From positions 3,904,001-3,968,000 of the forward strand of contig CBDEFM010000002.1 of the NCBI GenBank assembly GCA_965237415.1: a stretch of 64,000 nt of DNA, written 5' to 3'. Each line of letters begins with the position of its first letter. Within the stretch, counting starts at the first letter, position 1. Under the pieces are notes generated by a model, which saw only the letters and a list, made by a program, of their open reading frames with translations, was not told the origin of the DNA and did not search any database. The DNA comes from Alphaproteobacteria bacterium (GTDB lineage: Bacteria > Pseudomonadota > Alphaproteobacteria > UBA828). Made by a program: the position numbers and the translations under genes. This document shows, one piece after another, positions 1-64,000 of the stretch.

Positions 1-2
1 AC

Positions 3-1349
3 ACGCCGGGCCATGCCGCCTTCACGGAGATGCGCGCTCGCGGCGCGAGCGTGACGGATATCGTGGTTCTCGTGGTGGCGGCGGACGATGGCGTCATGCC
101 GCAGACCGCCGAGGCAATTAATCATGCGCGCGCGGCGGGCGTCCCCATCCTCGTCGCCATCAACAAGATCGACCGGCCGGACGCCGATCCCAACCGCGTG
201 CGCCAGGACCTGCTCCAGCACGAAATCGTGACCGAGGCGATGGGCGGCGACGTGCTCGCCGTCGAGATATCGGCGACCCAGAAGCTCAACCTCGACAAGC
301 TGGAGGAGGCGATCCTGCTCCAGGCGGAGTTGCTGGAGCTCACCGCTAACCCGGACCGCGCTGCCGAAGGCGTCGTGATCGAGGCCAAGGTGGACCGCGG
401 GCGCGGCGCGGTGGCGACCGTACTGGTCCAGCGCGGCACGCTCCGCATCGGCGATATCGTCGTTGCCGGTGCGCAATGGGGCCGGGTGAGGGCGATGTAC
501 GACGACCACGGCGCTGCCACCAAGGCGGCGGGACCGGCGGTGCCGGTAGAGGTACTCGGGCTCAGCGGCGCGCCCCAGGCAGGCGATGAGGTCGTGGTGG
601 TCGAGAACGAGCGCCGGGCTCGCGAGGTCTCCGAGTTCCGCCACGCGCGTACCAGAGAGAAGGAGGTCGCGCGCGGCGCCCCGCTCAACCTGGAGCAGCT
701 CTTCTCCGAGATCCAGGAGAAGGAGAGCAAGAGCGAGCTTCCGCTCGTCATCAAGACCGATGTCCAGGGCTCGGCGGAGGCGCTGGTCGGCGCACTCGCG
801 CGGCTCGGCACGGACGAGGTGGCGGTGCGCGTGCTCCATTCGGGCGTCGGCGGCATCACCGAATCGGACGTGACGCTCGCCGCGGCGTCCGACGCGACGG
901 TCTTCGGGTTCAACGTACGCGCCAACGCACAGGCACGCGAGCTCGCCGCGCGCTGCGGGATCGAACTTCGCTATTACGCCGTCATTTACGACGTCGTCGA
1001 CGAGGTCAGGGCCAGTCTCGAAGGGATGCTGCGCCCGGAGGCGCGCGAGCGGGCGCTGGGCAGCGCTCAGATCCTCCAGGTGTTCGAGGTGGGCCGCGTG
1101 GGCAGGATCGCGGGATGCAGGGTGACCAACGGCCTCGTGCGACGGGGCTCGAAGGCGAGGCTGCTGCGCGACGATGTCGTCATCCACGACGGCGCGCTCA
1201 AGACGCTCCGGCGATTCAAGGACGATGTCCGCGAGGTGAAGGAAGGTTACGAATGCGGCATGTCGTTCGAGAACCATTCCGATCTGCGCGAGGGCGACGT
1301 CGTCGAGCTCTATGAGATCGAGGAGGTCGCGCGCAAGCTGGAGGCGTAG
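3..1349 (+). CDS. infB: Translation initiation factor IF-2 (5' part outside window)
   Basis: [15 protein letters not shown] (G3) and NKID (G4) motifs; C-terminal [18 protein letters not shown]; precedes rbfA-truB. Confidence 0.98.
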
Positions 1350-1370
1350 AGCGCGCTTGCCCAACGGTCG

Positions 1371-1748
1371 ATGACGAGGAGAAGCGGCAGCGCGCCGAGC
1401 CAGCGGCAACGGCGAGTCGGCGAGCTTATCAGGGAAGCGCTGTCCGAGTCGCTTGCCCGCGCCCAGTTCCGCGATCCCGTGTTGAGCGAGGTACGCCTCA
1501 CCGTGACCGAGGTTCGGCCGGCGCCTGATCTGCGCTCCGCCAAGGTCTATGTGATGCCGCTCGGCGGCGATCGGGCGGCGGAGACGATCGACGCTCTGCA
1601 GCGCGCCGCGGGTTACTTGCGCGGCGAGGTGAACCGCCGGGTCAGGCTGAAGTTCTCGCCCATGCTGCACTTCGAGCTCGACCGCAGCTTCGAGAACGTG
1701 GCGCACATCGACAGGCTGCTGGACGCAAGCGGCGGCTCCGATGACTGA
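1371..1748 (+). CDS. rbfA: Ribosome-binding factor A
   Basis: RQRRVGELIR..TVTEVR.APDLRSAKVY..LKFSPMLHFELD; canonical synteny. Confidence 0.96.
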   Translation: MTRRSGSAPSQRQRRVGELIREALSESLARAQFRDPVLSEVRLTVTEVRPAPDLRSAKVYVMPLGGDRAAETIDALQRAAGYLRGEVNRRVRLKFSPMLHFELDRSFENVAHIDRLLDASGGSDD

Positions 1749-1753
1749 GTCCG

Positions 1754-2650
1754 ATGACTGAGAAAACCGCTGCACGCGGCCCCCACGGCTGGCTGGTGGT
1801 CGACAAGCCCGGCGGGATTACCTCTGCGGCCGCCGTCGCCCGCATCAAGTTCCTCGTCGGCCGCGGCGCAAAGGTGGGGCATGCCGGCACGCTCGATCCG
1901 ATGGCCACGGGTGTCCTGCCTGTGGCCATCGGCGAGGCCACCAAGACGGTCGCGTTCATGATGGATGCACCCAAGCGCTACCGCTTCGGCGTACGCTGGG
2001 GGGAGCAGCGCGATACGGACGATGCCGAAGGTACGGTCATCGAGACAAGCCAACGTCGACCCGCCGGATCGACGGTCGCAAACGTGCTTCCCGGCTTTAT
2101 CGGCCGGATCGAGCAGGTGCCGCCTGCGTATTCCGCCCTCAAGGTCGGTGGCGAGCGCGCCTATGCGCTGGCGCGCCAGGGCCGGCCGCCGCAGCTCCCG
2201 CCGCGCACCGTCCATGTCATGAGCCTGACGCTGACGGAGGCCGACGACGACGGCGCTGCCTTCGAGGTCGAGTGCGGCAAGGGAACCTATGTCAGGGCGC
2301 TGGTCCGCGACATCGCGCGCGCCGCCGGAACGGTGGGCCACGTGAGTTGGCTGCACCGCGCTGCGGTCGGGCCGTTCGCCGAAGAGGATGCGAAACCACT
2401 GGATAAACTGGTTGCGCTCGGGCATAGTCTGGCCCTCGCCGAAAGCCTGCTTCCGGTCGACGCGGCGCTGGCCGACATCCCGGCACTGCCCCTGACCGCA
2501 CGCGAGGCAGATCGTCTGCGCCACGGCCAGCCCGTGCCCGCGCGCGGTGCGGCACCCGGAAGGGTCCGCGCCATCGCCGGGTCCCGCCTCGTGGCGCTAG
2601 CCGAAGTCGGCGCGGGTCAGGCCCGCCCGGTGCGGGTCTTCAACATGTGA
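1754..2650 (+). CDS. truB: tRNA pseudouridine(55) synthase
   Basis: [36 protein letters not shown] and GKGTYVRAL motifs. Confidence 0.97.
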
Positions 2651-2666
2651 AATGCGGAGTAGCCAG

Positions 2667-2936
2667 ATGTCGATCACCGCGGTGCGGAAGACAGAGCTGA
2701 TATCGGATTACGCCACCAAGACCAACGATACCGGCTCGCCGGAAATCCAGGTTGCGATCCTGACAGAGCGGATCAACAACCTGACCCAGCATTTTCGGAC
2801 CCACAAGAAGGATCTTCATTCGAGGCGGGGCCTCCTGAAGATGGTCAGCCGCAGGCGCCGCCTGCTCGACTATCTGAAGCGCAGCGATCAGGAGCGCTAT
2901 GCCACCGTGATTAAGCGGCTGGGTTTGCGGAAATAG
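2667..2936 (+). CDS. rpsO: 30S ribosomal protein S15
   Basis: [21 protein letters not shown]...[12 protein letters not shown]; ATG at 2667 after GGAG. Confidence 0.98.
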
Positions 2937-3082
2937 TATTGGCGTTCGCGTGGTCCGCTAGGATGCGGCACGCGGGTCAAGAGGGCACGGCGGGAGGCGC
3001 GGCATGGGCCGCCGCCACCGGCGTTGCGCCTGTGTAGGGGCGCGCCGAATTAGCGGCTCGCCACTGGAACGAAGGAAACAGC

Positions 3083-5209
3083 ATGTTCGATATCACACGT
3101 CGTGAGGCCATGTGGGGCGGGCGCAAGCTCATCCTCGAAACGGGGCGCATCGCCCGCCAGGCGGATGGCGCAGTCCTCGCGAGCTACGGCGAAACGGCGG
3201 TGCTCTGCACCGTCGTCGGCCAGCGTTGGGCGCGGGAGAGGCAGGATTTCTTCCCGCTGACAGTCAACTATGAAGAGAAGGCGTCCGCCGCCGGCAAGAT
3301 CCCGGGCGGCTTCTTCAAGCGCGAAGGGCGCCCGAGCGAGAAGGAAACCCTGGTCTCCCGTCTCATCGACAGGCCGCTCCGGCCCCTCTTCGTCAAGTCG
3401 TTTCGCAACGAAACCCAAGTTATCTGCACGGTGCTCTCGCACGACCTGATCAACGATTCCGACATCGTCGCCATGATCGGCGCGTCGGCCGCGCTCACCA
3501 TCTCGGGTTTACCCTTCATGGGGCCGATCGCGGGCTGCCGGGTGGGCTTCGCCGACGGCGCCTACGTGCTGAACCCGACCTACGACCAGCGCGCGGCCTC
3601 CGACCTCGATCTGGTCATGGCCGGGACGCTAGAGGGCGTGCTCATGGTCGAATCGGAGGCGTCCGAGCTCTCCGAGGATCAGATGCTGGGCGCCGTGACC
3701 TTCGGTCACGAAGAGATCAAGCCGGTGATCGAAGCCATCGTCAGCCTTGCCGAGGCCTGCGCGAAAGAGCCCTGGGAACTGCCGGAGGAGCAGGTGGACA
3801 CGGCGCTCGTCGAGCGCATCCGTGCCAGTGCCGAGGCCCCGCTCCGCGAAGCCTATGCCATCGCCGGCAAGACCGAACGGCTGGAGAAGGTGGCGGCGGC
3901 CAAGGCGGAGACCGCCGCGCAGTTCCGCGAGGAGGAAGGCGCTGCCGGCATCCTCGACGGAACGCTGAAGTCGCTTGAGAAGGACATCGTGCGCGGGCAG
4001 ATCCTCGACAGCGGAGCGCGCATCGACGGCCGCACGACCAGCGATGTTCGCGCCATCGAGTGCGAGGTGGGCGTGCTGCCGCGCAGCCACGGCTCGGCGC
4101 TCTTCACGCGCGGCGAGACCCAGGCGCTGGTCACGGCGACCCTCGGCACCGGTCAGGACGAGCAGATCATGGACATGCTCGAGGGCGAGTACCGCGAGCG
4201 CTTCATGCTGCACTACAACTTCCCGCCCTATTCGGTGGGTGAGGCGCGCTTCCTGCGTGGCCCCGGCCGGCGCGAGATCGGCCACGGCAAGCTCGCCTGG
4301 CGGGCGCTTCATCCGCTCATGCCGGATGCCGAGACATTCCCCTACACCATCCGCGTGGTCTCGGAGATCACGGAGTCGAACGGCTCCTCGTCGATGGCGA
4401 CGGTGTGCGGGGCATCGCTCTCGCTGATGGATGCCGGCGTTCCCGTTACCCAGCCCGTTGCCGGAATCGCCATGGGGCTGATCAAGGACGAGGACCGCTT
4501 CGCGGTGCTCTCCGACATCCTCGGCGACGAGGATCATCTCGGCGACATGGACTTCAAGGTCGCGGGCACCGAGCAGGGTATCACGTCGCTGCAGATGGAC
4601 ATCAAGATCACCAGCATCACCGAGGAGATCATGCGCACCGCGCTCGCCCAGGCGCGCGACGGCCGCCTGCATATCCTCGGGGAGATGGCGAAGGCGCTCT
4701 CTCGCGCGCGCGACAGCGTGAGCGACAACGCGCCCCGCATCACCACCTTCTCGATTCCGAAGGACCGCATCCGCGAGATCATCGGCCCCGGCGGCAAGAT
4801 CATTCGCGAAATCTGCGAGACCACCGGGACCAAGATCGACATCGAGGACGACGGCACCATCAAGGTTGCGGCCGTCGAGGGCGAGGCGGCGGAGGCGGCG
4901 ATCAACATGATCCGCGATATCATTGCCGAGCCTGAGGTTGGCGTGATCTACGACGGCAAGGTGGTCAAGATCGTCGACTTCGGCGCCTTCGTGAACTTCA
5001 TCGGCAAGCGCGACGGCCTGGTTCATATCAGCGAGATCGCCCCGCGCCGGATCAAGAGCGTGAGCGACGTGCTGAGCGAAGGCGATAACGTCAAAGTGAA
5101 GGTGCTCGGTATTGACGACCGCGGTAAGGTCAAGCTGAGCATGAGGGCCGTGAATCAGGAGAGCGGAGAGGACCTGAGCGCGGCCGAAGAGAAAGCGCAG
5201 GCCGGGTAG
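3083..5209 (+). CDS. pnp: Polyribonucleotide nucleotidyltransferase
   Basis: [40 protein letters not shown]; KH and S1 domains. Confidence 0.98.
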
Positions 5210-5348
5210 GAAGAGCCGCCAACAGAAGCGACATCTTGCAATCGGCGCCCCCGCTGCCCACATCGCGGTGCAGCGGCGGCGCCGGCCCGTCACCCTGCCT
5301 CGCCACGGCGCTAGGATCGAGCCAGGCGCAACGGTGGACGGACCGACT

Positions 5349-6746
5349 ATGAAGGTGTTGAACGCAATCAGGTTGTCTGGGCGCGAGGTCCTGCCCTTGA
5401 TCGAAGGGGGCAAGGGCATCGGCGTGACCAACGGCCTGAGCTCGGGCGCCTGGGCCGCCGCCGGCGGGGTCGGAACCTTCTCCGGCGTCAATGCCGACTA
5501 CTACGACGAGAACGGCCGGGCCATTCCGCAGATCTATCGCGGCCGCACCCGCAAGGAGCGCCACGAGGAGCTGGTCGACTACGCCATCAGGGGAGGCATC
5601 GCCCAGGCGCGGATCGCCCACGACGTCTCGGGCGGCGAAGGGCGGCTCCACATGAACGTTCTGTGGGAGATGGCCGCCGCCGAGCGTATCCTGAACGGCG
5701 TCCTCGAGGCGACGCGCGGCCTCATTCACGGCGTGACCTGCGGTGCCGGCATGCCCTACCGCCTGGCCGAAGTGACCGCGCAGTACGAAGTCAATTACTA
5801 CCCGATCGTCTCGTCGGCGCGGGCCTTCCGCGCGCTCTGGAAGCGCGCCTATCATCGCTTCTCCGACTGGATGGGCGGCGTCGTCTACGAGGACCCCTGG
5901 CGCGCCGGCGGCCACAACGGCCTCTCCAACAGCGAGGACCCGGAACAGCCCGAACCCGCCTATCCGCGGGTCCTCGCGCTGCGCGAGCAGATGCGCGAAT
6001 ACGGTCTCGACGACGTGCCCATCGTGATGGCGGGCGGCGTCTGGTACCTGCGCGACTGGGAGGACTGGATCGACAATCCCGAGCTCGGGCCCATCGTCTT
6101 CCAGTTCGGGACCCGCCCGCTGGTGACCGAAGAGAGCCCCATCTCCGAGCAGTGGAAGCGCAAGCTGCTGTCGATGGAGGAGGGGGACGTGAAGCTCAAC
6201 CGCTTCAGCCCGACCGGGTTCTATTCGTCTGCGGTGCGCAACGACTTCATCAGGGAGCTCGCCGAGCGCGAGCACCGGCAGGTCGCCTACACCGCCGAGC
6301 CCATCGGCGACCACGACCGGGTGTTCACCCCGGGGCCGCGCGGGCGCACGTTCTATCTCACCAAGGGCGACCTGGCGCGAGCCGAAGAGTGGATGGGGGA
6401 GGGCTTCAACTCGGTGATGAAGACCCCCGACACCACGATCATCTTCGTGACCGACGAGAAGGCGCGCGAAATCAGGGCCGATCAGGCGGCCTGCATGGGC
6501 TGCCTCAGCGCCTGCCGGTTCAGCAACTGGGCGACCAACGAGCCGGGCTCGACCGGCAAGAAGACCGATCCCCGCAGCTACTGCATCCAGAAGACGCTGC
6601 AGGAGATCATCCACGGCGAAGACATCGACAACCAGCTCATGTTCGCCGGCCACGCGGCCTTTCGCTTCGCGAGCGATCCCTTCTACTCGAACCGCTTCAT
6701 CCCGACCGTTCGCCAGCTGGTAGAGCGCCTGCTCACCGGCGACTGA
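5349..6746 (+). CDS. Nitronate monooxygenase-family (2-nitropropane dioxygenase-like) flavin oxidoreductase
   Basis: PLIEGGKGIG, CGAGMPY, EDPWRAGGHNG, MAGGVW, FQFGTRP; C-terminal CMGCLSAC cluster. Confidence 0.8.
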   Translation: MKVLNAIRLSGREVLPLIEGGKGIGVTNGLSSGAWAAAGGVGTFSGVNADYYDENGRAIPQIYRGRTRKERHEELVDYAIRGGIAQARIAHDVSGGEGRLHMNVLWEMAAAERILNGVLEATRGLIHGVTCGAGMPYRLAEVTAQYEVNYYPIVSSARAFRALWKRAYHRFSDWMGGVVYEDPWRAGGHNGLSNSEDPEQPEPAYPRVLALREQMREYGLDDVPIVMAGGVWYLRDWEDWIDNPELGPIVFQFGTRPLVTEESPISEQWKRKLLSMEEGDVKLNRFSPTGFYSSAVRNDFIRELAEREHRQVAYTAEPIGDHDRVFTPGPRGRTFYLTKGDLARAEEWMGEGFNSVMKTPDTTIIFVTDEKAREIRADQAACMGCLSACRFSNWATNEPGSTGKKTDPRSYCIQKTLQEIIHGEDIDNQLMFAGHAAFRFASDPFYSNRFIPTVRQLVERLLTGD

Positions 6747-6871
6747 CCGCCCGGCGCGCGCAAGGCGCGCGATGCGCTACCGGGCTGTAACGGAAGAAGC
6801 CTCCCTGCCTGCCCGATGCCCCGGACCATGGCGCATTTCTTGGTTCATCGCATGGTGGCATCGTGGACACG

Positions 6872-7322
6872 GTAAGTGAGTCTTATTATACGTTATTAAA
6901 CAGTGTGTTATGACTCACGCTCTCTCGACACAATGCTGCTGTCCCATTTGCCGGGCACAATATAGGTACCACTTCATTTCCGTTTCCTGCGCACTCGCGT
7001 CGCATCAACGCTACACATGTTTACGCCATCTTTTTCGAATATCGAAATTCGTAGCGAGCGCCAGCGCGGCGCACCGAGGCGACCGCGATGGTAGCCTCGA
7101 TCGGCCAAATCGGCTCTCAGGCGCAGGGCGTCGCCTGCTTCGAGCCCAACGGCTACTCTTCGCCGCCTTTCCTTCACCATTCCCCAACCGCGCCCGCGCC
7201 AAGGACCCGCCGCCGGGAAACATCGTCATGTGGCGCGGCCTCTCTCGCCTCAACGACATAATCCTCGGAGCCAACCTGCAAGCCGATGTTGTGGGTAATT
7301 GAAAGCTACGCCGGAGGCTTAC
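6872..7322. mobile_element. Internally deleted insertion-sequence remnant bounded by GTAAG...CTTAC
   Basis: GTAAG at 6872 and CTTAC at 7318-7322; AT-rich left end with inverted repeat GTGAGTC (6876-6882)/GACTCAC (6912-6918); contains a transposase C-terminal fragment. Confidence 0.55.
7192..7302 (+). pseudogene. IS4/Tn5-family transposase C-terminal fragment
   Basis: ARAKDPPPGNIVMWRGLSRLNDIILGA..VVGN* matches the PPG...WRG dimerisation-domain tail of IS4-family transposases; no catalytic core upstream. Confidence 0.75.
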
Positions 7323-7344
7323 GGTTCAAATCCTGCCCCCGCAA
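7323..7344 (+). other. 3' fragment of initiator tRNA-Met (att-like site)
   Basis: GGTTCAAATCCTGCCCCCGCAA equals the T-arm/acceptor 3' half of alphaproteobacterial tRNA-fMet; the 5' half is absent. Confidence 0.75.
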
Positions 7345-7482
7345 GCGTTGTCGAGTGCGCTGTAATGACCTCCATGAAGAAGGCCAATGATTGGGGTGCC
7401 GATCAGCGTGGAACCGACACTCCAAACCGTAGTTAAAGGCAAAATAGTGGTGTCGTCACTCGGCGCCGGCGGGGTGCCCGTT

Positions 7483-8346
7483 TCAGCGCGCCTGGCCGGT
7501 GCGGCTGAACAGGATCCAGAAGAAGGTGCCGATGATCGGTAGCGTGACGCCAAAGATAAGCGAGGCCAGGCCGAAAATGATCGGCACGTTGGACTGATGC
7601 GAGGACGCCTGCGCCCAGGTGTAGATCGGCATCGTCGTCTCGGTGCCGCGCAGGAAGATCGAGCGCAGGAGCTCGTTGAACGAGAGGATGAAGCCGAACA
7701 GGCCGGCGCCGACGATGCCGGGGCGCATGATCGGGAACTCGATCTGCCAGAACCGCTTCCAGGCGGAGGCCCCGAGATCCTCCGCCGCCTCCAGCAGGCG
7801 GTGGTCGAAGCGCGTGGCCAGCACGATCACCAGCAGAAAGGCGAAGGGCAGCGCCCAGACCATGTGGCCGACGAAGACCGACCACATGCCGAGCTTGAAG
7901 TGCATGTAGGAGCGGATGAAGAGGAACAGCGCGGCCCCCATGGTGAGCCCCGGCACGAACAGCGGCAGCAGCGTGATCAGCAGCACCCCGCCGCGCCGCT
8001 TCATCCGCGGGATCGCGCGGCCCACAGGCACCGAGACGAGGACGCAGCAGGCGCCGACGGCGAGCGCGAGCCACAGGCTGTCGGTCATCGGCTCGATCCA
8101 GGCGGAGGTCGCGAACAGCTGGTCGTACCAGCGAAGCGTCAGGGGATGGGGAATGCCTGAGAGCGGCCGGTCGCTGAACGACATGACGACCAGCCAGACC
8201 AGAGGAATATAGGTGAGCACGATGAGCACGAGGCCGATCCACACGGCCAGCGGCCGCCAGATCGGCGCATACACCGCATGCTCCCACAGGCGCAGGCGCG
8301 GGCCCCGCCTGGTCCTGCCGCCCGCTTGCGCGTCCGCCGCGCTCAC
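7483..8346 (-). CDS. Polyamine/opine ABC transporter permease (PotC-like)
   Basis: YIPLVWLVVMSFS, TLRWY, LEAAEDLGAS (EAA loop), FILSFNE; GTG start overlaps the upstream stop. Confidence 0.88.
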   Translation of the reverse strand: MSAADAQAGGRTRRGPRLRLWEHAVYAPIWRPLAVWIGLVLIVLTYIPLVWLVVMSFSDRPLSGIPHPLTLRWYDQLFATSAWIEPMTDSLWLALAVGACCVLVSVPVGRAIPRMKRRGGVLLITLLPLFVPGLTMGAALFLFIRSYMHFKLGMWSVFVGHMVWALPFAFLLVIVLATRFDHRLLEAAEDLGASAWKRFWQIEFPIMRPGIVGAGLFGFILSFNELLRSIFLRGTETTMPIYTWAQASSHQSNVPIIFGLASLIFGVTLPIIGTFFWILFSRTGQAR

Positions 8347-9056
8347 AGCTTCAGCGCCTCGAACAGGCCGGCGATACCGCCCCGCCGCCGGGTGAGCAGC
8401 GTGAGTGCCGCCAGCAGTGCGACCAGGACCGCGAGCACGAAGGCCGAGAGGGAGGCCGCGGTCGGATAATTGAGCGTGGACAGCGCATCCTCGGTGGAGC
8501 GGCCGATCATATTGACCTTGCCGCCGCCCATCAGCTGCGGCACCACCCACTCGCCCAGCGCCGCGAACATCGGGGATTTGGTGTAGCTGTAGATGCCGAC
8601 CCGCGCCGGTGCCTCGATCCGGCAGATGAAAGTGAGCGTGACCGTCTCGCACGTTTCGAACGGGGCGGTATGTCCGGCGCGGCGCATCTCTGCGCGGAAA
8701 TGCAGTCCCCCGCCGGTATGTCCGGGATCGAGGAAGACGGGCGTGCCCTCCGCCAGAACCCCAGCGAGCCGCTCGGCGTACCAGGCGTGGGCGACCGAGG
8801 GCACCACCAACATGACGAGATCGGTGCCGGCGATCGCTTCGGCGACGTCGGTGGTCAGGAGGGCCGGCATCTCGCGGCCCTCAAAGATGCCGCGGACATC
8901 GATGCCGCCATTGGCGCGAATCGGCTTGAGTCTCTCCTCGCGGCGCGCGTGGAGCCGGACCTCGAATCCCCGCCGCGTCAGATCGGCGGCGGCGGCGTAA
9001 CCCCCATGTCCCGCCCCCATCACCGCGACCGACCGGATTTCCATTGCGCCTGCCAT
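8343..9056 (-). pseudogene. In-frame chimera: N-terminal opine (octopine/nopaline) dehydrogenase NAD-binding domain fused to the C-terminal ~70 aa of a PotB-like permease
   Basis: AVMGAGHGGYAAAADL..PGHTGG..ETVTLTFICR switches at FAAL to GEWVVPQLMGGGK..NYPTAASLS plus a TM helix. Confidence 0.75.
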
Positions 9057-9265
9057 CGGTCATCACCCGAGGGCGATGTTGCTGGTCACCGCGAGCCGAG
9101 GCAAGCCGCTCAAACCCGCATTCTCCGCCGCCGCCAATGACGGAAGGACGCGCTCCACCCGTCATTTCGAGCAGAGCACCGAGGGCGCGGAGCGGATAAA
9201 CCTCGTCTTTCAAGCGCCCCGCCGTGCCGAGAAGATATCTCCGCTCCGCCGTTCTGCTGGCATAG

Positions 9266-9660
9266 GTGGCGCAGGAGCCGGGCAGCTACAAGGTGCTGCG
9301 CTACGTCTACGCGACCATGAAGAGGCGCGAGACGCGGGAGGTTCTATCGCCTGCGGCGCGGCCCGCTGTGCTGGAGCGCAGCTGCGCGGATGTGAGCTTC
9401 CTGGCCGGGATGCTGGTGGAAAAGTTCGTCTGGCACCTTCCGCTTCACCGCCAGCACAAGCGGCTTGAGGCGAGCGGCGGCTATGTCGCCTACGTAGCTT
9501 ACGCGAAGGTGCGGGCGGGGTTTGTCACCCATGCTCAATGCTGGAGCCATGCACGCAGGGGGTTTGAGGGGGCGCAGGGGGCGGAGCCGAGACTGGTGGG
9601 CGAGGCGCTGGCGCTGATGGGTGCGCTGTACCGCGAGGAGAAGCGCATCCGCGAGAAGGC
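9266..9660 (+). pseudogene. IS66-family transposase (TnpC) remnant with internal deletion
   Basis: DVSFLAGMLVEKFVWHLPLHRQ joined directly to GY.AY and AQCWSHARR motifs; these are normally separated by a long stretch. Confidence 0.8.
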
Positions 9661-9760
9661 GACTTGGGGCTCCGGCACGCTCAAGCGCGGCGGAGCCCCG
9701 TTCGGTCGTCGGGGGCGGGGTCTCCGCCCTTCCGGCCGACCCCCCCGCCAATGGATGCTG

Positions 9761-10741
9761 CTACAGAAGCTCCATGTCGCTTAGCAGCTTCTGGATCGCC
9801 GGCTCGTTCATGTTCTCCAGCGTCACGACCTGGGCCGGGATCGCCACGGTGCGCGGCTCCACCTTCTCGCCCTTCAGGATCTTGTCCATGGTGTAGACGC
9901 CGTCATAGCCCATCTTGTACGGATCTTGCAGGATGAGCGCGTCGATGAAGCCCTCCTTGAACAACTCGAATTCCTCCGCCGAGCTGTCGAAAGCGACGAT
10001 GCGGAGATCGAGGTCCTTCTGCTTGGTGAGCTGGCCCGCGCCGGTGCCGGCGCCGTCACACGCCCCGTAGAAGCCGACCAGGTCTGGATTGCCGGTGTAC
10101 GTGTCGGTCGCGATGTTCAGCGCCTTGGCCGGGCTGCATCCCGAATACTGCACTGGCACCACCTCGATGTCGGGGTAGTTCTTCATCTCCTCGAGGAAGC
10201 CGCTCTCGCGCTCGTAGCCGGTCTGGGAGCCGGCGGTGATGCCGATATCGCCGACCTTGCCCTTGCCACCGATCAGCTCCGCCAACGTCTTTGCGGCAGC
10301 CTTGGCGGCTCCGATGTTGTCGGTGGCGATGTAGGCGAGGGAGGTGTCGGGGTCGATTCCGGAATCGACCGTGATGACCGGCACGCCGGCCTCGATGGCC
10401 TTGGTCACCGGCGCCGACAGTGCCTTGGCATCGGTCGCGGCGATGAGAATGCCGTCGATCCTTCGGGTTACCATGTCGTTGACCAGGTTGATCTGGCCCG
10501 CGATTTGGGTCTGGTCCTGTGTGCCGACATAGAGGACCTCGTAACCGAGCTCCTCGCCGGCCTTCTCGGCGCCCCGCTTGATGGCGAGCCAGAAGGACGA
10601 ATCGGTTGATTTCGGGATCCACGCCAGCGTCTTGTCTGCCGCGATGGCGTCAGAGCCGAAGCCCACCGCGGAGAATGCGGCGATCACGGCCGCTGCCGCG
10701 ACCGCGCGGCAAGCCTGTGACATTGGTGCGCGATTCTTCAT
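9761..10741 (-). CDS. Sugar ABC transporter substrate-binding protein (RbsB-like)
   Basis: Signal peptide; IPKSTDSSFW, VPVITVDS, IATDN, QDPYKMGY. Confidence 0.9.
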   Translation of the reverse strand: MKNRAPMSQACRAVAAAAVIAAFSAVGFGSDAIAADKTLAWIPKSTDSSFWLAIKRGAEKAGEELGYEVLYVGTQDQTQIAGQINLVNDMVTRRIDGILIAATDAKALSAPVTKAIEAGVPVITVDSGIDPDTSLAYIATDNIGAAKAAAKTLAELIGGKGKVGDIGITAGSQTGYERESGFLEEMKNYPDIEVVPVQYSGCSPAKALNIATDTYTGNPDLVGFYGACDGAGTGAGQLTKQKDLDLRIVAFDSSAEEFELFKEGFIDALILQDPYKMGYDGVYTMDKILKGEKVEPRTVAIPAQVVTLENMNEPAIQKLLSDMELL

Positions 10742-10799
10742 GCTTTTTTCTCTCCCTGACGGCACAATCGCCGCTGCCCAGCGCGCGGCGACGTTGTTT

Positions 10800-11825
10800 C
10801 TATTCTTCTCCGCCGCTCCTCAGACGCCGCCAATTGTCGATGTAAACGGCGGCGATCAGGATAGCACCGATAGCCACCAGCTGCCAGAAGGCGTAGACGC
10901 CGAGCACGTTGAGACCGTTGCGCAGCGTGGCGATGATGAGCGCGCCGATCAGCGAGGCGATCAGGCTGCCCTGGCCGCCGAACAGGCTGGTGCCGCCGAT
11001 GACCACGGCGGCGATCGAATCGAGCTCGTAGCCGACCCCGCCCGCCGGCTGGCCGCTGCCGATGCGCGAGGCTTCGGTGAGTCCAGCGATGGCGGCGGTG
11101 ATGCCGCTCAAGCCGTAGATGAGGATCAGATAGAGAGGGACGTTGATGCCTGAGACCTTGGTGGCCTGTTGATTGCTGCCGATGGCGAAGGTGTAGCGGC
11201 CGAGCCGGGTGCGGAGCAGCACGAAGAGCCCGATCGCATAGAGTCCGAGCGTCGCGATCGTCGGCACCGGCACCACCCCCCACACGCGGCCCTGGCCGAG
11301 AACCTCGAAGCCCTCCGCCACTCTGAAGATGGGAATGCCTTCGGTGATGATCAGGGCATAGCCGCGGGCAATGCCCATCATGCCGAGGGTCGCAACGAAG
11401 GGCGGGATCCTGAGGACGCCGACCGCTATGCCGTTCGCCGCGCCGAAGAACGCGCCGCAGAGGAGCCCTGCGATGACGCCGGCGGGGAGCCCGTAGCCGG
11501 CATCCATGACCATGGTCGAGGTGACGGCGGCGGCGGCGAGGATCGCTCCGACAGAGAGGTCGATCCCCTTGGCAAGGATGACGAAGGTCTGCCCCACCGC
11601 GATCAGCGCGATCACGGCGGCCTGCACGGTGATCTCGAACAGGTTGCCGACGGTGAAGAAGTAGGGCGAGAGCTGCGACAGCACCAGCCACATCAACAGC
11701 AGGATGCCGGCGGTGAATACGGTGGGGTTGTCGATGACCCCCCTCAGCGCCGCACCAAGGAGGCGCCCCGCAGCCGAATTCGGGTTCAGGCCGGGCAGGC
11801 GGGGCGTGAAATCGGATCGGGCCAA
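10800..11825 (-). CDS. Sugar ABC transporter permease (RbsC-like)
   Basis: GIDLSVG, IPPFVATLG, AIGSN, YELDSIAAVVIGGTSLFGG; TTG start uncertain. Confidence 0.92.
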   Translation of the reverse strand: MARSDFTPRLPGLNPNSAAGRLLGAALRGVIDNPTVFTAGILLLMWLVLSQLSPYFFTVGNLFEITVQAAVIALIAVGQTFVILAKGIDLSVGAILAAAAVTSTMVMDAGYGLPAGVIAGLLCGAFFGAANGIAVGVLRIPPFVATLGMMGIARGYALIITEGIPIFRVAEGFEVLGQGRVWGVVPVPTIATLGLYAIGLFVLLRTRLGRYTFAIGSNQQATKVSGINVPLYLILIYGLSGITAAIAGLTEASRIGSGQPAGGVGYELDSIAAVVIGGTSLFGGQGSLIASLIGALIIATLRNGLNVLGVYAFWQLVAIGAILIAAVYIDNWRRLRSGGEE

Positions 11826-12083
11826 GGCGTGCCCTCGCGCAACATACCGGCGCCGACTCTAGATCAAGAACGCCGGGGCGCGCAATTTCGGCTTCCGCGG
11901 GTCGTGTCCCGGGCCGTGGTGTAGGAGCCTCGCGCCCGTCGCGGTATCCGGCGGGTAGGGCCGGCACGTTCAGTCTGCCCCGGCGGGCAGCTTGATTAAT
12001 TCATCGTCGCCCGTGGGAGCGATGGATTCCAGGGTCATGTAACGGGCGGTGACGTGCGCCTCGCGGCGGTGGCGCGGAGCCGC

Positions 12084-12860
12084 TCAATGCAGGGTCGCTA
12101 TGTCCTCGGCGGTTTCCTCGCCCGGCTGCTTGCCGAGGATGATCATGCTCAGCACCTGGTCCTTGGTGACCTCGGCGGTGCGGTGGGTGCCGATCTGGCG
12201 GCCGTTGGTCATCACCGTGATCCGGTCCGACAGGTCGAACACGTCGTGGATGTCGTGGGAGATCAGGACCATGGCGATCCCCTCCGACTTGAGCCGGAGT
12301 ACGAGCTCCTTGAAGACCGTGGTCTCGCGATGCCCGAGCGCCGCGGTCGGCTCGTCCATGATGAGGACCTTGGTGTCGAAATAGAGCGCCCGCGCGATGG
12401 CCACCGACTGGCGCTGGCCGCCCGAGAGCCGCTGCACCGGCTCCCGCAGGTTGACGAAGTTGGGGTTGATGCGGGCGATGACCTCGCGGGCGGCGCGCTC
12501 CATGGCATTGCTGTTCAGAGTCGCCCAGCGGGTCATGATCTCGCGGCCCAGGAACAGATTCGCCACCGCGTCGAGATGGTCGGCGAGCGCCAGGTCCTGA
12601 TAGAGCGTCTCGATACCGTGGTTCCTGGCTTCGCGGGGAGTGCTGATCGAGACCTTCTCGCCGCGGACATAAATCTCGCCGCTGTCCATGCGGTAGGCGC
12701 CGGCGAGGATCTTGATGAGTGTCGACTTGCCGGCACCGTTGTGGCCGACGACGCCGAGCACCTCACCGGCCTGGACGGCGATGGAGACATCCTCGACCGC
12801 ATGGGTGCCGCCGAAGCTCTTGTAGATATTGCGCATCTCGACCAGGGTCGGCGCTGTCAT
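12084..12860 (-). CDS. Sugar ABC transporter ATP-binding protein (single NBD)
   Basis: GHNGAGKST Walker A, LSGGQRQ, IMDEPT, ISH. Confidence 0.93.
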   Translation of the reverse strand: MTAPTLVEMRNIYKSFGGTHAVEDVSIAVQAGEVLGVVGHNGAGKSTLIKILAGAYRMDSGEIYVRGEKVSISTPREARNHGIETLYQDLALADHLDAVANLFLGREIMTRWATLNSNAMERAAREVIARINPNFVNLREPVQRLSGGQRQSVAIARALYFDTKVLIMDEPTAALGHRETTVFKELVLRLKSEGIAMVLISHDIHDVFDLSDRITVMTNGRQIGTHRTAEVTKDQVLSMIILGKQPGEETAEDIATLH

Positions 12861-13226
12861 CGACTCCCTCGGTGGATCATGCGTGCTGCGATCGCGCCGG
12901 TATTCTCGAAAGCGCACCTGCGCCCGTCAAGCACCCGCCATTCCGGGCCATTCGGGCTGCCCGCCCCGCCCCTGGCGGAGCTATTCGGCGGCCCACTGCC
13001 CCTTGCCATCCCTGGCGCGTGCGATGGCCTCGGCCGGCTCGTCCGCCTCTTCACAGGGACCGCCACAGATTTCCTCAAGCATCGTTGACCTGCCCCCGGC
13101 GACTTGTCCAGTTTGAATGTTAGTGCGTTGACGGCTTCGCCGCCAAGCTGGGTGACCGGCGGAGTGGAGCCGGGCGGCCGGCTTGGCATGACGCGCTCCT
13201 ACTGACCTCGCAGAGGCCGCGCGGCG

Positions 13227-14399
13227 ATGAGCGAGGCCGCGGAAGGGCCGCTCGCCGGCCTCCTGGTGGCCTCGGTCGAGCAGGCCGTCGCCGCGCCCTT
13301 CGCCACCAGCCGCCTCGCCGACGCGGGCGCGCGCGTCATCAAGGTCGAGCGGGCGGAGGGCGATTTCGCCCGCTTCTACGACCATGTGGTGGCGGGGGAG
13401 TGCGCCTGGTTCGTCTGGCTCAACCGCGGCAAGGAGTCCGTCGTCCTCGACATCAAGGACGCCACCGACAACGCCCTGCTTCACCGCATCATCGCCCGCG
13501 CCGACGTCTTCGTGCAGAACCTGGCACCAGGTGCTGCGGCACGGGCGGGCTTCGACTCAGGCGTGCTCCGAGGGCGGCATCCTCGCCTCATCACCTGCGA
13601 CATCAGCGGCTATGGCGAGAGCGGCCCCTATGCCGCGATGAAGGCCTACGACTTCCTCATCCAGTGCGAATCGGGGATCGCGTCGGTGACCGGCACGCCC
13701 GACTCCGCGAGCCGCGTCGGGGTCTCGGTCTGCGATATCGGGGCCGGGCTCAACGCCTACGGCGCGATCCTGGAGGCGCTGCACGGGCGCCACCGCACCG
13801 GCCGGGGCAGCGGCATCAGGGTCTCGCTCTTCGACGGCATGGCGGACTGGATGACCGTGCCGCTGCTGCACCTGGAGCACGGCGGCAAGGCGCCCGCGCG
13901 CACGGGCCTCAACCACGCCATGATCGCACCCTACGGCGCCTATCCCGTGGGCGACGGCGGGCAGATGGTGATCGCGATCCAGAACGAGCGCGAGTGGGCG
14001 CGCTTCTGCGAACACATCCTGGGCGACGCCGCCCTCACGACGGACCCGCGCTTCGCCGGCCACCCGGCCCGCCTCGCGAACAGACCCGAGATGGACGCGC
14101 TGATCGTCGAAGTTTTTGGCCGCCACACCATGGACACGCTAGCGGAGGCACTACGCGGCGCGCAGATCGCCTTCGGCCGCCTCAACGAGGTCGCGGGGCT
14201 TTCGGCGCACCCGCAGCTTCGCCGGGCAGCCGTCGCGACACCCGCTGGCACGGTCGAGATCGTGGCACCCCCAGCCCGCCACGGCGCGGGCGAGGGGGAC
14301 GACCGCCCCCTCCGCCCCGTGCCCGCGCTGGGTGCACAAAGCGACTCGATTCGCGCCGAATTTGCCGCTGCGGGCAATGATTCGCTGGGTGGAATTTGA
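13227..14399 (+). CDS. CaiB/BaiF family III CoA-transferase
   Basis: EQAVAAPFAT..LADAGARVIKVER, LNRGKES, KAYD.LIQ.ESG, SVCD. Confidence 0.92.
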   Translation: MSEAAEGPLAGLLVASVEQAVAAPFATSRLADAGARVIKVERAEGDFARFYDHVVAGECAWFVWLNRGKESVVLDIKDATDNALLHRIIARADVFVQNLAPGAAARAGFDSGVLRGRHPRLITCDISGYGESGPYAAMKAYDFLIQCESGIASVTGTPDSASRVGVSVCDIGAGLNAYGAILEALHGRHRTGRGSGIRVSLFDGMADWMTVPLLHLEHGGKAPARTGLNHAMIAPYGAYPVGDGGQMVIAIQNEREWARFCEHILGDAALTTDPRFAGHPARLANRPEMDALIVEVFGRHTMDTLAEALRGAQIAFGRLNEVAGLSAHPQLRRAAVATPAGTVEIVAPPARHGAGEGDDRPLRPVPALGAQSDSIRAEFAAAGNDSLGGI

Positions 14400-14471
14400 T
14401 CCGCTACGCCCCACATCTTGGGTGACTCGCCGAATGCCGCTGCGGATGTTGTGCATGTAGCTTGCGGCGCA

Positions 14472-14500
14472 TTGACAAGCGTATGTCGATCTGGGAATAT
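14472..14500 (+). promoter_or_regulatory. Candidate sigma70 promoter for the small YjzC-like gene
   Basis: TTGACA (14472-14477), 17-bp spacer, GAATAT (14495-14500). Confidence 0.45.
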
Positions 14501-14511
14501 ACCTTGGACGT

Positions 14512-14543
14512 GACTAGGCCGGGGCGGACACCCCGGCCTAGTC
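14512..14543 (+). other. Perfect 13-bp hairpin in the 5' leader
   Basis: GACTAGGCCGGGG-CGGACA-CCCCGGCCTAGTC. Confidence 0.8.
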
Positions 14544-14660
14544 TCCCTGCCAATCGTCTAGAGACCCCTCGGCAGGGAGGTGTTCTGGTCACGAATCCAG
14601 CGTAGCCGGCTCAGGGTACTTCGACCAGAGGGGTCTCTGTCAACAGAGGAGTCTCCTCGC

Positions 14661-14840
14661 ATGGCGAAGAGACCGAGCGGGCTTAAGCCCGGACAATCAG
14701 CCCCGCAATCAGGCCAGTACCAGCAGATCGGCCCTCGGGGCGTCAAAGGACCGGAACGAACAGTGGTGAAGGGAGAACCGCTCCCTCCAGCGCCGAAGCC
14801 CGGCACGACCTACAAGCTGGTCGATCCGACGAAGCACTGA
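14661..14840 (+). CDS. YjzC-like small protein (59 aa)
   Basis: KPGQSAPQSGQY..IGPRG...ERTVVKGEPLPP.PKPG..YKLVD.TKH pattern; GAGGA Shine-Dalgarno. Confidence 0.75.
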   Translation: MAKRPSGLKPGQSAPQSGQYQQIGPRGVKGPERTVVKGEPLPPAPKPGTTYKLVDPTKH

Positions 14841-14852
14841 TGGCTTTGTAGT

Positions 14853-14897
14853 GCCCGGCCGAGATGCATTCACGCGCGTTCGGCCGGGCGCTTTCTT
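14853..14897 (+). terminator. Probable intrinsic terminator after the small gene
   Basis: GCCCGGCCGA...TCGGCCGGGC stem followed by GCTTTCTT. Confidence 0.55.
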
Positions 14898-15123
14898 CAC
14901 CAATTGAAATCAAGAGCGCTTCCGAGAGTTGGATGATTCGGGTCTTCTAACCTCGGATCAGCAAACTTGGCCTTGTACGCCTTGCCTACAAAGAGCCGAA
15001 TGCATCGGTGGGATATGTCAGCCGTTGGGAGCGTTGAGGCAAGGCTTCATTGGATCACTTCTTGGCCCAATGTGGTGCAACTGCTTGTAGCCAACGGAAT
15101 GACGGCATGAGAGGTGTAGTACA

Positions 15124-15669
15124 ATGAATGATCGAGAGTACGTGCTCTTTACGCGGGGCATTTCCCAAGAAAGCATAAATGAACTTGTTAAGGTACTTTG
15201 GAGTGTTTCAGCTTCGAATCGCGAGATTTATCTCTTATTGAATTGCAACGGAGGAAATGTACAAGCAGGAATTTATTGCTACAATATTATGCGCTCTTTA
15301 CCCACAAAGATGATTTCACATAACGTTGGAAATGTCGGTTCAGTTGCCAATATTCTTTTCTTAGCTGCAGATGTTCGATATTGCGCTCCACCCTCCACCT
15401 TCATGTTCCATGGGGTCAAATTTGACAGATCGGGCCAACTCAGTTTGGATGAGAGGTACTTGAGAGAGCATCTGGATAGCATCATAGCCGATCACGACCG
15501 CATTGGAACGATTATGGCTGAACGAAGCGCGCTCACGCTTGACGAGGCTCGAAAAATGTTTAGAGAACAACGAGTTAGGGACGCAGCTTGGGCGCTCGAA
15601 AATGGCATGATACATGAGATTTTGGACTTGAATCTTCCCCCCGGCTCCGTCATCCATCAACTCACTTAG
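15124..15669 (+). CDS. ClpP-fold protease-like protein (AT-rich)
   Basis: LLLNCNGGNV (ClpP INSPGG), GNVGSVA (Ser), FMFHG (His), A..ALENGMIHEI; GAGGT RBS. Confidence 0.8.
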   Translation: MNDREYVLFTRGISQESINELVKVLWSVSASNREIYLLLNCNGGNVQAGIYCYNIMRSLPTKMISHNVGNVGSVANILFLAADVRYCAPPSTFMFHGVKFDRSGQLSLDERYLREHLDSIIADHDRIGTIMAERSALTLDEARKMFREQRVRDAAWALENGMIHEILDLNLPPGSVIHQLT

Positions 15670-15946
15670 TCGGGAGACCGACATGTCCATAGGGTTGACC
15701 GCGAAGTCGCAGTTTCTCCCAATCGAGTACAGTATCGATCCCGAATTTTGAGCGGGAGAGCGCTGCGAATGAGTGGTCGCATCGCCTCGGTGTTGAACAG
15801 TCGTGTCTACCCGCGCCGGCAAGACGCCTCGCTCAGATCAGGCCGAAATCCTTGAAGCGCGGGCTGAAGCGCGACAATTGGCCGCTGCGGTCGACGCTCG
15901 TGCCCTGTTCGAGAGTTTCCTACGCATTTGCATGACATCCCCACTG

Positions 15947-16041
15947 CGTCATGGCCGGACTCGTTCCGGCCATCCACGCGACTGCCCACCCACGGGCGGG
16001 ACTGGCCGAGAGAGATGCCCGGAACAAGTCCGGGCATGACG
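15947..16041. repeat. Alphaproteobacterial REP-like bipartite palindrome
   Basis: CGTCATGGCCGGACTCGTTCCGGCCATCCAC ... GATGCCCGGAACAAGTCCGGGCATGACG: two hairpins inside terminal CGTCATG/CATGACG. Confidence 0.8.
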
Positions 16042-16322
16042 GCGTGGGGGCGTGACCGGGTCGGAGAGTACGCGAGCCGATCCAACACCGCCTGAGCGTC
16101 GGGAACAGAGCGCTGGCACGGGTTCCTCGCCACGGTCTCGGTCTGCGCGGTGCTCTTAGTCCATGACGGAAGCAAGGGGTCTCTCATCTTCTGGACCCCG
16201 AACCATTGTGCGGTGCACGGCGCGCGCCGCCGGCGCCAGGATTGCCCGCCATGCGGCGATCATTTTCCCGCGCGCGTGTCCGCGCGACACAGTGCCAGAG
16301 CACGCCGGGCACGGCAGATGCG

Positions 16323-17162
16323 ATGGGCGGACGCGCATCGGACGAGCTGTTGCCGGCCGCAATCCAGGACGCCGTCGCCGCAGCAATCGAGGACGGCTCC
16401 AGCCTGGACGAGATCGTGGCGCGCGTCCGCGCGGGCGACGGCGAGAGTTCGGTTTTGATCCCGCGCGCACGACGCTGCGCGCGTGCGCGACCTGCCGAGG
16501 GCCGCTGGGCCGAGCGCATGGACGGCCTGATTTGCCTGCAGCGCGAGGCCGTTCGCTTTGCCGAGGAATGGGAGCGCACGCGCGACCCCTGCGCCGAGGG
16601 GCTTAGCGCCCTCATCGCAATCGAAACCCTGCGAACGCTGGCGCTCTGCACGATGGCCGAGCTCGGCCAGCGCGCGGAGCCGGTGCCGACCGAGGACCTC
16701 GCCCGCCTCGCGCTCGCGCTCCATCGCATCGAAAGCGCCGACAGGCTCCGCATCGAGCGTGAGCAGGCGATGGCCGATGCCGCCGCGCACGCCGGGCCGG
16801 CCGCGCGCGCGGCCAGTATGACGCATGCCGAACGGGTCGAAACCGTCCGCCGGGCTCTCGAGGGGCACGTCTTCCCTGGGCGCACAGATCCGCCACCGTC
16901 GGAATCGGGGTGGGCCGCGGCCTCTCCCGCGGACTCCCCCGTCACCTCGCCGGACTCCACGCCCGAGTCACCTGCCGACGGCGGGGCGCAGGATGCATGG
17001 GGCGCAAGCGGGGCGCAGGATGTGTTGGACGCGCGCGGGGCGCGCGATACGTGGGACGCGCACAGGGCGCGGGATGCTGAGCTGAGACGGCGGGAGGCGG
17101 AAGGCCGACTCTGGCCGACCGACCCTCCCTTCTGCCCTGCGGAGTGGAGCGGGCCAGGGTGA
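16323..17162 (+). CDS. Phage Mu gp27/DUF3486-like protein with a low-complexity repeat tail
   Basis: MG..S..LLP..I...V..AI.DG.SLDEIV; IETLRTLAL..M; EDLARLALAL..IE.A matches the gp27 family pattern; no other phage genes nearby. Confidence 0.65.
   Translation: MGGRASDELLPAAIQDAVAAAIEDGSSLDEIVARVRAGDGESSVLIPRARRCARARPAEGRWAERMDGLICLQREAVRFAEEWERTRDPCAEGLSALIAIETLRTLALCTMAELGQRAEPVPTEDLARLALALHRIESADRLRIEREQAMADAAAHAGPAARAASMTHAERVETVRRALEGHVFPGRTDPPPSESGWAAASPADSPVTSPDSTPESPADGGAQDAWGASGAQDVLDARGARDTWDAHRARDAELRRREAEGRLWPTDPPFCPAEWSGPG
16983..17078 (+). repeat. 27-bp (9-aa) degenerate tandem repeat in the gp27-like tail
   Basis: GAQDAWGAS/GAQDVLDAR/GARDTWDAH/RARDA; units start at 16983, 17010, 17037, 17064. 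Confidence 0.75.
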
Positions 17163-17402
17163 GGCGGGGGGCTCCTCCTCCGCCGCGACCAGGCAGACGC
17201 GCGCCCGGCTCATCGTGCGGCCCGGATGTCTCACCGCGGCCGCGGTCTGCGCGCAGCCGGCGCAGTTGCCGTGCCGTACAGTGCAAGAGCGAACGGGGCG
17301 CGGCAGGCGAAGGCAGAGGAAAGCGGCCGCCTATTGCCGGGGCGGCTGGTGCCCGCAGCCCCCGCCGTCATCATGGAGGACCGCCGGCGGTTGTCCCCGC
17401 GG

Positions 17403-17470
17403 AATCCCACTTGTCCCACTTAATCCCACTTATCCCACTTAATCCCACTTAATCCCGGCGAATCCCGCCC
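17403..17470 (+). repeat. (A)ATCCCACTT tandem array, copy 1
   Basis: Five TCCCACTT units followed by AATCCCGGCG AATCCCGCCC; 9-10 bp period. Confidence 0.95.
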
Positions 17471-17516
17471 AAAGTTTATGTTCTGCGCGTATCGCGGGCC
17501 GTTGGCGGGCGCCGCT

Positions 17517-18830
17517 TCAGTGCCCGCGCCCTTCCGGAATGATGCCGCGCGGGCTGAAGCGCATGACGACGAGGAGGATGAGTCCCATGATGATGAGCCG
17601 CATGTAGGCGGCGCTGTCGAGCAGGTGAGCCCGGAGCGAGTTGTCCTCAGGCAGCCCTGCAGTGATCGCGTCCATCAGCCAGAACGCGGCGGGCTCGGCC
17701 TCGACCCACAGGAACCACACCAGGAAGCCGCCGAGCATCGCGCCCCAGTTGTTGCCCGAGCCGCCGACGATCACCATCACCCAGATCAGGAAGGTGAAGC
17801 GGAGCGGCTGGTAGCTGCCCGGCGTGAACTGCCCGTCGAGGGTGGTGAGCATCGCACCGGCGATTCCCATCACCGCCGCGCCCAGAACGAAGATCTGCAT
17901 GTGGCGCCGGGTCACGTCCTTGCCCATCGCGGCGGCCGCGTCCTCGTTGTCGCGGATGGCGCGCATCATGCGGCCCCAGGGAGAGTTCAGCGCCCGCTCG
18001 GCCAGCCATACGATCGCCATGAGGACGAGCGCGAAGAGCACCGCGTAGCAGAGCTTCACGAAGATGCTCGAACCCTGGATCGGGTCCGCCCCCAGCCAGT
18101 GCGCGAGATCGAGGAACCAGGGGCTCGCCTGCAGGTCGATCTCGTAGGGCACCGGCCGGTCGAGGCCGGTGACGTTCTTCACGCCCCGGCTGAGCCAGTC
18201 CTCGTTCTTGATGACGGTGATGACGATCTCGGCGATGCCGAGGGTGGCGATGGCGAAATAGTCGGCGCGCAGCCCGAGCGCGACCTTGCCGATGAGCCAG
18301 GCCGCGCCGGCGGCAAGCAGCCCGCCGAGCGCCCAGGAGAGGACGATCGGCAGGCCGGCGCCGCCGAGATAGCCGGTCCTGGCGCTGTCGACATGCTGGA
18401 TCGCATCGACCGCCGGGTCGAAGAAGATGCGGATGAGGAAGAACCCCCCGACCAGGAGGAGAACCGTCGCCGCCGTGCGCAGCGGACCCTTGCGCAAGAG
18501 GCGGCGCACCAGCACGACCAGCAGCACGATGCCTGCCAGCACGGCGAGCGCGAAACCGAGGCCCTCGCCGCCCGCCGCCCACGCATCCGCCACCGGCGCC
18601 TGCGAGACCAGAACGCCCGCCAGTCCGCCGAGCGCGGCGAAACCCATCACGCCGACGTTGAGCAGGCCCGCATAGCCCCACTGCATGTTGAGGCCGAGCG
18701 CCATGATCGCGGAGATCAGGCAGAGATTGAGGATCGAGAGGCTGACCACCCAGGACTGGCTGGCGCCGACCGCGATGAGCAGCAGCGCCATGGCGGCGAA
18801 GAGCGCCGGCGTGCGGAGCCCCGGCCTCAC
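17517..18830 (-). CDS. Branched-chain amino acid ABC permease (LivM-like)
   Basis: LGLNMQWGYAGLLN, LRADYFAIATLG, SPWGRMMRAIRDNE, VIVGGSGN. Confidence 0.92.
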   Translation of the reverse strand: MRPGLRTPALFAAMALLLIAVGASQSWVVSLSILNLCLISAIMALGLNMQWGYAGLLNVGVMGFAALGGLAGVLVSQAPVADAWAAGGEGLGFALAVLAGIVLLVVLVRRLLRKGPLRTAATVLLLVGGFFLIRIFFDPAVDAIQHVDSARTGYLGGAGLPIVLSWALGGLLAAGAAWLIGKVALGLRADYFAIATLGIAEIVITVIKNEDWLSRGVKNVTGLDRPVPYEIDLQASPWFLDLAHWLGADPIQGSSIFVKLCYAVLFALVLMAIVWLAERALNSPWGRMMRAIRDNEDAAAAMGKDVTRRHMQIFVLGAAVMGIAGAMLTTLDGQFTPGSYQPLRFTFLIWVMVIVGGSGNNWGAMLGGFLVWFLWVEAEPAAFWLMDAITAGLPEDNSLRAHLLDSAAYMRLIIMGLILLVVMRFSPRGIIPEGRGH

Positions 18831-19843
18831 GACAGCACCCGCCCGCGGAAGAGCCCGGTCGGGCGCACCAGCAGCACGACCACCAGGATGACGAAGGAGA
18901 TCGCGAGCTTGTAGTCGGTGGACAAGAGCTGGATGAGGCTGCTCGGCTCCCAGCTCTCGGGCAGGAGGTAGCGCAGGAACTTCTTGTAGGCGTATGTCAC
19001 CCCCGTCTCCGAGAGCGCCACGATGAAGGCGCCTGCGACCGCGCCCAGCGGATTGCCGATCCCGCCGAGGATCGCGGAAGCGAAGATGGGGAGGAGAAGC
19101 TGAAAGTAGGTGAACGGCTTGAAGCTCTTGTCGATGCCGTACATGGTGCCGGCCACCGCCGCCAGCGTGGCGGCGATCAGCCAGGCGTACAACACCACCC
19201 TGTCCGGGTTGACGCCGGAGAGCAGCGCCAGGTCCTCATTGTCCGAATAGGCCCGCATCGCCTTGCCGGCCCGCGTGCGGTGCAGGAACCAGAAGAGCGC
19301 CGTCACCGCGATCGCCGTGACGACCACCGTCAGCCCCTGGGAGAGCTTGATCGCGAGGCCTTCCTTCAGCCCGGTCGCGACCTTGAACTCGGAGGCCTTG
19401 ATCAGGAAGCGCGCCCCGTCGGCGAGCCGCCGGTCGTCGGGTCCGATGATGAAGCGGACGATACCCTGCAGCGCGAACATCACGCCGACCGAGGCGATCA
19501 GCAGGATCACCGGCGGGCTCCTGCGGCGCCGGTAGAAGCGGAAGACGAGGCGGTCCGCACTCAGGTTGAAGGCGGCCGTGGCCACGATGCCGAAGGGCAA
19601 GGCGATCAGCGCCGTCGGCAGCGGCGCGATGCCGACGTCCATGCCCTGGAGCCACCATGTCGTCAGCAGAACCACCATGGTGCCGAACGCCATCACGTCG
19701 CCGTGGGCGAAATTGGCGAAGCGCAGGATGCCGAAGATGAGCGTAACGCCGAGGGCGCCGAGGGCGAGCTGGGAGCCGTAGGCGACGCCCGGCACGATGA
19801 CGAAGTTCGTCAGCAGAACGACCGCGTTCGCCACGTTCTCCAT
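18827..19843 (-). CDS. Branched-chain amino acid ABC permease (LivH-like)
   Basis: ALGVTLIFGILRFANFAHGD, RTRAGKAMRA, ILGGIG, RPTGLF. Confidence 0.92.
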   Translation of the reverse strand: MENVANAVVLLTNFVIVPGVAYGSQLALGALGVTLIFGILRFANFAHGDVMAFGTMVVLLTTWWLQGMDVGIAPLPTALIALPFGIVATAAFNLSADRLVFRFYRRRRSPPVILLIASVGVMFALQGIVRFIIGPDDRRLADGARFLIKASEFKVATGLKEGLAIKLSQGLTVVVTAIAVTALFWFLHRTRAGKAMRAYSDNEDLALLSGVNPDRVVLYAWLIAATLAAVAGTMYGIDKSFKPFTYFQLLLPIFASAILGGIGNPLGAVAGAFIVALSETGVTYAYKKFLRYLLPESWEPSSLIQLLSTDYKLAISFVILVVVLLVRPTGLFRGRVLS

Positions 19844-19846
19844 GGG

Positions 19847-20551
19847 CTACCCGCCGAGGAACGAGCGCCGCACTTCGGGATCGGAGAGGAGCGCCGCGCC
19901 GGTATCCGTGTGGCGGTTCTCGCCGGTGACGAGCACATAGCCCCGATCGGCGATGGAGAGCGCCTGGGCGGCGTTCTGCTCGACCATGAGGATGGCGATG
20001 CCGGTCGCGCGAATTTCCAGGATACGGTCGAAGAGATCGTCCATGACCACGGGCGAGACGCCGGCGGTGGGCTCGTCCAGCATGAGCAGCCGGGGTTCGG
20101 TCATCAGCGCCCGGCCGATCGCCACCTGCTGACGCTGGCCGCCCGAGAGCTCGCCGGCAAGCTGGCGCCGCCTCTCCTTCAGGATCGGGAAGAGGTCGAA
20201 GACCAGCGCCATGGTGTCGGCGACGCCGTCGTGGCGAATGTAGGCGCCCATCTCCAGGTTTTCCTGGACGGTCATGGTGGTGAAGACGTTGCGCTCCTGC
20301 GGCACGAACCCCATGCCCTTGCGCACGCGCTCCTGCGGGCTGAGCCGGGTGATGTCCTCGCCGTCGAGCCGGATCGCACCCTCCCGCAGCATGACCATGC
20401 CGAAGATCGCCTTCATGGCGGTCGACTTGCCGGCGCCGTTGGGGCCCACGATGACCGCGACCTCGCCCTGTTCGGCCTCGATCGTGCAGCCGCGAATGAT
20501 GTCCGCACCGCCGTAGCCGCCGGTCATCCCTTCGCCGGCAAGAAAGCTCAT
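19847..20551 (-). CDS. Branched-chain amino acid ABC ATPase (LivF-like)
   Basis: GPNGAGKST, LSGGQRQ, LDEPT, VEQN. Confidence 0.93.
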   Translation of the reverse strand: MSFLAGEGMTGGYGGADIIRGCTIEAEQGEVAVIVGPNGAGKSTAMKAIFGMVMLREGAIRLDGEDITRLSPQERVRKGMGFVPQERNVFTTMTVQENLEMGAYIRHDGVADTMALVFDLFPILKERRRQLAGELSGGQRQQVAIGRALMTEPRLLMLDEPTAGVSPVVMDDLFDRILEIRATGIAILMVEQNAAQALSIADRGYVLVTGENRHTDTGAALLSDPEVRRSFLGG

Positions 20552-21387
20552 GACACGCCGAGGCCGCGTCTCCGGCCGTGTCCAAGGTAAGAGTCGATCA
20601 CCCGATGATCCGCCTTGACCTCGTCCGGGGAGCCCTGGGTCAACACCTTGCCTTCGGCCATGACGATGACCGGCTGGCAGAGGCGCGAAATGAAGTCGAT
20701 GTCGTGCTCGATCATGCAGAAGGTGTAGCCGCGCTCCCGATTGAGGCGGAGGATGGCGTCGCCGATGCTTCGCAGCAGGGTGCGGTTGACGCCGGCGCCC
20801 ACCTCGTCGAGGAAGACGATCCTGGGCTCGGTCATCATCGTCCGTCCGAGTTCCAGAAGCTTCTTCTGCCCGCCGGAAAGGGCGCCTGCGCGCTCGCTCG
20901 CGACCTCGTCCAGGCCGAGGAAGTGGATGACGTCCGCCGCCCGGGCGCGGAGCTCCGCCTCTTGCGCGCGCACCCTGCCGCGGCGGAACCAGGCACTGAC
21001 CAGCTCCTCCCCGGCCTGCCCGGCAGGCACCGTCGTCAGGTTCTCGGCGACGGTGAGGCTCGAGAATTCGTGGGCGATCTGGAATGTGCGCAACACGCCC
21101 CGGTGGAAGAGCCGGTGCGGCTTCAGCCCGGTGATGTCCTCGTCCTGCAGGAAGACCCGGCCCTCGGAGGGCTGATAGACGCCGGCGATGACGTTGAAGA
21201 GGGTGGTCTTGCCGGCCCCATTGGGGCCGATCAGGCCGGTGATCGATCCCTCCGCGATCTCCAGGCTGACCCCGTCGACGGCGCGGATGCCGCCGAAATG
21301 CAGGTGAACATTCTCGACCCGGATCATGGCAGGCGCGGCGTCCGCGCCGCCTGCCGGGGCAGGGGATGCGGCCGGCGGCCCGGTCAT
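20548..21387 (-). CDS. Branched-chain amino acid ABC ATPase (LivG-like)
   Basis: GPNGAGKTT, RTFQ, LSGGQKKLLE, IEHD, VIDSYLG. Confidence 0.93.
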   Translation of the reverse strand: MTGPPAASPAPAGGADAAPAMIRVENVHLHFGGIRAVDGVSLEIAEGSITGLIGPNGAGKTTLFNVIAGVYQPSEGRVFLQDEDITGLKPHRLFHRGVLRTFQIAHEFSSLTVAENLTTVPAGQAGEELVSAWFRRGRVRAQEAELRARAADVIHFLGLDEVASERAGALSGGQKKLLELGRTMMTEPRIVFLDEVGAGVNRTLLRSIGDAILRLNRERGYTFCMIEHDIDFISRLCQPVIVMAEGKVLTQGSPDEVKADHRVIDSYLGHGRRRGLGVS

Positions 21388-21420
21388 CGCTGCCCGAGCC
21401 GCCGTCCCTGGTGCGCTAAC

Positions 21421-22629
21421 TTAACGGATGGCCTTGGTCACGAACTCACCACCCTCGACCTCAAGCTCCTTGTAGGACCCCGCAGCCTCGCCCACATCGG
21501 TGAACTCGACGCCGCTCGCCCCGACATAGTCGATCTCCCCGCCGTCGGCGAGGATCTGCAGTCCCTTGGCCAGCTCGCCCGGCAGGATCTGCTCGCCCGG
21601 TGCGTTGGCGACGGCCATGACGTGCGCCTGGATGGCGCCGCGATCGGCCGAGCCTGCGGCCTGCATGGCGAGCGCGATGAGCGCCGCGGCATCGTAAGAC
21701 TCACCACGGAACGGACCATCGCCTTCCACTCCGTTGGCGGCGGCATGATCGAGGAACATCTGGGCGCCCTCGGATGCGGAGCCCGGCACCGTGCCGATCG
21801 TGCCGTTCAGCGCGTCGCCGATTGCCTCGATCAGCGTGTCTCCGATCATGCCGTCGGCGATGACGAAGTTCTCGAAGGCGCCGGTGTCGACGGCCGTCTG
21901 GATGATCCCCTTGCCGCCCTGGTCGACATAGCCGAAGACGACCAGGTGTTCGGCACCCGAAGCGGCGAGTGCGCCCACCTCGGCCGAGTAGTCGCCCTTG
22001 CCGTCCTCGTGGGCCGCCGAGATTTCGACGGTGCCGCCGAGGGCGGTGAAGGCGTCGCTGAAGCTGCCGTCGAGCCCCTTGCCGTAGTCGTTGTTCGTGT
22101 AGGTGACAGCGACGCTGTCGATGCCGCGCTCGATCAGGATTTCGGCCATCACCTGCCCCTGCCTGGCATCGGAGGGCGCGGTGCGGAAGAAGAGGCCGTT
22201 GTCCTCGATCGTGGTGAGTGCCGGCGAGGTCGCCGACGGCGAGATGGTGACCACGCCATTCGGCACCGAGACGTTGTTGGTGATGGCGATGGTGACGCCG
22301 GAACAGTCGGCGCCGAAGATCGCGGCGACCCCTTCGGCGGTGACCAGACGCTCCGCTGCGGCCGTGGCTGCGGCCGCGTCGATGCAGGTCGAATCGCCCC
22401 TGACCGGCACAAGCACCTTGCCGCCCAGGAAGGCGCCGGAGTCCGATGCTTCCTTCAAGGCCAGCTCCGCCGAAGCCCCCATGGCGGGCGTCAACGACTC
22501 GATCGGGCCGGTAAAGCCGAGGATGACCCCGACCTTCACCTCGTGGCCGTCGGCCTTGGCCTCCGGCGCCATTCCAAGACACAGCGCGGCGGCAGCCGCG
22601 ACGAATGCAACCCACCGTATTCTGCTCAT
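21421..22629 (-). CDS. Branched-chain amino acid ABC substrate-binding protein
   Basis: Signal peptide; GFTGP, GADCSG, ISPSATSPALT, FRTAPSD, YDA. Confidence 0.92.
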   Translation of the reverse strand: MSRIRWVAFVAAAAALCLGMAPEAKADGHEVKVGVILGFTGPIESLTPAMGASAELALKEASDSGAFLGGKVLVPVRGDSTCIDAAAATAAAERLVTAEGVAAIFGADCSGVTIAITNNVSVPNGVVTISPSATSPALTTIEDNGLFFRTAPSDARQGQVMAEILIERGIDSVAVTYTNNDYGKGLDGSFSDAFTALGGTVEISAAHEDGKGDYSAEVGALAASGAEHLVVFGYVDQGGKGIIQTAVDTGAFENFVIADGMIGDTLIEAIGDALNGTIGTVPGSASEGAQMFLDHAAANGVEGDGPFRGESYDAAALIALAMQAAGSADRGAIQAHVMAVANAPGEQILPGELAKGLQILADGGEIDYVGASGVEFTDVGEAAGSYKELEVEGGEFVTKAIR

Positions 22630-22846
22630 GATGCGTGCCTCCCTGTCCTCGGGTCGCGACCGCACGCCCCAACGATGTCCCGGCGCGCCGGCCGGTTGGC
22701 CAATCATAGCGCGGTTCGCACCGCGATTCGAAGAGATTGGGGCCGCCGCTTCCATTCCGATAGGCGTTGGCGACGGTCTGCGCGTTGACGGGTGGCGGGG
22801 CAGGGACTATCTCTCAGGCCAAGTGGCGCATCAGACGGATGACGCG

Positions 22847-24781
22847 ATGGTGGACGTGCAGACCGAGCGGCCGACCACGTCCGTCACGGACGATGCCGCG
22901 GCGCTTGCCGACCCGGGAGTCTCGCTCGAGCGCGGAGTCGCGGCGCTGCGCAAGGCGCTGACGACCATGCCGGCGAGCGCGGGCGTCTATTGCATGCGCG
23001 ACCGGCACGAGAAGCCGCTCTATGTGGGCAAGGCCAAGAGCCTGAAGAAGCGGGTCGCGACCTACGTCAACGTCCGCACGCTGCCCGTCCGCCTGCAGCG
23101 CATGATAGCGGGCACGACATCGGTCGAGGTGATCACGACGGAGAGCGAAGTCGAGGCGCTCCTGCTCGAGAGCAACATGATCAAGCGGCTCAAGCCGCAC
23201 TACAACATCCTGCTGCGAGACGACAAATCGTTCCCATACATTCTGCTTCGCCGGGGCCATCGCTGGCCGCAGATCACGAAGTACCGCGGCGCCAAGAGCG
23301 GGCAGGGCGACTACTTCGGCCCATTCGCGTCCGCCGGCGCCGTGGACCTCACGATCAACGCGCTCCAGCGCGCGTTCCCGCTGCGCTCGTGCTCGGATTC
23401 GGTGCTGGAGAGCCGCACCCGGCCCTGCCTGCAGTATCAGATCAAGCGCTGCACCGCGCCCTGCGTCGGCCGGATCGGCAAGGCCGACTACGACGGGCTG
23501 GTGGAGGAGGCGCGGGCCTTCCTTGCCGGGCGGAGCCGGCAGGTCCAGCGCCGCCTCACCGATCGCATGACAGCGGCGAGCGACGCGCTGGAGTTCGAGA
23601 CGGCCGCAGCCTATCGCGACCGCATCAAGGCGCTCGCCCATATTCAGATGCGCCAAGGCATCAACCTGCCCTCCATGGGCGATGCCGATGTCGTCGCCAT
23701 CCACGACGAGGCGGGCCAGGCCTGCGTGCAGGTCTTCTTCTTCCGCTCGGGCCAGAACTACGGCAATCGGGCGTTCTTTCCGCGCCACGGGGCCGACGAC
23801 ACGCCCGAGGCGATCCTCCGCGCCTTCATCGGGCAATTCTACAGTGGGCGGGAGGCGCCACCCCTCGTTCTGGTGAACCGGCCGTTGGAGGAGGCGCCGC
23901 TGCTCGCCGAGGCGCTCACGCTCAAGGCGGGGCGGCGGGTCAAGCTCCATCGCCCCCTACGCGGCGCGAAGCGCAAGCTGCTGGAGGATGCCGAGCGCAA
24001 CGCGCGGGAGGCGCTCGCACGCAGGCTCGGCGAGAGCACGGCGCAGCGGCGTTTGCTGGAGAGCCTGGCCCAGCGCTTCGAGTTGGAGGGCGCGCCGGAC
24101 CGGGTCGAGGTCTACGACAACAGCCACATCTCGGGCACCGATGCGGTCGGCAGCATGATCGTCGCGGGGCCGGAAGGCTACATCAAGAGCGCCTATCGCA
24201 AGTTCACGATCCGCTCGACGGCGGCATACGACTCGGCCTCGCCTGGCGACGACTACGCCATGATGCGGGAGGTGCTGACCCGGCGCTTTTCCCGCCTTAT
24301 CAAGGAAGACCCCGGGCGTTCCGGCGAGTCGTGGCCCGACCTGGTGCTGATCGATGGCGGCGCCGGTCAGCTTGGCGAGGCGCGCCGGGTGTTCGCCGAT
24401 CTCGGCATTGCCGATCTCGCGGTCGCGGCGATCGCCAAGGGGCCGGAACGCAACGCCGGGCGCGAGCGCGTCTTCCTGCCCGACCGGCCGCCGGTCGCTC
24501 TCGGCGCGCGCGATCCGCTGCTCTACTTCCTGCAGCGCCTGCGGGACGAGGCGCATCGGTTTGCTATCGGCACCCACAGGGCCAAGCGGGCCAAGGCGCG
24601 CGCCCGCTCGGCGCTCGACGAGATTCCGGGCGTCGGCCCCCGGCGCAAGAAGGCGCTGCTCCACCGCTTCGGCTCGGCGCGGGGGGTGAGCCAGGCGGGA
24701 CTCGCCGATCTTGAGACCGTCGACGGCATATCGAGCGCGGTCGCGCGCGCGATCCATGACCATTTCCGTGCCGATGGCTGA
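22847..24781 (+). CDS. uvrC: Excinuclease ABC subunit C
   Basis: GVY.M..LYVGKAKSLKKRV (GIY-YIG), LRDDKSFPY, YDNSH, LIDGG.GQ, RDEAHRFA, HhH; start approximate. Confidence 0.97.
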   Translation: MVDVQTERPTTSVTDDAAALADPGVSLERGVAALRKALTTMPASAGVYCMRDRHEKPLYVGKAKSLKKRVATYVNVRTLPVRLQRMIAGTTSVEVITTESEVEALLLESNMIKRLKPHYNILLRDDKSFPYILLRRGHRWPQITKYRGAKSGQGDYFGPFASAGAVDLTINALQRAFPLRSCSDSVLESRTRPCLQYQIKRCTAPCVGRIGKADYDGLVEEARAFLAGRSRQVQRRLTDRMTAASDALEFETAAAYRDRIKALAHIQMRQGINLPSMGDADVVAIHDEAGQACVQVFFFRSGQNYGNRAFFPRHGADDTPEAILRAFIGQFYSGREAPPLVLVNRPLEEAPLLAEALTLKAGRRVKLHRPLRGAKRKLLEDAERNAREALARRLGESTAQRRLLESLAQRFELEGAPDRVEVYDNSHISGTDAVGSMIVAGPEGYIKSAYRKFTIRSTAAYDSASPGDDYAMMREVLTRRFSRLIKEDPGRSGESWPDLVLIDGGAGQLGEARRVFADLGIADLAVAAIAKGPERNAGRERVFLPDRPPVALGARDPLLYFLQRLRDEAHRFAIGTHRAKRAKARARSALDEIPGVGPRRKKALLHRFGSARGVSQAGLADLETVDGISSAVARAIHDHFRADG

Positions 24782-25406
24782 CGGCTCCGAGGCCCGGAAG
24801 CCCGTGGCAGAGGACGACCCGCTGCGCGTGGCGAGCTGGCCCAATGCCGTCACGGGGCTTCGCATCGTCATGGTTCCCGTCCTTGTCGGCGCATTCTTCA
24901 TCGACGGCCGGACCGGGCTTTGGCTGGGGTTTGCGGTCTTCGCGGCCGCGGCCCTCAGCGATTTTTTGGACGGCTGGCTAGCACGGAGGCTCGATCAGCA
25001 CTCGCTGCTGGGGCGGATCCTCGATCCCATCGCCGACAAGCTCCTCGTCGCGGCGGCGCTGGTCATGCTGGCCACCGACGACAGGGCGCCGGTGATCGCC
25101 GTGGTGGCGATCCTCGGTCGCGAATTCCTGATTTCGGGGCTCAGGGAGGCTCTGGCCGGCACCGTGGCGCTCCCGGTCCAGACTCTCGCCAAGTGGAAGA
25201 CTGCCGCCCAGATGGGCGCCATCGCCCTGCTGCTGCTCGCCCCCGCCATCGCACCGCTCTTGCCCGGCACCGCTGCGGACGGACTCGCCACCGCCGGCGA
25301 GTGGCTGCTATGGCTCGCAGTGGTGCTGACCTGGGGCAGCGCAATCGGCTATGTTCGGGACGCCGTGCGTGGCCTTCGCGCTGCACGGTCGCGTGAGGAG
25401 GAATAA
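24774..25406 (+). CDS. pgsA: CDP-diacylglycerol--glycerol-3-phosphate phosphatidyltransferase
   Basis: PNAVT, SDFLDGWLAR...G.ILDPIADKL, GREFLISGLRE; follows uvrC. Confidence 0.93.
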   Translation: MADGSEARKPVAEDDPLRVASWPNAVTGLRIVMVPVLVGAFFIDGRTGLWLGFAVFAAAALSDFLDGWLARRLDQHSLLGRILDPIADKLLVAAALVMLATDDRAPVIAVVAILGREFLISGLREALAGTVALPVQTLAKWKTAAQMGAIALLLLAPAIAPLLPGTAADGLATAGEWLLWLAVVLTWGSAIGYVRDAVRGLRAARSREEE

Positions 25407-25955
25407 GTGCAACGCTTCGGGGTCACGGGATTGAGCGACAGCGGCAAGACCACGCTGGTCTGCCGGCTGCTGCCGCGGCTACGCGAGCGTGGCTTGCGCG
25501 TGGCGACCGTGAAGCATGCGCACCATGGCTTCGACTTACTGCCCGAGGGGCATCCGGCCCACGCGTGGCGTGCCGCCGGTGCCCGCGACATCGTGCTGGC
25601 GGCGCCCGACCGCATCGCCCATCTCTGCGAGACGGGCGATGACGGCGAGCCGCCGCTGGATCGGCTGCTTGAGCGCGTAGAGCCCGCCGACCTCGTGTTG
25701 ATCGAGGGATACAAGCGCGGCGGCCACGACAAGATCGAGGTGCGGCGAGGCGCGCGCGAGGGTCCGCTCCTCGCTGCATCGGATTCGACCGTCGTCGCCA
25801 TTGCCAGCGACCGGCCGGTGCCGGAAGCGGCCTCGCTCCAGCATCCGGTGCCGGTATTCGAAATCGACGACGTGGCGGCGATTGCGTCGTTCGTGGTGAC
25901 GCATTGCGCCGCTGCCGACAACGATGACTCGGTGTCGATCAATGGCACAGCTTAG
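25407..25955 (+). CDS. mobB: Molybdopterin-guanine dinucleotide biosynthesis protein B
   Basis: GLSDSGKTT, VKHAHHGFD, DLVLIEGYK. Confidence 0.9.
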   Translation: MQRFGVTGLSDSGKTTLVCRLLPRLRERGLRVATVKHAHHGFDLLPEGHPAHAWRAAGARDIVLAAPDRIAHLCETGDDGEPPLDRLLERVEPADLVLIEGYKRGGHDKIEVRRGAREGPLLAASDSTVVAIASDRPVPEAASLQHPVPVFEIDDVAAIASFVVTHCAAADNDDSVSINGTA

Positions 25956-27198
25956 CGACGACTGCTTCGCCTTCGGCGGTGCCCTGACCCCGGCGGCGGA
26001 AGCGCTGGCCCAGCTTGAGAGCGTCGTCCATCCCATCGCCGAGACCGAGACGGTCGACCTGCGCGCGGCGAACGGGCGCATCCTGGCGGAGACCGTGATC
26101 TCGGAACGTGCCGTGCCGCCGCACGACAACGCCGCCGTGGACGGCTATGCCGTCTTCTTCGACGACCTCGATGCCGCAGAGGACACGCGGCTGCCCTGCA
26201 CCGGGCGGGCTGCCGCCGGGCACCCGCTCGGGCGCCCGGCCGTGCGCGGCGAGGCGATCCGCGTCTTCACCGGCGCCCCGATGCCGCCCGGCCCCGACAC
26301 CGTGCTCATGCAGGAGGACTGCCGCGCAGATGGCGACGCCGTCATCGTGCCGCCCGGGATCAAGCGCGGCGCCAATCGGCGGAATGCCGGAGAGGATATC
26401 ACGCCCGGCACGACCATCCTGACCGCCGGCCGGGCTCTCAGGCCGCAGGACATCGGCCTCGCCGCTTCCGTCGGACGCACCGGGCTCGCGGTCTTCCGTC
26501 GGCTGCGGGTGGCGATCTTCTCAACCGGCGACGAGGTCTATGAGCCCGGCGCGGCGCTCGGCGAGGGCGGCATCTACGATTCCAACCGCTACGTCATCGC
26601 CGGCCTCGCGGAGCGGCTCGGCTGCGCCGTCACCGATATGGGCATCCTGCCCGATTCGCTGGGCGTGATTACCGACGCCCTGGCTGCGCGGAGCCACGAT
26701 CACGACCTTCTGCTCACCTCCGGCGGGATGTCGACCGGCGACGAGGATCACGTCAAGGCCGCGGTGGAGGCCCTCGGCCATCTTCACTTCTGGCGCCTCG
26801 CCATTCGGCCGGGGCGGCCCATCGCCCTCGGCCAGGTCGGCCGCGTGCCCTTCATCGGGCTTCCCGGCAACCCGGTAGCCGTCATGGTCACGTTCCTGCG
26901 CTTCGCGCGCCCGTTGATCCTGCGTCTCGGTGGCTGCACCGAGGTGGAGCCTGCGCACTATCGGGTGGCGGCGGGTTTCGACTACCGGAAGAAGAAGGGG
27001 AGGCGCGAATGGCTGCGCGCCCGTTTGTCCACACGGCCGGACGGCACCCTCGCGGCGGAAAAATTCGCCCGTGACGGTGCCGGGATCCTCACGTCGGCGG
27101 TCTTCGCCGACGGCCTGATCGAGCTGCCAGAAGACCTCACCACGCTCAGCGTGGGCACGATGGTCGACTTTCTTCCGTTCAACGAGATGTACCGATGA
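25942..27198 (+). CDS. moeA: Molybdopterin molybdotransferase
   Basis: NAAVDGYA, FTGAPMP, STGDE, SGGMSTGDED, RPGRP, GLPGNP. Confidence 0.95.
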   Translation: MAQLSDDCFAFGGALTPAAEALAQLESVVHPIAETETVDLRAANGRILAETVISERAVPPHDNAAVDGYAVFFDDLDAAEDTRLPCTGRAAAGHPLGRPAVRGEAIRVFTGAPMPPGPDTVLMQEDCRADGDAVIVPPGIKRGANRRNAGEDITPGTTILTAGRALRPQDIGLAASVGRTGLAVFRRLRVAIFSTGDEVYEPGAALGEGGIYDSNRYVIAGLAERLGCAVTDMGILPDSLGVITDALAARSHDHDLLLTSGGMSTGDEDHVKAAVEALGHLHFWRLAIRPGRPIALGQVGRVPFIGLPGNPVAVMVTFLRFARPLILRLGGCTEVEPAHYRVAAGFDYRKKKGRREWLRARLSTRPDGTLAAEKFARDGAGILTSAVFADGLIELPEDLTTLSVGTMVDFLPFNEMYR

Positions 27199-27455
27199 CG
27201 CTGCTCTATTTCGCCTGGGTCAGGGAGCAGATCGGCCGCGATGCCGAGGAGATCGCGCTCCCCTCGGACGTTCAGACGGTGGCGGCGCTGCTCGACTGGC
27301 TGCGGAGCCGCGGCGGCGGCTATGCCAGCGCGCTCAATGACCTCTCGGTGATCCGGGTCGCGGTAAATCAGGAATTCGCGGCACCCGACCATGCGGTCGC
27401 CGATGGCGACGAAATCGCGCTCTTCCCGCCGGTGACCGGTGGAGCCCCGTCGTGA
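27195..27455 (+). CDS. moaD: Molybdopterin synthase small subunit
   Basis: LYFAWVRE, AVNQ, DEIALFPPVTGG; in-frame APS extension after the GG. Confidence 0.93.
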   Translation: MTLLYFAWVREQIGRDAEEIALPSDVQTVAALLDWLRSRGGGYASALNDLSVIRVAVNQEFAAPDHAVADGDEIALFPPVTGGAPS

Positions 27456-27910
27456 TTCGCGTCCAGCGCGAGGACTTCGATATCGGTGCCGAAATCGAGG
27501 CGCTCACGGGCGGCAACAACGAGATCGGCGCCGTCGCGTCGTTCGTCGGCATCACCCGTGCCGACGCGGGCGCCGGCCCGGCGATCAAGGCGATGACGCT
27601 GGAGCACTATCCGGCGATGACCGAGAAGCAGCTCGCGGACATCGAGGCCGAGGCGTGTCAGCGCTGGGACCTGACCGCCTCGCTGATCATCCACCGCTAC
27701 GGACGGCTCGAGCCCGGCGATCGGATCGTGCTGGTGGTGACCGCTGCCTCTCACCGCCGCGCCGCGCTCGATGCCTGCGCCTTCCTCATCGACTGGCTCA
27801 AGACCAAGGCGCCGTTCTGGAAGCGCGAGGAAACCGCCGACGGCCCGCGCTGGGTCGCTGCGCGGGCCGCTGACGACCAAGCCGCCTCGCGCTGGCGCGG
27901 CGCGTCGTGA
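27452..27910 (+). CDS. moaE: Molybdopterin synthase catalytic subunit
   Basis: IRVQREDFD, GAVASFVG, LEHYP.MT, HRYG.L, LKTKAPFWKRE. Confidence 0.95.
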   Translation: MIRVQREDFDIGAEIEALTGGNNEIGAVASFVGITRADAGAGPAIKAMTLEHYPAMTEKQLADIEAEACQRWDLTASLIIHRYGRLEPGDRIVLVVTAASHRRAALDACAFLIDWLKTKAPFWKREETADGPRWVAARAADDQAASRWRGAS

Positions 27911-27970
27911 CTGCGCCGCTGCAGCGGCCCCAATTCGTACACCCCCTCGCGAGACGGACAGCACTCTCGT

Positions 27971-28915
27971 ATGCCGGGCGATGAGCGCATTCTCGTCATC
28001 AAGCACGGCGCGCTCGGCGATTGGGTTCTTGCCACCGGGTGTTTCTCGGCGATCCGCCGTCATCACCCGTCCGCGCGCATCACGTTGCTGACGACGCCGG
28101 CATTCGCGGACTGGGGCGCGCGCTGCCCATGGTTCGACGAGGTATGGACGGACGAACGTCGGAGTCTGCTTGCCAAGCCGCTCGCGTGGGCCAAGCTGCG
28201 CCGACGCCTGATCGACGCGGAGTTCGCGCGCGTCTACGACCTCCAGACCTCAGGCCGCACGGGCCTTTACTTCCGGATGCTTCCCCGTCGCCGCCGCCCC
28301 GAATGGTCGGGAGAAGTCGCCGGTTGCTCTCATCCGCACCGCAATCCTCAGTGGGCGTCCAGGCATACGGTCGCGGTTCGGGCCGAGCAGCTCGGCATCG
28401 CGGGGATCGGCGGCGTGCCGCCGCCGACTCTCGACTGGCTGGACGCCGATGTGGGGGAGCTGGCACCGCCCGGAGCCTTTTCGCTGATCGTTCCGGGAGG
28501 ATCGCCGCATCGACCCGAAAAGCGCTGGCCGGCGGAGCATTTCGCCGATCTTGCCAGACGCCTGTCGGAGCGCGGTTGTCCGCCGGTCCTGATCGGCACG
28601 GCTGCCGAGGCGTCGGTCCTGGCCAGCATTTCGCGCGAGGTGCCGGGCGCGATCAATCTCGGCGGGCGCACCAGCCTCGGGCAAGTCGCTGCCGTGGCGC
28701 GGCGCGCGACATGCGCCGTGGGCAACGATACGGGACCCATTCACATCGCGGCCACGGTCGGCTGCCCGACCGTCGCGCTGTTCGGGGCTGCCTCCGACCC
28801 CAAGCGGAGCGCGCCGTGCGGACAAGCCGTTACGACTCTGCGTCGCGTGCCGCTCGCCAGCCTTGCAGTCGATGACGTCATCGACGCCACTCAACGAATA
28901 TCTAATGGCGCCTGA
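27971..28915 (+). CDS. Glycosyltransferase family 9 (heptosyltransferase-like)
   Basis: ILVIKHGALGD, YDLQ, KRWP, GNDTGPIH. Confidence 0.9.
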   Translation: MPGDERILVIKHGALGDWVLATGCFSAIRRHHPSARITLLTTPAFADWGARCPWFDEVWTDERRSLLAKPLAWAKLRRRLIDAEFARVYDLQTSGRTGLYFRMLPRRRRPEWSGEVAGCSHPHRNPQWASRHTVAVRAEQLGIAGIGGVPPPTLDWLDADVGELAPPGAFSLIVPGGSPHRPEKRWPAEHFADLARRLSERGCPPVLIGTAAEASVLASISREVPGAINLGGRTSLGQVAAVARRATCAVGNDTGPIHIAATVGCPTVALFGAASDPKRSAPCGQAVTTLRRVPLASLAVDDVIDATQRISNGA

Positions 28916-28924
28916 CAGCGCCCT

Positions 28925-30184
28925 GTGACTGCCATGTCCCCATCTTCCAAAAGCCCCGGCGGGGAGACCGCAGTGACACGGACCTTGAACAGGCCAAGGG
29001 CGCTTCTGACAGCGATATTCTGCGCGTTCGCCGCGCTTCTGCCGATCGTCAGCGTGATGGCGCCCAAGGGCACGGTGGTGCTCCTGCTGCTCGCAGTACT
29101 CCTCGCCGTCCCGACCTATTGGTGGGCCTACAGGCGACTTCCGGTTCCGGATTTGCGTTTCTCCATTGCTCTCATCCTCCTGGTCGTGTGGTGCGCCATC
29201 GCTTCGGCTTGGAGCGACGACCCGACGCGATCTCTCGTGCTCGCCCTTCGCATCGCAGTGATTTTCGCGGCCGGTATGGTCTTGTTCCCTATCGTGGCTA
29301 CCTTGGATGACGCGGCGAAAAATCGCATTGGCCTGTGGCTCGTCGCCGGGTTCGGTCTGAGCCTAGCCCTCATGGTAGTGGAATTCGGGCTCGACTATCC
29401 GACCATTCGTTCCGTAAAGGAGGTAAGCAGCGGGCGCGAAGCAACCTCTCTCAGTCGTGGTGCGATCGCGCTGTCGTTAATTGTGTGGCCGGTGGTGGCA
29501 TATCTCTGGAGCAAGGGGATTGGCTGGAAAGCGCTCGTCATCCCTGTTTTGCTCGGGATCCTTTCGACTTTTCTTGAAAGCGCGGCGGCGACTCTCGGAT
29601 TCGCTATAGGCTTCGCGACAGTTCTTCTCGTCGCCAGCAATCGCAAAATCGGGCGCTTTCTTACACTTGCGGCTTGTGTCGTAGCGTTCGTCGCACTGCC
29701 CTTCGCAATGCGGGAAATGCACAACCAGGAATGGCAACGGGCCGATTGGCTATCCGGCTCGGAACGGCATCGCGTGGAGATATGGAATTTCTCGTTGGAA
29801 CGAATCGTAGAGAGGCCTGTTCTCGGATGGGGATTCGACGGTTCCCGACATCTCGCAGAGAACTTCTTTGGCGCCGACGAAGCCGGTCGTAGCATATTGC
29901 CGTTGCATCCGCACAACGGGCCGCTGCAGATCATGCTCGAACTGGGTGCCGTCGGTGCCGTTATTGTATTGGCGCTGCTTTGGCTGATTGCGATCCAAAT
30001 GAACAATTTGTCACGCCGAACCCGGGAATGTGGGCAGGCCCTGCTAGTCGCCGCCTTGGCTATCGGGTGCGTGGCCTTTGGTCAGTGGCAGAACTGGTGG
30101 CTCGCGTTAATCTTTTCGGTCGCCCTTTTGGTGCCACTTATGGCCACCCCAGCAGTGCGGAATGGCGCGAGTCAACCACTATAG
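28925..30184 (+). CDS. O-antigen ligase family membrane protein
   Basis: Multiple TM helices; HRVEIW, P.LGWG, LHPHN..LQ..LELG; start uncertain. Confidence 0.85.
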   Translation: MTAMSPSSKSPGGETAVTRTLNRPRALLTAIFCAFAALLPIVSVMAPKGTVVLLLLAVLLAVPTYWWAYRRLPVPDLRFSIALILLVVWCAIASAWSDDPTRSLVLALRIAVIFAAGMVLFPIVATLDDAAKNRIGLWLVAGFGLSLALMVVEFGLDYPTIRSVKEVSSGREATSLSRGAIALSLIVWPVVAYLWSKGIGWKALVIPVLLGILSTFLESAAATLGFAIGFATVLLVASNRKIGRFLTLAACVVAFVALPFAMREMHNQEWQRADWLSGSERHRVEIWNFSLERIVERPVLGWGFDGSRHLAENFFGADEAGRSILPLHPHNGPLQIMLELGAVGAVIVLALLWLIAIQMNNLSRRTRECGQALLVAALAIGCVAFGQWQNWWLALIFSVALLVPLMATPAVRNGASQPL

Positions 30185-30234
30185 GGCCTGCCCGTCAAAT
30201 TGTGCTCGCGCGTTCCCTGACGATCCTGCAGTGT

Positions 30235-31056
30235 CTAGTGCGGTTTATTGATTGAAGGTTCGATCGAGACCCTACTGCGAAAAACCATTTCACAGTGCTC
30301 TATCTCGCCTACAACCATTCTCCCTGTGGTGACGAATTTATGAGGAATTGTTTTGATATTCTTCAGTACTCGTCTCAGCCCTCGTGTTGACCCTGCGGCC
30401 TCTCGAAATTCATCTAAATTGGAGTCAAAAATCTTATTAGGTTGACACACCAGACCCGGCAAAACTTGTATCGGGCGGAGACTTCTGGCTATTGTACAAT
30501 TACGCACATCGAAAAGAACGTGGTCCATTGGATAAGTTACATTACGACACTCGTTTAGTAGGTAGTGCGCTGACTCCCGACTAACAATATATCCGCAAGC
30601 GCCTGCCACAAACACTGCTATCCGACGCAGTTCTCTTCCTTGGTAAGGCTCCGCGCATACACGACCAAGTAATCGCGCCTTTTTTCCCCAAGTCTCAAGT
30701 TTAACTAGTCTAGCGCCAACGGGCCACCAATCGATGGACTCGATGAACATGGGGAGGTCGTCAGCGAGTTCTGCATCGTCTTCAAGAATAAGGGCCGCCG
30801 GTGCCTCGGAGTCAGATAAAAACATATCGAACGCCTGCAAGTGACTGAGCACGCACGCACCAGCACCGCGATCAAGTTTTATCGAACGAAACGATCCGTT
30901 GAGGCTCACTCGCTCATTCAGTTCCTCGTCTGTGACGGTTCTTGCGTCGACTGCTGGGATTCGATTGGCCTTCAAACCTATCTGGTCCAGATTGGCCGCA
31001 ATAGATCGCAGCCGGTCTGGTCTGCGGTCAAGATTAATTACAAATATGGGAAGCAT
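30235..31056 (-). CDS. Glycosyltransferase family 25 (AT-richer)
   Basis: IFVINLDRRPDR, AVD, CVLSH, ALILEDD, GYIVS. Confidence 0.9.
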   Translation of the reverse strand: MLPIFVINLDRRPDRLRSIAANLDQIGLKANRIPAVDARTVTDEELNERVSLNGSFRSIKLDRGAGACVLSHLQAFDMFLSDSEAPAALILEDDAELADDLPMFIESIDWWPVGARLVKLETWGKKARLLGRVCAEPYQGRELRRIAVFVAGACGYIVSRESAHYLLNECRNVTYPMDHVLFDVRNCTIARSLRPIQVLPGLVCQPNKIFDSNLDEFREAAGSTRGLRRVLKNIKTIPHKFVTTGRMVVGEIEHCEMVFRSRVSIEPSINKPH

Positions 31057-31901
31057 GTCTGTGCCCTGCTTGCCGACCCACTGGGCGCCGGGCCGTTGCA
31101 ATCGTCACAAGCAATTGGTTCCTGCCCATTCGCCAAGCGCGGGGCGCTGCTCCTCGACGGCTCCAAGCTGCTCTATTCAGCAGGCGGCACGAAAGTGCGC
31201 ACACTTTAGCGTTGGCGATTGTGAGCGTGGACGGACTGGCTCAGGCTGTCAACGAGAATGTCTGCGGAATCTTGCGTTCAGCGGTTGGCTCTGCCTGGCT
31301 TGCGCAGGCGTTTCAAGTTCTCGGGTATCGTGACGACCGGCACGGTTGTTTACCTGCCGCTGTGGGTGTTCGTGGCTGAAGTTGTGGAACATTTCGCTGT
31401 GCGCTCATTCGAGGCGAAGTACGCCGACCCGGCAGTGATGGATTGATTCCGGGTGGTCCTCACACGCCTTGCTGCAACCCTTCTCGAATTCGTCAGAGTT
31501 CCGCTCGCCGTGCGGGAATGCGCGGTCAAGGATGGCTCCGGGCCGACCAGTTGGCAGAATTGTTCCGACACAGCCGGACCAAAAATTATGCCGAACTAAC
31601 CTATGGGAGCCGGTCAGTCGGTGATGCCGACCAAGTGCTCCGTCGAGGAGAGCGGTCAAGGAGTGCTCTACATATTACCACAAAGATATATCGATATGCC
31701 GTTTCTGATGCACTCGTTTGCAGTACCACGACGCCAACGAATCCGGGCAGGCCCTGTTCGTCGCTGCGTCAGCGATTGGACGTGTGGTCTACGGCATGCG
31801 GCAAAATTGGTGGCTCGCTCTGATCGTCTCGGTTGCCCTTCTGGTCCCGCTCACGGCTGCGCCGGCCGCACGCGAAGGCGGAAACGCGCGGCGCTAGGAC
31901 G

Positions 31902-32960
31902 ATGCGTATTGCCCAAATCATGCTGGCGCGCCAACTGGGCGGAGGGGAGCAGGTCTTTATCGACCTGTGCGGGGCGGCCGCATCGCGCGGGCATGAGGTT
32001 CTCGCCATCGGTGCGGCGGAAAGCGATGCCATGGACGCCCTCGATCGGCGCTCGGACCTCCAGTGCGCGCGTGTGCGCTGCCACGGCACGTGGGATCCGC
32101 TATGCCGGTGGGCGATCGGTCGCTTGCTGCGGCGATTCGAGCCGGACGTGGTGCAGACCCACATGGGCCGCGCCAGTGCGCTTGGCGGCAAGGCCGCACG
32201 GTCCGTCGGCTATTCGACACTGGCCATGCTGCACACGATGATCGAGTTGAAATACTACCGCACCATCGACCTGTTCGTGCCGACAACGGCGGATCAGGAG
32301 GCTTATCTGCGTAAGAACGGCGTGCCGGCCGATCGCGTCGAGCGCATCCCGCATTTCCGTTCGATGGAGCCGGTTGCAATCGCCAAGGCACCGCGACAAA
32401 CGGACGGCGTGGTCAAGACCCTCGGCCGGTTCGTTCACAAGAAGGGGTTCGATGTTCTGCTGCATGCGGCTGCGCACGCTGCAAAGCAGGGCGCGCCGTT
32501 CAGGCTGGAAATCGGCGGCGACGGACCCGAACGCAATTCGCTGAAGGCGCTGGCCGCTCGGCTCGGGATCGGGAATCGCGTCACGTTCTGCGGTTGGATC
32601 GACGACGTTGCGGCGTTCCTCGCCGATGCCGATCTGTTCGTGCTGCCGTCGAGGATCGAACCGTTCGGCATCGTGGTTCTGGAGGCGATGGCCTGCGGTG
32701 TTCCGATCGTCGCCACGCGCGTCAGCGGCCCGCTGGAAACTCTCGATGAGCACACCGCTCTCCTGGTTCCGTCCGACGATCCGGCGGCACTGGCGGAGGC
32801 TATGATGGCGGTGTTCGATGCGCCCGACGCGGCAGGGGCCCGCGCCCACGCGGCGCTTGCTTCGTTCAAGGCGAACTACGCCGAGTCGGCCGTTATGAAT
32901 CGGTACCTGGTTGCCTGCAGACGTCTCGCGGAGTCCAGCGAAGCGGCCAAGAAGGCCTAA
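31902..32960 (+). CDS. Glycosyltransferase family 4
   Basis: GGGEQ, GRFVHKKGFD, GDGPER, SRIEPFGIVVLEAMA. Confidence 0.92.
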   Translation: MRIAQIMLARQLGGGEQVFIDLCGAAASRGHEVLAIGAAESDAMDALDRRSDLQCARVRCHGTWDPLCRWAIGRLLRRFEPDVVQTHMGRASALGGKAARSVGYSTLAMLHTMIELKYYRTIDLFVPTTADQEAYLRKNGVPADRVERIPHFRSMEPVAIAKAPRQTDGVVKTLGRFVHKKGFDVLLHAAAHAAKQGAPFRLEIGGDGPERNSLKALAARLGIGNRVTFCGWIDDVAAFLADADLFVLPSRIEPFGIVVLEAMACGVPIVATRVSGPLETLDEHTALLVPSDDPAALAEAMMAVFDAPDAAGARAHAALASFKANYAESAVMNRYLVACRRLAESSEAAKKA

Positions 32961-33838
32961 TCCCGCGCGCGCACCGCCGCCGCGTAGTCCGCCATCAGGG
33001 TGCGGGTGATCGGCCCAACCTGGAAATTGTGATCGTCGATCGCGCCGACGGGCGTCACCTCGGCAGCGGTGCCGGTCAGGAAAATCTCGTCGCTCTTCGC
33101 GATCTCGTCGGGCATCACAGCACGCTCGACCACCTCGTAACCGCGCTTTTCAGCGAGCTCGATGACCGTGCGCCGGGTGATGCCGTCGAGGAAACTATCC
33201 GGCGTCGGCGTGTGAATGACGCCGTCCTGGACGAGGAAGATATTGGCGCCCGTGGCCTCCGAGACCCGCCCGCGCCAGTCGAGCATCAGCGCATCGTGGC
33301 AGCCTTCGGCTTCCGCCTCGTGCTTGCTGAGGGTACAGATCATGTAGAGCCCGGCGCATTTCGCCTTCACCGGCGCGGTATCCGGCGCCGGCCGGCGCCA
33401 GCGCGCGGTCTTGAGCTTGATGCCCCGCGTTATCGCATCCTCGCCGAAATACGCCGGCCACGCCCAGGTCGCGATCGCCACGTGGATCGTGTTGTGCTGC
33501 GCCGAGACGCCCATCATCTCGGCACCGCGCCAGGCCATTGGACGCACATAGCCGTCGCCGATGCCAAGCGCCTTGACAACAAGCCTGGAGGCTTCGACCA
33601 GCGCCTCGCAGGTATAGGGGATCTCGAATCCCAGCGCGCTGGCGGAATCCAGAAGGCGTTGGGTGTGCTCCTCGACCTTGAAGATACGGCCGTCGTACAC
33701 CCGCTCGCCTTCGAACACGCAGCTCGCGTAGTGCAGGCCGTGACTCAGCACGTGCAGCTTCGCGTCGCGCCACGGCACGAGCGCGCCATCGAACCAGATG
33801 ACTCCGTCGCGATCGTCGTAGGGGATGAGGTCGGCCAT
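32957..33838 (-). CDS. ilvE: Branched-chain amino acid aminotransferase
   Basis: HGLHYASCVFEG, YVRP, AK..G.Y, EATGANIF, LDGITR, LTGTAAEVTP. Confidence 0.95.
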   Translation of the reverse strand: MADLIPYDDRDGVIWFDGALVPWRDAKLHVLSHGLHYASCVFEGERVYDGRIFKVEEHTQRLLDSASALGFEIPYTCEALVEASRLVVKALGIGDGYVRPMAWRGAEMMGVSAQHNTIHVAIATWAWPAYFGEDAITRGIKLKTARWRRPAPDTAPVKAKCAGLYMICTLSKHEAEAEGCHDALMLDWRGRVSEATGANIFLVQDGVIHTPTPDSFLDGITRRTVIELAEKRGYEVVERAVMPDEIAKSDEIFLTGTAAEVTPVGAIDDHNFQVGPITRTLMADYAAAVRARD

Positions 33839-33911
33839 GGCGCTCACTGATGGTAGGCGGGTGGGCAGAAAGCGGTTGCACTCCTTAGCATCGGCCTGCA
33901 TATAAGTCAAT

Positions 33912-34394
33912 GTGACTGACGTAAAGGCCGGGCCGAATCCGCTTTACCTGCGCGAGGATCAGCTTCACGAGGCGATGGAGCTGCTCTTTTTCGCGTATCG
34001 GGACTTTACGACCGAGTGCGATGCGATCCTGGCGTCCTACGGCTTCGGGCGTGCGCATCACCGGGTCGTCTATTTCGTCGGCCGCAATCCGGATATCTCG
34101 GTTACCGCGTTGTTGGAGATTCTGAGGATCACCAAGCAGAGTCTGTCCCGAGTGCTCGGCCAGCTGGTGCGGGAGGGGTTCGTGACGACCCGGCAGGACC
34201 CTGCCGACGGGCGTCGCCGATTGCTGACGCTTACCGCGAAGGGGCGTAGCCTGGAGGGCCGGCTCTCCGCGACCCAGCGGGCCCGTATTGCCAAGGCCTA
34301 TCGCAGCGCCGGCGGTGTCGCCGTGGAAGGATATCGGGAGGTCTTGATGGGAATCATCGACGAGGCAGACCGGCGCCGCTTCGAACGACCCTGA
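33912..34394 (+). CDS. MarR-family regulator (PetP-like)
   Basis: ELLFFAYRDFT, GRAHHR, LRITKQSL.RVL, DGRRRLL.LT. Confidence 0.92.
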   Translation: MTDVKAGPNPLYLREDQLHEAMELLFFAYRDFTTECDAILASYGFGRAHHRVVYFVGRNPDISVTALLEILRITKQSLSRVLGQLVREGFVTTRQDPADGRRRLLTLTAKGRSLEGRLSATQRARIAKAYRSAGGVAVEGYREVLMGIIDEADRRRFERP

Positions 34395-34440
34395 GGGCGG
34401 GGTGTCGAATCGGCCCAGCCGGCGGGGGGGCGATGCGTCG

Positions 34441-35175
34441 ATGAACGGCGAGAGCGCGGCTGCGGGCACAGCCCGGCGCGAGGCGCCTCCGGCCGAGGCA
34501 GCGCATATTCTGGTGGTGGACGACGACGACCGCCTGCGCACGCTGCTCGGCCGCTATCTGCGAGACAACGGTTATCACGTCTCCTCCGCCAGCTCGGCCG
34601 CCGACGCGCGGGCCAAGCTCGACGGCATGGCCTTTGACCTGATCGTGCTCGACGTCATGATGCCGGGTGAATCGGGCATCGACTTCACGCGCGGGCTACG
34701 CCGCTCGACCACGGTCCCGATCCTGCTGCTCACGGCCATGGGGGAGCCAGAGGACCGCATCGCCGGGTTGGAGAGCGGGGCTGACGATTACTTGACCAAG
34801 CCCTTTGAGCCCCGCGAGCTGCTTCTGCGCGTTGCCACCATTCTGCGACGTACCGCCCCGCCGCCCTCAGCGCTGCCTGCGACGTGCATCAAGATCGGCG
34901 AGTTCCGCTATTTTCCGGCGCGGGATCAGCTTCTGCGCGGCGATGAGCAGGTCCGGCTGACGACGGCCGAGGCCGGCCTCCTCCGTGTCTTTGCCGCCAA
35001 TCTGGGACAGACGTTGAGCCGGCATGCGCTCAGCCAACGGCTCGGCGGAAGCACATCGCGGCGCGCCATCGACGTGCAGATCGCCCGGCTGAGACGCAAG
35101 ATCGAGCCGGAACCCCAAAATCCCTGCTATCTTCAGACCGTCTGGGGCCGGGGCTATGTTCTGCGGGCCGATTGA
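34441..35175 (+). CDS. OmpR-family response regulator
   Basis: VVDDD, LDVMMPG, LTA, GADDYLTKPF, RAIDVQIARLRRKIE, TVWGRGY. Confidence 0.93.
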   Translation: MNGESAAAGTARREAPPAEAAHILVVDDDDRLRTLLGRYLRDNGYHVSSASSAADARAKLDGMAFDLIVLDVMMPGESGIDFTRGLRRSTTVPILLLTAMGEPEDRIAGLESGADDYLTKPFEPRELLLRVATILRRTAPPPSALPATCIKIGEFRYFPARDQLLRGDEQVRLTTAEAGLLRVFAANLGQTLSRHALSQRLGGSTSRRAIDVQIARLRRKIEPEPQNPCYLQTVWGRGYVLRAD

Positions 35176-35205
35176 GCCGCTCCGTCCGCTCCGCGAGGAA
35201 GCGTC

Positions 35206-36534
35206 ATGAGTTTGTTGAGACGTGTCACGCCGCGCGGTCTGTTCTGGCGCTCCTTCCTGATCATGCTGATCCCGCTCGTCCTGGTTCAGGCGACGGTCGC
35301 CTACATATTCTTCGAGCGTCACTGGGATACGGTCAGTCGCCAGTTGGCGATGGACGTCACCGGCGACGTCGTCACCATCATGCGCATGGCCGACGCTGCA
35401 TCGGGCCCCGAAGAGCGCACCGCTATCGATCGAATCGCCCGCAGGGAGATGCAGTTCGGCGTTGTCTTCGAGGATGGCGCGGTTTTGCCCGACGACTCTC
35501 CCAATCGGTTCGACCGCACCATCGACGCGACGCTACACCGGCAGCTCGAGAAGCGCCTCACTGTCCCCTACCATCTCAACACGCAATTGCCCGACAAGCG
35601 GATGACAATTCGCGTCCAGCGACCGGACGGCGTGCTGACCCTGGTGACGACGGTCAAGCGCATGCGGGAGTCGACCACGGTTCTGGTCATTCTGTGGATG
35701 GTGGGCACGGCGATCGTGGTCTCGGCGATTGCGGTCCTTTTTCTGCGCAACCAGATACGCCCGATCCGGCGACTGGCGGCTGCTGCCGACGCGCTGGGCA
35801 AGGGCAGGCCGGTGACCGACCTCAATCCCTCGGGCGCGACGGAGATCCGGCGCGCGGGCGCGGCGTTCCTGGAGATGCAGGGGCGGATCCAGCGTCAGAT
35901 CGCCCAGCGCACCGAGATGCTGGCCGGGGTCTCTCACGATCTGAGGACACCGCTCACCCGAGTGAGATTGCAGCTCGCCATGCTGGCCGATGCGCACCCC
36001 GGCTCGCGTCAAGAGATTACCGAATCCGAGCAAGACCTGCTGCTCATGGAGCACATGATCGACGAATACATGGCCTTCGCCCGCGGTCAGGGCGGGGAGG
36101 CGCCGGTCAGCACCGATCTCGCCGAAATCATCGACGATGTCGCGGGCGATGCGCGCCGCAGGGGCAGCTCCATCGTGCTCGAGGTCGAGCGGCCGCTGAT
36201 CCTGGCTCTCCGGCCGAATGCCATCCGCCGCTGCCTGACCAATCTGGTCGAGAATGCCATGCACCACGGCGCACGGGTCGCGATCAGCGCCACTCGCCGG
36301 GATGACGTCGTCTCGGTCGCGGTCGAGGATGACGGACCGGGCATCCCGGTGGACCAGCGCGAAGACGTGTTCAAGCCGTTCTTCAGGCTGGATAGCGCCC
36401 GCAATCCGCGCACCGGCGGGGCCGGTCTCGGCCTCTCGATCGCACGCGACGTCGCCCGCGGGCACGGCGGCGATATCCGCATGAGCGGCGGCTCGCTCGG
36501 CGGCCTTCGCGCCGAACTTCGACTGCCGGTCTAA
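35206..36534 (+). CDS. EnvZ-like sensor histidine kinase
   Basis: Two TM helices and HAMP; SHDLRTPLTR, NLVENA, DDGPG, GAGLGL. Confidence 0.93.
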   Translation: MSLLRRVTPRGLFWRSFLIMLIPLVLVQATVAYIFFERHWDTVSRQLAMDVTGDVVTIMRMADAASGPEERTAIDRIARREMQFGVVFEDGAVLPDDSPNRFDRTIDATLHRQLEKRLTVPYHLNTQLPDKRMTIRVQRPDGVLTLVTTVKRMRESTTVLVILWMVGTAIVVSAIAVLFLRNQIRPIRRLAAAADALGKGRPVTDLNPSGATEIRRAGAAFLEMQGRIQRQIAQRTEMLAGVSHDLRTPLTRVRLQLAMLADAHPGSRQEITESEQDLLLMEHMIDEYMAFARGQGGEAPVSTDLAEIIDDVAGDARRRGSSIVLEVERPLILALRPNAIRRCLTNLVENAMHHGARVAISATRRDDVVSVAVEDDGPGIPVDQREDVFKPFFRLDSARNPRTGGAGLGLSIARDVARGHGGDIRMSGGSLGGLRAELRLPV

Positions 36535-36562
36535 ACCCCCTCGGCGGATACTGCGCCGGACT

Positions 36563-37210
36563 CTATCCGGCTTCCTCTGCGGGCTGGGTATCGCGCCAGT
36601 CGCGCCTCGGCGCGAAACGGCAGAGAGTGCGCGTGAGCCTGTCGAGGCGTCGCAGCCGCCTGTCGAGCACAGCCATGGTGCGCGCCATGTCTTCGCTGTC
36701 GTCGCGTAGCCAAACTGGAAGCATGGAGAGGTAGAGCGCCGACAGCGCCTTGACCCGAAGCCCGCCTTGCAGGCCTGCGCTGCTCAAGTCGGCAGCTTCC
36801 AGCATCCAGCGCATCGAGCGCCGCAGCGTCAGCGGACCGCACAGGATTGCCTCCGGGTCCGACGGGCAGCTCCGCATGATCGCGCCAACCCCTTCCTTGT
36901 GGGCATTCAGCAGGTCAAAGCGCTTCATGAGGACATCGAACAGGCGCTCGGTAGCCGGGCGCCCGGCCATCTCAGGGTCCCGCACCGCCAGCACCTCGCG
37001 GTCTATGGCCGCGGCATAGGCCGCGACGATGGCGCTCTTGGAAGAAAACGCGGCGCGCAACTCGGCGAGGGAGACCTCCGCCGCCTCGGCGATGTCGCCC
37101 AACCCGACCCGCGACCAGCCGCGGCTCGCGGCCAGTGTCAGGGCACTCTCGATGATGGCCTGAGGCGCGTCCTTGCGCTTGCCGGCCCCCGGTGCAGTTT
37201 TCCTCGGCAT
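36563..37210 (-). CDS. TetR/AcrR-family regulator-like protein
   Basis: N-terminal HTH (LGDIAEAAEVSLAEL..F.SK), ERLFDVLM.RF, DMARTMA.LD. Confidence 0.8.
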   Translation of the reverse strand: MPRKTAPGAGKRKDAPQAIIESALTLAASRGWSRVGLGDIAEAAEVSLAELRAAFSSKSAIVAAYAAAIDREVLAVRDPEMAGRPATERLFDVLMKRFDLLNAHKEGVGAIMRSCPSDPEAILCGPLTLRRSMRWMLEAADLSSAGLQGGLRVKALSALYLSMLPVWLRDDSEDMARTMAVLDRRLRRLDRLTRTLCRFAPRRDWRDTQPAEEAG

Positions 37211-37306
37211 GGTCCTGCGCCTCTTCGCCGCCAGTCCCCGAAGTGTAGGCCGCGGGAAAACCGAGCGTCAACACGGCCGGCGTCGGTGTCTCAGCCGCGG
37301 GTGCGG

Positions 37307-38128
37307 TTAGGCCGGGGCGAGGGCGCGGGAACGTTCGGCGGCGGCGCGAACCGCGCGGCTCATCAGCGGGGCAAGCCCGTCCGTCGCCATCAGGACCGAG
37401 AGCGCGGCTTCGGTCGTGCCGCCCGGACTGGTCACGTTGCGGCGGAGCGTGGCGGCGTCCTCTTCGGATTGAGCAAGCAGCGCGCCTGCACCGCTCACCG
37501 TGCGGTCGGCCAGCGTGCGGGCCAGGTCGGCGGGTAGTCCGGCATCGATGGCGGCTTCGGCCAGGCATTCGGCGAGCAGAAAGACGTAAGCCGGTCCGCT
37601 GCCGGACACGGCCGTCACCGCATCCATGAGGGCCTCGTCGTCGATCCAGGCGACCGCGCCCACCGCCCGCAACAACGCCTCGCAGAGCGCTTGCTGATCG
37701 CGGTCGGCGGCCCGGTTGGCCCAGGCGACGGTCATGCCTTCGCCGATGGCGGCGGGCGTGTTGGGCATGGCGCGGACGATCGGCACAGCACCCAGATCGC
37801 GCTCCAGCAAGCGTACAGGCCAGCCGGCGGCAATCGAGAGGTGAACGGTGTCCGGCCCACCGATGTCGGCGTAAGGGGGCACGACCTGGGCCATCACCTG
37901 GGGCTTGACGGCGTAGACGATCGCCGCCGGGCGCAGCGTGCCGGGAAGCGCGGTGGGCGCCGGAACGCATGTCGCGCCGAGCGGTGCCAGACGCTGAGCC
38001 GTGCCGTCGTCCGGCTCGACGATGGCGAGCCGCGCGGCTTCGAGCGGCCCGCGCAGCCACCCTGCTGCAAGAGCGCTGCCCATCCTGCCGCCGCCGACCA
38101 GGAGGATATCGCCGGAAATCGCCGTCAT
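37307..38128 (-). CDS. proC: Pyrroline-5-carboxylate reductase
   Basis: GGGRMG, AVKPQ, SIAAG, RAMPNTP, TAVSGSGPAY, VTSPGGTT. Confidence 0.96.
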   Translation of the reverse strand: MTAISGDILLVGGGRMGSALAAGWLRGPLEAARLAIVEPDDGTAQRLAPLGATCVPAPTALPGTLRPAAIVYAVKPQVMAQVVPPYADIGGPDTVHLSIAAGWPVRLLERDLGAVPIVRAMPNTPAAIGEGMTVAWANRAADRDQQALCEALLRAVGAVAWIDDEALMDAVTAVSGSGPAYVFLLAECLAEAAIDAGLPADLARTLADRTVSGAGALLAQSEEDAATLRRNVTSPGGTTEAALSVLMATDGLAPLMSRAVRAAAERSRALAPA

Positions 38129-38631
38129 CAGGCTGACCCGCGCGGCTCCATGAGGGCCGCTTCGAACGCAGTTTCGGGCGCGAGCTCCGTCCCGACCACT
38201 TGCTCGAATGCCGGATAGAAGCGCTCGCACTCGCCCACTCCGACCGTCACGAGATCGACGACCTGAGGGTCCTCCACGCCGTCTGTGCCGCGCAACAGCA
38301 GCGCGTGGCGCCACGTTGGCCTGCCTTCCTCGGCCCAGAGATCGAAATGGCCGATCCACAGGCTCTCGTTGATCAGGTTGATCAGGGCGCCGACCGCCCG
38401 GCGCCGGTCGTCCGGGACGCGCATGTCGAATCCGCTGGCGAAATGCAGGACGTCGAGGTCGGCACGGTAGGCGAACCAGAGCTCATAGTCGCACCAGCCG
38501 CCAGCGAACGAGCCCGTGATGTCCTCGTCGCCCATGCGTTCGAACGAGAGACGGCTGGCCATCATGACCCGCTCGACAGCGTCGAGCGCATCGCTCGCCA
38601 GGCGCTCGGAATGTACTAGTGTCAACGCCAT
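38128..38631 (-). CDS. YbjN-domain protein
   Basis: G.WCDY, INESLWIGHFDLW, ECERFYPAF; usual proC neighbour in Alphaproteobacteria. Confidence 0.85.
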   Translation of the reverse strand: MALTLVHSERLASDALDAVERVMMASRLSFERMGDEDITGSFAGGWCDYELWFAYRADLDVLHFASGFDMRVPDDRRRAVGALINLINESLWIGHFDLWAEEGRPTWRHALLLRGTDGVEDPQVVDLVTVGVGECERFYPAFEQVVGTELAPETAFEAALMEPRGSA

Positions 38632-38782
38632 CCCAACTCCCCACCGCTGCGGCGCCATATGCGGTATCCCAACGGAACCACCAGATATGGCGCCAACCAC
38701 AATAGGCTGTGTTGGAGCGCGAGAAAATCCCAAATGTTGAAAATCGGGCGCGACAGCGCGGGGGATTGGATTGCCAGCAGCG

Positions 38783-39340
38783 CTATGTCGGAAGCTGCGG
38801 CGGGGCGCCGCCGGGGAGGGGAATGCGATGCTCGTTCAGCGTCATCGCGATCATCGCGTAGTAGCCGTTGAGCGCCGTGAGCTCCACCACGCCCGCGGGC
38901 CCGAGCAGCGCCAGCGCCTTGTCGTAGGTCTCGTCGCTCACCGCGCGGTTGGTCTGCAGCTCGCAACTGAAATCGTAGACCGTCGCCTCGTCCTCTGCGG
39001 AGAGCGGCGGCGGCCGCCGGTGCTTGATCGCTTCGATCACCGTGTCGGGCAGGCCCGCCTGCGCGGCCTCCGGCGCGTGCCAGTGCCATTCGTACTGGCA
39101 CGACCAGTGGCGGGCGATCGCCAGGATCGCGAGCTCGCTGAGCCTGGGCGCGAGGCTGGTCTGGTAACGGAGGAGGGCGCCCAGCGCCTGGATGCGGTCG
39201 GCGAGCTCGGCATTGTGCAGGAATGCCATGAAGAGCGCCGGCACCGTGCCGCGCGGCCCGCTCTCGATCGCGTCGTAGACGCGGCGCTGGTCGTCCGAGA
39301 GCGACTCGACGCTGGGGAGCGGCAGGCGCCGTTCCGTCAT
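38783..39340 (-). CDS. Carboxymuconolactone decarboxylase/AhpD-like protein
   Basis: [27 protein letters not shown]...GYY. Confidence 0.85.
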
Positions 39341-39849
39341 GGTGCCGTTTCCTCGCCTTCCGCCGCCTCGCGCTCGGCGATCGGCGGCACGAAGCGCAGG
39401 TCCGTGTCCCAGGGGAAGAAGATCCACGTGTCCTGGCTGACCTCGGTCACGAAGGTGTGCGCCTCGGAGCGGCCCGCCGGCTTGGCGTAGATGCAGGCGA
39501 AGTGCGCGCGCGGCAGCATCTCGCGGACGATGCGGGCGGTGGCGCCGGTATCGGCGAGATCGTCGATGATCAGGATGTCCTTACCGTCGCCCGCGACCGG
39601 TTTCAGAACTCTCGCCGACCGCTGGTCCTGATGGTCGTAGGAGGAGATGCAGATGGTGTCGACCACGCGGATGTCGAGCTCGCGGGCGACGATCGCCGCC
39701 GGCACCATGCCGCCGCGAGTGACCGCCACGATGCTGCGCCAGGGGCCGCGCTCGGCCAGCCGCCAGGCAAGCGCGCGGGCGTCGCGATGAAGCTGATCCC
39801 ATGAAACGGGGAACCCTTTCTCGAACTTCTCCGTCATCTCGTCCGCCAT
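39337..39849 (-). CDS. gpt: Xanthine phosphoribosyltransferase
   Basis: [42 protein letters not shown]. Confidence 0.95.
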
Positions 39850-39996
39850 CCATCGATGTTGCCATGCCGCTCCCATGCAAGCCGACAACGGGCGGCCGGG
39901 CAAGGGGCGCGCGTAAGTCGCGACACAGTCGACGCAGGAGCCCGCAGGCTGCGCAGCGCCTTTCGATCCGGGCCCGATGCGGGTAAGAAGCGGCGC

Positions 39997-40902
39997 ATGA
40001 CCGACCGAGTGCGGGCGCTGCCGGGCAGCGAAGCCAAGACGCGGGCGCTCCTCGAGGAAGGGCGCTATGTCGCGGACGATGCGCTGGTCAAGACGCTCTT
40101 CCTGAGCTTCGCGCTGGGCCGCCCCCTGCTGCTGGAAGGGGAGGCCGGCTGCGGCAAGACACAGCTCGCCGCGACCCTTGCCGAGACGCTGGGCCGGCGG
40201 CTCCTCCGCCTGCAGTGCTATGAGGGCCTCGACGCATCGGCCGCCGTCTATGAGTGGAACTACGCTGCGCAGATGCTGGCGATTCGCCTGGCCGAGCGCG
40301 GCGGAACCGAGCGCGACGCGCTCGCCGAGGATATTTTCGGCGAGCGCTTTCTGGTCAAGCGTCCGCTGCTCACGGCGCTTGAGCCCGATCCCCTCGGCCC
40401 GCCGGTCCTGTTGATTGACGAGATCGACCGGGCCGACGCACCCTTCGAGGCCTACCTGCTGGAGGTTCTCTCCGAGTTTCAGGTGAGCGTGCCCGAGCTG
40501 GGCACGGTGACCGCTGCCGAGCGGCCGCTGGTCGTCATTACCTCGAACCGCACGCGCGAGGTGCATGACGCGCTCAAGCGGCGCTGCCTCTACCATTGGG
40601 TCGACTACCCCGACGCCGCGCGCGAGAAGGCGATCCTGCGCGCTCGCTTGCCGGGGGTCGAGAAACGGCTGAGCGACAATATCGCCGCCTTCATCGAGCG
40701 CATGCGGAGCGCCGATCTCTCCAAAGTATCGGGGCTGGGCGAGGTGATTGCGTGGTCGAGCGCCGTCATCGAGCTCGACCGGATCGAGCTCGACCCCGAG
40801 ACGATCCAGGCCAACCTCGAGCGCCTGCTGGCCTATCAACGGGGCCTCGCGGAGGCCAGCGGCCGCCCCCCGGGGCCCGTCCGGCCCGCGCCGCGGTCGT
40901 GA
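39997..40902 (+). CDS. MoxR-family AAA+ ATPase (CoxD-like)
   Basis: [46 protein letters not shown]. Confidence 0.9.
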
Positions 40903-42113
40903 CGACGGACCCGGTGCCGGTCGAGACGGAGGCGGGCGGCACGCTCGCCTACAACGTCATGCACTTCGTGCGGGGCCTGCGCGGCGCCGGCCTGCCGGCG
41001 GGGCCGGGCAAGACCATCGCGGCGGTGCGCGCCGTCGAGGCGGTCGATCCCACCCGCCGCAGCGATCTCTACTGGGCGCTCCACGCCGTCCTCGTCGAGC
41101 GGCGCGATCAGCACGACATCTTCGACCAGGCGTTTCACCTGTTCTGGCGCGAGATCCGCCTGCAGAGCGCGGTCCAGGGCCCGGTCATGGCGAGCGACAG
41201 GCTGCCCCAGCCCGAGGCACCGCCGGCGAGCCGGCGGGCCAGCGAGGCCATCGCCCCGCGCCTGCCCGACGAGGAGGAGAAACAGGAGAACGTCGAGATC
41301 GAGCTCGACGCGGTGCTCACCTTCTCGCCCCAGGAAGTGCTGCAGGAGATGGATTTCGAGGACATGTCGGCGGACGAGCTGGCCGAGGCGAAGCGGGCGA
41401 TTGCGGCGCTGAGACTGCCGATCAAGCCGGTGCCGACGCGGCGCTTCCGGCCCGACCAGCTCGGCCGGCGGATCGACATGCGGGCCACGCTCCGGGCGAG
41501 CCTGCGGTCGAGCGGCGACCTCATGCCGCTCAAGCGCCGCTCCCGCGCCGAGCGCCTGCCGACGCTGGTCGTGCTGTGCGACGTGTCGGGGTCGATGAGC
41601 CGCTACTCGCGCATGTTCCTGCACTTCGTCCACGCCGTGACCAACGACCGCGACCGGGTGCACAGCTTCCTCTTCGGCACGCGGCTCACCAACATCACGC
41701 GCTACCTCAGGCATCGCGATGTCGATGTCGCCGTCGGCAGTGCGAGCCGCGCCGTCCACGACTGGTCCGGCGGCACGCGGATCGGCCCCTGCCTCAAGGA
41801 CTTCAATCAATACTGGTCGAGGCGCGTGCTGGCCCAGGGCGCGCTGGTGCTGCTGATCACCGACGGGCTCGACCGCGACGATCTCGGCATTCTGCGGGTC
41901 GAGGTGGAGCGGCTGCACAAGTCCTGCCGGCGGCTCATCTGGCTCAACCCGCTGCTCCGCTACGAGGGCTTCAAGCCCGAGGCCGGCGGCGTGCGCACGA
42001 TCCTGCCGCACATCGACGACTTCCGTCCGGTCCACAACATTGCGAGCCTCATGGACATCGCCGCCGCGCTGAGCGCGCCTGCGGCTGCCGAGCAAGGCGC
42101 GGCCTGGGGCTGA
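40899..42113 (+). CDS. VWA-domain protein (CoxE-like)
   Basis: [34 protein letters not shown]. Confidence 0.9.
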
Positions 42114-42132
42114 CCCGGACTTCTCGCCACGG
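42109..42132 (+). repeat. 24-bp direct repeat, left copy
   Basis: GCTGACCCGGACTTCTCGCCACGG; 22/24 identical to 47118-47141. Confidence 0.85.
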
Positions 42133-42177
42133 CGGCTGCCTGAGTCGCACCCCGCGCGTCTTTCGTCCCCGTGCGAG

Positions 42178-42420
42178 GGCGCGGGATACGATCCGTACAT
42201 TAATTTTGTCCGGGATTCGCCGGGATTAAGTGGGATTAAGTGGGATAAGTGGGATTCCGCACGGGAAAGGGTCGCGCACGCTCGAAGGGTCGTGCGCGCG
42301 GTAGATAGGGTCGCGCCAGTCCGTTCATTCCGCCTCCGTCTGCCGAGCCCGCTCGCTCGTGCTCTGCAAGGCGCGAATCTGACGCGCACGGCGCACGCCG
42401 TGCAGCGCACCATGGTCCGG
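42178..42420 (-). mobile_element. Gene-less short derivative of the gp27-associated element
   Basis: Four blocks homologous to 16198-16229, 17287-17317, 16461-16492 and 17399-17500. Confidence 0.65.
42211..42256 (-). repeat. (A)ATCCCACTT tandem array, copy 2 (G-rich on + strand)
   Basis: CGGGATTCGC CGGGATTAAG TGGGATTAAG TGGGATAAG TGGGATT. Confidence 0.95.
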
Positions 42421-42455
42421 GCTAAGATCGGCGCCGCAACGAGGGACGGAGCATC

Positions 42456-43211
42456 ATGAAGCTCGAAGGGAAGGTTGCGATCGTGACCGGCGGCTCGCGC
42501 GGGATCGGCGCCTGCATTGCCCGCCGCTACGGGCGGGAGGGCGCCACCGTCGCGGTGGTCGGCAACACCAGGCGCGACCGCGCCGAGGCGGTGGTGGCCG
42601 AGATCGAGGCCGCCGGCGGCAAGGCCCAAGCGTTCCTGGCCGATATCGGCGTGGTGGCGGACTGCGAGCGCCTGGCGCGGGAGGTGATCGCGGCCTTCGG
42701 CACGGTGGACATCCTGGTGAACAGTGCCGGCATCTTCACGCCGCTCCCCATCGAGGAGGTCACCGAGGAGAACTGGGACGCCCAGCACGCGCTCAATCTC
42801 AAGGGCGCGTTCTTCCTGACCAAGGCCGTCGTCCCCACCATGAAGGCCAAAGGCGCCGGCAAGATCATCAATATCTCGTCCATCGCAGGCTGCGGCGGGT
42901 TCCCGAACTCCAGCGCCTACTGCGCGACGAAGGGCGGCCTCACCAACATGACCAAGGCGCTCTGCCTCGAGCTCGCTGGCGACGGCATCAACGTCAACAC
43001 ACTCTCGCCCGGCAACATCGAGACCGACATGAACGCCGCGTTCCGCACGGATGCGGAATACGACGCGCGGCAGGCGGAGCTCACCCCTGCCGGAATCGGC
43101 CATATGGACCCGGAGCAGCTCACCGGCGCCGCGGTCTTCCTCGCGTCCGCCGATTCGGACTCGGTCCACGGCGTGGACCTGCTGGTGGACAATGGCTGGG
43201 CCGCCTGGTAG
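42456..43211 (+). CDS. Short-chain dehydrogenase/reductase
   Basis: TGGSRGIG, NSAG, NISS, YCATK, PG. Confidence 0.93.
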   Translation: MKLEGKVAIVTGGSRGIGACIARRYGREGATVAVVGNTRRDRAEAVVAEIEAAGGKAQAFLADIGVVADCERLAREVIAAFGTVDILVNSAGIFTPLPIEEVTEENWDAQHALNLKGAFFLTKAVVPTMKAKGAGKIINISSIAGCGGFPNSSAYCATKGGLTNMTKALCLELAGDGINVNTLSPGNIETDMNAAFRTDAEYDARQAELTPAGIGHMDPEQLTGAAVFLASADSDSVHGVDLLVDNGWAAW

Positions 43212-43229
43212 CGGCGAGGGGGCGGCGCA

Positions 43230-44033
43230 GTGACGGCGGCGAACGACATCCTCTACGAGGCGCACGGCCATGTGCGCCTGATCACCATCGACCGCGCCGA
43301 GAAGATGAATTCCCTCGATTTCGCGGCCAACGACCGGTTGATCGAGCGCTGGCGCGAATTTGCCGCCGATGACAAGGCGCGGGTCGCCGTCGTCACCGGC
43401 GCGGGCGACAAGGCGTTCTGCGCCGGCGCGGACCTCAAGACCTACACGATGAATTACGCCGGGCGGCCTGCGCCCGAGTTTCGCACGCGGTTTACGGATG
43501 GGCCCGGCTTCGGCGGCATCACCCGGGGGCTTGAGATCGACAAGCCGATCATCGCGGCGGTCAACGGCTATGCGATCTCCGGCGGGCTGGAGCTCGCCGA
43601 GGCCTGCGACATCCGCTTCTGCTCGCCCAACGCCGAGTTTGCCCATCAGGACGTGAACTGGGGCTTCCACCCGTGCGACGGCGGCAGCGTGCGCCTGCCG
43701 CGGATCGTGGGCCTCGGCAATGCCATGGAAATCATCCTCTCGGGCCGGCGCATCGACGCCGAGCACGCGCTCCGCATCGGCCTCGTCAACCGCATCGTGC
43801 CTGCCGCCGACCTGGTGGCGGAGACCATGGAATTCGCCGCGCTCGTGGCGAGCCGGGCGCCGCTCGCCCAGCGCTTCGCCAAGGACGTCATGCTGCGTGC
43901 CTTCGATATGCCGCTCGCGGATGCGCTCCGCCTCGAATCCCGCTCGTTCTACGATCTCGGCGGCACGCAGGACCTCAGGGAAGGCACCGATGCCTTCCGC
44001 GAGAAGCGCCCGGCAAATTTCAAGGGGCGCTAG
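43230..44033 (+). CDS. Enoyl-CoA hydratase/isomerase family protein
   Basis: AFCAGADL, AVNGYAISGGLELAEACD, AFREKR. Confidence 0.92.
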   Translation: MTAANDILYEAHGHVRLITIDRAEKMNSLDFAANDRLIERWREFAADDKARVAVVTGAGDKAFCAGADLKTYTMNYAGRPAPEFRTRFTDGPGFGGITRGLEIDKPIIAAVNGYAISGGLELAEACDIRFCSPNAEFAHQDVNWGFHPCDGGSVRLPRIVGLGNAMEIILSGRRIDAEHALRIGLVNRIVPAADLVAETMEFAALVASRAPLAQRFAKDVMLRAFDMPLADALRLESRSFYDLGGTQDLREGTDAFREKRPANFKGR

Positions 44034-44120
44034 AGGAGGTGTGTTGCGGTGCGTGCCGCCTTGCCCTCGGCCCAACCCGAACATATCGTGCCCGCCTAGG
44101 AAACGGGGGAGGAGCAGGGC

Positions 44121-44453
44121 GTGACCGACGATCCGGGACGCGGCTGCCACGACATCGGCGGGCTGCCCGCCGGCCGCATCGAGCGGGCGGAGCATGCGCA
44201 TGCGCTCTGGGAAAAGCGGGTCGACGCCCTGATGGTGCTGCTCGGAAGCCAGGAGCGGCGGGTCATCACCGTGGACGAGCTTCGCCGCGGCATCGAGCAG
44301 CTCGGCGCCGAGGCCTACGACGCGATGAGCTACTACGAGCGCTGGATCGCCTCGATCACCAACACCCTGCTCAACAAGGGTGTCATCGATTCCGACGAGC
44401 TCGGCCGCCGCATGGCCGAGGTCGAGGCGCGGGGCGAGGAGGGCGCCGGCTGA
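44121..44453 (+). CDS. Nitrile hydratase beta N-terminal half / ScnB-like subunit
   Basis: HDIGG, WEKRVDAL, DELRRGIE, SYYERW. Confidence 0.88.
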   Translation: MTDDPGRGCHDIGGLPAGRIERAEHAHALWEKRVDALMVLLGSQERRVITVDELRRGIEQLGAEAYDAMSYYERWIASITNTLLNKGVIDSDELGRRMAEVEARGEEGAG

Positions 44454-44743
44454 TGGCCGCCCGCTTCACCGTCGGCGACCGTGTCGCCGTGCGCCGTGCC
44501 TTCCCGCTCGGCCACATCCGCACGCCCTACTACGCGCGTGGCGCCGTCGGCGATGTGGAGCGCATCTGCGGCGCCTTCGGCAATCCCGAGGAGCTGGCCT
44601 TCGGGCGCGGCAACGGCCCCAGGCAGAGCCTCTACCGGGTGCGGTTCGCCCAGACGGCGCTCTGGCCGGACTATGACGGCCCGCCCGGCGATAGCATCGA
44701 CATTGAGCTCTACGAGCATTGGCTCGAGCCCGAGACGGAGTGA
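44453..44743 (+). CDS. Nitrile hydratase beta C-terminal (SH3-like) half / ScnA-like subunit
   Basis: FTVGDRV, GHIRTPYYARG, PEELA, LYRVRF, YEHWLEP; TGATG coupling. Confidence 0.88.
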   Translation: MAARFTVGDRVAVRRAFPLGHIRTPYYARGAVGDVERICGAFGNPEELAFGRGNGPRQSLYRVRFAQTALWPDYDGPPGDSIDIELYEHWLEPETE

Positions 44744-44746
44744 GCG

Positions 44747-45382
44747 ATGGCAACCGACTCCCACGCCCACGCCCACGCCCACGATCACCAGCCGCCGCCC
44801 GACGAGGCCGGTCCGCTCACCTACTACCAGACCATGGAGATCGCCGTTCGCGAGCTCTTGATCGAGAAGGGCGTGTTCGGCGCCGACGACGTGCGCGCGG
44901 CGCTCGAGGCGATGGATGCCCGCAGCCCCGCGCGCGGCGCCGACGTCGTGGCCCACGCCTGGACCGACCCGGCCTTCAAGGACGCGCTGCTGGAAGACGG
45001 CACGGAGGCCTGCGCGCAGCTCGGCATCGACATCGGGCCGACCCGGCTCATCGCCGTCGAAAACACGGAGGCCGTGCACAACGTCATCGTCTGCACGCTC
45101 TGCTCGTGCTATCCGCGCAACCTCCTGGGTCTTCCGCCCGACTGGTACAAGGCGAAGGCCTACCGCTCGCGGGTGGTGCGCGAGCCCCGCGCGGTCCTGC
45201 GCGAGTTCGGCACCGAGGTTTCTGACGACGTGACCGTGCGGGTGCACGATTCGACCGCCGACATGCGCTACATTGTGGTGCCCCGGCGGCCCGCCGGCAC
45301 CGAGGGGTGGGACCGCGAGCGCCTTGCCGCGTTGGTGACGCGCGACTGCCTCATCGGCGTGACGCTGCCGAAGAACCCCTGA
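44747..45382 (+). CDS. Cobalt-type nitrile hydratase alpha / ScnC-like catalytic subunit
   Basis: VCTLCSCYPR metal motif, PDWYK...YRSR.VREPR, VHDSTAD.RY; His-rich N-terminus. Confidence 0.93.
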   Translation: MATDSHAHAHAHDHQPPPDEAGPLTYYQTMEIAVRELLIEKGVFGADDVRAALEAMDARSPARGADVVAHAWTDPAFKDALLEDGTEACAQLGIDIGPTRLIAVENTEAVHNVIVCTLCSCYPRNLLGLPPDWYKAKAYRSRVVREPRAVLREFGTEVSDDVTVRVHDSTADMRYIVVPRRPAGTEGWDRERLAALVTRDCLIGVTLPKNP

Positions 45383-45445
45383 CGCCAGCCCGGCGGCGCA
45401 CGTGGGCGCCGGGCGGCCTCAGCTTGAGAGGGATCGACTCCGACT

Positions 45446-47122
45446 ATGCATGATCTCGTAATTCGCGGCGCCATGGTCGCCGACGGTGTGGGTAATCCGC
45501 TGATCCGCGCCGATGTTGCCGTCAAAGGGGAGCACATCGCCGAGGTCGGCGACGTGACGGAAAGCGCGCGGGAGACCGTCGACGCCGACGGCCTCGTGCT
45601 CGCGCCCGGCATCGTCGACGTGCATACCCATTACGACGCCCAGATCACGTGGGAGAGTCAGGCGACGCCGTCGCCCTCGCTCGGCGTGACCACGGTCGTC
45701 ATGGGCAATTGCGGCTTCAGCATCGCGCCCTGCCCGCCGGAGCGGCGCGAGCAGATGGCGCGCAACCTGGCCGAGGTCGAGGGCATGTCCATCGCCGCGC
45801 TGGAGGCCGGGATCGACTGGAGCTTCGAGGACTTCCCCGAGTACTTGGCGCTGCTGCGGCGCAAGGGGTGCTATCCCAACGCCGGCGTCTTCGTCGGTCA
45901 TTCGGCGGTGCGCACCACGGTGCTCGGCGCCGAGGCCTCGGATCGCGCAGCGACCGAGGACGAGATCGCCACCATGCGCGGGATCGTGAAGGAGGCGATG
46001 GAGGCGGGCGCCATCGGCTTCGCCACCTCCACCTCGATCAACCACAACGGCGACGGCGGGGTGCCGATGCCCTCCCGGCTCGCGGAAGACGACGAGATGC
46101 GCGCTCTGGTGGGTGTGCTCGGCGAGCTCGGCCGCGGCATCTTCCAGCTCACGGTCGGCCCGAGCATGACGGTGGAACGGCTGGAGAGCATGGCGGCCGA
46201 GACCGGCCGGCCGGTCTTCATGACCGCAGCCCTCCACAACGAGACCTTTCCCGACCGCGCCATCGGCATGCTCGACGGGGCAGCGGCCGCCCAGAGCCGC
46301 GGCAACGCGGTGTGGGCCCAGGTCTCGTGCCAGCCGCTTTGCATGGATTTCTCCATGCGGACCGCCTTCCCGCTCCAGAGCCTCAACGCCTGGGAGCCGC
46401 TGCACCGCGCCTCCGACGAGGAGTTCCTGGCGATCATCGGGAGCCAGGACTTCCGCAACAGGTTCCGGGAGGACATGGAGAAGCCGCAGAGCGGCAAGAT
46501 CTTCTACGGCGACTGGCGACGGGTCGAGGTGGCGAAGGCGACGACGCCCGCGCACCAGGCGCTGGAAGGCGAGACCATCGAGGCCATCGCCGGGCGCGAG
46601 GGCCGCGATCCGGTGGACGTGATGTTCGACATCGCCGTGGACGAGAGGCTCGGCACCACCTTCAACGCAGCCCTGCTCAATGCTGACGAGGCGGCGGTCG
46701 AGGACCTGCTGCGTCACGACGCGGGCCTCATCAGCCTGTCCGATGCCGGCGCCCATCTCTGCTACCTCTGCGATGCCGGCTACGGCCTGCACCTCTTGGG
46801 CCACTGGGTGCGCGACAAGGGCGTCTTCGATCTGGCGGACGGCATCCGCCGGATCACCAGCCTGCCGGCGCAGCTTTACGGAATCGCGGATCGCGGTGAG
46901 ATCGCGCCGGGCAAGTTCGCGGATTTTCTGCTCTTCGATCCGGCGACGGTCGGGCGCGGCGCGATCCGGAGAGTCGACGATCTGCCCGGCGGCGAGAGCC
47001 GCCTGGTCCGCGATGCCAGCGGCGTGCACGGGGTCTGGGTCAACGGCACCGGCGTCTACGACGGCGACGGCTACCGCGACGTGCCGCCGCCCGGTCACGT
47101 GCTCGACCGCTTCCTGAGCTAA
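45446..47122 (+). CDS. N-acyl-D-amino-acid deacylase family amidohydrolase
   Basis: PGIVDVHTHYD, GVTTVVMGNCG, SDAGAH, ADFLLFD. Confidence 0.9.
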   Translation: MHDLVIRGAMVADGVGNPLIRADVAVKGEHIAEVGDVTESARETVDADGLVLAPGIVDVHTHYDAQITWESQATPSPSLGVTTVVMGNCGFSIAPCPPERREQMARNLAEVEGMSIAALEAGIDWSFEDFPEYLALLRRKGCYPNAGVFVGHSAVRTTVLGAEASDRAATEDEIATMRGIVKEAMEAGAIGFATSTSINHNGDGGVPMPSRLAEDDEMRALVGVLGELGRGIFQLTVGPSMTVERLESMAAETGRPVFMTAALHNETFPDRAIGMLDGAAAAQSRGNAVWAQVSCQPLCMDFSMRTAFPLQSLNAWEPLHRASDEEFLAIIGSQDFRNRFREDMEKPQSGKIFYGDWRRVEVAKATTPAHQALEGETIEAIAGREGRDPVDVMFDIAVDERLGTTFNAALLNADEAAVEDLLRHDAGLISLSDAGAHLCYLCDAGYGLHLLGHWVRDKGVFDLADGIRRITSLPAQLYGIADRGEIAPGKFADFLLFDPATVGRGAIRRVDDLPGGESRLVRDASGVHGVWVNGTGVYDGDGYRDVPPPGHVLDRFLS

Positions 47123-47141
47123 CCCGGACTTCTCGCCGCGG
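47118..47141 (+). repeat. 24-bp direct repeat, right copy
   Basis: GCTAACCCGGACTTCTCGCCGCGG. Confidence 0.85.
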
Positions 47142-48073
47142 TCACTGATCGGCGCTGGCGCGCGGGGCCACTGGGGTGGCGCGGTATCGCTGATGAACGG
47201 CCGCTCCGCCTGGGGCGCGACCGCGAGCTCGGGCTCGCCCGCCTCGGTCACAGTCACCCGCACTTCGAGCCGGGAGCCCCCGCCGCCGAACACGGCACCC
47301 CGCGTCGGCGCTGCATCGGCATAGTCGCGGCCCACGGCGATGCGGACATGGCGGTGGTCGGCGAGGGTGTCGTTGGTCGGGTCGATGCCGATCCAGCCGA
47401 GATCGGGGAGCAGGAACTCCGCCCAGGCGTGGCTCGCCCCCTCAGGCGTCTGCTCGCCCGGTGCGCCTTCGCGATGGAGGTAGCCTGAGACATAGCGGCT
47501 CGGGATGCCCCACGAGCGCGCGATGGTCAGCATCACATGGGTGTAGTCCTGACAGACGCCGCGCCCGGTTTCCAGAATGTGCTCGATCGGCGAATCGACA
47601 GCGGTGCTGCCCGGCTCGTATTGGAACAATGCGTGCAGCGCGCGGGCCATCTCCAGAAGGGAGGAGAGGGGGTCGCCGCCGCGGCGCGGACCGTTGGCGT
47701 CGGTGAACGCTGCGAGTGCCGGGCTCGGACGGGCGAAGCGGCTCGGCGTCAGGAACTCCCAGTGGTGGAGCGGTGCCGCAACCTCCGCCAAGGCGTCCCA
47801 GGAGTCCTTCTCCGGGCGATCCGGCAAGTCGGGCGCAGGCGCGGTCACGACATCCGCCCGCGAGCGGACGGCGGTGTGCTCGTGCGACCGATGGATATTG
47901 AACAGATGGCAGGCGTTGCCGAAGGGGTCCTCGAATGCAATCGGGGCGGCGACCGGATCGATCTCGAGCGAGAAGGAGGCGAAGGTGAGCCGCGGAATCG
48001 TCATCCCCGGCCCGGTCGAGGAGTGCCGCGCCTTCTTCGCTCGATCGTCCTCATGCGTTGCGCCGCTGTTCAT
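47142..48073 (-). pseudogene. Transglutaminase-like protein, probably frameshifted near the 3' end, with an atypical N-terminus
   Basis: GVCQDYTH, RYVSGY, HAWAE, GIDPTN, GRDYAD intact; the frame runs on antisense to 45419, while an out-of-frame SADQ-TGA ends at 47142. Confidence 0.6.
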
Positions 48074-48119
48074 CTCGCCTTCATCCCTGTCCTCGCCCGT
48101 GCGGGGGTTGCCGGCCTTA

Positions 48120-48184
48120 TATGCGAATAACTCTCATTGCGGATATTTTATTCGCAGAAAACGATAATGCAACTCATTCCTATT
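48120..48184. promoter_or_regulatory. Two Fur/Mur-like metal-regulator boxes
   Basis: TATGCGAATAACTCTCATT (48120-48138, 15/18 to AATGAGAATnATTCTCATT) and AATGCAACTCATTCCTATT (48166-48184, 13/18). Confidence 0.5.
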
Positions 48185-48334
48185 GGTATTTAGAGACGGC
48201 GATGAGGGTTCGTATCGTCCGATCACGCCGCGCCCTGATACCGCGCGAGCCATGATCATGGTGAAATATCCGGGCTGGTCGGTTATTCATCGATGATCGA
48301 CACGCCCCACAATCCTCTCGGGAGGCTAGACGCC

Positions 48335-49372
48335 ATGAAGTTTCAATTGGCCATCAACATGGAGCGGCTCGTGCCCGACCTCGACATGACCGACGTCGCG
48401 CGCCATACGCTGGAGATGGTGCAGATGGCCGACGAGGGCGGGTTCGCGATCGCATGGGCCGCCGAGCACCATGCGCTGGAGATGACCATCGCGCCCAATC
48501 CGTTCCAGATCCTGACCTGGTGGGCGGCGCACACCTCGCGCATCCGGCTCGGCTCGGCGGTGGTCGTGGCGGCGTACTGGCATCCGATCAAGGCTGCAGG
48601 CGAGGCTGCGCTGCTGGATCTCTACAGCGGCGGGCGGCTCGAGTTCGGCATCGGCTCCGGCGCCTACCAGCGCGAGTTCGACCGCATGCACCCGGGCCTG
48701 CAGCGCAATGACGCATTTCACTACATGTTCGAGATGCTGCCGGCGGTGAAGGCGCTCTGGCAGGGCGACTACGCGCACGAGGGCGAGTTCTGGTCATTTC
48801 CTGCCGCGACCTCCGTGCCGAAGCCGCTGCAAAAGCCCCATCCGCCCATCTGGATCGCCGCGCGCTCGCCGGACACCTACGACTTTGCGGTGAAGCACGA
48901 ATGCAACATCCTCTCGTGGCCTCTCACCCGCCCGATGTCGGAGGTCGAGGCCTACAGGGAGCGTATGGAGACCGCGCTCGCCGACAATCCCGGTAAGCCC
49001 CGGCCCATCTTCTCCACCATGCGCCACACGGTGGTGTACGACCGCAAGGAAGAGTGGGAGGTGCCGGTGAAGGCCGCGATGCGCCAGTTCGGCCAGTTCG
49101 AGAACCTGTTCAAGAACCTCGGCGACGTTGCCAACGGCTTTCCCCGCACGATCGAGCTTTCGGAGCTGGAGAACCGGGACGAGTACGACCCGCAGATGCT
49201 CCATCGCAACCTCATGTTCGGCACGCCTGACGAGGTGATCGAAAAGCTCAGGGCCTACGAGGCGCTGGGTGTCGACCAGTTCACGTACTACGCGAGCCTC
49301 GGCCTCGGGATGAAGGAGCAGAAACGCTCGCTCAAGCTGTTCATCGAGGAGGTGATGCCGGCATTCGCGTGA
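48335..49372 (+). CDS. Luciferase-like flavin-dependent monooxygenase (TgnB-like)
   Basis: MKF....MER, AEHH..EMTIAPNPF, YWHPI..AGEAA, GAYQREF, WQGDY.HEGEFWSFP..TSVPKP. Confidence 0.85.
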   Translation: MKFQLAINMERLVPDLDMTDVARHTLEMVQMADEGGFAIAWAAEHHALEMTIAPNPFQILTWWAAHTSRIRLGSAVVVAAYWHPIKAAGEAALLDLYSGGRLEFGIGSGAYQREFDRMHPGLQRNDAFHYMFEMLPAVKALWQGDYAHEGEFWSFPAATSVPKPLQKPHPPIWIAARSPDTYDFAVKHECNILSWPLTRPMSEVEAYRERMETALADNPGKPRPIFSTMRHTVVYDRKEEWEVPVKAAMRQFGQFENLFKNLGDVANGFPRTIELSELENRDEYDPQMLHRNLMFGTPDEVIEKLRAYEALGVDQFTYYASLGLGMKEQKRSLKLFIEEVMPAFA

Positions 49373-49409
49373 CGATACCTGCGCTGTCGGCAATGAACGG
49401 CAGGCGTGT

Positions 49410-50207
49410 ATGAGCGCCGGTAGCGCGGGCGAAACGGCCTGGGAACTGCACGGAAGCGGCCCGGCGGTCGTACTGATCCACGGCTTCGGGCTCAACCGCG
49501 CGATGTGGCAGTGGCAGCTCCCCGCTCTCACGCCGCATTTCAGCGTGCTCACCTACGATCTGCTGGGGCACGGAGAGAGCGCGCCACCTCAGGGCACGCC
49601 CGATCTCGCCATGTTCTCCGCGCAGCTGCTCGGCCTCATGGACTGCAGCGGTATCGCGCGCGCGGCAGTCGTGGGGTTCTCGCTCGGCGGCATGATCGCC
49701 CGCCGCTTCGCGCTGGACCATCCGGACCGGCTTTCGGCGCTCGCGATTTTGAACTCGCCGCACGACCGCAGCCCCGCCCAACGCGCCGCGGTCCGCGAGC
49801 GCGTCCGTCAGACGCGGGAGCAGGGGCCTTCGGCCAACGTGGAGCCCGCCCTCGAACGCTGGTTCACGCCGGCGTTCCGCGCCGAGGCGCCAGAAACGAT
49901 CGCGCTTGTCCGCAGGTGGATCACGGGCAACGACCCGGCCGTGTATTGGCAGGTTTACCGCGTGCTCGCCGAGGGCGACGCCGAGATTGCACAGGGTCTG
50001 GAACGGATCGCTTGTCCGACCCTGGTCATGACCGGCGCGGACGACCCCGGCAACACGCCCGCCATGGCGCGGGCCATGGCCGGGCTCATCCCCGGCGCCC
50101 GTCTCGCGATTCTGCCGGGTCTCAGGCACATGGCGCTCGCCGAATCGCCGGCGGCGGTCAACGAGCCGCTCTCTGCGTTCCTCCGCGACGCGCTCGGGAC
50201 GGACTGA
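49410..50207 (+). CDS. Alpha/beta hydrolase (TgnD/PcaD-like)
   Basis: LIHGFG, YDLLGHGES, GFSLGG nucleophile elbow, Asp (GADD) and His (RHM). Confidence 0.88.
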   Translation: MSAGSAGETAWELHGSGPAVVLIHGFGLNRAMWQWQLPALTPHFSVLTYDLLGHGESAPPQGTPDLAMFSAQLLGLMDCSGIARAAVVGFSLGGMIARRFALDHPDRLSALAILNSPHDRSPAQRAAVRERVRQTREQGPSANVEPALERWFTPAFRAEAPETIALVRRWITGNDPAVYWQVYRVLAEGDAEIAQGLERIACPTLVMTGADDPGNTPAMARAMAGLIPGARLAILPGLRHMALAESPAAVNEPLSAFLRDALGTD

Positions 50208-50212
50208 ACCGG

Positions 50213-51085
50213 CTACCCGAACGCGGCGAGGATGCCGACGCCACTCACCACCATGCCGACGCCGCCCCATTGCAGCGGCGAGACCGGCTCGCGCAGGAAG
50301 ATGCGCGCCAGCACCACCGTCACCACCGTGTAGCCCACGCTGGCCACGATTGCGTACTCGCCATGGGGCAGGTCGAGGCCGATGTAGAGCAGCAGGTGGC
50401 CGAGGGTATCGAGGAACCCGAAGGCCGCCAGCACGGGCCAGGCCCGCACCGGGAAGCGCACGCGTTCGCGGCGCACGAGCAGGATCGCCCCAAGCGCCAC
50501 GAAGCCGATGAGTCGCACGATCAGAACGGTCTGCCAGGGGCCGTAGATCTCGATGGCCCGGTCGGCAGCGGTGAGGGAGGCGGCGTAGGTCGCGGCGGCG
50601 ATCAGGGAGTAGATGATCGTCCGCCGCACCACGGCGGGCGCGTATTCCGGCGCTGCGCCTTCGCCCGTCGGCGTCGCCCGCGCGACCAGCCAGACCCCGG
50701 CCATGGTGGCGACCATCGCTACCCAATGGACGGGGTCGGGGCGGGCGCCGAGGGCGACAGAGATCGGCACCGCGATCGCCGGGTAGCAGGCCACCACCGG
50801 CGAGGCGAGCGACACCGGCCCGTGGGTCACGGCATGATAGAACAGGATCGAGCCGATTACGGTGCCGGCACCGATCCCTATGAGCCAGTGGATACCGTCG
50901 AGGCGCCAAACGAAGGGCTCGCCCGTCGTCGCCATGACGGCCGCAATCAGCGCGGCGCCGATCGTCATCATCGTGCAGGTCGCCACCAGGACGCCCACCG
51001 AGCGGCCGGCGAAACGCGCGACGATATCCGAGACGCCCCACGAGAGCGCGCAGCCCGCGCCCCAGGCGGCTGCGCTCTCTAGCAT
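50213..51085 (-). CDS. DMT/EamA-family transporter
   Basis: About 10 TM helices, GPVSLASP, LARIFLRE. Confidence 0.88.
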   Translation of the reverse strand: MLESAAAWGAGCALSWGVSDIVARFAGRSVGVLVATCTMMTIGAALIAAVMATTGEPFVWRLDGIHWLIGIGAGTVIGSILFYHAVTHGPVSLASPVVACYPAIAVPISVALGARPDPVHWVAMVATMAGVWLVARATPTGEGAAPEYAPAVVRRTIIYSLIAAATYAASLTAADRAIEIYGPWQTVLIVRLIGFVALGAILLVRRERVRFPVRAWPVLAAFGFLDTLGHLLLYIGLDLPHGEYAIVASVGYTVVTVVLARIFLREPVSPLQWGGVGMVVSGVGILAAFG

Positions 51086-51296
51086 CGGCGCGCCGTCACT
51101 GCGTCATGCGATCATGCGGGGGCAGCCGAGTGCGCAGGATTGGCGGCCAGGTGAGGGAAGGCGGTGCGGGGAGGATCCATGACGGCGCGGATTATGGTCG
51201 GTGCGACCGGCCCCGTCGAGGCACGGGAGACACGGCGGCGCTACGCCATAATTCCGTCGCATTCTTGCGAGATCGTAGCCTCGACAGCCGGGGTGA

Positions 51297-52124
51297 ATGA
51301 CAGTGCGGCTTCTTCGCGCGAGACACTGGCTCGGAGGCCGCACGCCGCAATCGCGGAGGGCGCTCGTTGTGGGCTGCGCCTTGGTTCTGATCGGCTCCGC
51401 GACGGCGGGAACCCCGGCTGTCCCTGCGGAGGCGGATGGGGCGTACGCCGTGCGCGCGTCCCCGTGGGCGTCGGCTGCCGCCGAGGCGAGCGTTCTGGCC
51501 GACCGTATCCTGCAACGAGAGAGCGGCGACCTCCTGCTGGACGACAGGCGGCAGCGCACGCTCGGCCACGAGATCAAGCAGGCGTTGTCGCTCATCCGAC
51601 GCAGCTATCCGGCGATGGCATCGATTACGGCGCGGGACGCGCACGGCTCGGCGACGCTTCTTCTCGGCCTGGAGGGCGCGCTGCGCGATGCCGTCGTCGG
51701 CACGTGGGACGGCGAGAGCGTCTCCGCCCCGCCGCGAACTGGGCATGCGGCGTTCGATGCCCTCAATGCGACGCTCGGGCTCAGGGCGGTTCAGCCGTTC
51801 CCCGCCCTCGACTCGGTCGTCCTGCATCTCGACGAGCGCGCGAACATCGCTGCGGCGATCCGGGCGTATCGCGCGATCGACGGTGTCGCTTACGCTGAGC
51901 CCGACGCGGCGTTGGGGGATGGCCCCGATATCGAGGCGGCGAAAGTGCAGGGCCGCTGGCACTTCGTCTTTCGCCGGGCGTGGGGCGACTGCCCCTCCGG
52001 CTGCATCGACGAGGAGCTTTCGTTCTTCACCGTGGGGGAGGGAAAGGCCGAGCTTATCGAGCCCGCACGGGCGCGCAGCATGAATGCCTTCGCGGCGCTC
52101 CTCGCCCGCCGAATCTGGCGCTAA
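51297..52124 (+). CDS. Hypothetical exported protein
   Basis: Signal-peptide-like N-terminus; GVAYAEPD and WGDCPSGC motifs; genome-like codon use. Confidence 0.65.
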   Translation: MTVRLLRARHWLGGRTPQSRRALVVGCALVLIGSATAGTPAVPAEADGAYAVRASPWASAAAEASVLADRILQRESGDLLLDDRRQRTLGHEIKQALSLIRRSYPAMASITARDAHGSATLLLGLEGALRDAVVGTWDGESVSAPPRTGHAAFDALNATLGLRAVQPFPALDSVVLHLDERANIAAAIRAYRAIDGVAYAEPDAALGDGPDIEAAKVQGRWHFVFRRAWGDCPSGCIDEELSFFTVGEGKAELIEPARARSMNAFAALLARRIWR

Positions 52125-52149
52125 TCGGGTTGGAAGCGGGGGCGTCCGC

Positions 52150-53262
52150 TCAGGCCGCGGGCAGGTCGAAGTTGTAGAAGCGGGCGCAGTTGTTGAAGGT
52201 GATGTCCCGCCGGATCTCTTCATCGAGATGGCCGAACACGCGGTCGATCACCTTCATCGTATTCGGGTAGGTGCAGCGCGCGTGCGGGAAGTCCGAACCC
52301 CACATGATGGTCTTCGGGTCGACCACGTCCAGCACCTTGTCGAGGTAGGGATCGTCGATCAGCCCGTGGTAGATCTGGCTTAGATACGCCTCGACCGGCC
52401 GCTTGATCTTGGGGATATCCATCGCCGGGCCGAAATCGTCCTGGATCTGCTTGGCGCGGAACAGCCAATAGGGCAGCCAGCAGACCTCGTATTCCGAGAG
52501 CACCAGCTTCAGCTTCTCGAAGCGGTCGAGCACCCCGCCGAAGATGAACTCGTTGGCGAGCACGGGGCCTGCCTCCGCCAGGACATTCAGCGTGCTGCGC
52601 GCCATGTTGATGCGCTCGGACCCATGCAGGGTGAAGGGGTCGACCTCGTTGCCGGTGATGATATGGAGCGTCACCGGCTGGTCCAGCTCCTCTGCCCGCG
52701 CCCAGAAGGGATCGTAGTGCTTGTCCTGGAACGGCGGCCACTCGGGGCGCGCATCGCAGTTGATGATCACGCTCTTGAGCCCGCGCTTGGCGGTACGCTC
52801 CAGCTCCTTGCAGGCCCATTCGATGTCCGCCATGTGGATCATCGAGGTGCCGTAGAGGCGCTTCGGCGCGTGGCTGCAGTATTCGGCGAGCCAGTCGTTG
52901 AACACCTGGCACAAGTCCTCGACCAGCCGGTCGTCCCGCGCGCGCAGCGCGTAGAGCATCCAGGTGGAGTTCACGATCTCGCCGATGACGCTGTCCTCGT
53001 CCATGCAGACGAGACGGATCGCGGGGTCGATACCCGAGCCGACCAGCTTCCGCTGCAGCTCCTCGTCGCCCTCGACGATCTCGTCCACGCGGACGTATTC
53101 GAGGCCGGTGAAGAAATGATCGGCCTTGACGCCTGCATGTTCGGAGACCATGCGGGGCACGGCATCGCCGTAACGCGCACCCAGCGGCTTCGACCAGAGA
53201 TCCGCCGGCTCGATGACGTGGGAATCGCCGGAGATGACGGGGAGTTGCCCGTTCGTCGCCAT
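52150..53262 (-). CDS. Amidohydrolase_2 family protein
   Basis: SGDSHVIEP, FNDWLAEYC, YDPFW, LH, MWGSDFPH. Confidence 0.9.
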   Translation of the reverse strand: MATNGQLPVISGDSHVIEPADLWSKPLGARYGDAVPRMVSEHAGVKADHFFTGLEYVRVDEIVEGDEELQRKLVGSGIDPAIRLVCMDEDSVIGEIVNSTWMLYALRARDDRLVEDLCQVFNDWLAEYCSHAPKRLYGTSMIHMADIEWACKELERTAKRGLKSVIINCDARPEWPPFQDKHYDPFWARAEELDQPVTLHIITGNEVDPFTLHGSERINMARSTLNVLAEAGPVLANEFIFGGVLDRFEKLKLVLSEYEVCWLPYWLFRAKQIQDDFGPAMDIPKIKRPVEAYLSQIYHGLIDDPYLDKVLDVVDPKTIMWGSDFPHARCTYPNTMKVIDRVFGHLDEEIRRDITFNNCARFYNFDLPAA

Positions 53263-53271
53263 CGCTAGTCG

Positions 53272-54297
53272 CTAGTCCCTGAGCATGAGCAGCAGCTTCT
53301 GCCGGTAGTTGTCGGCGATCACCGCGAGGATGAGCAGGATGCCGATCACCACCAACTGCATATAGGAGCTGATGCGCAGGAGGTTCATGCCGTTCTGCAC
53401 GAGGATGATGAAGACGGCGCCCAGCACCACGTTCGGCAGCCGCCCCGTGCCGCCGAAGAGGCTGACGCCGCCGATGACGCAGGCCGCGATCGAGAGCAGC
53501 GGATACTCCTTGCCGATGTTCCCCTCGCCGCTTTCGAGGCGGGCGGTCAGCATGATAGCGCCGATGGTCGTGATCCCTGCGGTCACGACATAGGCCATGA
53601 ACAGATAGAAGCGGGTGCTGATGCCCGAGAGCTGCGAGGCCTTGAGATTGCCGCCGAGCGCGTAGAGATACCGCCCCATCCGCGTCCAGTTGAGGAAGGT
53701 GTACATCAGGATGACGAACCCGATGGTGATCCAGATCGGGACCGGGACGCCGAGCCCTCGGCCGTAACCGAGGACGTTCGCGAAGGTGTCCGGCATGCCG
53801 TAGATCGGCGTGCCCCCGGTGATCATGAGCGCGATGCCGAAGACGATGGACGACATGGCGAGCGTCATCATGAAGGGCGGCACGCGGAAGACCGCGACGC
53901 CGATGCCGTTGACCACGCCAATGCTGGTGCCGGCGCCGAAGCCCGCGAGGCAACCGATGAGGATCGCGCCCGTGCTGGCGACGCCGCCGTCCCAGGCACC
54001 GACCATGGCCATGGAGGTGATGACCGAGACCAGCGCGAACATGACGCCGACCGAGAGGTCGAGGCCCGCGGTCAGCAGCACGACCATCTGACCCATGGAG
54101 ACCATCACCAGGTAGGTCGCCTGGCGCGCGACCTGCATGAGATTGCGGCCGCTCAAGAAGTTTTCCGTGGTGATCGCGAAGACGACGACCGTGATGAGGA
54201 GGAACCAGGGAAGCACGCCCGCGCGGACGAAGATGAGCGTTGCGAAATACTCCGCTCTCTCCAATATCGTGGGGCGCTGCTGGGCGACATCGGCCAT
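53272..54297 (-). CDS. Sugar-type ABC permease
   Basis: GLDLSVG, VPPFMMTL, YALGGN, SIAACVIGGVSLFGG. Confidence 0.92.
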   Translation of the reverse strand: MADVAQQRPTILERAEYFATLIFVRAGVLPWFLLITVVVFAITTENFLSGRNLMQVARQATYLVMVSMGQMVVLLTAGLDLSVGVMFALVSVITSMAMVGAWDGGVASTGAILIGCLAGFGAGTSIGVVNGIGVAVFRVPPFMMTLAMSSIVFGIALMITGGTPIYGMPDTFANVLGYGRGLGVPVPIWITIGFVILMYTFLNWTRMGRYLYALGGNLKASQLSGISTRFYLFMAYVVTAGITTIGAIMLTARLESGEGNIGKEYPLLSIAACVIGGVSLFGGTGRLPNVVLGAVFIILVQNGMNLLRISSYMQLVVIGILLILAVIADNYRQKLLLMLRD

Positions 54298-54313
54298 TAA
54301 CTCTTCCTCCGGG

Positions 54314-55891
54314 TCACGCCTCAGCCTCCTTCTCGAAGAAGTGGTGCAGAACCGATTCCTCCGAGATTTCCGATTGATCCAGCTCGGCGCGCAGTTCGCC
54401 GCGGTACATGACGTAGGCACGGTGCGTGAGGTGCAGTATCTCCGGCAGGTCCGATGAGATCAGGAGAACGCCGGCGCCGGCCTCGCAAAGATCGCGGATG
54501 AACTCGTAGATCGCCACGCGCGCGCCCACGTCGACGCCGACCGTCGGCTCGTCGAAGATGAACAGCTTGACGTCGCGCACCAATGACTTGCCCACGAGCA
54601 CCTTCTGCTGGTTGCCACCTGAGAAATGCTCGAGATTGCGCTCTATGTTGAGCGGCATCAGGTCCAGATCCCGCGCGATGTCGCGCACGACCTTGCGTTC
54701 GTTGGCCCTGCGCAGAAAGAGGGGGTTCGAGAACTTGGAGAGCCCGAGCGAGGGCAGCGCCACATTCTCCCGCACGTTCTGCATCATGATCAGGCCCTCT
54801 TTGCGGCGGTCCGAGGGCAGGTAGTAGACGCCGCGGTCGAGCATCCGGCGCGGGCCCAGCTTGTTCACGTGCTTGGCTCGGTCGTAGACGACCTCGCCGT
54901 CGAAGGCGATCGAGCCAGCCCTGATGCGTTCGAGGCCGAAGCATGCACGGCCGAGGTCGGACTTGCCCGACCCCACCAGGCCAGCGAGGCCCACCACTTC
55001 GCCGCGCCGCACGTTGATCGAGACGTCGTTCACGTAGTGCTTCGCGGTGATGAGCCCTTCGATCTCCAGCAGGGTTTCCGCCGGGTTGCGCTCGATGTGC
55101 GGGAAGATCTGGTCGATGACCCGGCCGGTCATCAGCTCGACGAGCTTCTGGTCGCTCGCTTCCTCGACGGGAATGGTGTCGATGTGAACCCCGTCGCGCA
55201 GCACGGTGATGCGATCGCCGATCCGCTTGATCTCGTTCATCCGGTGGGTGATGTAGATGATGCCGATGCCTTCGGACTTGATCTGCTCGATCAGCCCGAA
55301 CAGCCGGTCGGTCTCGCGTTCCGTGAGCGAGGCGGTCGGCTCGTCGAAGATCATGATATCGGGCCGGGTGCGGAAGGCCTTGGCGATCTCCACCATCTGC
55401 TGCTCGGCGCGGGAGAGGTACATCACCTCGTCCCGCGGCCTGAGCGGGAAGCCCAGGCGGTCCAGCGTCTCGCGCGCCTGCCTGGCGAGCGCCGCCTTAT
55501 TGAGGAGCGGCCCCCGCGTCAGCTCATCGCCGAGGAACAGGTTCTCCTCGACCGTGAGCTGCGGCACCAGCGAGAATTCCTGAAACACGGCGCTCACGCC
55601 GAGCTGGCGTGCGTGATGCACCGAGTGAATGACGGTCGGCTGGCCACGCAGATGGATCGTTCCGCCGGACGGCCTGTGGACGCCGGCGACGACCTGAATC
55701 AGCGTCGATTTGCCCGCGCCGTTCTCGCCGAACAGCACGTGCACTTCGCCCGCGCGCACGTCGAAATTGACGCGATCGAGCGCGAGCGTGCCGGGAAATT
55801 GCTTCGAGAGATTTTCTAGCCTGAGAAGGACATCCCCGGAGGCGTGGGCCTCCGGGGACTCCTCAAGTGCAACGGCTGATGGTTCTGCCAC
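54314..55891 (-). CDS. Sugar-type ABC ATP-binding protein (two NBDs)
   Basis: GENGAGKST, FDEPT, FSGGNQQK, DEPTVGVD. Confidence 0.93.
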   Translation of the reverse strand: MAEPSAVALEESPEAHASGDVLLRLENLSKQFPGTLALDRVNFDVRAGEVHVLFGENGAGKSTLIQVVAGVHRPSGGTIHLRGQPTVIHSVHHARQLGVSAVFQEFSLVPQLTVEENLFLGDELTRGPLLNKAALARQARETLDRLGFPLRPRDEVMYLSRAEQQMVEIAKAFRTRPDIMIFDEPTASLTERETDRLFGLIEQIKSEGIGIIYITHRMNEIKRIGDRITVLRDGVHIDTIPVEEASDQKLVELMTGRVIDQIFPHIERNPAETLLEIEGLITAKHYVNDVSINVRRGEVVGLAGLVGSGKSDLGRACFGLERIRAGSIAFDGEVVYDRAKHVNKLGPRRMLDRGVYYLPSDRRKEGLIMMQNVRENVALPSLGLSKFSNPLFLRRANERKVVRDIARDLDLMPLNIERNLEHFSGGNQQKVLVGKSLVRDVKLFIFDEPTVGVDVGARVAIYEFIRDLCEAGAGVLLISSDLPEILHLTHRAYVMYRGELRAELDQSEISEESVLHHFFEKEAEA

Positions 55892-55939
55892 TGTGATGGG
55901 CCTCCACCAGTCTCGTTCTTAGTCAGCACGAAAGCGTGC

Positions 55940-57118
55940 TTAGTCGGTGCTGAACACCGGCGACCAGCCCTTGGGTGCGAGCGTCGTGGTGGTGTCGAAG
56001 TCCCCGTGGTTCTCCGGCGTCACCTGCATCGCCACCGGCTGCACATGCTCGATCATCCGACCGGTGTCGTTGTACTCGGGCCGACCGCCGGTCGCCGACG
56101 GCTTGCCCTCGAGGATGCGGACCGCCTGGTCGATGGCGATCCGCGACTGGATGATCATCTGGTCGGTCGGCGCCATGGCGACGCTGCCGCGGCCGACGAA
56201 CTGATGCATGCCGGGCGTGTAGTAGTAGGAGACGAGCTTGATCTCGTCCTGCAGGCCCAGGTCGCGGAGCGCGGCCATGCCGCCCTCGACCGCCGGCGCG
56301 ACGCCCACGATGTAGTCGAGATCGACGTCGTCGCCCGAGGTCTGTGCCTGAATCACGTCCTCGACGAGCTTGAGCTGGACCTCCTTACTGGTCTGGCCCC
56401 ACTTGGTCGAGATGACCTCGGCGTCGGTGCCCACGACTGCATCGTGGCAGCCCTGATTGCCGGCGACCGACCAGCTGGCTCCGGGCGGTCCCGGGAACCA
56501 GGCCAGCTTGACGTTGCCGCTGCCTGCGGGGTGCTGATCGGCGATCCACTTACAGGCGATGTGACCCATACTGTAGTAGCTTTCCAGCGACTTGGCATCG
56601 ACTTCGGTGTTGATCCCGTTGATCAGGTCGATCACCGGGATACCGCGGCCGCGCAACTCGTTCACCTGCTTGACGCTGCCCTCGGCGGAAATCGCGGAAA
56701 GTACGAGGATCTCGGCGCCGTTCGCGATGCAGTCCTCGACCTGTGAGAGCTGCCGCTCGAGCTTGTCGTAGCCGCCGGCTTCGATCAGGGAGATCTTCTG
56801 GCCGAGGCGCGTGCCCTCCTCGATGATCCCGTAGGCCGCGCCGACCCAGTAGGAGTCAACGAGGTGGGGGAAGGACACGCAGATATGGTGCTTGGCATCC
56901 ACCTCATCGGGCATCAGCGGCACGTAGTCCACGACCTCGAGGTTCTGGTTGGCGGGATCGGTCCAGCACGCCGGGTCGCCGTCGGTGCAGGACGGATTGT
57001 AAATCTCGACTTTGGCCGGCCACCAGACGCCGTCGTCTTGTGCCCGAGCGTCGGAGGCGGCGAAGCTGGACATAGCCATGCCCGCCGCGACTGCGACGCC
57101 TAAGGTCAGTTTCCACAT
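55940..57118 (-). CDS. TorT-like periplasmic binding protein
   Basis: Signal peptide; ICVSFPHLVDSYW, EAGGY, WFPGP.GA.W, SKEVQ, APTD, AIDQAVR. Confidence 0.8.
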   Translation of the reverse strand: MWKLTLGVAVAAGMAMSSFAASDARAQDDGVWWPAKVEIYNPSCTDGDPACWTDPANQNLEVVDYVPLMPDEVDAKHHICVSFPHLVDSYWVGAAYGIIEEGTRLGQKISLIEAGGYDKLERQLSQVEDCIANGAEILVLSAISAEGSVKQVNELRGRGIPVIDLINGINTEVDAKSLESYYSMGHIACKWIADQHPAGSGNVKLAWFPGPPGASWSVAGNQGCHDAVVGTDAEVISTKWGQTSKEVQLKLVEDVIQAQTSGDDVDLDYIVGVAPAVEGGMAALRDLGLQDEIKLVSYYYTPGMHQFVGRGSVAMAPTDQMIIQSRIAIDQAVRILEGKPSATGGRPEYNDTGRMIEHVQPVAMQVTPENHGDFDTTTTLAPKGWSPVFSTD

Positions 57119-57303
57119 AGTCGTCTCTCCCTCTGGTCATGGACCCGTATCGGCGAAGGCGCCGGTAAACTTCGCCGGCGCCTATGCCATCACGTCTCCG
57201 TGCGGCGCGCATATTACGGTTCGACGTACCGCACCGCAAATACCCATCTTCGCTCGCGAAACCCGCCCCATCGCCGGTGTAAAGGGCAGGGATACGCGCC
57301 GAA

Positions 57304-58344
57304 TCAGTGGGCCGGCGCCCGCATGTCCTCAGGCACGACCGCGCCGTCCTCCACGACGAGCTCGTCGTCGAGCCAGAGCGAACAGCCCTGCATCGGCAGG
57401 TCGAGGTGGCAGGGCGTGTCGTTCTCGCCGCCGAACTCCGTATCGGGGCCGAGCGAGAACAGCACGTTGCCGTAGTGCGCGCGGCCGTCCATCCCGATGC
57501 CCGGCAGGTCGGGCCGCCAGATGCAGTGATGGTTCAGGCCCCAGCCGATGTGCGAGACCGCGTAGGCACGCGGGTCGTTATAACCCTCGATGAAGCCGCG
57601 CAGGTTGTCGGCGCGCGCACCGCCGCTGATCTCCGTCACCATGCCGCCCTCGATCTCGAAGGCGATCCGCTCGCCGGTGAATTCGCGGAGCGGGAAGACG
57701 ATGTCGTCGGCCTCCATCACCACCCGACCGTTCACGCCGCGCTCGGCCGCAAGTGTCGCGAGGAAGCCCCCCGGCCAGTGGTCCCAGCGCCCAGGCTTCG
57801 TGGTGTAGCCGTACTCCGTCAGGATCGGCTTGTCGGCGAGCGTGTAGGTCACGTCCGTGCCGGCATCGTTGGTGAAGCGGAGCCGCTCCGCCGCGGTGAG
57901 TCGCCGCTCGCCGGCCTCGACGCGCGCGCGCATCTCGGCGGTCGGGAACAGGCGCTCCAGAATCTCCACCGGCTCCACGACGAGCAGGATGCGGGAGTCC
58001 GCCTCTTGCATCGCAATCTGCTCGTGGGAGAAGAGGAGGAGCATGTGGTCGACGACCATGTCGGCGTCCTTGCAGGTCTGCATCGCCTCCGGGTGCTTGC
58101 TCAACGCGTTCTGCCCGATATTGGCGATCCTGACCGCCGGGTCCTCCGCGCCGTCCGAGGGGAGGTGCACGTCCGCCACATCGGCGCCGAGGTCGCGCGC
58201 CGCGGCCAGCGAGGCTTCTCTATAGTTCCCGAGCTGATCGCCTTCCGAAAGGACGGCGACCGTCTCCCCCGGCCCTACCTCGCAGAGCTCCAGGTTGCGC
58301 CTGAACAGCTCCGTCAGTCGTGCCTGATCCTGCTGTGTGCTCAT
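57304..58344 (-). CDS. 2,5-dihydroxypyridine 5,6-dioxygenase (NicX-like)
   Basis: EYGY...PGRWDHWP.GF, SHIGWGL, DGRA..GN.LFS.GP, CHLDLPM (His/His/Asp iron ligands). Confidence 0.82.
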   Translation of the reverse strand: MSTQQDQARLTELFRRNLELCEVGPGETVAVLSEGDQLGNYREASLAAARDLGADVADVHLPSDGAEDPAVRIANIGQNALSKHPEAMQTCKDADMVVDHMLLLFSHEQIAMQEADSRILLVVEPVEILERLFPTAEMRARVEAGERRLTAAERLRFTNDAGTDVTYTLADKPILTEYGYTTKPGRWDHWPGGFLATLAAERGVNGRVVMEADDIVFPLREFTGERIAFEIEGGMVTEISGGARADNLRGFIEGYNDPRAYAVSHIGWGLNHHCIWRPDLPGIGMDGRAHYGNVLFSLGPDTEFGGENDTPCHLDLPMQGCSLWLDDELVVEDGAVVPEDMRAPAH

Positions 58345-58355
58345 GATTTCGGCTC

Positions 58356-59624
58356 CTATTCCGCCGCGCTCACCAGCGCCGTGTAGCCGCCGTCGCGCGG
58401 CTCCCTGCTGCGCGAGGCGCTCTCGCGCAGGGCTTCCTCGCCATCCTGGCGGCGCCTGGCACGGGCCTCGTCGTCTTCGCTCAAGAGTTTGTCGAGATAG
58501 TAGTTGAGAAGATGATGGATGGCGCGCTCCAGCTTGACCGTCGGCCCCGGCCGGAAGGCGCGCGAGCCGACGCCGTTCTGGAGCGATTCCAGCATCGCCC
58601 GGTCCTCGTTCGCGACCAGCCGGATGAAGTCGGCATAAATCTGGCTCTTCTCCTCGAAGGCCGGCTCGTCGAAATAGGCGTCGGGCAATTGCGTGTAGAT
58701 GATGATCTGGGTGGTGGTGTGGTCGATCGGCAGCGCCACCCAAGGCTGGATCAGGTCGTGGCGGCCGAAGATGTTCATGGTCGGCCGGATCCACGTGGTG
58801 CACGCGAACTTGTCCGTCACCTTGCCCTTGAGCCACGGCATGGTGTCGAAGAGCGTGACGCCGTTCGGCGCCATGGTGAAGCTCTCGTAGGCGGCGTTGT
58901 AACCGTTCTTCTGCAGGTTGAAGCGGAAGTCGTTGACCGGGAAGTGCCCGCCGAATGACTCATTGTGGATCACGCCGACGTGGTACATGTCCATCAGATT
59001 CTCGGGGATGAACTTCCAATTGCACGGCACGTCGAAGACGTACTTGTCCGATGTCCGCGTGTTCTCCGGCTGCAGGAACGCCGCGAACTCCCTGATCCCG
59101 TCCTCGTCCAGATAGTCTGCGAGGCTCGGGCAGTCGGGGTCGAAGTTCACGAAGATGTAGCCGCCCCACGTATCGAGATTGACCCGCGGCAGCGCGCACG
59201 ATGCGAAGTCGAAGCCTTCGACCTCCTTCGAGTGCGGCGCGCCGAGCAGCTTGCCCTCCAGGTCGTAGACCCAGGAGTGATAGGGGCAACGGAAGCTCTT
59301 GCACGTCCCTTCGCCGGTCGCGACCTCGACGCCCCGGTGCCGGCAGACGTTGTTGAAGGCGTTAAGGGCGCCGTTGGCGTCGCGACAGACGAGCAGGGGC
59401 TCGCCCGCGATCCGCATGGCCCGGTAGTCGCCTTCGTTCTCGAACTCCTCCACGCGGCCGACGCAGAGCCACTCCTTCATGAAGATGGTTTCGACCTCGT
59501 AGTCGAAGATCTCGGGCGCCGTGTAAAGGAAGCCCGGCAAATGCCGCGCCTGGCCGAGGTTCCGGCGCGTCTCCCTGATCGCCTCGAGAATGCTCTCGTC
59601 GAGCGTGACGCCCCGATTCTGCAT
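58356..59624 (-). CDS. Rieske non-heme iron oxygenase alpha subunit
   Basis: CRHRG and CPYHSW Rieske ligands; NWK..ENLMDMYHVGVIH and NED iron site. Confidence 0.93.
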   Translation of the reverse strand: MQNRGVTLDESILEAIRETRRNLGQARHLPGFLYTAPEIFDYEVETIFMKEWLCVGRVEEFENEGDYRAMRIAGEPLLVCRDANGALNAFNNVCRHRGVEVATGEGTCKSFRCPYHSWVYDLEGKLLGAPHSKEVEGFDFASCALPRVNLDTWGGYIFVNFDPDCPSLADYLDEDGIREFAAFLQPENTRTSDKYVFDVPCNWKFIPENLMDMYHVGVIHNESFGGHFPVNDFRFNLQKNGYNAAYESFTMAPNGVTLFDTMPWLKGKVTDKFACTTWIRPTMNIFGRHDLIQPWVALPIDHTTTQIIIYTQLPDAYFDEPAFEEKSQIYADFIRLVANEDRAMLESLQNGVGSRAFRPGPTVKLERAIHHLLNYYLDKLLSEDDEARARRRQDGEEALRESASRSREPRDGGYTALVSAAE

Positions 59625-59702
59625 CACTCAATTTCCCCCTTTGTTTGCCATTTCCGCCAGTATAGCGGCCCGCCCCCGGCGAGTCCGCAGGCGCCGACGC
59701 GT

Positions 59703-61019
59703 CTACACAGGGCAGCGGGTGAGCAGGCGGCCCTCGTCGTCGAAGCGGAGCGCTTCTGCCTCCCCCAGCACCGTTCCGTCGCCGTTCAGCTCGGCGGCGA
59801 GCGGCGGCGAAACGAGTATCGTCTCCAGATGCAGGGTCGAGCGGATCAGGCAAAGCCGCGCCTCGGCCCCGTCGAGCCGCCAGCTGGTGCCGACGGCGGC
59901 CTGCAGCGCCGCCTTGTCGCTCGCGAGCACGGCCGGGATTCGCACCCGCTCGGTAAACGTCGCGGTGCAGGCGTTCATATACATGGCATAGAGGTCGAGT
60001 TGGTCGGCGACCGCCTTGGTCGTGTAGTCGGCCGAGCCTACGCCGAGACCGTTGCCGTGGGTCTCCGGCGTCAGCCCCAGCACCACCAGCTTGCTGATCA
60101 CCGGTGCCGGCGGGTTCGGGCGCCCGCGGATGTCGTAGCGCGCGGTGACCGCAGGATCCATGCCGGTGCCGGAGATGTTCTTGCCGAGCCTTTCCACCGC
60201 GAGCACGTCGATCTGCTCGAAGGGGAGCTTGGGGATGCAGCCCTTGGCCGTCTTCAGCAGGCGGGCGTCGGTCTCGTAGAAGGCCTCGGGCTCGGCGCCT
60301 TCGATCACCGCCGCCTCGCGCGCGGCGTTCTCGACGATGGCGATGCCGTAGGCGACCGGGGCCTCGCGGATGACGATGCGCGCCCACTCGGGCAGCACCT
60401 CCATGTAGCCGCGCACGCCGAGGCGATGCACAAAGCGTGCGCCCTCGGCCTTGCCGAGGCCGATGGCGACCATCTTGGTGAGCCCGCTCTCCACCTCCCG
60501 GTCGAAGGAGGTGTGAGACTTGACCCGGCCCACCACCAGCACGGCGTCGGCCTCGAAGGCGCGGCGGTCGAAATGGACCGCTATGCCCGCGCTGGTTTCG
60601 CCCAGCCGCACGACCTCCATGCTGGCCTCGATGGGGCAGCCCATGGCCTCTTCCGTGAAGCCGAGCTCGGCCAGCAGCGTCACCTGGCCGGTGGCGACGG
60701 CGCCGCCGTGACTGCCCATCGCCGGCACGATGAAGGGTGCGAGCTCGCGGTCCTTGAGCCAGGCGACCGCAGCCTTGACCACCGCGGGCTTGCTGCGGAT
60801 GCCCCGGCTGCCGCACGTGATCGCCACGCGCGCGCCTGCCGCGAGCGCGGTGAGCCGCTGCGAGGCATCGAGGGCCGCGCGGGTGGCGGCGGCTACGTCG
60901 TCGAGCGCCGGAACGTCGGGGTGACGCAGCGCCACCGGCATCACCGGCGGCAGCGGCTCGCTCTCGAACTGCGGCAGCGCGATGGCGGGGAAGGTCGGGC
61001 TCGGCGTGTTCAGGGTCAT
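59703..61019 (-). CDS. Lactate racemase (LarA) N-terminal domain / DUF2088-DUF362-like protein
   Basis: GSRGI, PAMGSHGGA, RVKSHT.F, ESGL.KM..IGLGK, GKNISGTGMD. Confidence 0.78.
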   Translation of the reverse strand: MTLNTPSPTFPAIALPQFESEPLPPVMPVALRHPDVPALDDVAAATRAALDASQRLTALAAGARVAITCGSRGIRSKPAVVKAAVAWLKDRELAPFIVPAMGSHGGAVATGQVTLLAELGFTEEAMGCPIEASMEVVRLGETSAGIAVHFDRRAFEADAVLVVGRVKSHTSFDREVESGLTKMVAIGLGKAEGARFVHRLGVRGYMEVLPEWARIVIREAPVAYGIAIVENAAREAAVIEGAEPEAFYETDARLLKTAKGCIPKLPFEQIDVLAVERLGKNISGTGMDPAVTARYDIRGRPNPPAPVISKLVVLGLTPETHGNGLGVGSADYTTKAVADQLDLYAMYMNACTATFTERVRIPAVLASDKAALQAAVGTSWRLDGAEARLCLIRSTLHLETILVSPPLAAELNGDGTVLGEAEALRFDDEGRLLTRCPV

Positions 61020-61068
61020 GGTGGCACGATACACCAGAGCGGCGCCGGTCAGAACGTCGGCTTACGGA

Positions 61069-61494
61069 TTAGTGGAGCGGCCCCGGCGGGCGCTCGCTAG
61101 TGCGGGGCGCGGGCTGGGCTTGCCCGGCGGGTCCGGCCTGATGGTGGACCATGAGCCAGCCGGCCGGCTCGCGTGCGAAGACGTTGGTGGCAATCAGCTG
61201 GCCCTGCTCCAGAACCTCGCGGCAGATCACGAAGGCGCTCGGTCCGAGGACGAACGCCCGCGGCCCCTCGCAGCGGATCTGCGGCGCGCCCGCACCGCCG
61301 AGGATCGCAGCCCAGCTCTCCATCACCATGTCGCGCCCGACCAGCGCGTCCCAGCCCGGATGAATGCAGGCCACAGGCGCTTCTCTGGCCCAGAGCGCAT
61401 CCATCGCCGCGAGGTCGCGGGTGGTAAAGGCACGGTAGAACTCCTGATTGGCGGCGAGCACCGCTTCTTCGTCCGACGTCGCTTGGTCCGGCAT
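61069..61494 (-). CDS. SnoaL/NTF2-like protein
   Basis: ANQEFYRAF..RDL.AM..LW, CIHPGW, ATNVF, MVHH. Confidence 0.88.
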   Translation of the reverse strand: MPDQATSDEEAVLAANQEFYRAFTTRDLAAMDALWAREAPVACIHPGWDALVGRDMVMESWAAILGGAGAPQIRCEGPRAFVLGPSAFVICREVLEQGQLIATNVFAREPAGWLMVHHQAGPAGQAQPAPRTSERPPGPLH

Positions 61495-61515
61495 GGCCGC
61501 TCCTCCTCGCGCCTC

Positions 61516-63129
61516 TCAGCCGCGCAGCGCCTCGTATTGGGCGTTGTAGGCGTCGGGATCGACCGTCACGTCGACCAGTGCCGGCCCGTCGTGCGCGAAC
61601 GCTTGCGCGAGCGCCGGGGTCAGCGGCTCGGTCGCGTCCACGCGCCAGCCCTGGCATCCGAGACCCTGCGCGACGGCGGCATGGTCCATCGCTCCGAAGC
61701 GGACGCCCCGGCTCTCCCGCTGCTGCCGCTGTTGCTTGATGTCGATGAGGGAGAGCCTGGAATCGTTGAACACCACGACCACGATGCGGCAGCCGAGGCG
61801 GGCGGCCGTCGCAAGCTCCGCGAGGCACATGTGCAGGCCACCGTCGCCGGTCATGGCGATCACCGGGCGCGCCGGCTCCTCCAGCGCTGCGGCGATCGCC
61901 GCCGGCAGCGCAAAGCCCATGGTGGAGAGGCCGTTCGACTTCAGCACGTCGTTGGGCTCGTCGGCCTGCCAGAGGCCCATGGCCGAGAACATGTGCGCGC
62001 CGGAATCGACGGTAAGCCGCGCCCCTGCCGGGGCGACGCGGCGCACGGCCGTCACCACGTCCTCCGCCGTGCGTCCGCCGGGGCCGGTCATGGCGAGGCC
62101 GGCACGAAGCCGGCTGCGGAGCGCGGCGATCTCCAGCTCCGACCAGCCCGCCGGCCGCGCGTTCTCCATCAGGGCCACGGCGGAGCGGTCGAGGGCACCC
62201 GTCAGCACCGCCGTCGGCACGGCCGGATAGTCGTAGCCGTCGTGAGCCGCGAGGGCGAGAATTCGTCCCTCGAAGCGCCAGGGCCCGGGGAGCAGTTCCA
62301 CCGGATCGAGGCCGAAGAAGATCAAGAGGTCGGCCCGGTCGAGGCAACGCGCATCGGCCGAGGCCCCGGTGAAGCAGCCGACGGCGAGGCGATCGGCGTC
62401 GGCGATCGCGCCCTTGGCCTTGTAGGTGGTCATCACCGGGCAGCCGAGCGCCTGCGCGAGCACTCTCAGCGCCGCACTCGCCGCCCGCCCGCGTGCCTCC
62501 ATGCCGGCGACGATCAGGGGCCGTGCCGAGGCGGCGAGCAGGCCGCGCGCCTCGGCCAGCGTGACGAGATCGTACGACTTGTCGGCCGTCTTCGCCGTCT
62601 TCCGCTTGCCGGAGGCGGGCGCGGCGGGGGCCGTGGCTGCCGCGGCCGTTAGGTCGAGCTGCACGGGGCCCGCCGGGTGCGCCGCCGCGGTATCGAGCAG
62701 CGAGTCGATCTCGCCCAGCCCGCCGCCGGGCGCCGGTTTCGCGTAGGCCTTGACCAGGGGCGCGAAGAGGGCGCGCTGGTCGAAACGCTGGTGCAGGGCG
62801 TGGTGGCCCGGCGCGGGCTCCGCGAGCGCATCGGTGACGAGAAGCACGGGCGCCCGCTCCAGCGCGGCGTAGGCGATGCCGTTGACGGCGCTTGCGGCAC
62901 CCGGCCCCACGCCCGTCACCGCCACACCGGGCGCGCCGCCGAGCTCGGCGGTGACCGCCGCCATCAGGGTGGCCGCGGTCTCGCCGTGGGTGAGCACGAA
63001 GTCGATGCCCTCTGCGGCGAACGCATCGATGACATCGAGACTGCTGGCTCCGCCCGGCACGCCGAAGGCGCGGCGCACGCCCCGCGCCCGGCACGCCGCC
63101 GCGAGGCCCTGGGCGAGCGTCTGTGCCAT
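61516..63129 (-). CDS. Thiamine pyrophosphate-dependent enzyme (acetolactate synthase-like)
   Basis: FGVPGG, HGE..A, GPG, SNGLSTMG, GDGG..N TPP motif. Confidence 0.9.
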   Translation of the reverse strand: MAQTLAQGLAAACRARGVRRAFGVPGGASSLDVIDAFAAEGIDFVLTHGETAATLMAAVTAELGGAPGVAVTGVGPGAASAVNGIAYAALERAPVLLVTDALAEPAPGHHALHQRFDQRALFAPLVKAYAKPAPGGGLGEIDSLLDTAAAHPAGPVQLDLTAAAATAPAAPASGKRKTAKTADKSYDLVTLAEARGLLAASARPLIVAGMEARGRAASAALRVLAQALGCPVMTTYKAKGAIADADRLAVGCFTGASADARCLDRADLLIFFGLDPVELLPGPWRFEGRILALAAHDGYDYPAVPTAVLTGALDRSAVALMENARPAGWSELEIAALRSRLRAGLAMTGPGGRTAEDVVTAVRRVAPAGARLTVDSGAHMFSAMGLWQADEPNDVLKSNGLSTMGFALPAAIAAALEEPARPVIAMTGDGGLHMCLAELATAARLGCRIVVVVFNDSRLSLIDIKQQRQQRESRGVRFGAMDHAAVAQGLGCQGWRVDATEPLTPALAQAFAHDGPALVDVTVDPDAYNAQYEALRG

Positions 63130-63147
63130 AGGATTCGCGCGGTGCCG

Positions 63148-64000
63148 CTAGGGGATCAGCACCGCGCGGCCCTTGACCGTGCCGGCGTGGAGGTCGTGCA
63201 GCGCCCGGTTGGCGTCGGCGAGCGCGTACTCGCGGGTAGCCAGCGTCACCAGCCCCCGGTCGGCAAGCGCCATGAGCTCGACCAGCTCCGCATAGGTGCC
63301 CACCAGATTGCCGACGATGGTCTTCTCCGAGACGATCATGTCGATCGCCGGGATCTGGACGCGGCCGCCGTAGCCCACGATGTAGTAGAAGCCGTCGTTC
63401 CGCGTCATGGCGAGGCCCTTGTCGATGGCATCGCCCTCGCCGACGAAGTCGATCACCGCTTCCGCGCCGTGCCCGCCGGTGAGCGAGAGCACCTCGTCCA
63501 CCGCGCCCTCGTCGGCGCGCAACACGTGGTGCGCGCCGCATTCCTTGGCGAGACCCAGCGCGAGGTCGGAGCGGTCGAGCACGATGATCTCGGCCGCGCA
63601 GAGCGCCGCAAGGGACTGGATACCGATGTGGCCGAGCCCGCCGGCGCCGATGATCACCGCGTATTCGCCCGGCACCAGATGCGCGGCGGCCTTCTTGGCG
63701 ACGCGGTAGGCGGTGAGGCCTGCGTCGGTATAGGGGGCCACGTCCTTGGGCGCGAGGCTCTGGGGCAGCTTGATCAGGGCGCGCTCGCCGGTCAGCAGAT
63801 AGTCGGCGTAGCCGCCGGCTGCGTTGATGCCGGGGAAGCTGCTCTCGCTCGCGTGCATGTCGTTGCCGCGCCGGCAGGCGAGGCAGTGGCCGCTGGTTAC
63901 CAGCGGGTGGCAGATCACCGCGTCGCCGACCTTGACGCTTTCCACGCCTGAGCCGACCTCTTCCACCCAGCCCGCGTTCTCGTGCCCCATGATGTGGGGG
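63148..64000 (-). CDS. Zn-dependent NAD(P) alcohol dehydrogenase (5' part outside window)
   Basis: GHE, DAGLT.Y, GAGGLG, GRAVLIP. Confidence 0.92.
   Translation of the reverse strand, partial: PHIMGHENAGWVEEVGSGVESVKVGDAVICHPLVTSGHCLACRRGNDMHASESSFPGINAAGGYADYLLTGERALIKLPQSLAPKDVAPYTDAGLTAYRVAKKAAAHLVPGEYAVIIGAGGLGHIGIQSLAALCAAEIIVLDRSDLALGLAKECGAHHVLRADEGAVDEVLSLTGGHGAEAVIDFVGEGDAIDKGLAMTRNDGFYYIVGYGGRVQIPAIDMIVSEKTIVGNLVGTYAELVELMALADRGLVTLATREYALADANRALHDLHAGTVKGRAVLIP

Follow-up and report, generated by a model that had tools for sequence, protein, structure and literature searches.

Two related loci lie in the window, our term for the whole 64-kb stretch of DNA that was analysed: a gene-bearing unit on the plus strand (16196-17500) and a gene-less unit on the minus strand (42422-42114), with features as collected in Table 1. 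The left end (LE) of the gene-bearing unit is a sharply bounded stretch of about 55 nt that finishes in a Shine-Dalgarno sequence and a start codon, with the core GAACCATTGTGCGGTGCAC at 16200-18, AGGA at 16238-41 and the ATG of a gp27-like ORF at 16251. At 16196 the boundary is sharp, the flanks of 26 copies becoming unrelated exactly there. The gp27-like ORF is the only one in the unit with family support. Beyond the tail lies the stop codon of a convergent livM gene (17517-19), and similar tails were also found in the genome blocks L031, L006, L017 and L034.

The gene-less unit has a TTG (42369-42367) at the place of the gene-bearing copy's ATG, and 34 nt separate its left end from the start (42456) of a short-chain dehydrogenase gene that points away from it. 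Its N-terminal remnant module is common to many mini-copies. Its tail ends in the right-end motif CGCCGTGGCGAGAAGTCCGGG at 42134-42114, abutting the stop codon (42111-13) of a convergent VWA/CoxE gene; of 26 tails examined, 7 have this motif, for which 0.017 occurrences per 140 nt are expected, and it also stands by itself at 47123-47146. One weak terminator-like site lies antisense to the tail, at 42181-42196.

Table 1. Features of the gene-bearing and gene-less units, in window coordinates
Feature	Position	Strand	Evidence
Left end (LE), gene-bearing copy	16196..16250	+	LE profile matches 16197-16262, E 2e-12
gp27/DUF3486-like ORF, 303 aa	16251..17162	+	Pfam, PHROG, homologues
Hairpin module within ORF	16458..16492	+	8-bp stem, z -2.7
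Decayed second left end (LE') with 20-nt insertion, then gene N-terminal remnant	17204..17320	+	
Array, 8 ATCCC-core units spaced 9-10 nt	17403..17469	+	
A/T-rich tail with small CGCG-TAT-CGCG palindrome	17470..17500	+	30/40 identical to short copy
Left end, gene-less copy	42366..42422	-	LE profile E 7e-15; 28/32 identical to long copy
N-terminal remnant module (CAGAGCACGAGCGAGCGGG...)	42325..42365	-	25/31 identical to 17287-17317
Hairpin module, 8-bp stem	42268..42304	-	z -3.7
Array, 5 ATCCC-core units	42211..42256	-	
Tail: A/T-rich stretch, small hairpin, optional right-end motif	42114..42210	-	

Similarity of the two loci

The four blocks of similarity that the original prediction had noted between 16198-17500 and 42178-42420 were all recovered by direct alignment at the identities it gave, and three of them are significant in BLAST. 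Aligned to the reverse complement of the short locus, 16198-16229 matches 42389-42420 (28/32 identical), 17287-17317 matches 42329-42358 (25/31, with one gap), 16461-16492 matches 42270-42301 (29/32) and 17461-17500 matches 42178-42217 (30/40). The ATCCCACTT arrays of the two loci are identical at 43/43 positions, except for a length difference of 19 nt (two units). Self-BLAST of the 64-kb window retrieved inverted matches between 17422-17500 and 42256-42178 (87%, E 2e-22), between 16461-16492 and 42301-42270 (E 4e-6) and between 16197-16254 and 42421-42366 (79% over 58 nt, E 4e-6). The block 17287-17317 against 42329-42358 is absent from the self-BLAST matches of the window; its local alignment score of 18 was equalled by none of 5000 random 46-nt windows.

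A 16-nt array pattern has seven matches in the window, all within the two loci, with 0.23 expected, and the hairpin modules of the two loci are each other's only matches within the window. An LE profile built from 24 copies of other genomes only, with the window rows excluded, found exactly two window sites, the two left ends (E 7e-15 and 2e-12; next best 0.21). Chance similarity of the two loci is ruled out by the array-pattern count, self-BLAST, the LE profile and direct alignment.

The short locus had originally been described as a mosaic of the long one. Judged by its sequence, it is instead a collinear internal-deletion copy of the gene-bearing kind, as the order of the blocks agrees between the loci once 17204-17500 is read as a mini-copy in its own right, whose left end (LE'), the second of this locus, has decayed. 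That stretch aligns as a complete mini element (MAFFT with 12 mini-copies), the remnant after LE' starts CAGTGCAAGAGCGA..., and self-BLAST pairs 17278-17306 with 16289-16317 at 79%; the LE profile itself gave no match at LE'.

The gp27-like gene and its surroundings

The 303-aa ORF matches PF11985 (Phage_Mu_Gp27 / DUF3486), which we take to be the Mu gp27 family of putative small terminases, over positions 3-171 of 173 with E 8-9e-6. The match covers the whole model, as expected from the original assignment of the ORF to gp27/DUF3486, though its score of 26.6-26.8 bits falls just below the Pfam gathering cut-off of 28 bits. PHROG 426, 'terminase small subunit', is matched with 6.5e-7. The ORF has 498 homologues, and phmmer reaches canonical members of about 180 aa; of 45 relatives that were aligned, 42 have a PF11985 match, the best with E 3.7e-41, and 24 of 30 Atlas matches are PF11985 clusters. 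At the level of sequence, homology of the predicted protein to accepted PF11985 members is established through these relatives.

An AF2 model of the ORF protein is all helical, with pLDDT 72 (an earlier model from a shallow alignment was poor, at pLDDT 50.7). The protein has three helices in its N-terminal region, long helices besides, and a C-terminal extension missing from the canonical members of about 180 aa. A fold search with the pLDDT 72 model gave no matches at E<=0.001 in PDB and BFVD; the single sensible BFVD match is a DUF3486 protein (prob 0.80, E 0.07). Nothing relevant was found by a sequence search of PDB, and no match was given by defence-system models or by tblastn against phage and plasmid collections at E<=1e-5.

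Compared with Mu gp27 and DUF3486 proteins, the N-terminal ~170 residues are homologous, but the gene here lacks an adjoining large terminase or portal gene, is multi-copy on chromosomes, has no match in the phage collection at the tblastn threshold above, and encodes both a 12-residue N-terminal insertion and a C-terminal extension of about 100 residues. The insertion, LIPRARRCARAR, is encoded by the ORF's hairpin module and lies in the alignment at the S-RSAVGRY helix position of canonical gp27 proteins, so that the window subfamily has an altered sequence at a conserved segment of the canonical three-helix region. The same array sequence occurs in subfamilies without the insertion, which makes it less likely that the array is read by this helix.

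The original prediction had reported no large terminase, portal, transposase or integrase nearby, and this held: no such gene was found around the unit and there is no surrounding prophage. Large terminase, portal, Mu transposase A/B and head/tail genes were not found in the window, and a Pfam scan of 55 window ORFs found neither transposase nor integrase nor terminase, within the unit or outside it, bar a fragment of IS66, which lies 6.4 kb away. Between the two copies lie 25 kb of housekeeping genes (liv transporter, uvrC, pgsA, molybdopterin genes, LPS genes, proC). A tRNA search found none, Rfam gave nothing at gathering threshold in the window and nothing at E<=1 over the mini copy, no sigma-70-type promoters were found in either locus, and blastn of the mini copy against plasmids gave no match.

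A ClpP-like ORF with weak head-protease PHROG matches lies 0.5 kb upstream of the unit, outside the LE boundary. It would favour reading the unit as the remnant of a decayed Mu-like prophage, with repeats that are unrelated or due to chance, a reading to which we give next to no credence. The ClpP-like ORF has a GC content of 51%, against 72% for the gp27-like gene, and this contrast, together with the lack of phage genes among the window ORFs scanned, led us to reject a prophage remnant; the housekeeping genes between the copies, the presence of the family at many unrelated sites and similarities far beyond chance also stand against it. The orthologous locus in L031, a close relative, has the same gene and array, and its 8-kb block, which ends inside the gene, has no Mu genes; the original prediction had named a decayed Mu prophage in close relatives as grounds for abandoning it.

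A repeat family in uncultured Alphaproteobacteria

The two loci are members of a large family of intergenic repeats in uncultured Alphaproteobacteria, present in at least 29 blocks of 7 related alphaproteobacterial assemblies, all copy numbers from the genome scan being lower bounds. In 26 of the 29 related 8-kb blocks listed, an LE lies 100-400 nt upstream of an array in the same orientation, and 2 of the 29 blocks among the matches listed hold the gene; the LE profile had no match in the other 78 blocks, all of unrelated taxa. The plan of the unit is LE, optional gp27-like gene, phased array of 4-16 ATCCC units and A/T-rich tail, with the 8-bp-stem hairpin module in a subset of copies. The full gene is present in the window and in L031, and the block L057 has an LE and gene residues ~86-173 about 25 nt upstream of its array. 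The minis are 146-450 nt long and retain the ATG and the first codons of the gene. As the copies show, the ORF has been lost by internal deletion in most of them, with LE, start and first codons, array and tail staying. Small ORFs at the minis' ATG were considered as coding and rejected; they are treated as non-coding because their lengths and peptides appear unconserved by eye.

This census bears out the idea of gene-bearing and gene-less members that share both flanks, and far more copies were found than the two from which it had been drawn. The gene is not solitary, as had been supposed: at least 10 contigs carry 2-3 paralogues of it each. Full-text literature searches found no description of this repeat family, in agreement with the original prediction, which knew of no such system, and the family is apparently undescribed so far.

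Of the spacings between array units, 105 measure 10 nt, 60 measure 9 nt and 5 have other values. The array is downstream of the gene in 3/3 gene copies seen as DNA, and in 27 of 136 representative homologue clusters the ORFs continue into a translated ATCCC array (e.g. ...NPAESHLIPLNPGESRPENV). These 27 clusters are mostly 35-55% identical to the query, so the link between gene and array is old and ancestral rather than the result of a recent capture. Such age bears on the proposal that the gp27-like gene is cargo, with LE, hairpins and array being host-type, REP/BIME-like repeats moved by an unlinked enzyme. The long locus can indeed be read as a gene between an LE and an LE'-mini, a hairpin module is inserted into the gene itself, and the right-end motif can stand separately (the solitary copy above); but the conserved ATG of the LE is the gene's own start codon, minis retain the gene's first codons, and the array lies 3' of the gene even in these distant homologues. 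We regard the cargo proposal as decidedly improbable.

LE and array are not palindromic. No terminal inverted repeats were found between LE and the reverse complement of the tail (mean z 0.53, z>3 in 2/26) and no terminal direct repeats (z>3 in 1/26), and no target duplication was noticed on reading the flanks by eye. Both orthologous-site comparisons found the element present on each side, and block overlaps gave no empty site; mobility is therefore argued from copy number and nesting only; L075 contains a nested IS3 element, and in L081 two copies stand in tandem. Of the MITE-like pair originally proposed, what stands is that internal-deletion copies share both flanks; a transposase and terminal inverted repeats were not found. 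In the LE no conserved RNA fold was detected (consensus energy -2.07 kcal/mol, 1/5 pairs compensated), and its 19-mer core is identical between assemblies whose gp27 fragment shows 52% identity only.

Every copy lies in an intergenic region, where 15 of 23 face a convergent gene's 3' end; no rule of orientation relative to neighbouring genes was seen. On OZ253557.1 at least 7 plus-strand and at least 7 minus-strand copies are interspersed, with no polarity along the chromosome. Two genomes share an occupied orthologous site with flanks ~83% identical; there the middle of the element diverges, while LE core, ATG, array and GACCGTnGCG are conserved. All 22 proteins from multi-paralogue contigs have a closer relative outside their own contig, and the paralogues thus pre-date the sampled genomes. 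Such old paralogues and lasting copies fit a host function equally as well as an old selfish element.

One could accordingly suppose a domesticated host system, in which a gp27-derived DNA-binding family has a role in the cell, for example that of an architectural factor or of an insulator or terminator, and the LE-array units are kept as its binding sites. The old paralogues with closer orthologues in other genomes, the conserved modules of orthologous-site copies and a dN/dS of 0.42 for the gene, indicating some purifying selection, would suit such a system, as would the intergenic positions, 15 of 23 opposite convergent 3' ends, and the terminator-like site antisense to a tail. A regulon, however, would not frame each gene copy with LE and array, and it does not predict decaying gene fragments (L057 and many truncated clusters), nested IS and tandem copies, or minis in which the gene's start and first codons survive; nor is there an orientation rule relative to neighbours or along OZ253557.1. 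We hold domestication to be unlikely.

Proposed mechanism, related systems and meaning

The explanation that we favour, and consider rather probable, is an old family of intergenic repeats, autonomous/non-autonomous in character, whose master gene encodes a DNA-binding protein of DUF3486/gp27 type. A full unit runs from LE through the Shine-Dalgarno sequence and ATG to the gp27-like ORF, the phased ATCCC array and the tail. The gp27-like protein would be the element's own sequence-specific DNA-binding protein; judging from the sequence it probably binds the array, where it may oligomerise on ATCCC cores placed about one per helical turn, much as a small terminase does on a pac site. The nearly invariant LE core may be a second cis site that is read as DNA. 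As the unit encodes no recombinase, spread would require either an enzyme whose gene lies outside it or packaging and recombination, and the present copies would be mostly old and vertically inherited.

Packaging may also be taken as the unit's whole purpose. The unit would then be a packaging-signal cassette, with the gp27-like protein as small terminase, the ATCCC array as pac site and a helper Mu-like phage or GTA as the source of the large terminase; packaging would start at units and gene-less arrays, and units would spread by transduction and homologous recombination. In many pac phages, pac lies within terS or next to it. One Mu-like phage record encodes a canonical relative just upstream of Mu-type large terminase and portal genes, and the PHROG 426 match, the conserved gene-array link, the suitability of one core per helical turn for a ring oligomer, and persistence at orthologous sites without a recombinase, as expected of spread by flank recombination, all agree with packaging. 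Nevertheless, large terminase and capsid genes are absent from the window, the window protein has no tblastn match at E<=1e-5 in the phage and plasmid collections, and many new sites within one genome and the sharp LE boundary would go unexplained, so that we judge a packaging cassette improbable.

The favoured family resembles several known systems in part. Like IS/MITE pairs, it has few long gene-bearing and many short copies with both ends in common, the short ones being internal deletions of 146-450 nt between genes; unlike them, it lacks terminal inverted repeats, its flanks showed no target duplication to the eye, and its master gene encodes a terminase-small-subunit-like DNA-binding protein, not a transposase. 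REP/BIME, BOX and Correia-type repeats are modular intergenic mosaics, and the REP/BIME core is a palindromic unit with an associated RAYT transposase. The present family shares with them modularity, optional hairpin units, a variable number of internal repeats, intergenic positions often beside gene 3' ends, and long-lasting copies, but its array consists of direct 9-10-nt repeats instead of palindromic units, and no members of those families with a gp27-like gene are known. terS-pac modules are known in pac phages and phage-inducible chromosomal islands; there too, a cluster of presumed binding sites directly adjoins the gene whose product is the small oligomeric DNA-binding protein, whereas the putative module here comes without island, integrase or capsid-related genes and with dozens of gene-less site clusters across the chromosome. 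In ParR/parC-type centromeres, direct repeat arrays of ~10-11 bp adjoin the gene of the binding protein. Helically phased head-to-tail repeats adjoining the gene of a small helical DNA-binding protein are common to both, but here there is no partition NTPase gene, there are many copies per chromosome and the protein family is another.

Repeat families with long gene-bearing and short gene-less members are normally defined by a transposase. Here the sole gene encodes a DNA-binding protein of phage origin, and linked to it is an array, in phase with the DNA helix, of the sites that this protein probably binds; the family is also a marker for a clade of uncultured Alphaproteobacteria. Gene callers do not stop at the arrays, and some database proteins therefore end in spurious C-terminal tails, for instance ...SHLIPLNPGES.... 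Should binding to the array be confirmed, the family would offer a tractable case in which a chromosomal repeat family has taken over a phage packaging protein, or in which that protein itself acts as such a family, and sequence-programmed transduction could also be shown. Were packaging its function, the unit would be selfish, persisting and spreading by making the packaging motor of a helper phage or GTA start at it; the gene-less arrays would be dispersed pac sites that make large parts of the chromosome preferentially transducible, and the family would represent a class of mobile element whose defining feature is a packaging signal and not a recombinase.

Two related loci and the repeat family to which they belong

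The gene-bearing long locus and the gene-less short locus (taken as its reverse complement in all block comparisons) share four blocks of similarity, which direct alignment recovered exactly as originally predicted and at the identities claimed: 16198-16229 with 42389-42420 (28/32 identical), 17287-17317 with 42329-42358 (25/31, one gap), 16461-16492 with 42270-42301 (29/32) and 17461-17500 with 42178-42217 (30/40). Three of the four are significant by BLAST in a 64-kb search space (E 2e-22, 4e-6 and 4e-6), and the local score of the fourth was equalled in 0 of 5000 random windows. The arrays of the two loci match 43/43, the long one having two additional units, and a 16-nt array pattern occurs seven times in the window versus 0.23 expected, always within these loci. 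The block that is out of order in the predicted mosaic (17287-17317) is an N-terminal remnant module.

A genome scan by array pattern matched at least 107 8-kb blocks, and all counts for the family rest on the blocks listed. Seven alphaproteobacterial assemblies account for 29 of them (OZ253557.1, 14; CAXXVO01, 4; JAPPNV01, a Rhodospirillales MAG, 4; CBDEUT01, 3; CBDEUP01, 2; CBDAPE01 and JAJEBT01, 1 each), and the element therefore exists in more than two copies. The remaining 78 listed blocks, from unrelated taxa, contained no match to the conserved left end (LE). In 26 of the 29 blocks, LE and array share a strand, with LE 100-400 nt upstream; the exceptions are a block cut inside the gene (L031), one without LE (L053) and one with 5.9 kb between LE and the arrays (L086). 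Flank similarity stops exactly at the equivalent of window 16196 or 42422. The LE consensus, approximately CCCCGGACCATGGTGCGGTGCACGGCGCGCGGC....GCGCCAGGATCGCGCCATG, indicates that LE terminates in a Shine-Dalgarno-like AGGA and the start codon of the ORF. A profile of 24 LE copies from outside the window detected the two window sites (E 7e-15 and 2e-12), with no further site in the window below 0.2.

Only two of the 107 listed blocks matched the protein by tblastn: L031, with an orthologous full gp27-like gene, and L057, where LE is followed by residues ~86-173, ending ~25 nt upstream of the array. Judged from sequence, the gene-less copies (minis, consisting of LE, array and tail) are deletion derivatives of the gene-bearing kind. 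Minis are 146-450 nt long and have a conserved ATG (TTG or GTG in two copies), 3' of which some retain the opening codons of a gene of the window type and others instead carry a module matching the N-terminus of other subfamilies (MQNETRQT...). Since the right part of the long locus is itself a mini with a decayed left end (LE'), the long locus consists of LE and gene, followed by an LE'-mini. One mini is split by an IS3-family element (L075 6127-7602), two minis stand in tandem (L081 7458-7996) and one array has grown to 13 identical 9-nt units (L086 6870-6990), all signs of an interspersed repeat.

The gp27-like protein and its paralogues

The similarity of the ORF to Mu gp27 holds. Its match to PF11985 (Mu Gp27) spans the whole model, with an E value of 9e-6 and 26.6 bits, below the cut-off of 28, and PHROG 426 ("terminase small subunit") was matched at 6.5e-7; PF11985 was matched by 42 of 45 aligned relatives (best E 3.7e-41), and PF11985 clusters make up 24 of the 30 Atlas neighbours. 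A canonical relative of ~180 aa retrieved tblastn matches in 44 phage records. One of these, from a Shewanella Mu-like phage, was inspected, and there the gene for this relative immediately precedes those for the Mu-type large terminase and the portal. The window protein itself retrieved no tblastn matches at E<=1e-5 from the phage and plasmid collections. Compared with the canonical protein, the window subfamily has a 12-residue insertion, LIPRARRCARAR, at the aligned position of the canonical S-RSAVGRY, and an added C-terminal extension of ~100 residues with the invariant end WPTDPPFCPxEWSGPG. This invariant C-terminus faintly resembles the translated array. The AF2 model (45-row alignment, pLDDT 72) is all helical, with three short N-terminal helices (36-79) followed by long helices, and fold searches with it yielded no significant matches.

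A word-indexed search retrieved 498 homologues, the best 120 of which are 69-100% identical and ~300 aa long. The gene had been predicted to be solitary, which was not borne out: the window's own 4,035,330-bp contig has three of the listed paralogues, and at least 10 contigs, told apart by their length as a proxy for genome identity, have two or three each among the proteins listed. All 22 same-contig paralogues are closest to a protein from outside their contig (86.5-95.1%, versus 79.3-87.1% to paralogues), so the gene copies predate the sampled genomes; the database merges sequences >90% identical, which would hide recent duplicates.

The array, its link to the gene, and constraint

Each array contains 4-16 units with the constant core ATCCC, spaced by 10 nt (n=105), 9 nt (n=60) or other distances (n=5), which places the cores about one per helical turn. 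The array is followed on its 3' side by an A/T-rich stretch and then a small hairpin. Of 26 tails, 7 contain a right-end motif, GACCGTGGCGAGAA, versus 0.017 expected per 140 nt, and in the short locus this motif abuts the stop codon of a convergent gene. As it also occurs alone (reverse complement CCCGGACTTCTCGCCRCGG), it may be a separate module, an independent small repeat.

Among 136 clusters at E<=1e-3 from 1.84 billion representatives, many being fragments, 27 have predicted proteins whose ends are translated from the array and the first part of the tail (e.g. DPWNPAESHLIPLNPGESRPENV); these clusters are mostly 35-55% identical to the query, and six more regular-expression matches were set aside as not being array translations. 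The window array in the same frame reads PLNPGESRPK. The gene-array link is evidently old. Database ORFs (proteins P0143-P0249) often read through the array, and the C-terminal tails that result, such as SHLIPLNPGESRPENV, are artefacts.

The window and L031 have the locus in common. Their six flanking genes have a dS of 0.06-0.15 and dN/dS of 0.09-0.29, versus a dS of 0.25, dN of 0.10 and dN/dS of 0.42 (205 codons) for the gp27-like gene, which is therefore evolving faster than its neighbours or exchanging sequence with paralogues. The gene is nonetheless under some selection. Two genomes have a mini at the same site (L012 and L030, flanks ~83% identical), with LE core, ATG, array and GACCGTnGCG conserved and the middle diverged; this mini adjoins an apparent tRNA gene. 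Between assemblies with just 52% identity in the gp27 fragment, the 19-nt LE core does not differ.

Surroundings and nature of the element

The window has a GC content of 67%, and a Pfam scan of 55 ORFs found housekeeping genes throughout, with a liv-type ABC transporter, uvrC, pgsA, mobB, moeA, moaE, LPS glycosyltransferases, a two-component system and proC between the loci. As predicted for the vicinity of the gp27-like gene, no terminase, portal or integrase was found among these 55 ORFs, nor was a Mu transposase. The liv operon is absent from OZ253557.1 (L031 6765-6918 versus window 17760-22738), which keeps just a 154-nt livM fragment between array tail and uvrC; the element therefore borders a deletion there.

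Features of the two loci and their surroundings (window coordinates)
Feature	Position	Remarks
ORFs without family match	7483-9056	beside IS66 fragment
IS66-family transposase fragment	9266-9784	172 aa; Pfam 3.6e-18; sole transposase trace among scanned ORFs
Small ORF	14580-14840	phrog_3202; assigned to the 51% GC islet
51% GC islet	14900-15700	just left of long locus, outside the element's left boundary
ClpP-like ORF in islet	15124-15669	weak phage head-maturation-protease profile matches
Stretch similar to L019 6242-6412	15896-16068	80% identical; L019 stretch adjoins a mini
Different, REP-like hairpin GATGCCCGGAACAAGTCCGGGCATGACGG	16014-16042	also in L003 left flank; recurrent in related genomes
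Inverted right-end motif copy	16124-16137	59 nt left of long locus
Long locus	16196-17500 (+)	
gp27-like gene	16251-17162	303 aa
Hairpin module	16458-16492	coding sequence of 12-residue insertion
LE'-mini	17204-17500	aligns end to end with minis; LE' bears 20-nt insertion
Short locus	42422-42114 (-)	
Right-end motif alone	47123-47146	directly after amidohydrolase gene stop at 47122

The sequences show the organisation of an autonomous/non-autonomous repeat family. The original prediction of such a pair resembling a MITE stands as to family structure. Searches of the elements found neither inverted nor direct repeats at their termini, and no conserved RNA fold within LE, Rfam match or sigma-70-like promoter. 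On the OZ253557.1 chromosome, 7 copies lie on the plus and 7 on the minus strand, without polarity. Orientation relative to adjacent genes is not fixed either: beyond the array the gene is convergent in 15/23 cases, and before LE it is co-oriented in 16/25. Searches through the main text of openly available articles yielded no account of a system of this kind, in agreement with the prediction, and none of a small terminase with interspersed repeats or MITEs; nor did they find the array sequence in either orientation, and DUF3486, PF11985, Phage_Mu_Gp27 and "Mu gp27" led only to unrelated work, in the case of DUF3486 on a phage genome.

The unit, which encodes no recombinase, could have been multiplied by an enzyme encoded elsewhere or, as a second candidate, through packaging by a helper particle and then recombination. 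The main rival explanation is a maintained host function. The gp27-like protein probably binds the array, judging from the conservation of the gene-array link, the helical phasing of the cores and the presumed role of the protein family as small terminase in Mu-like phages.
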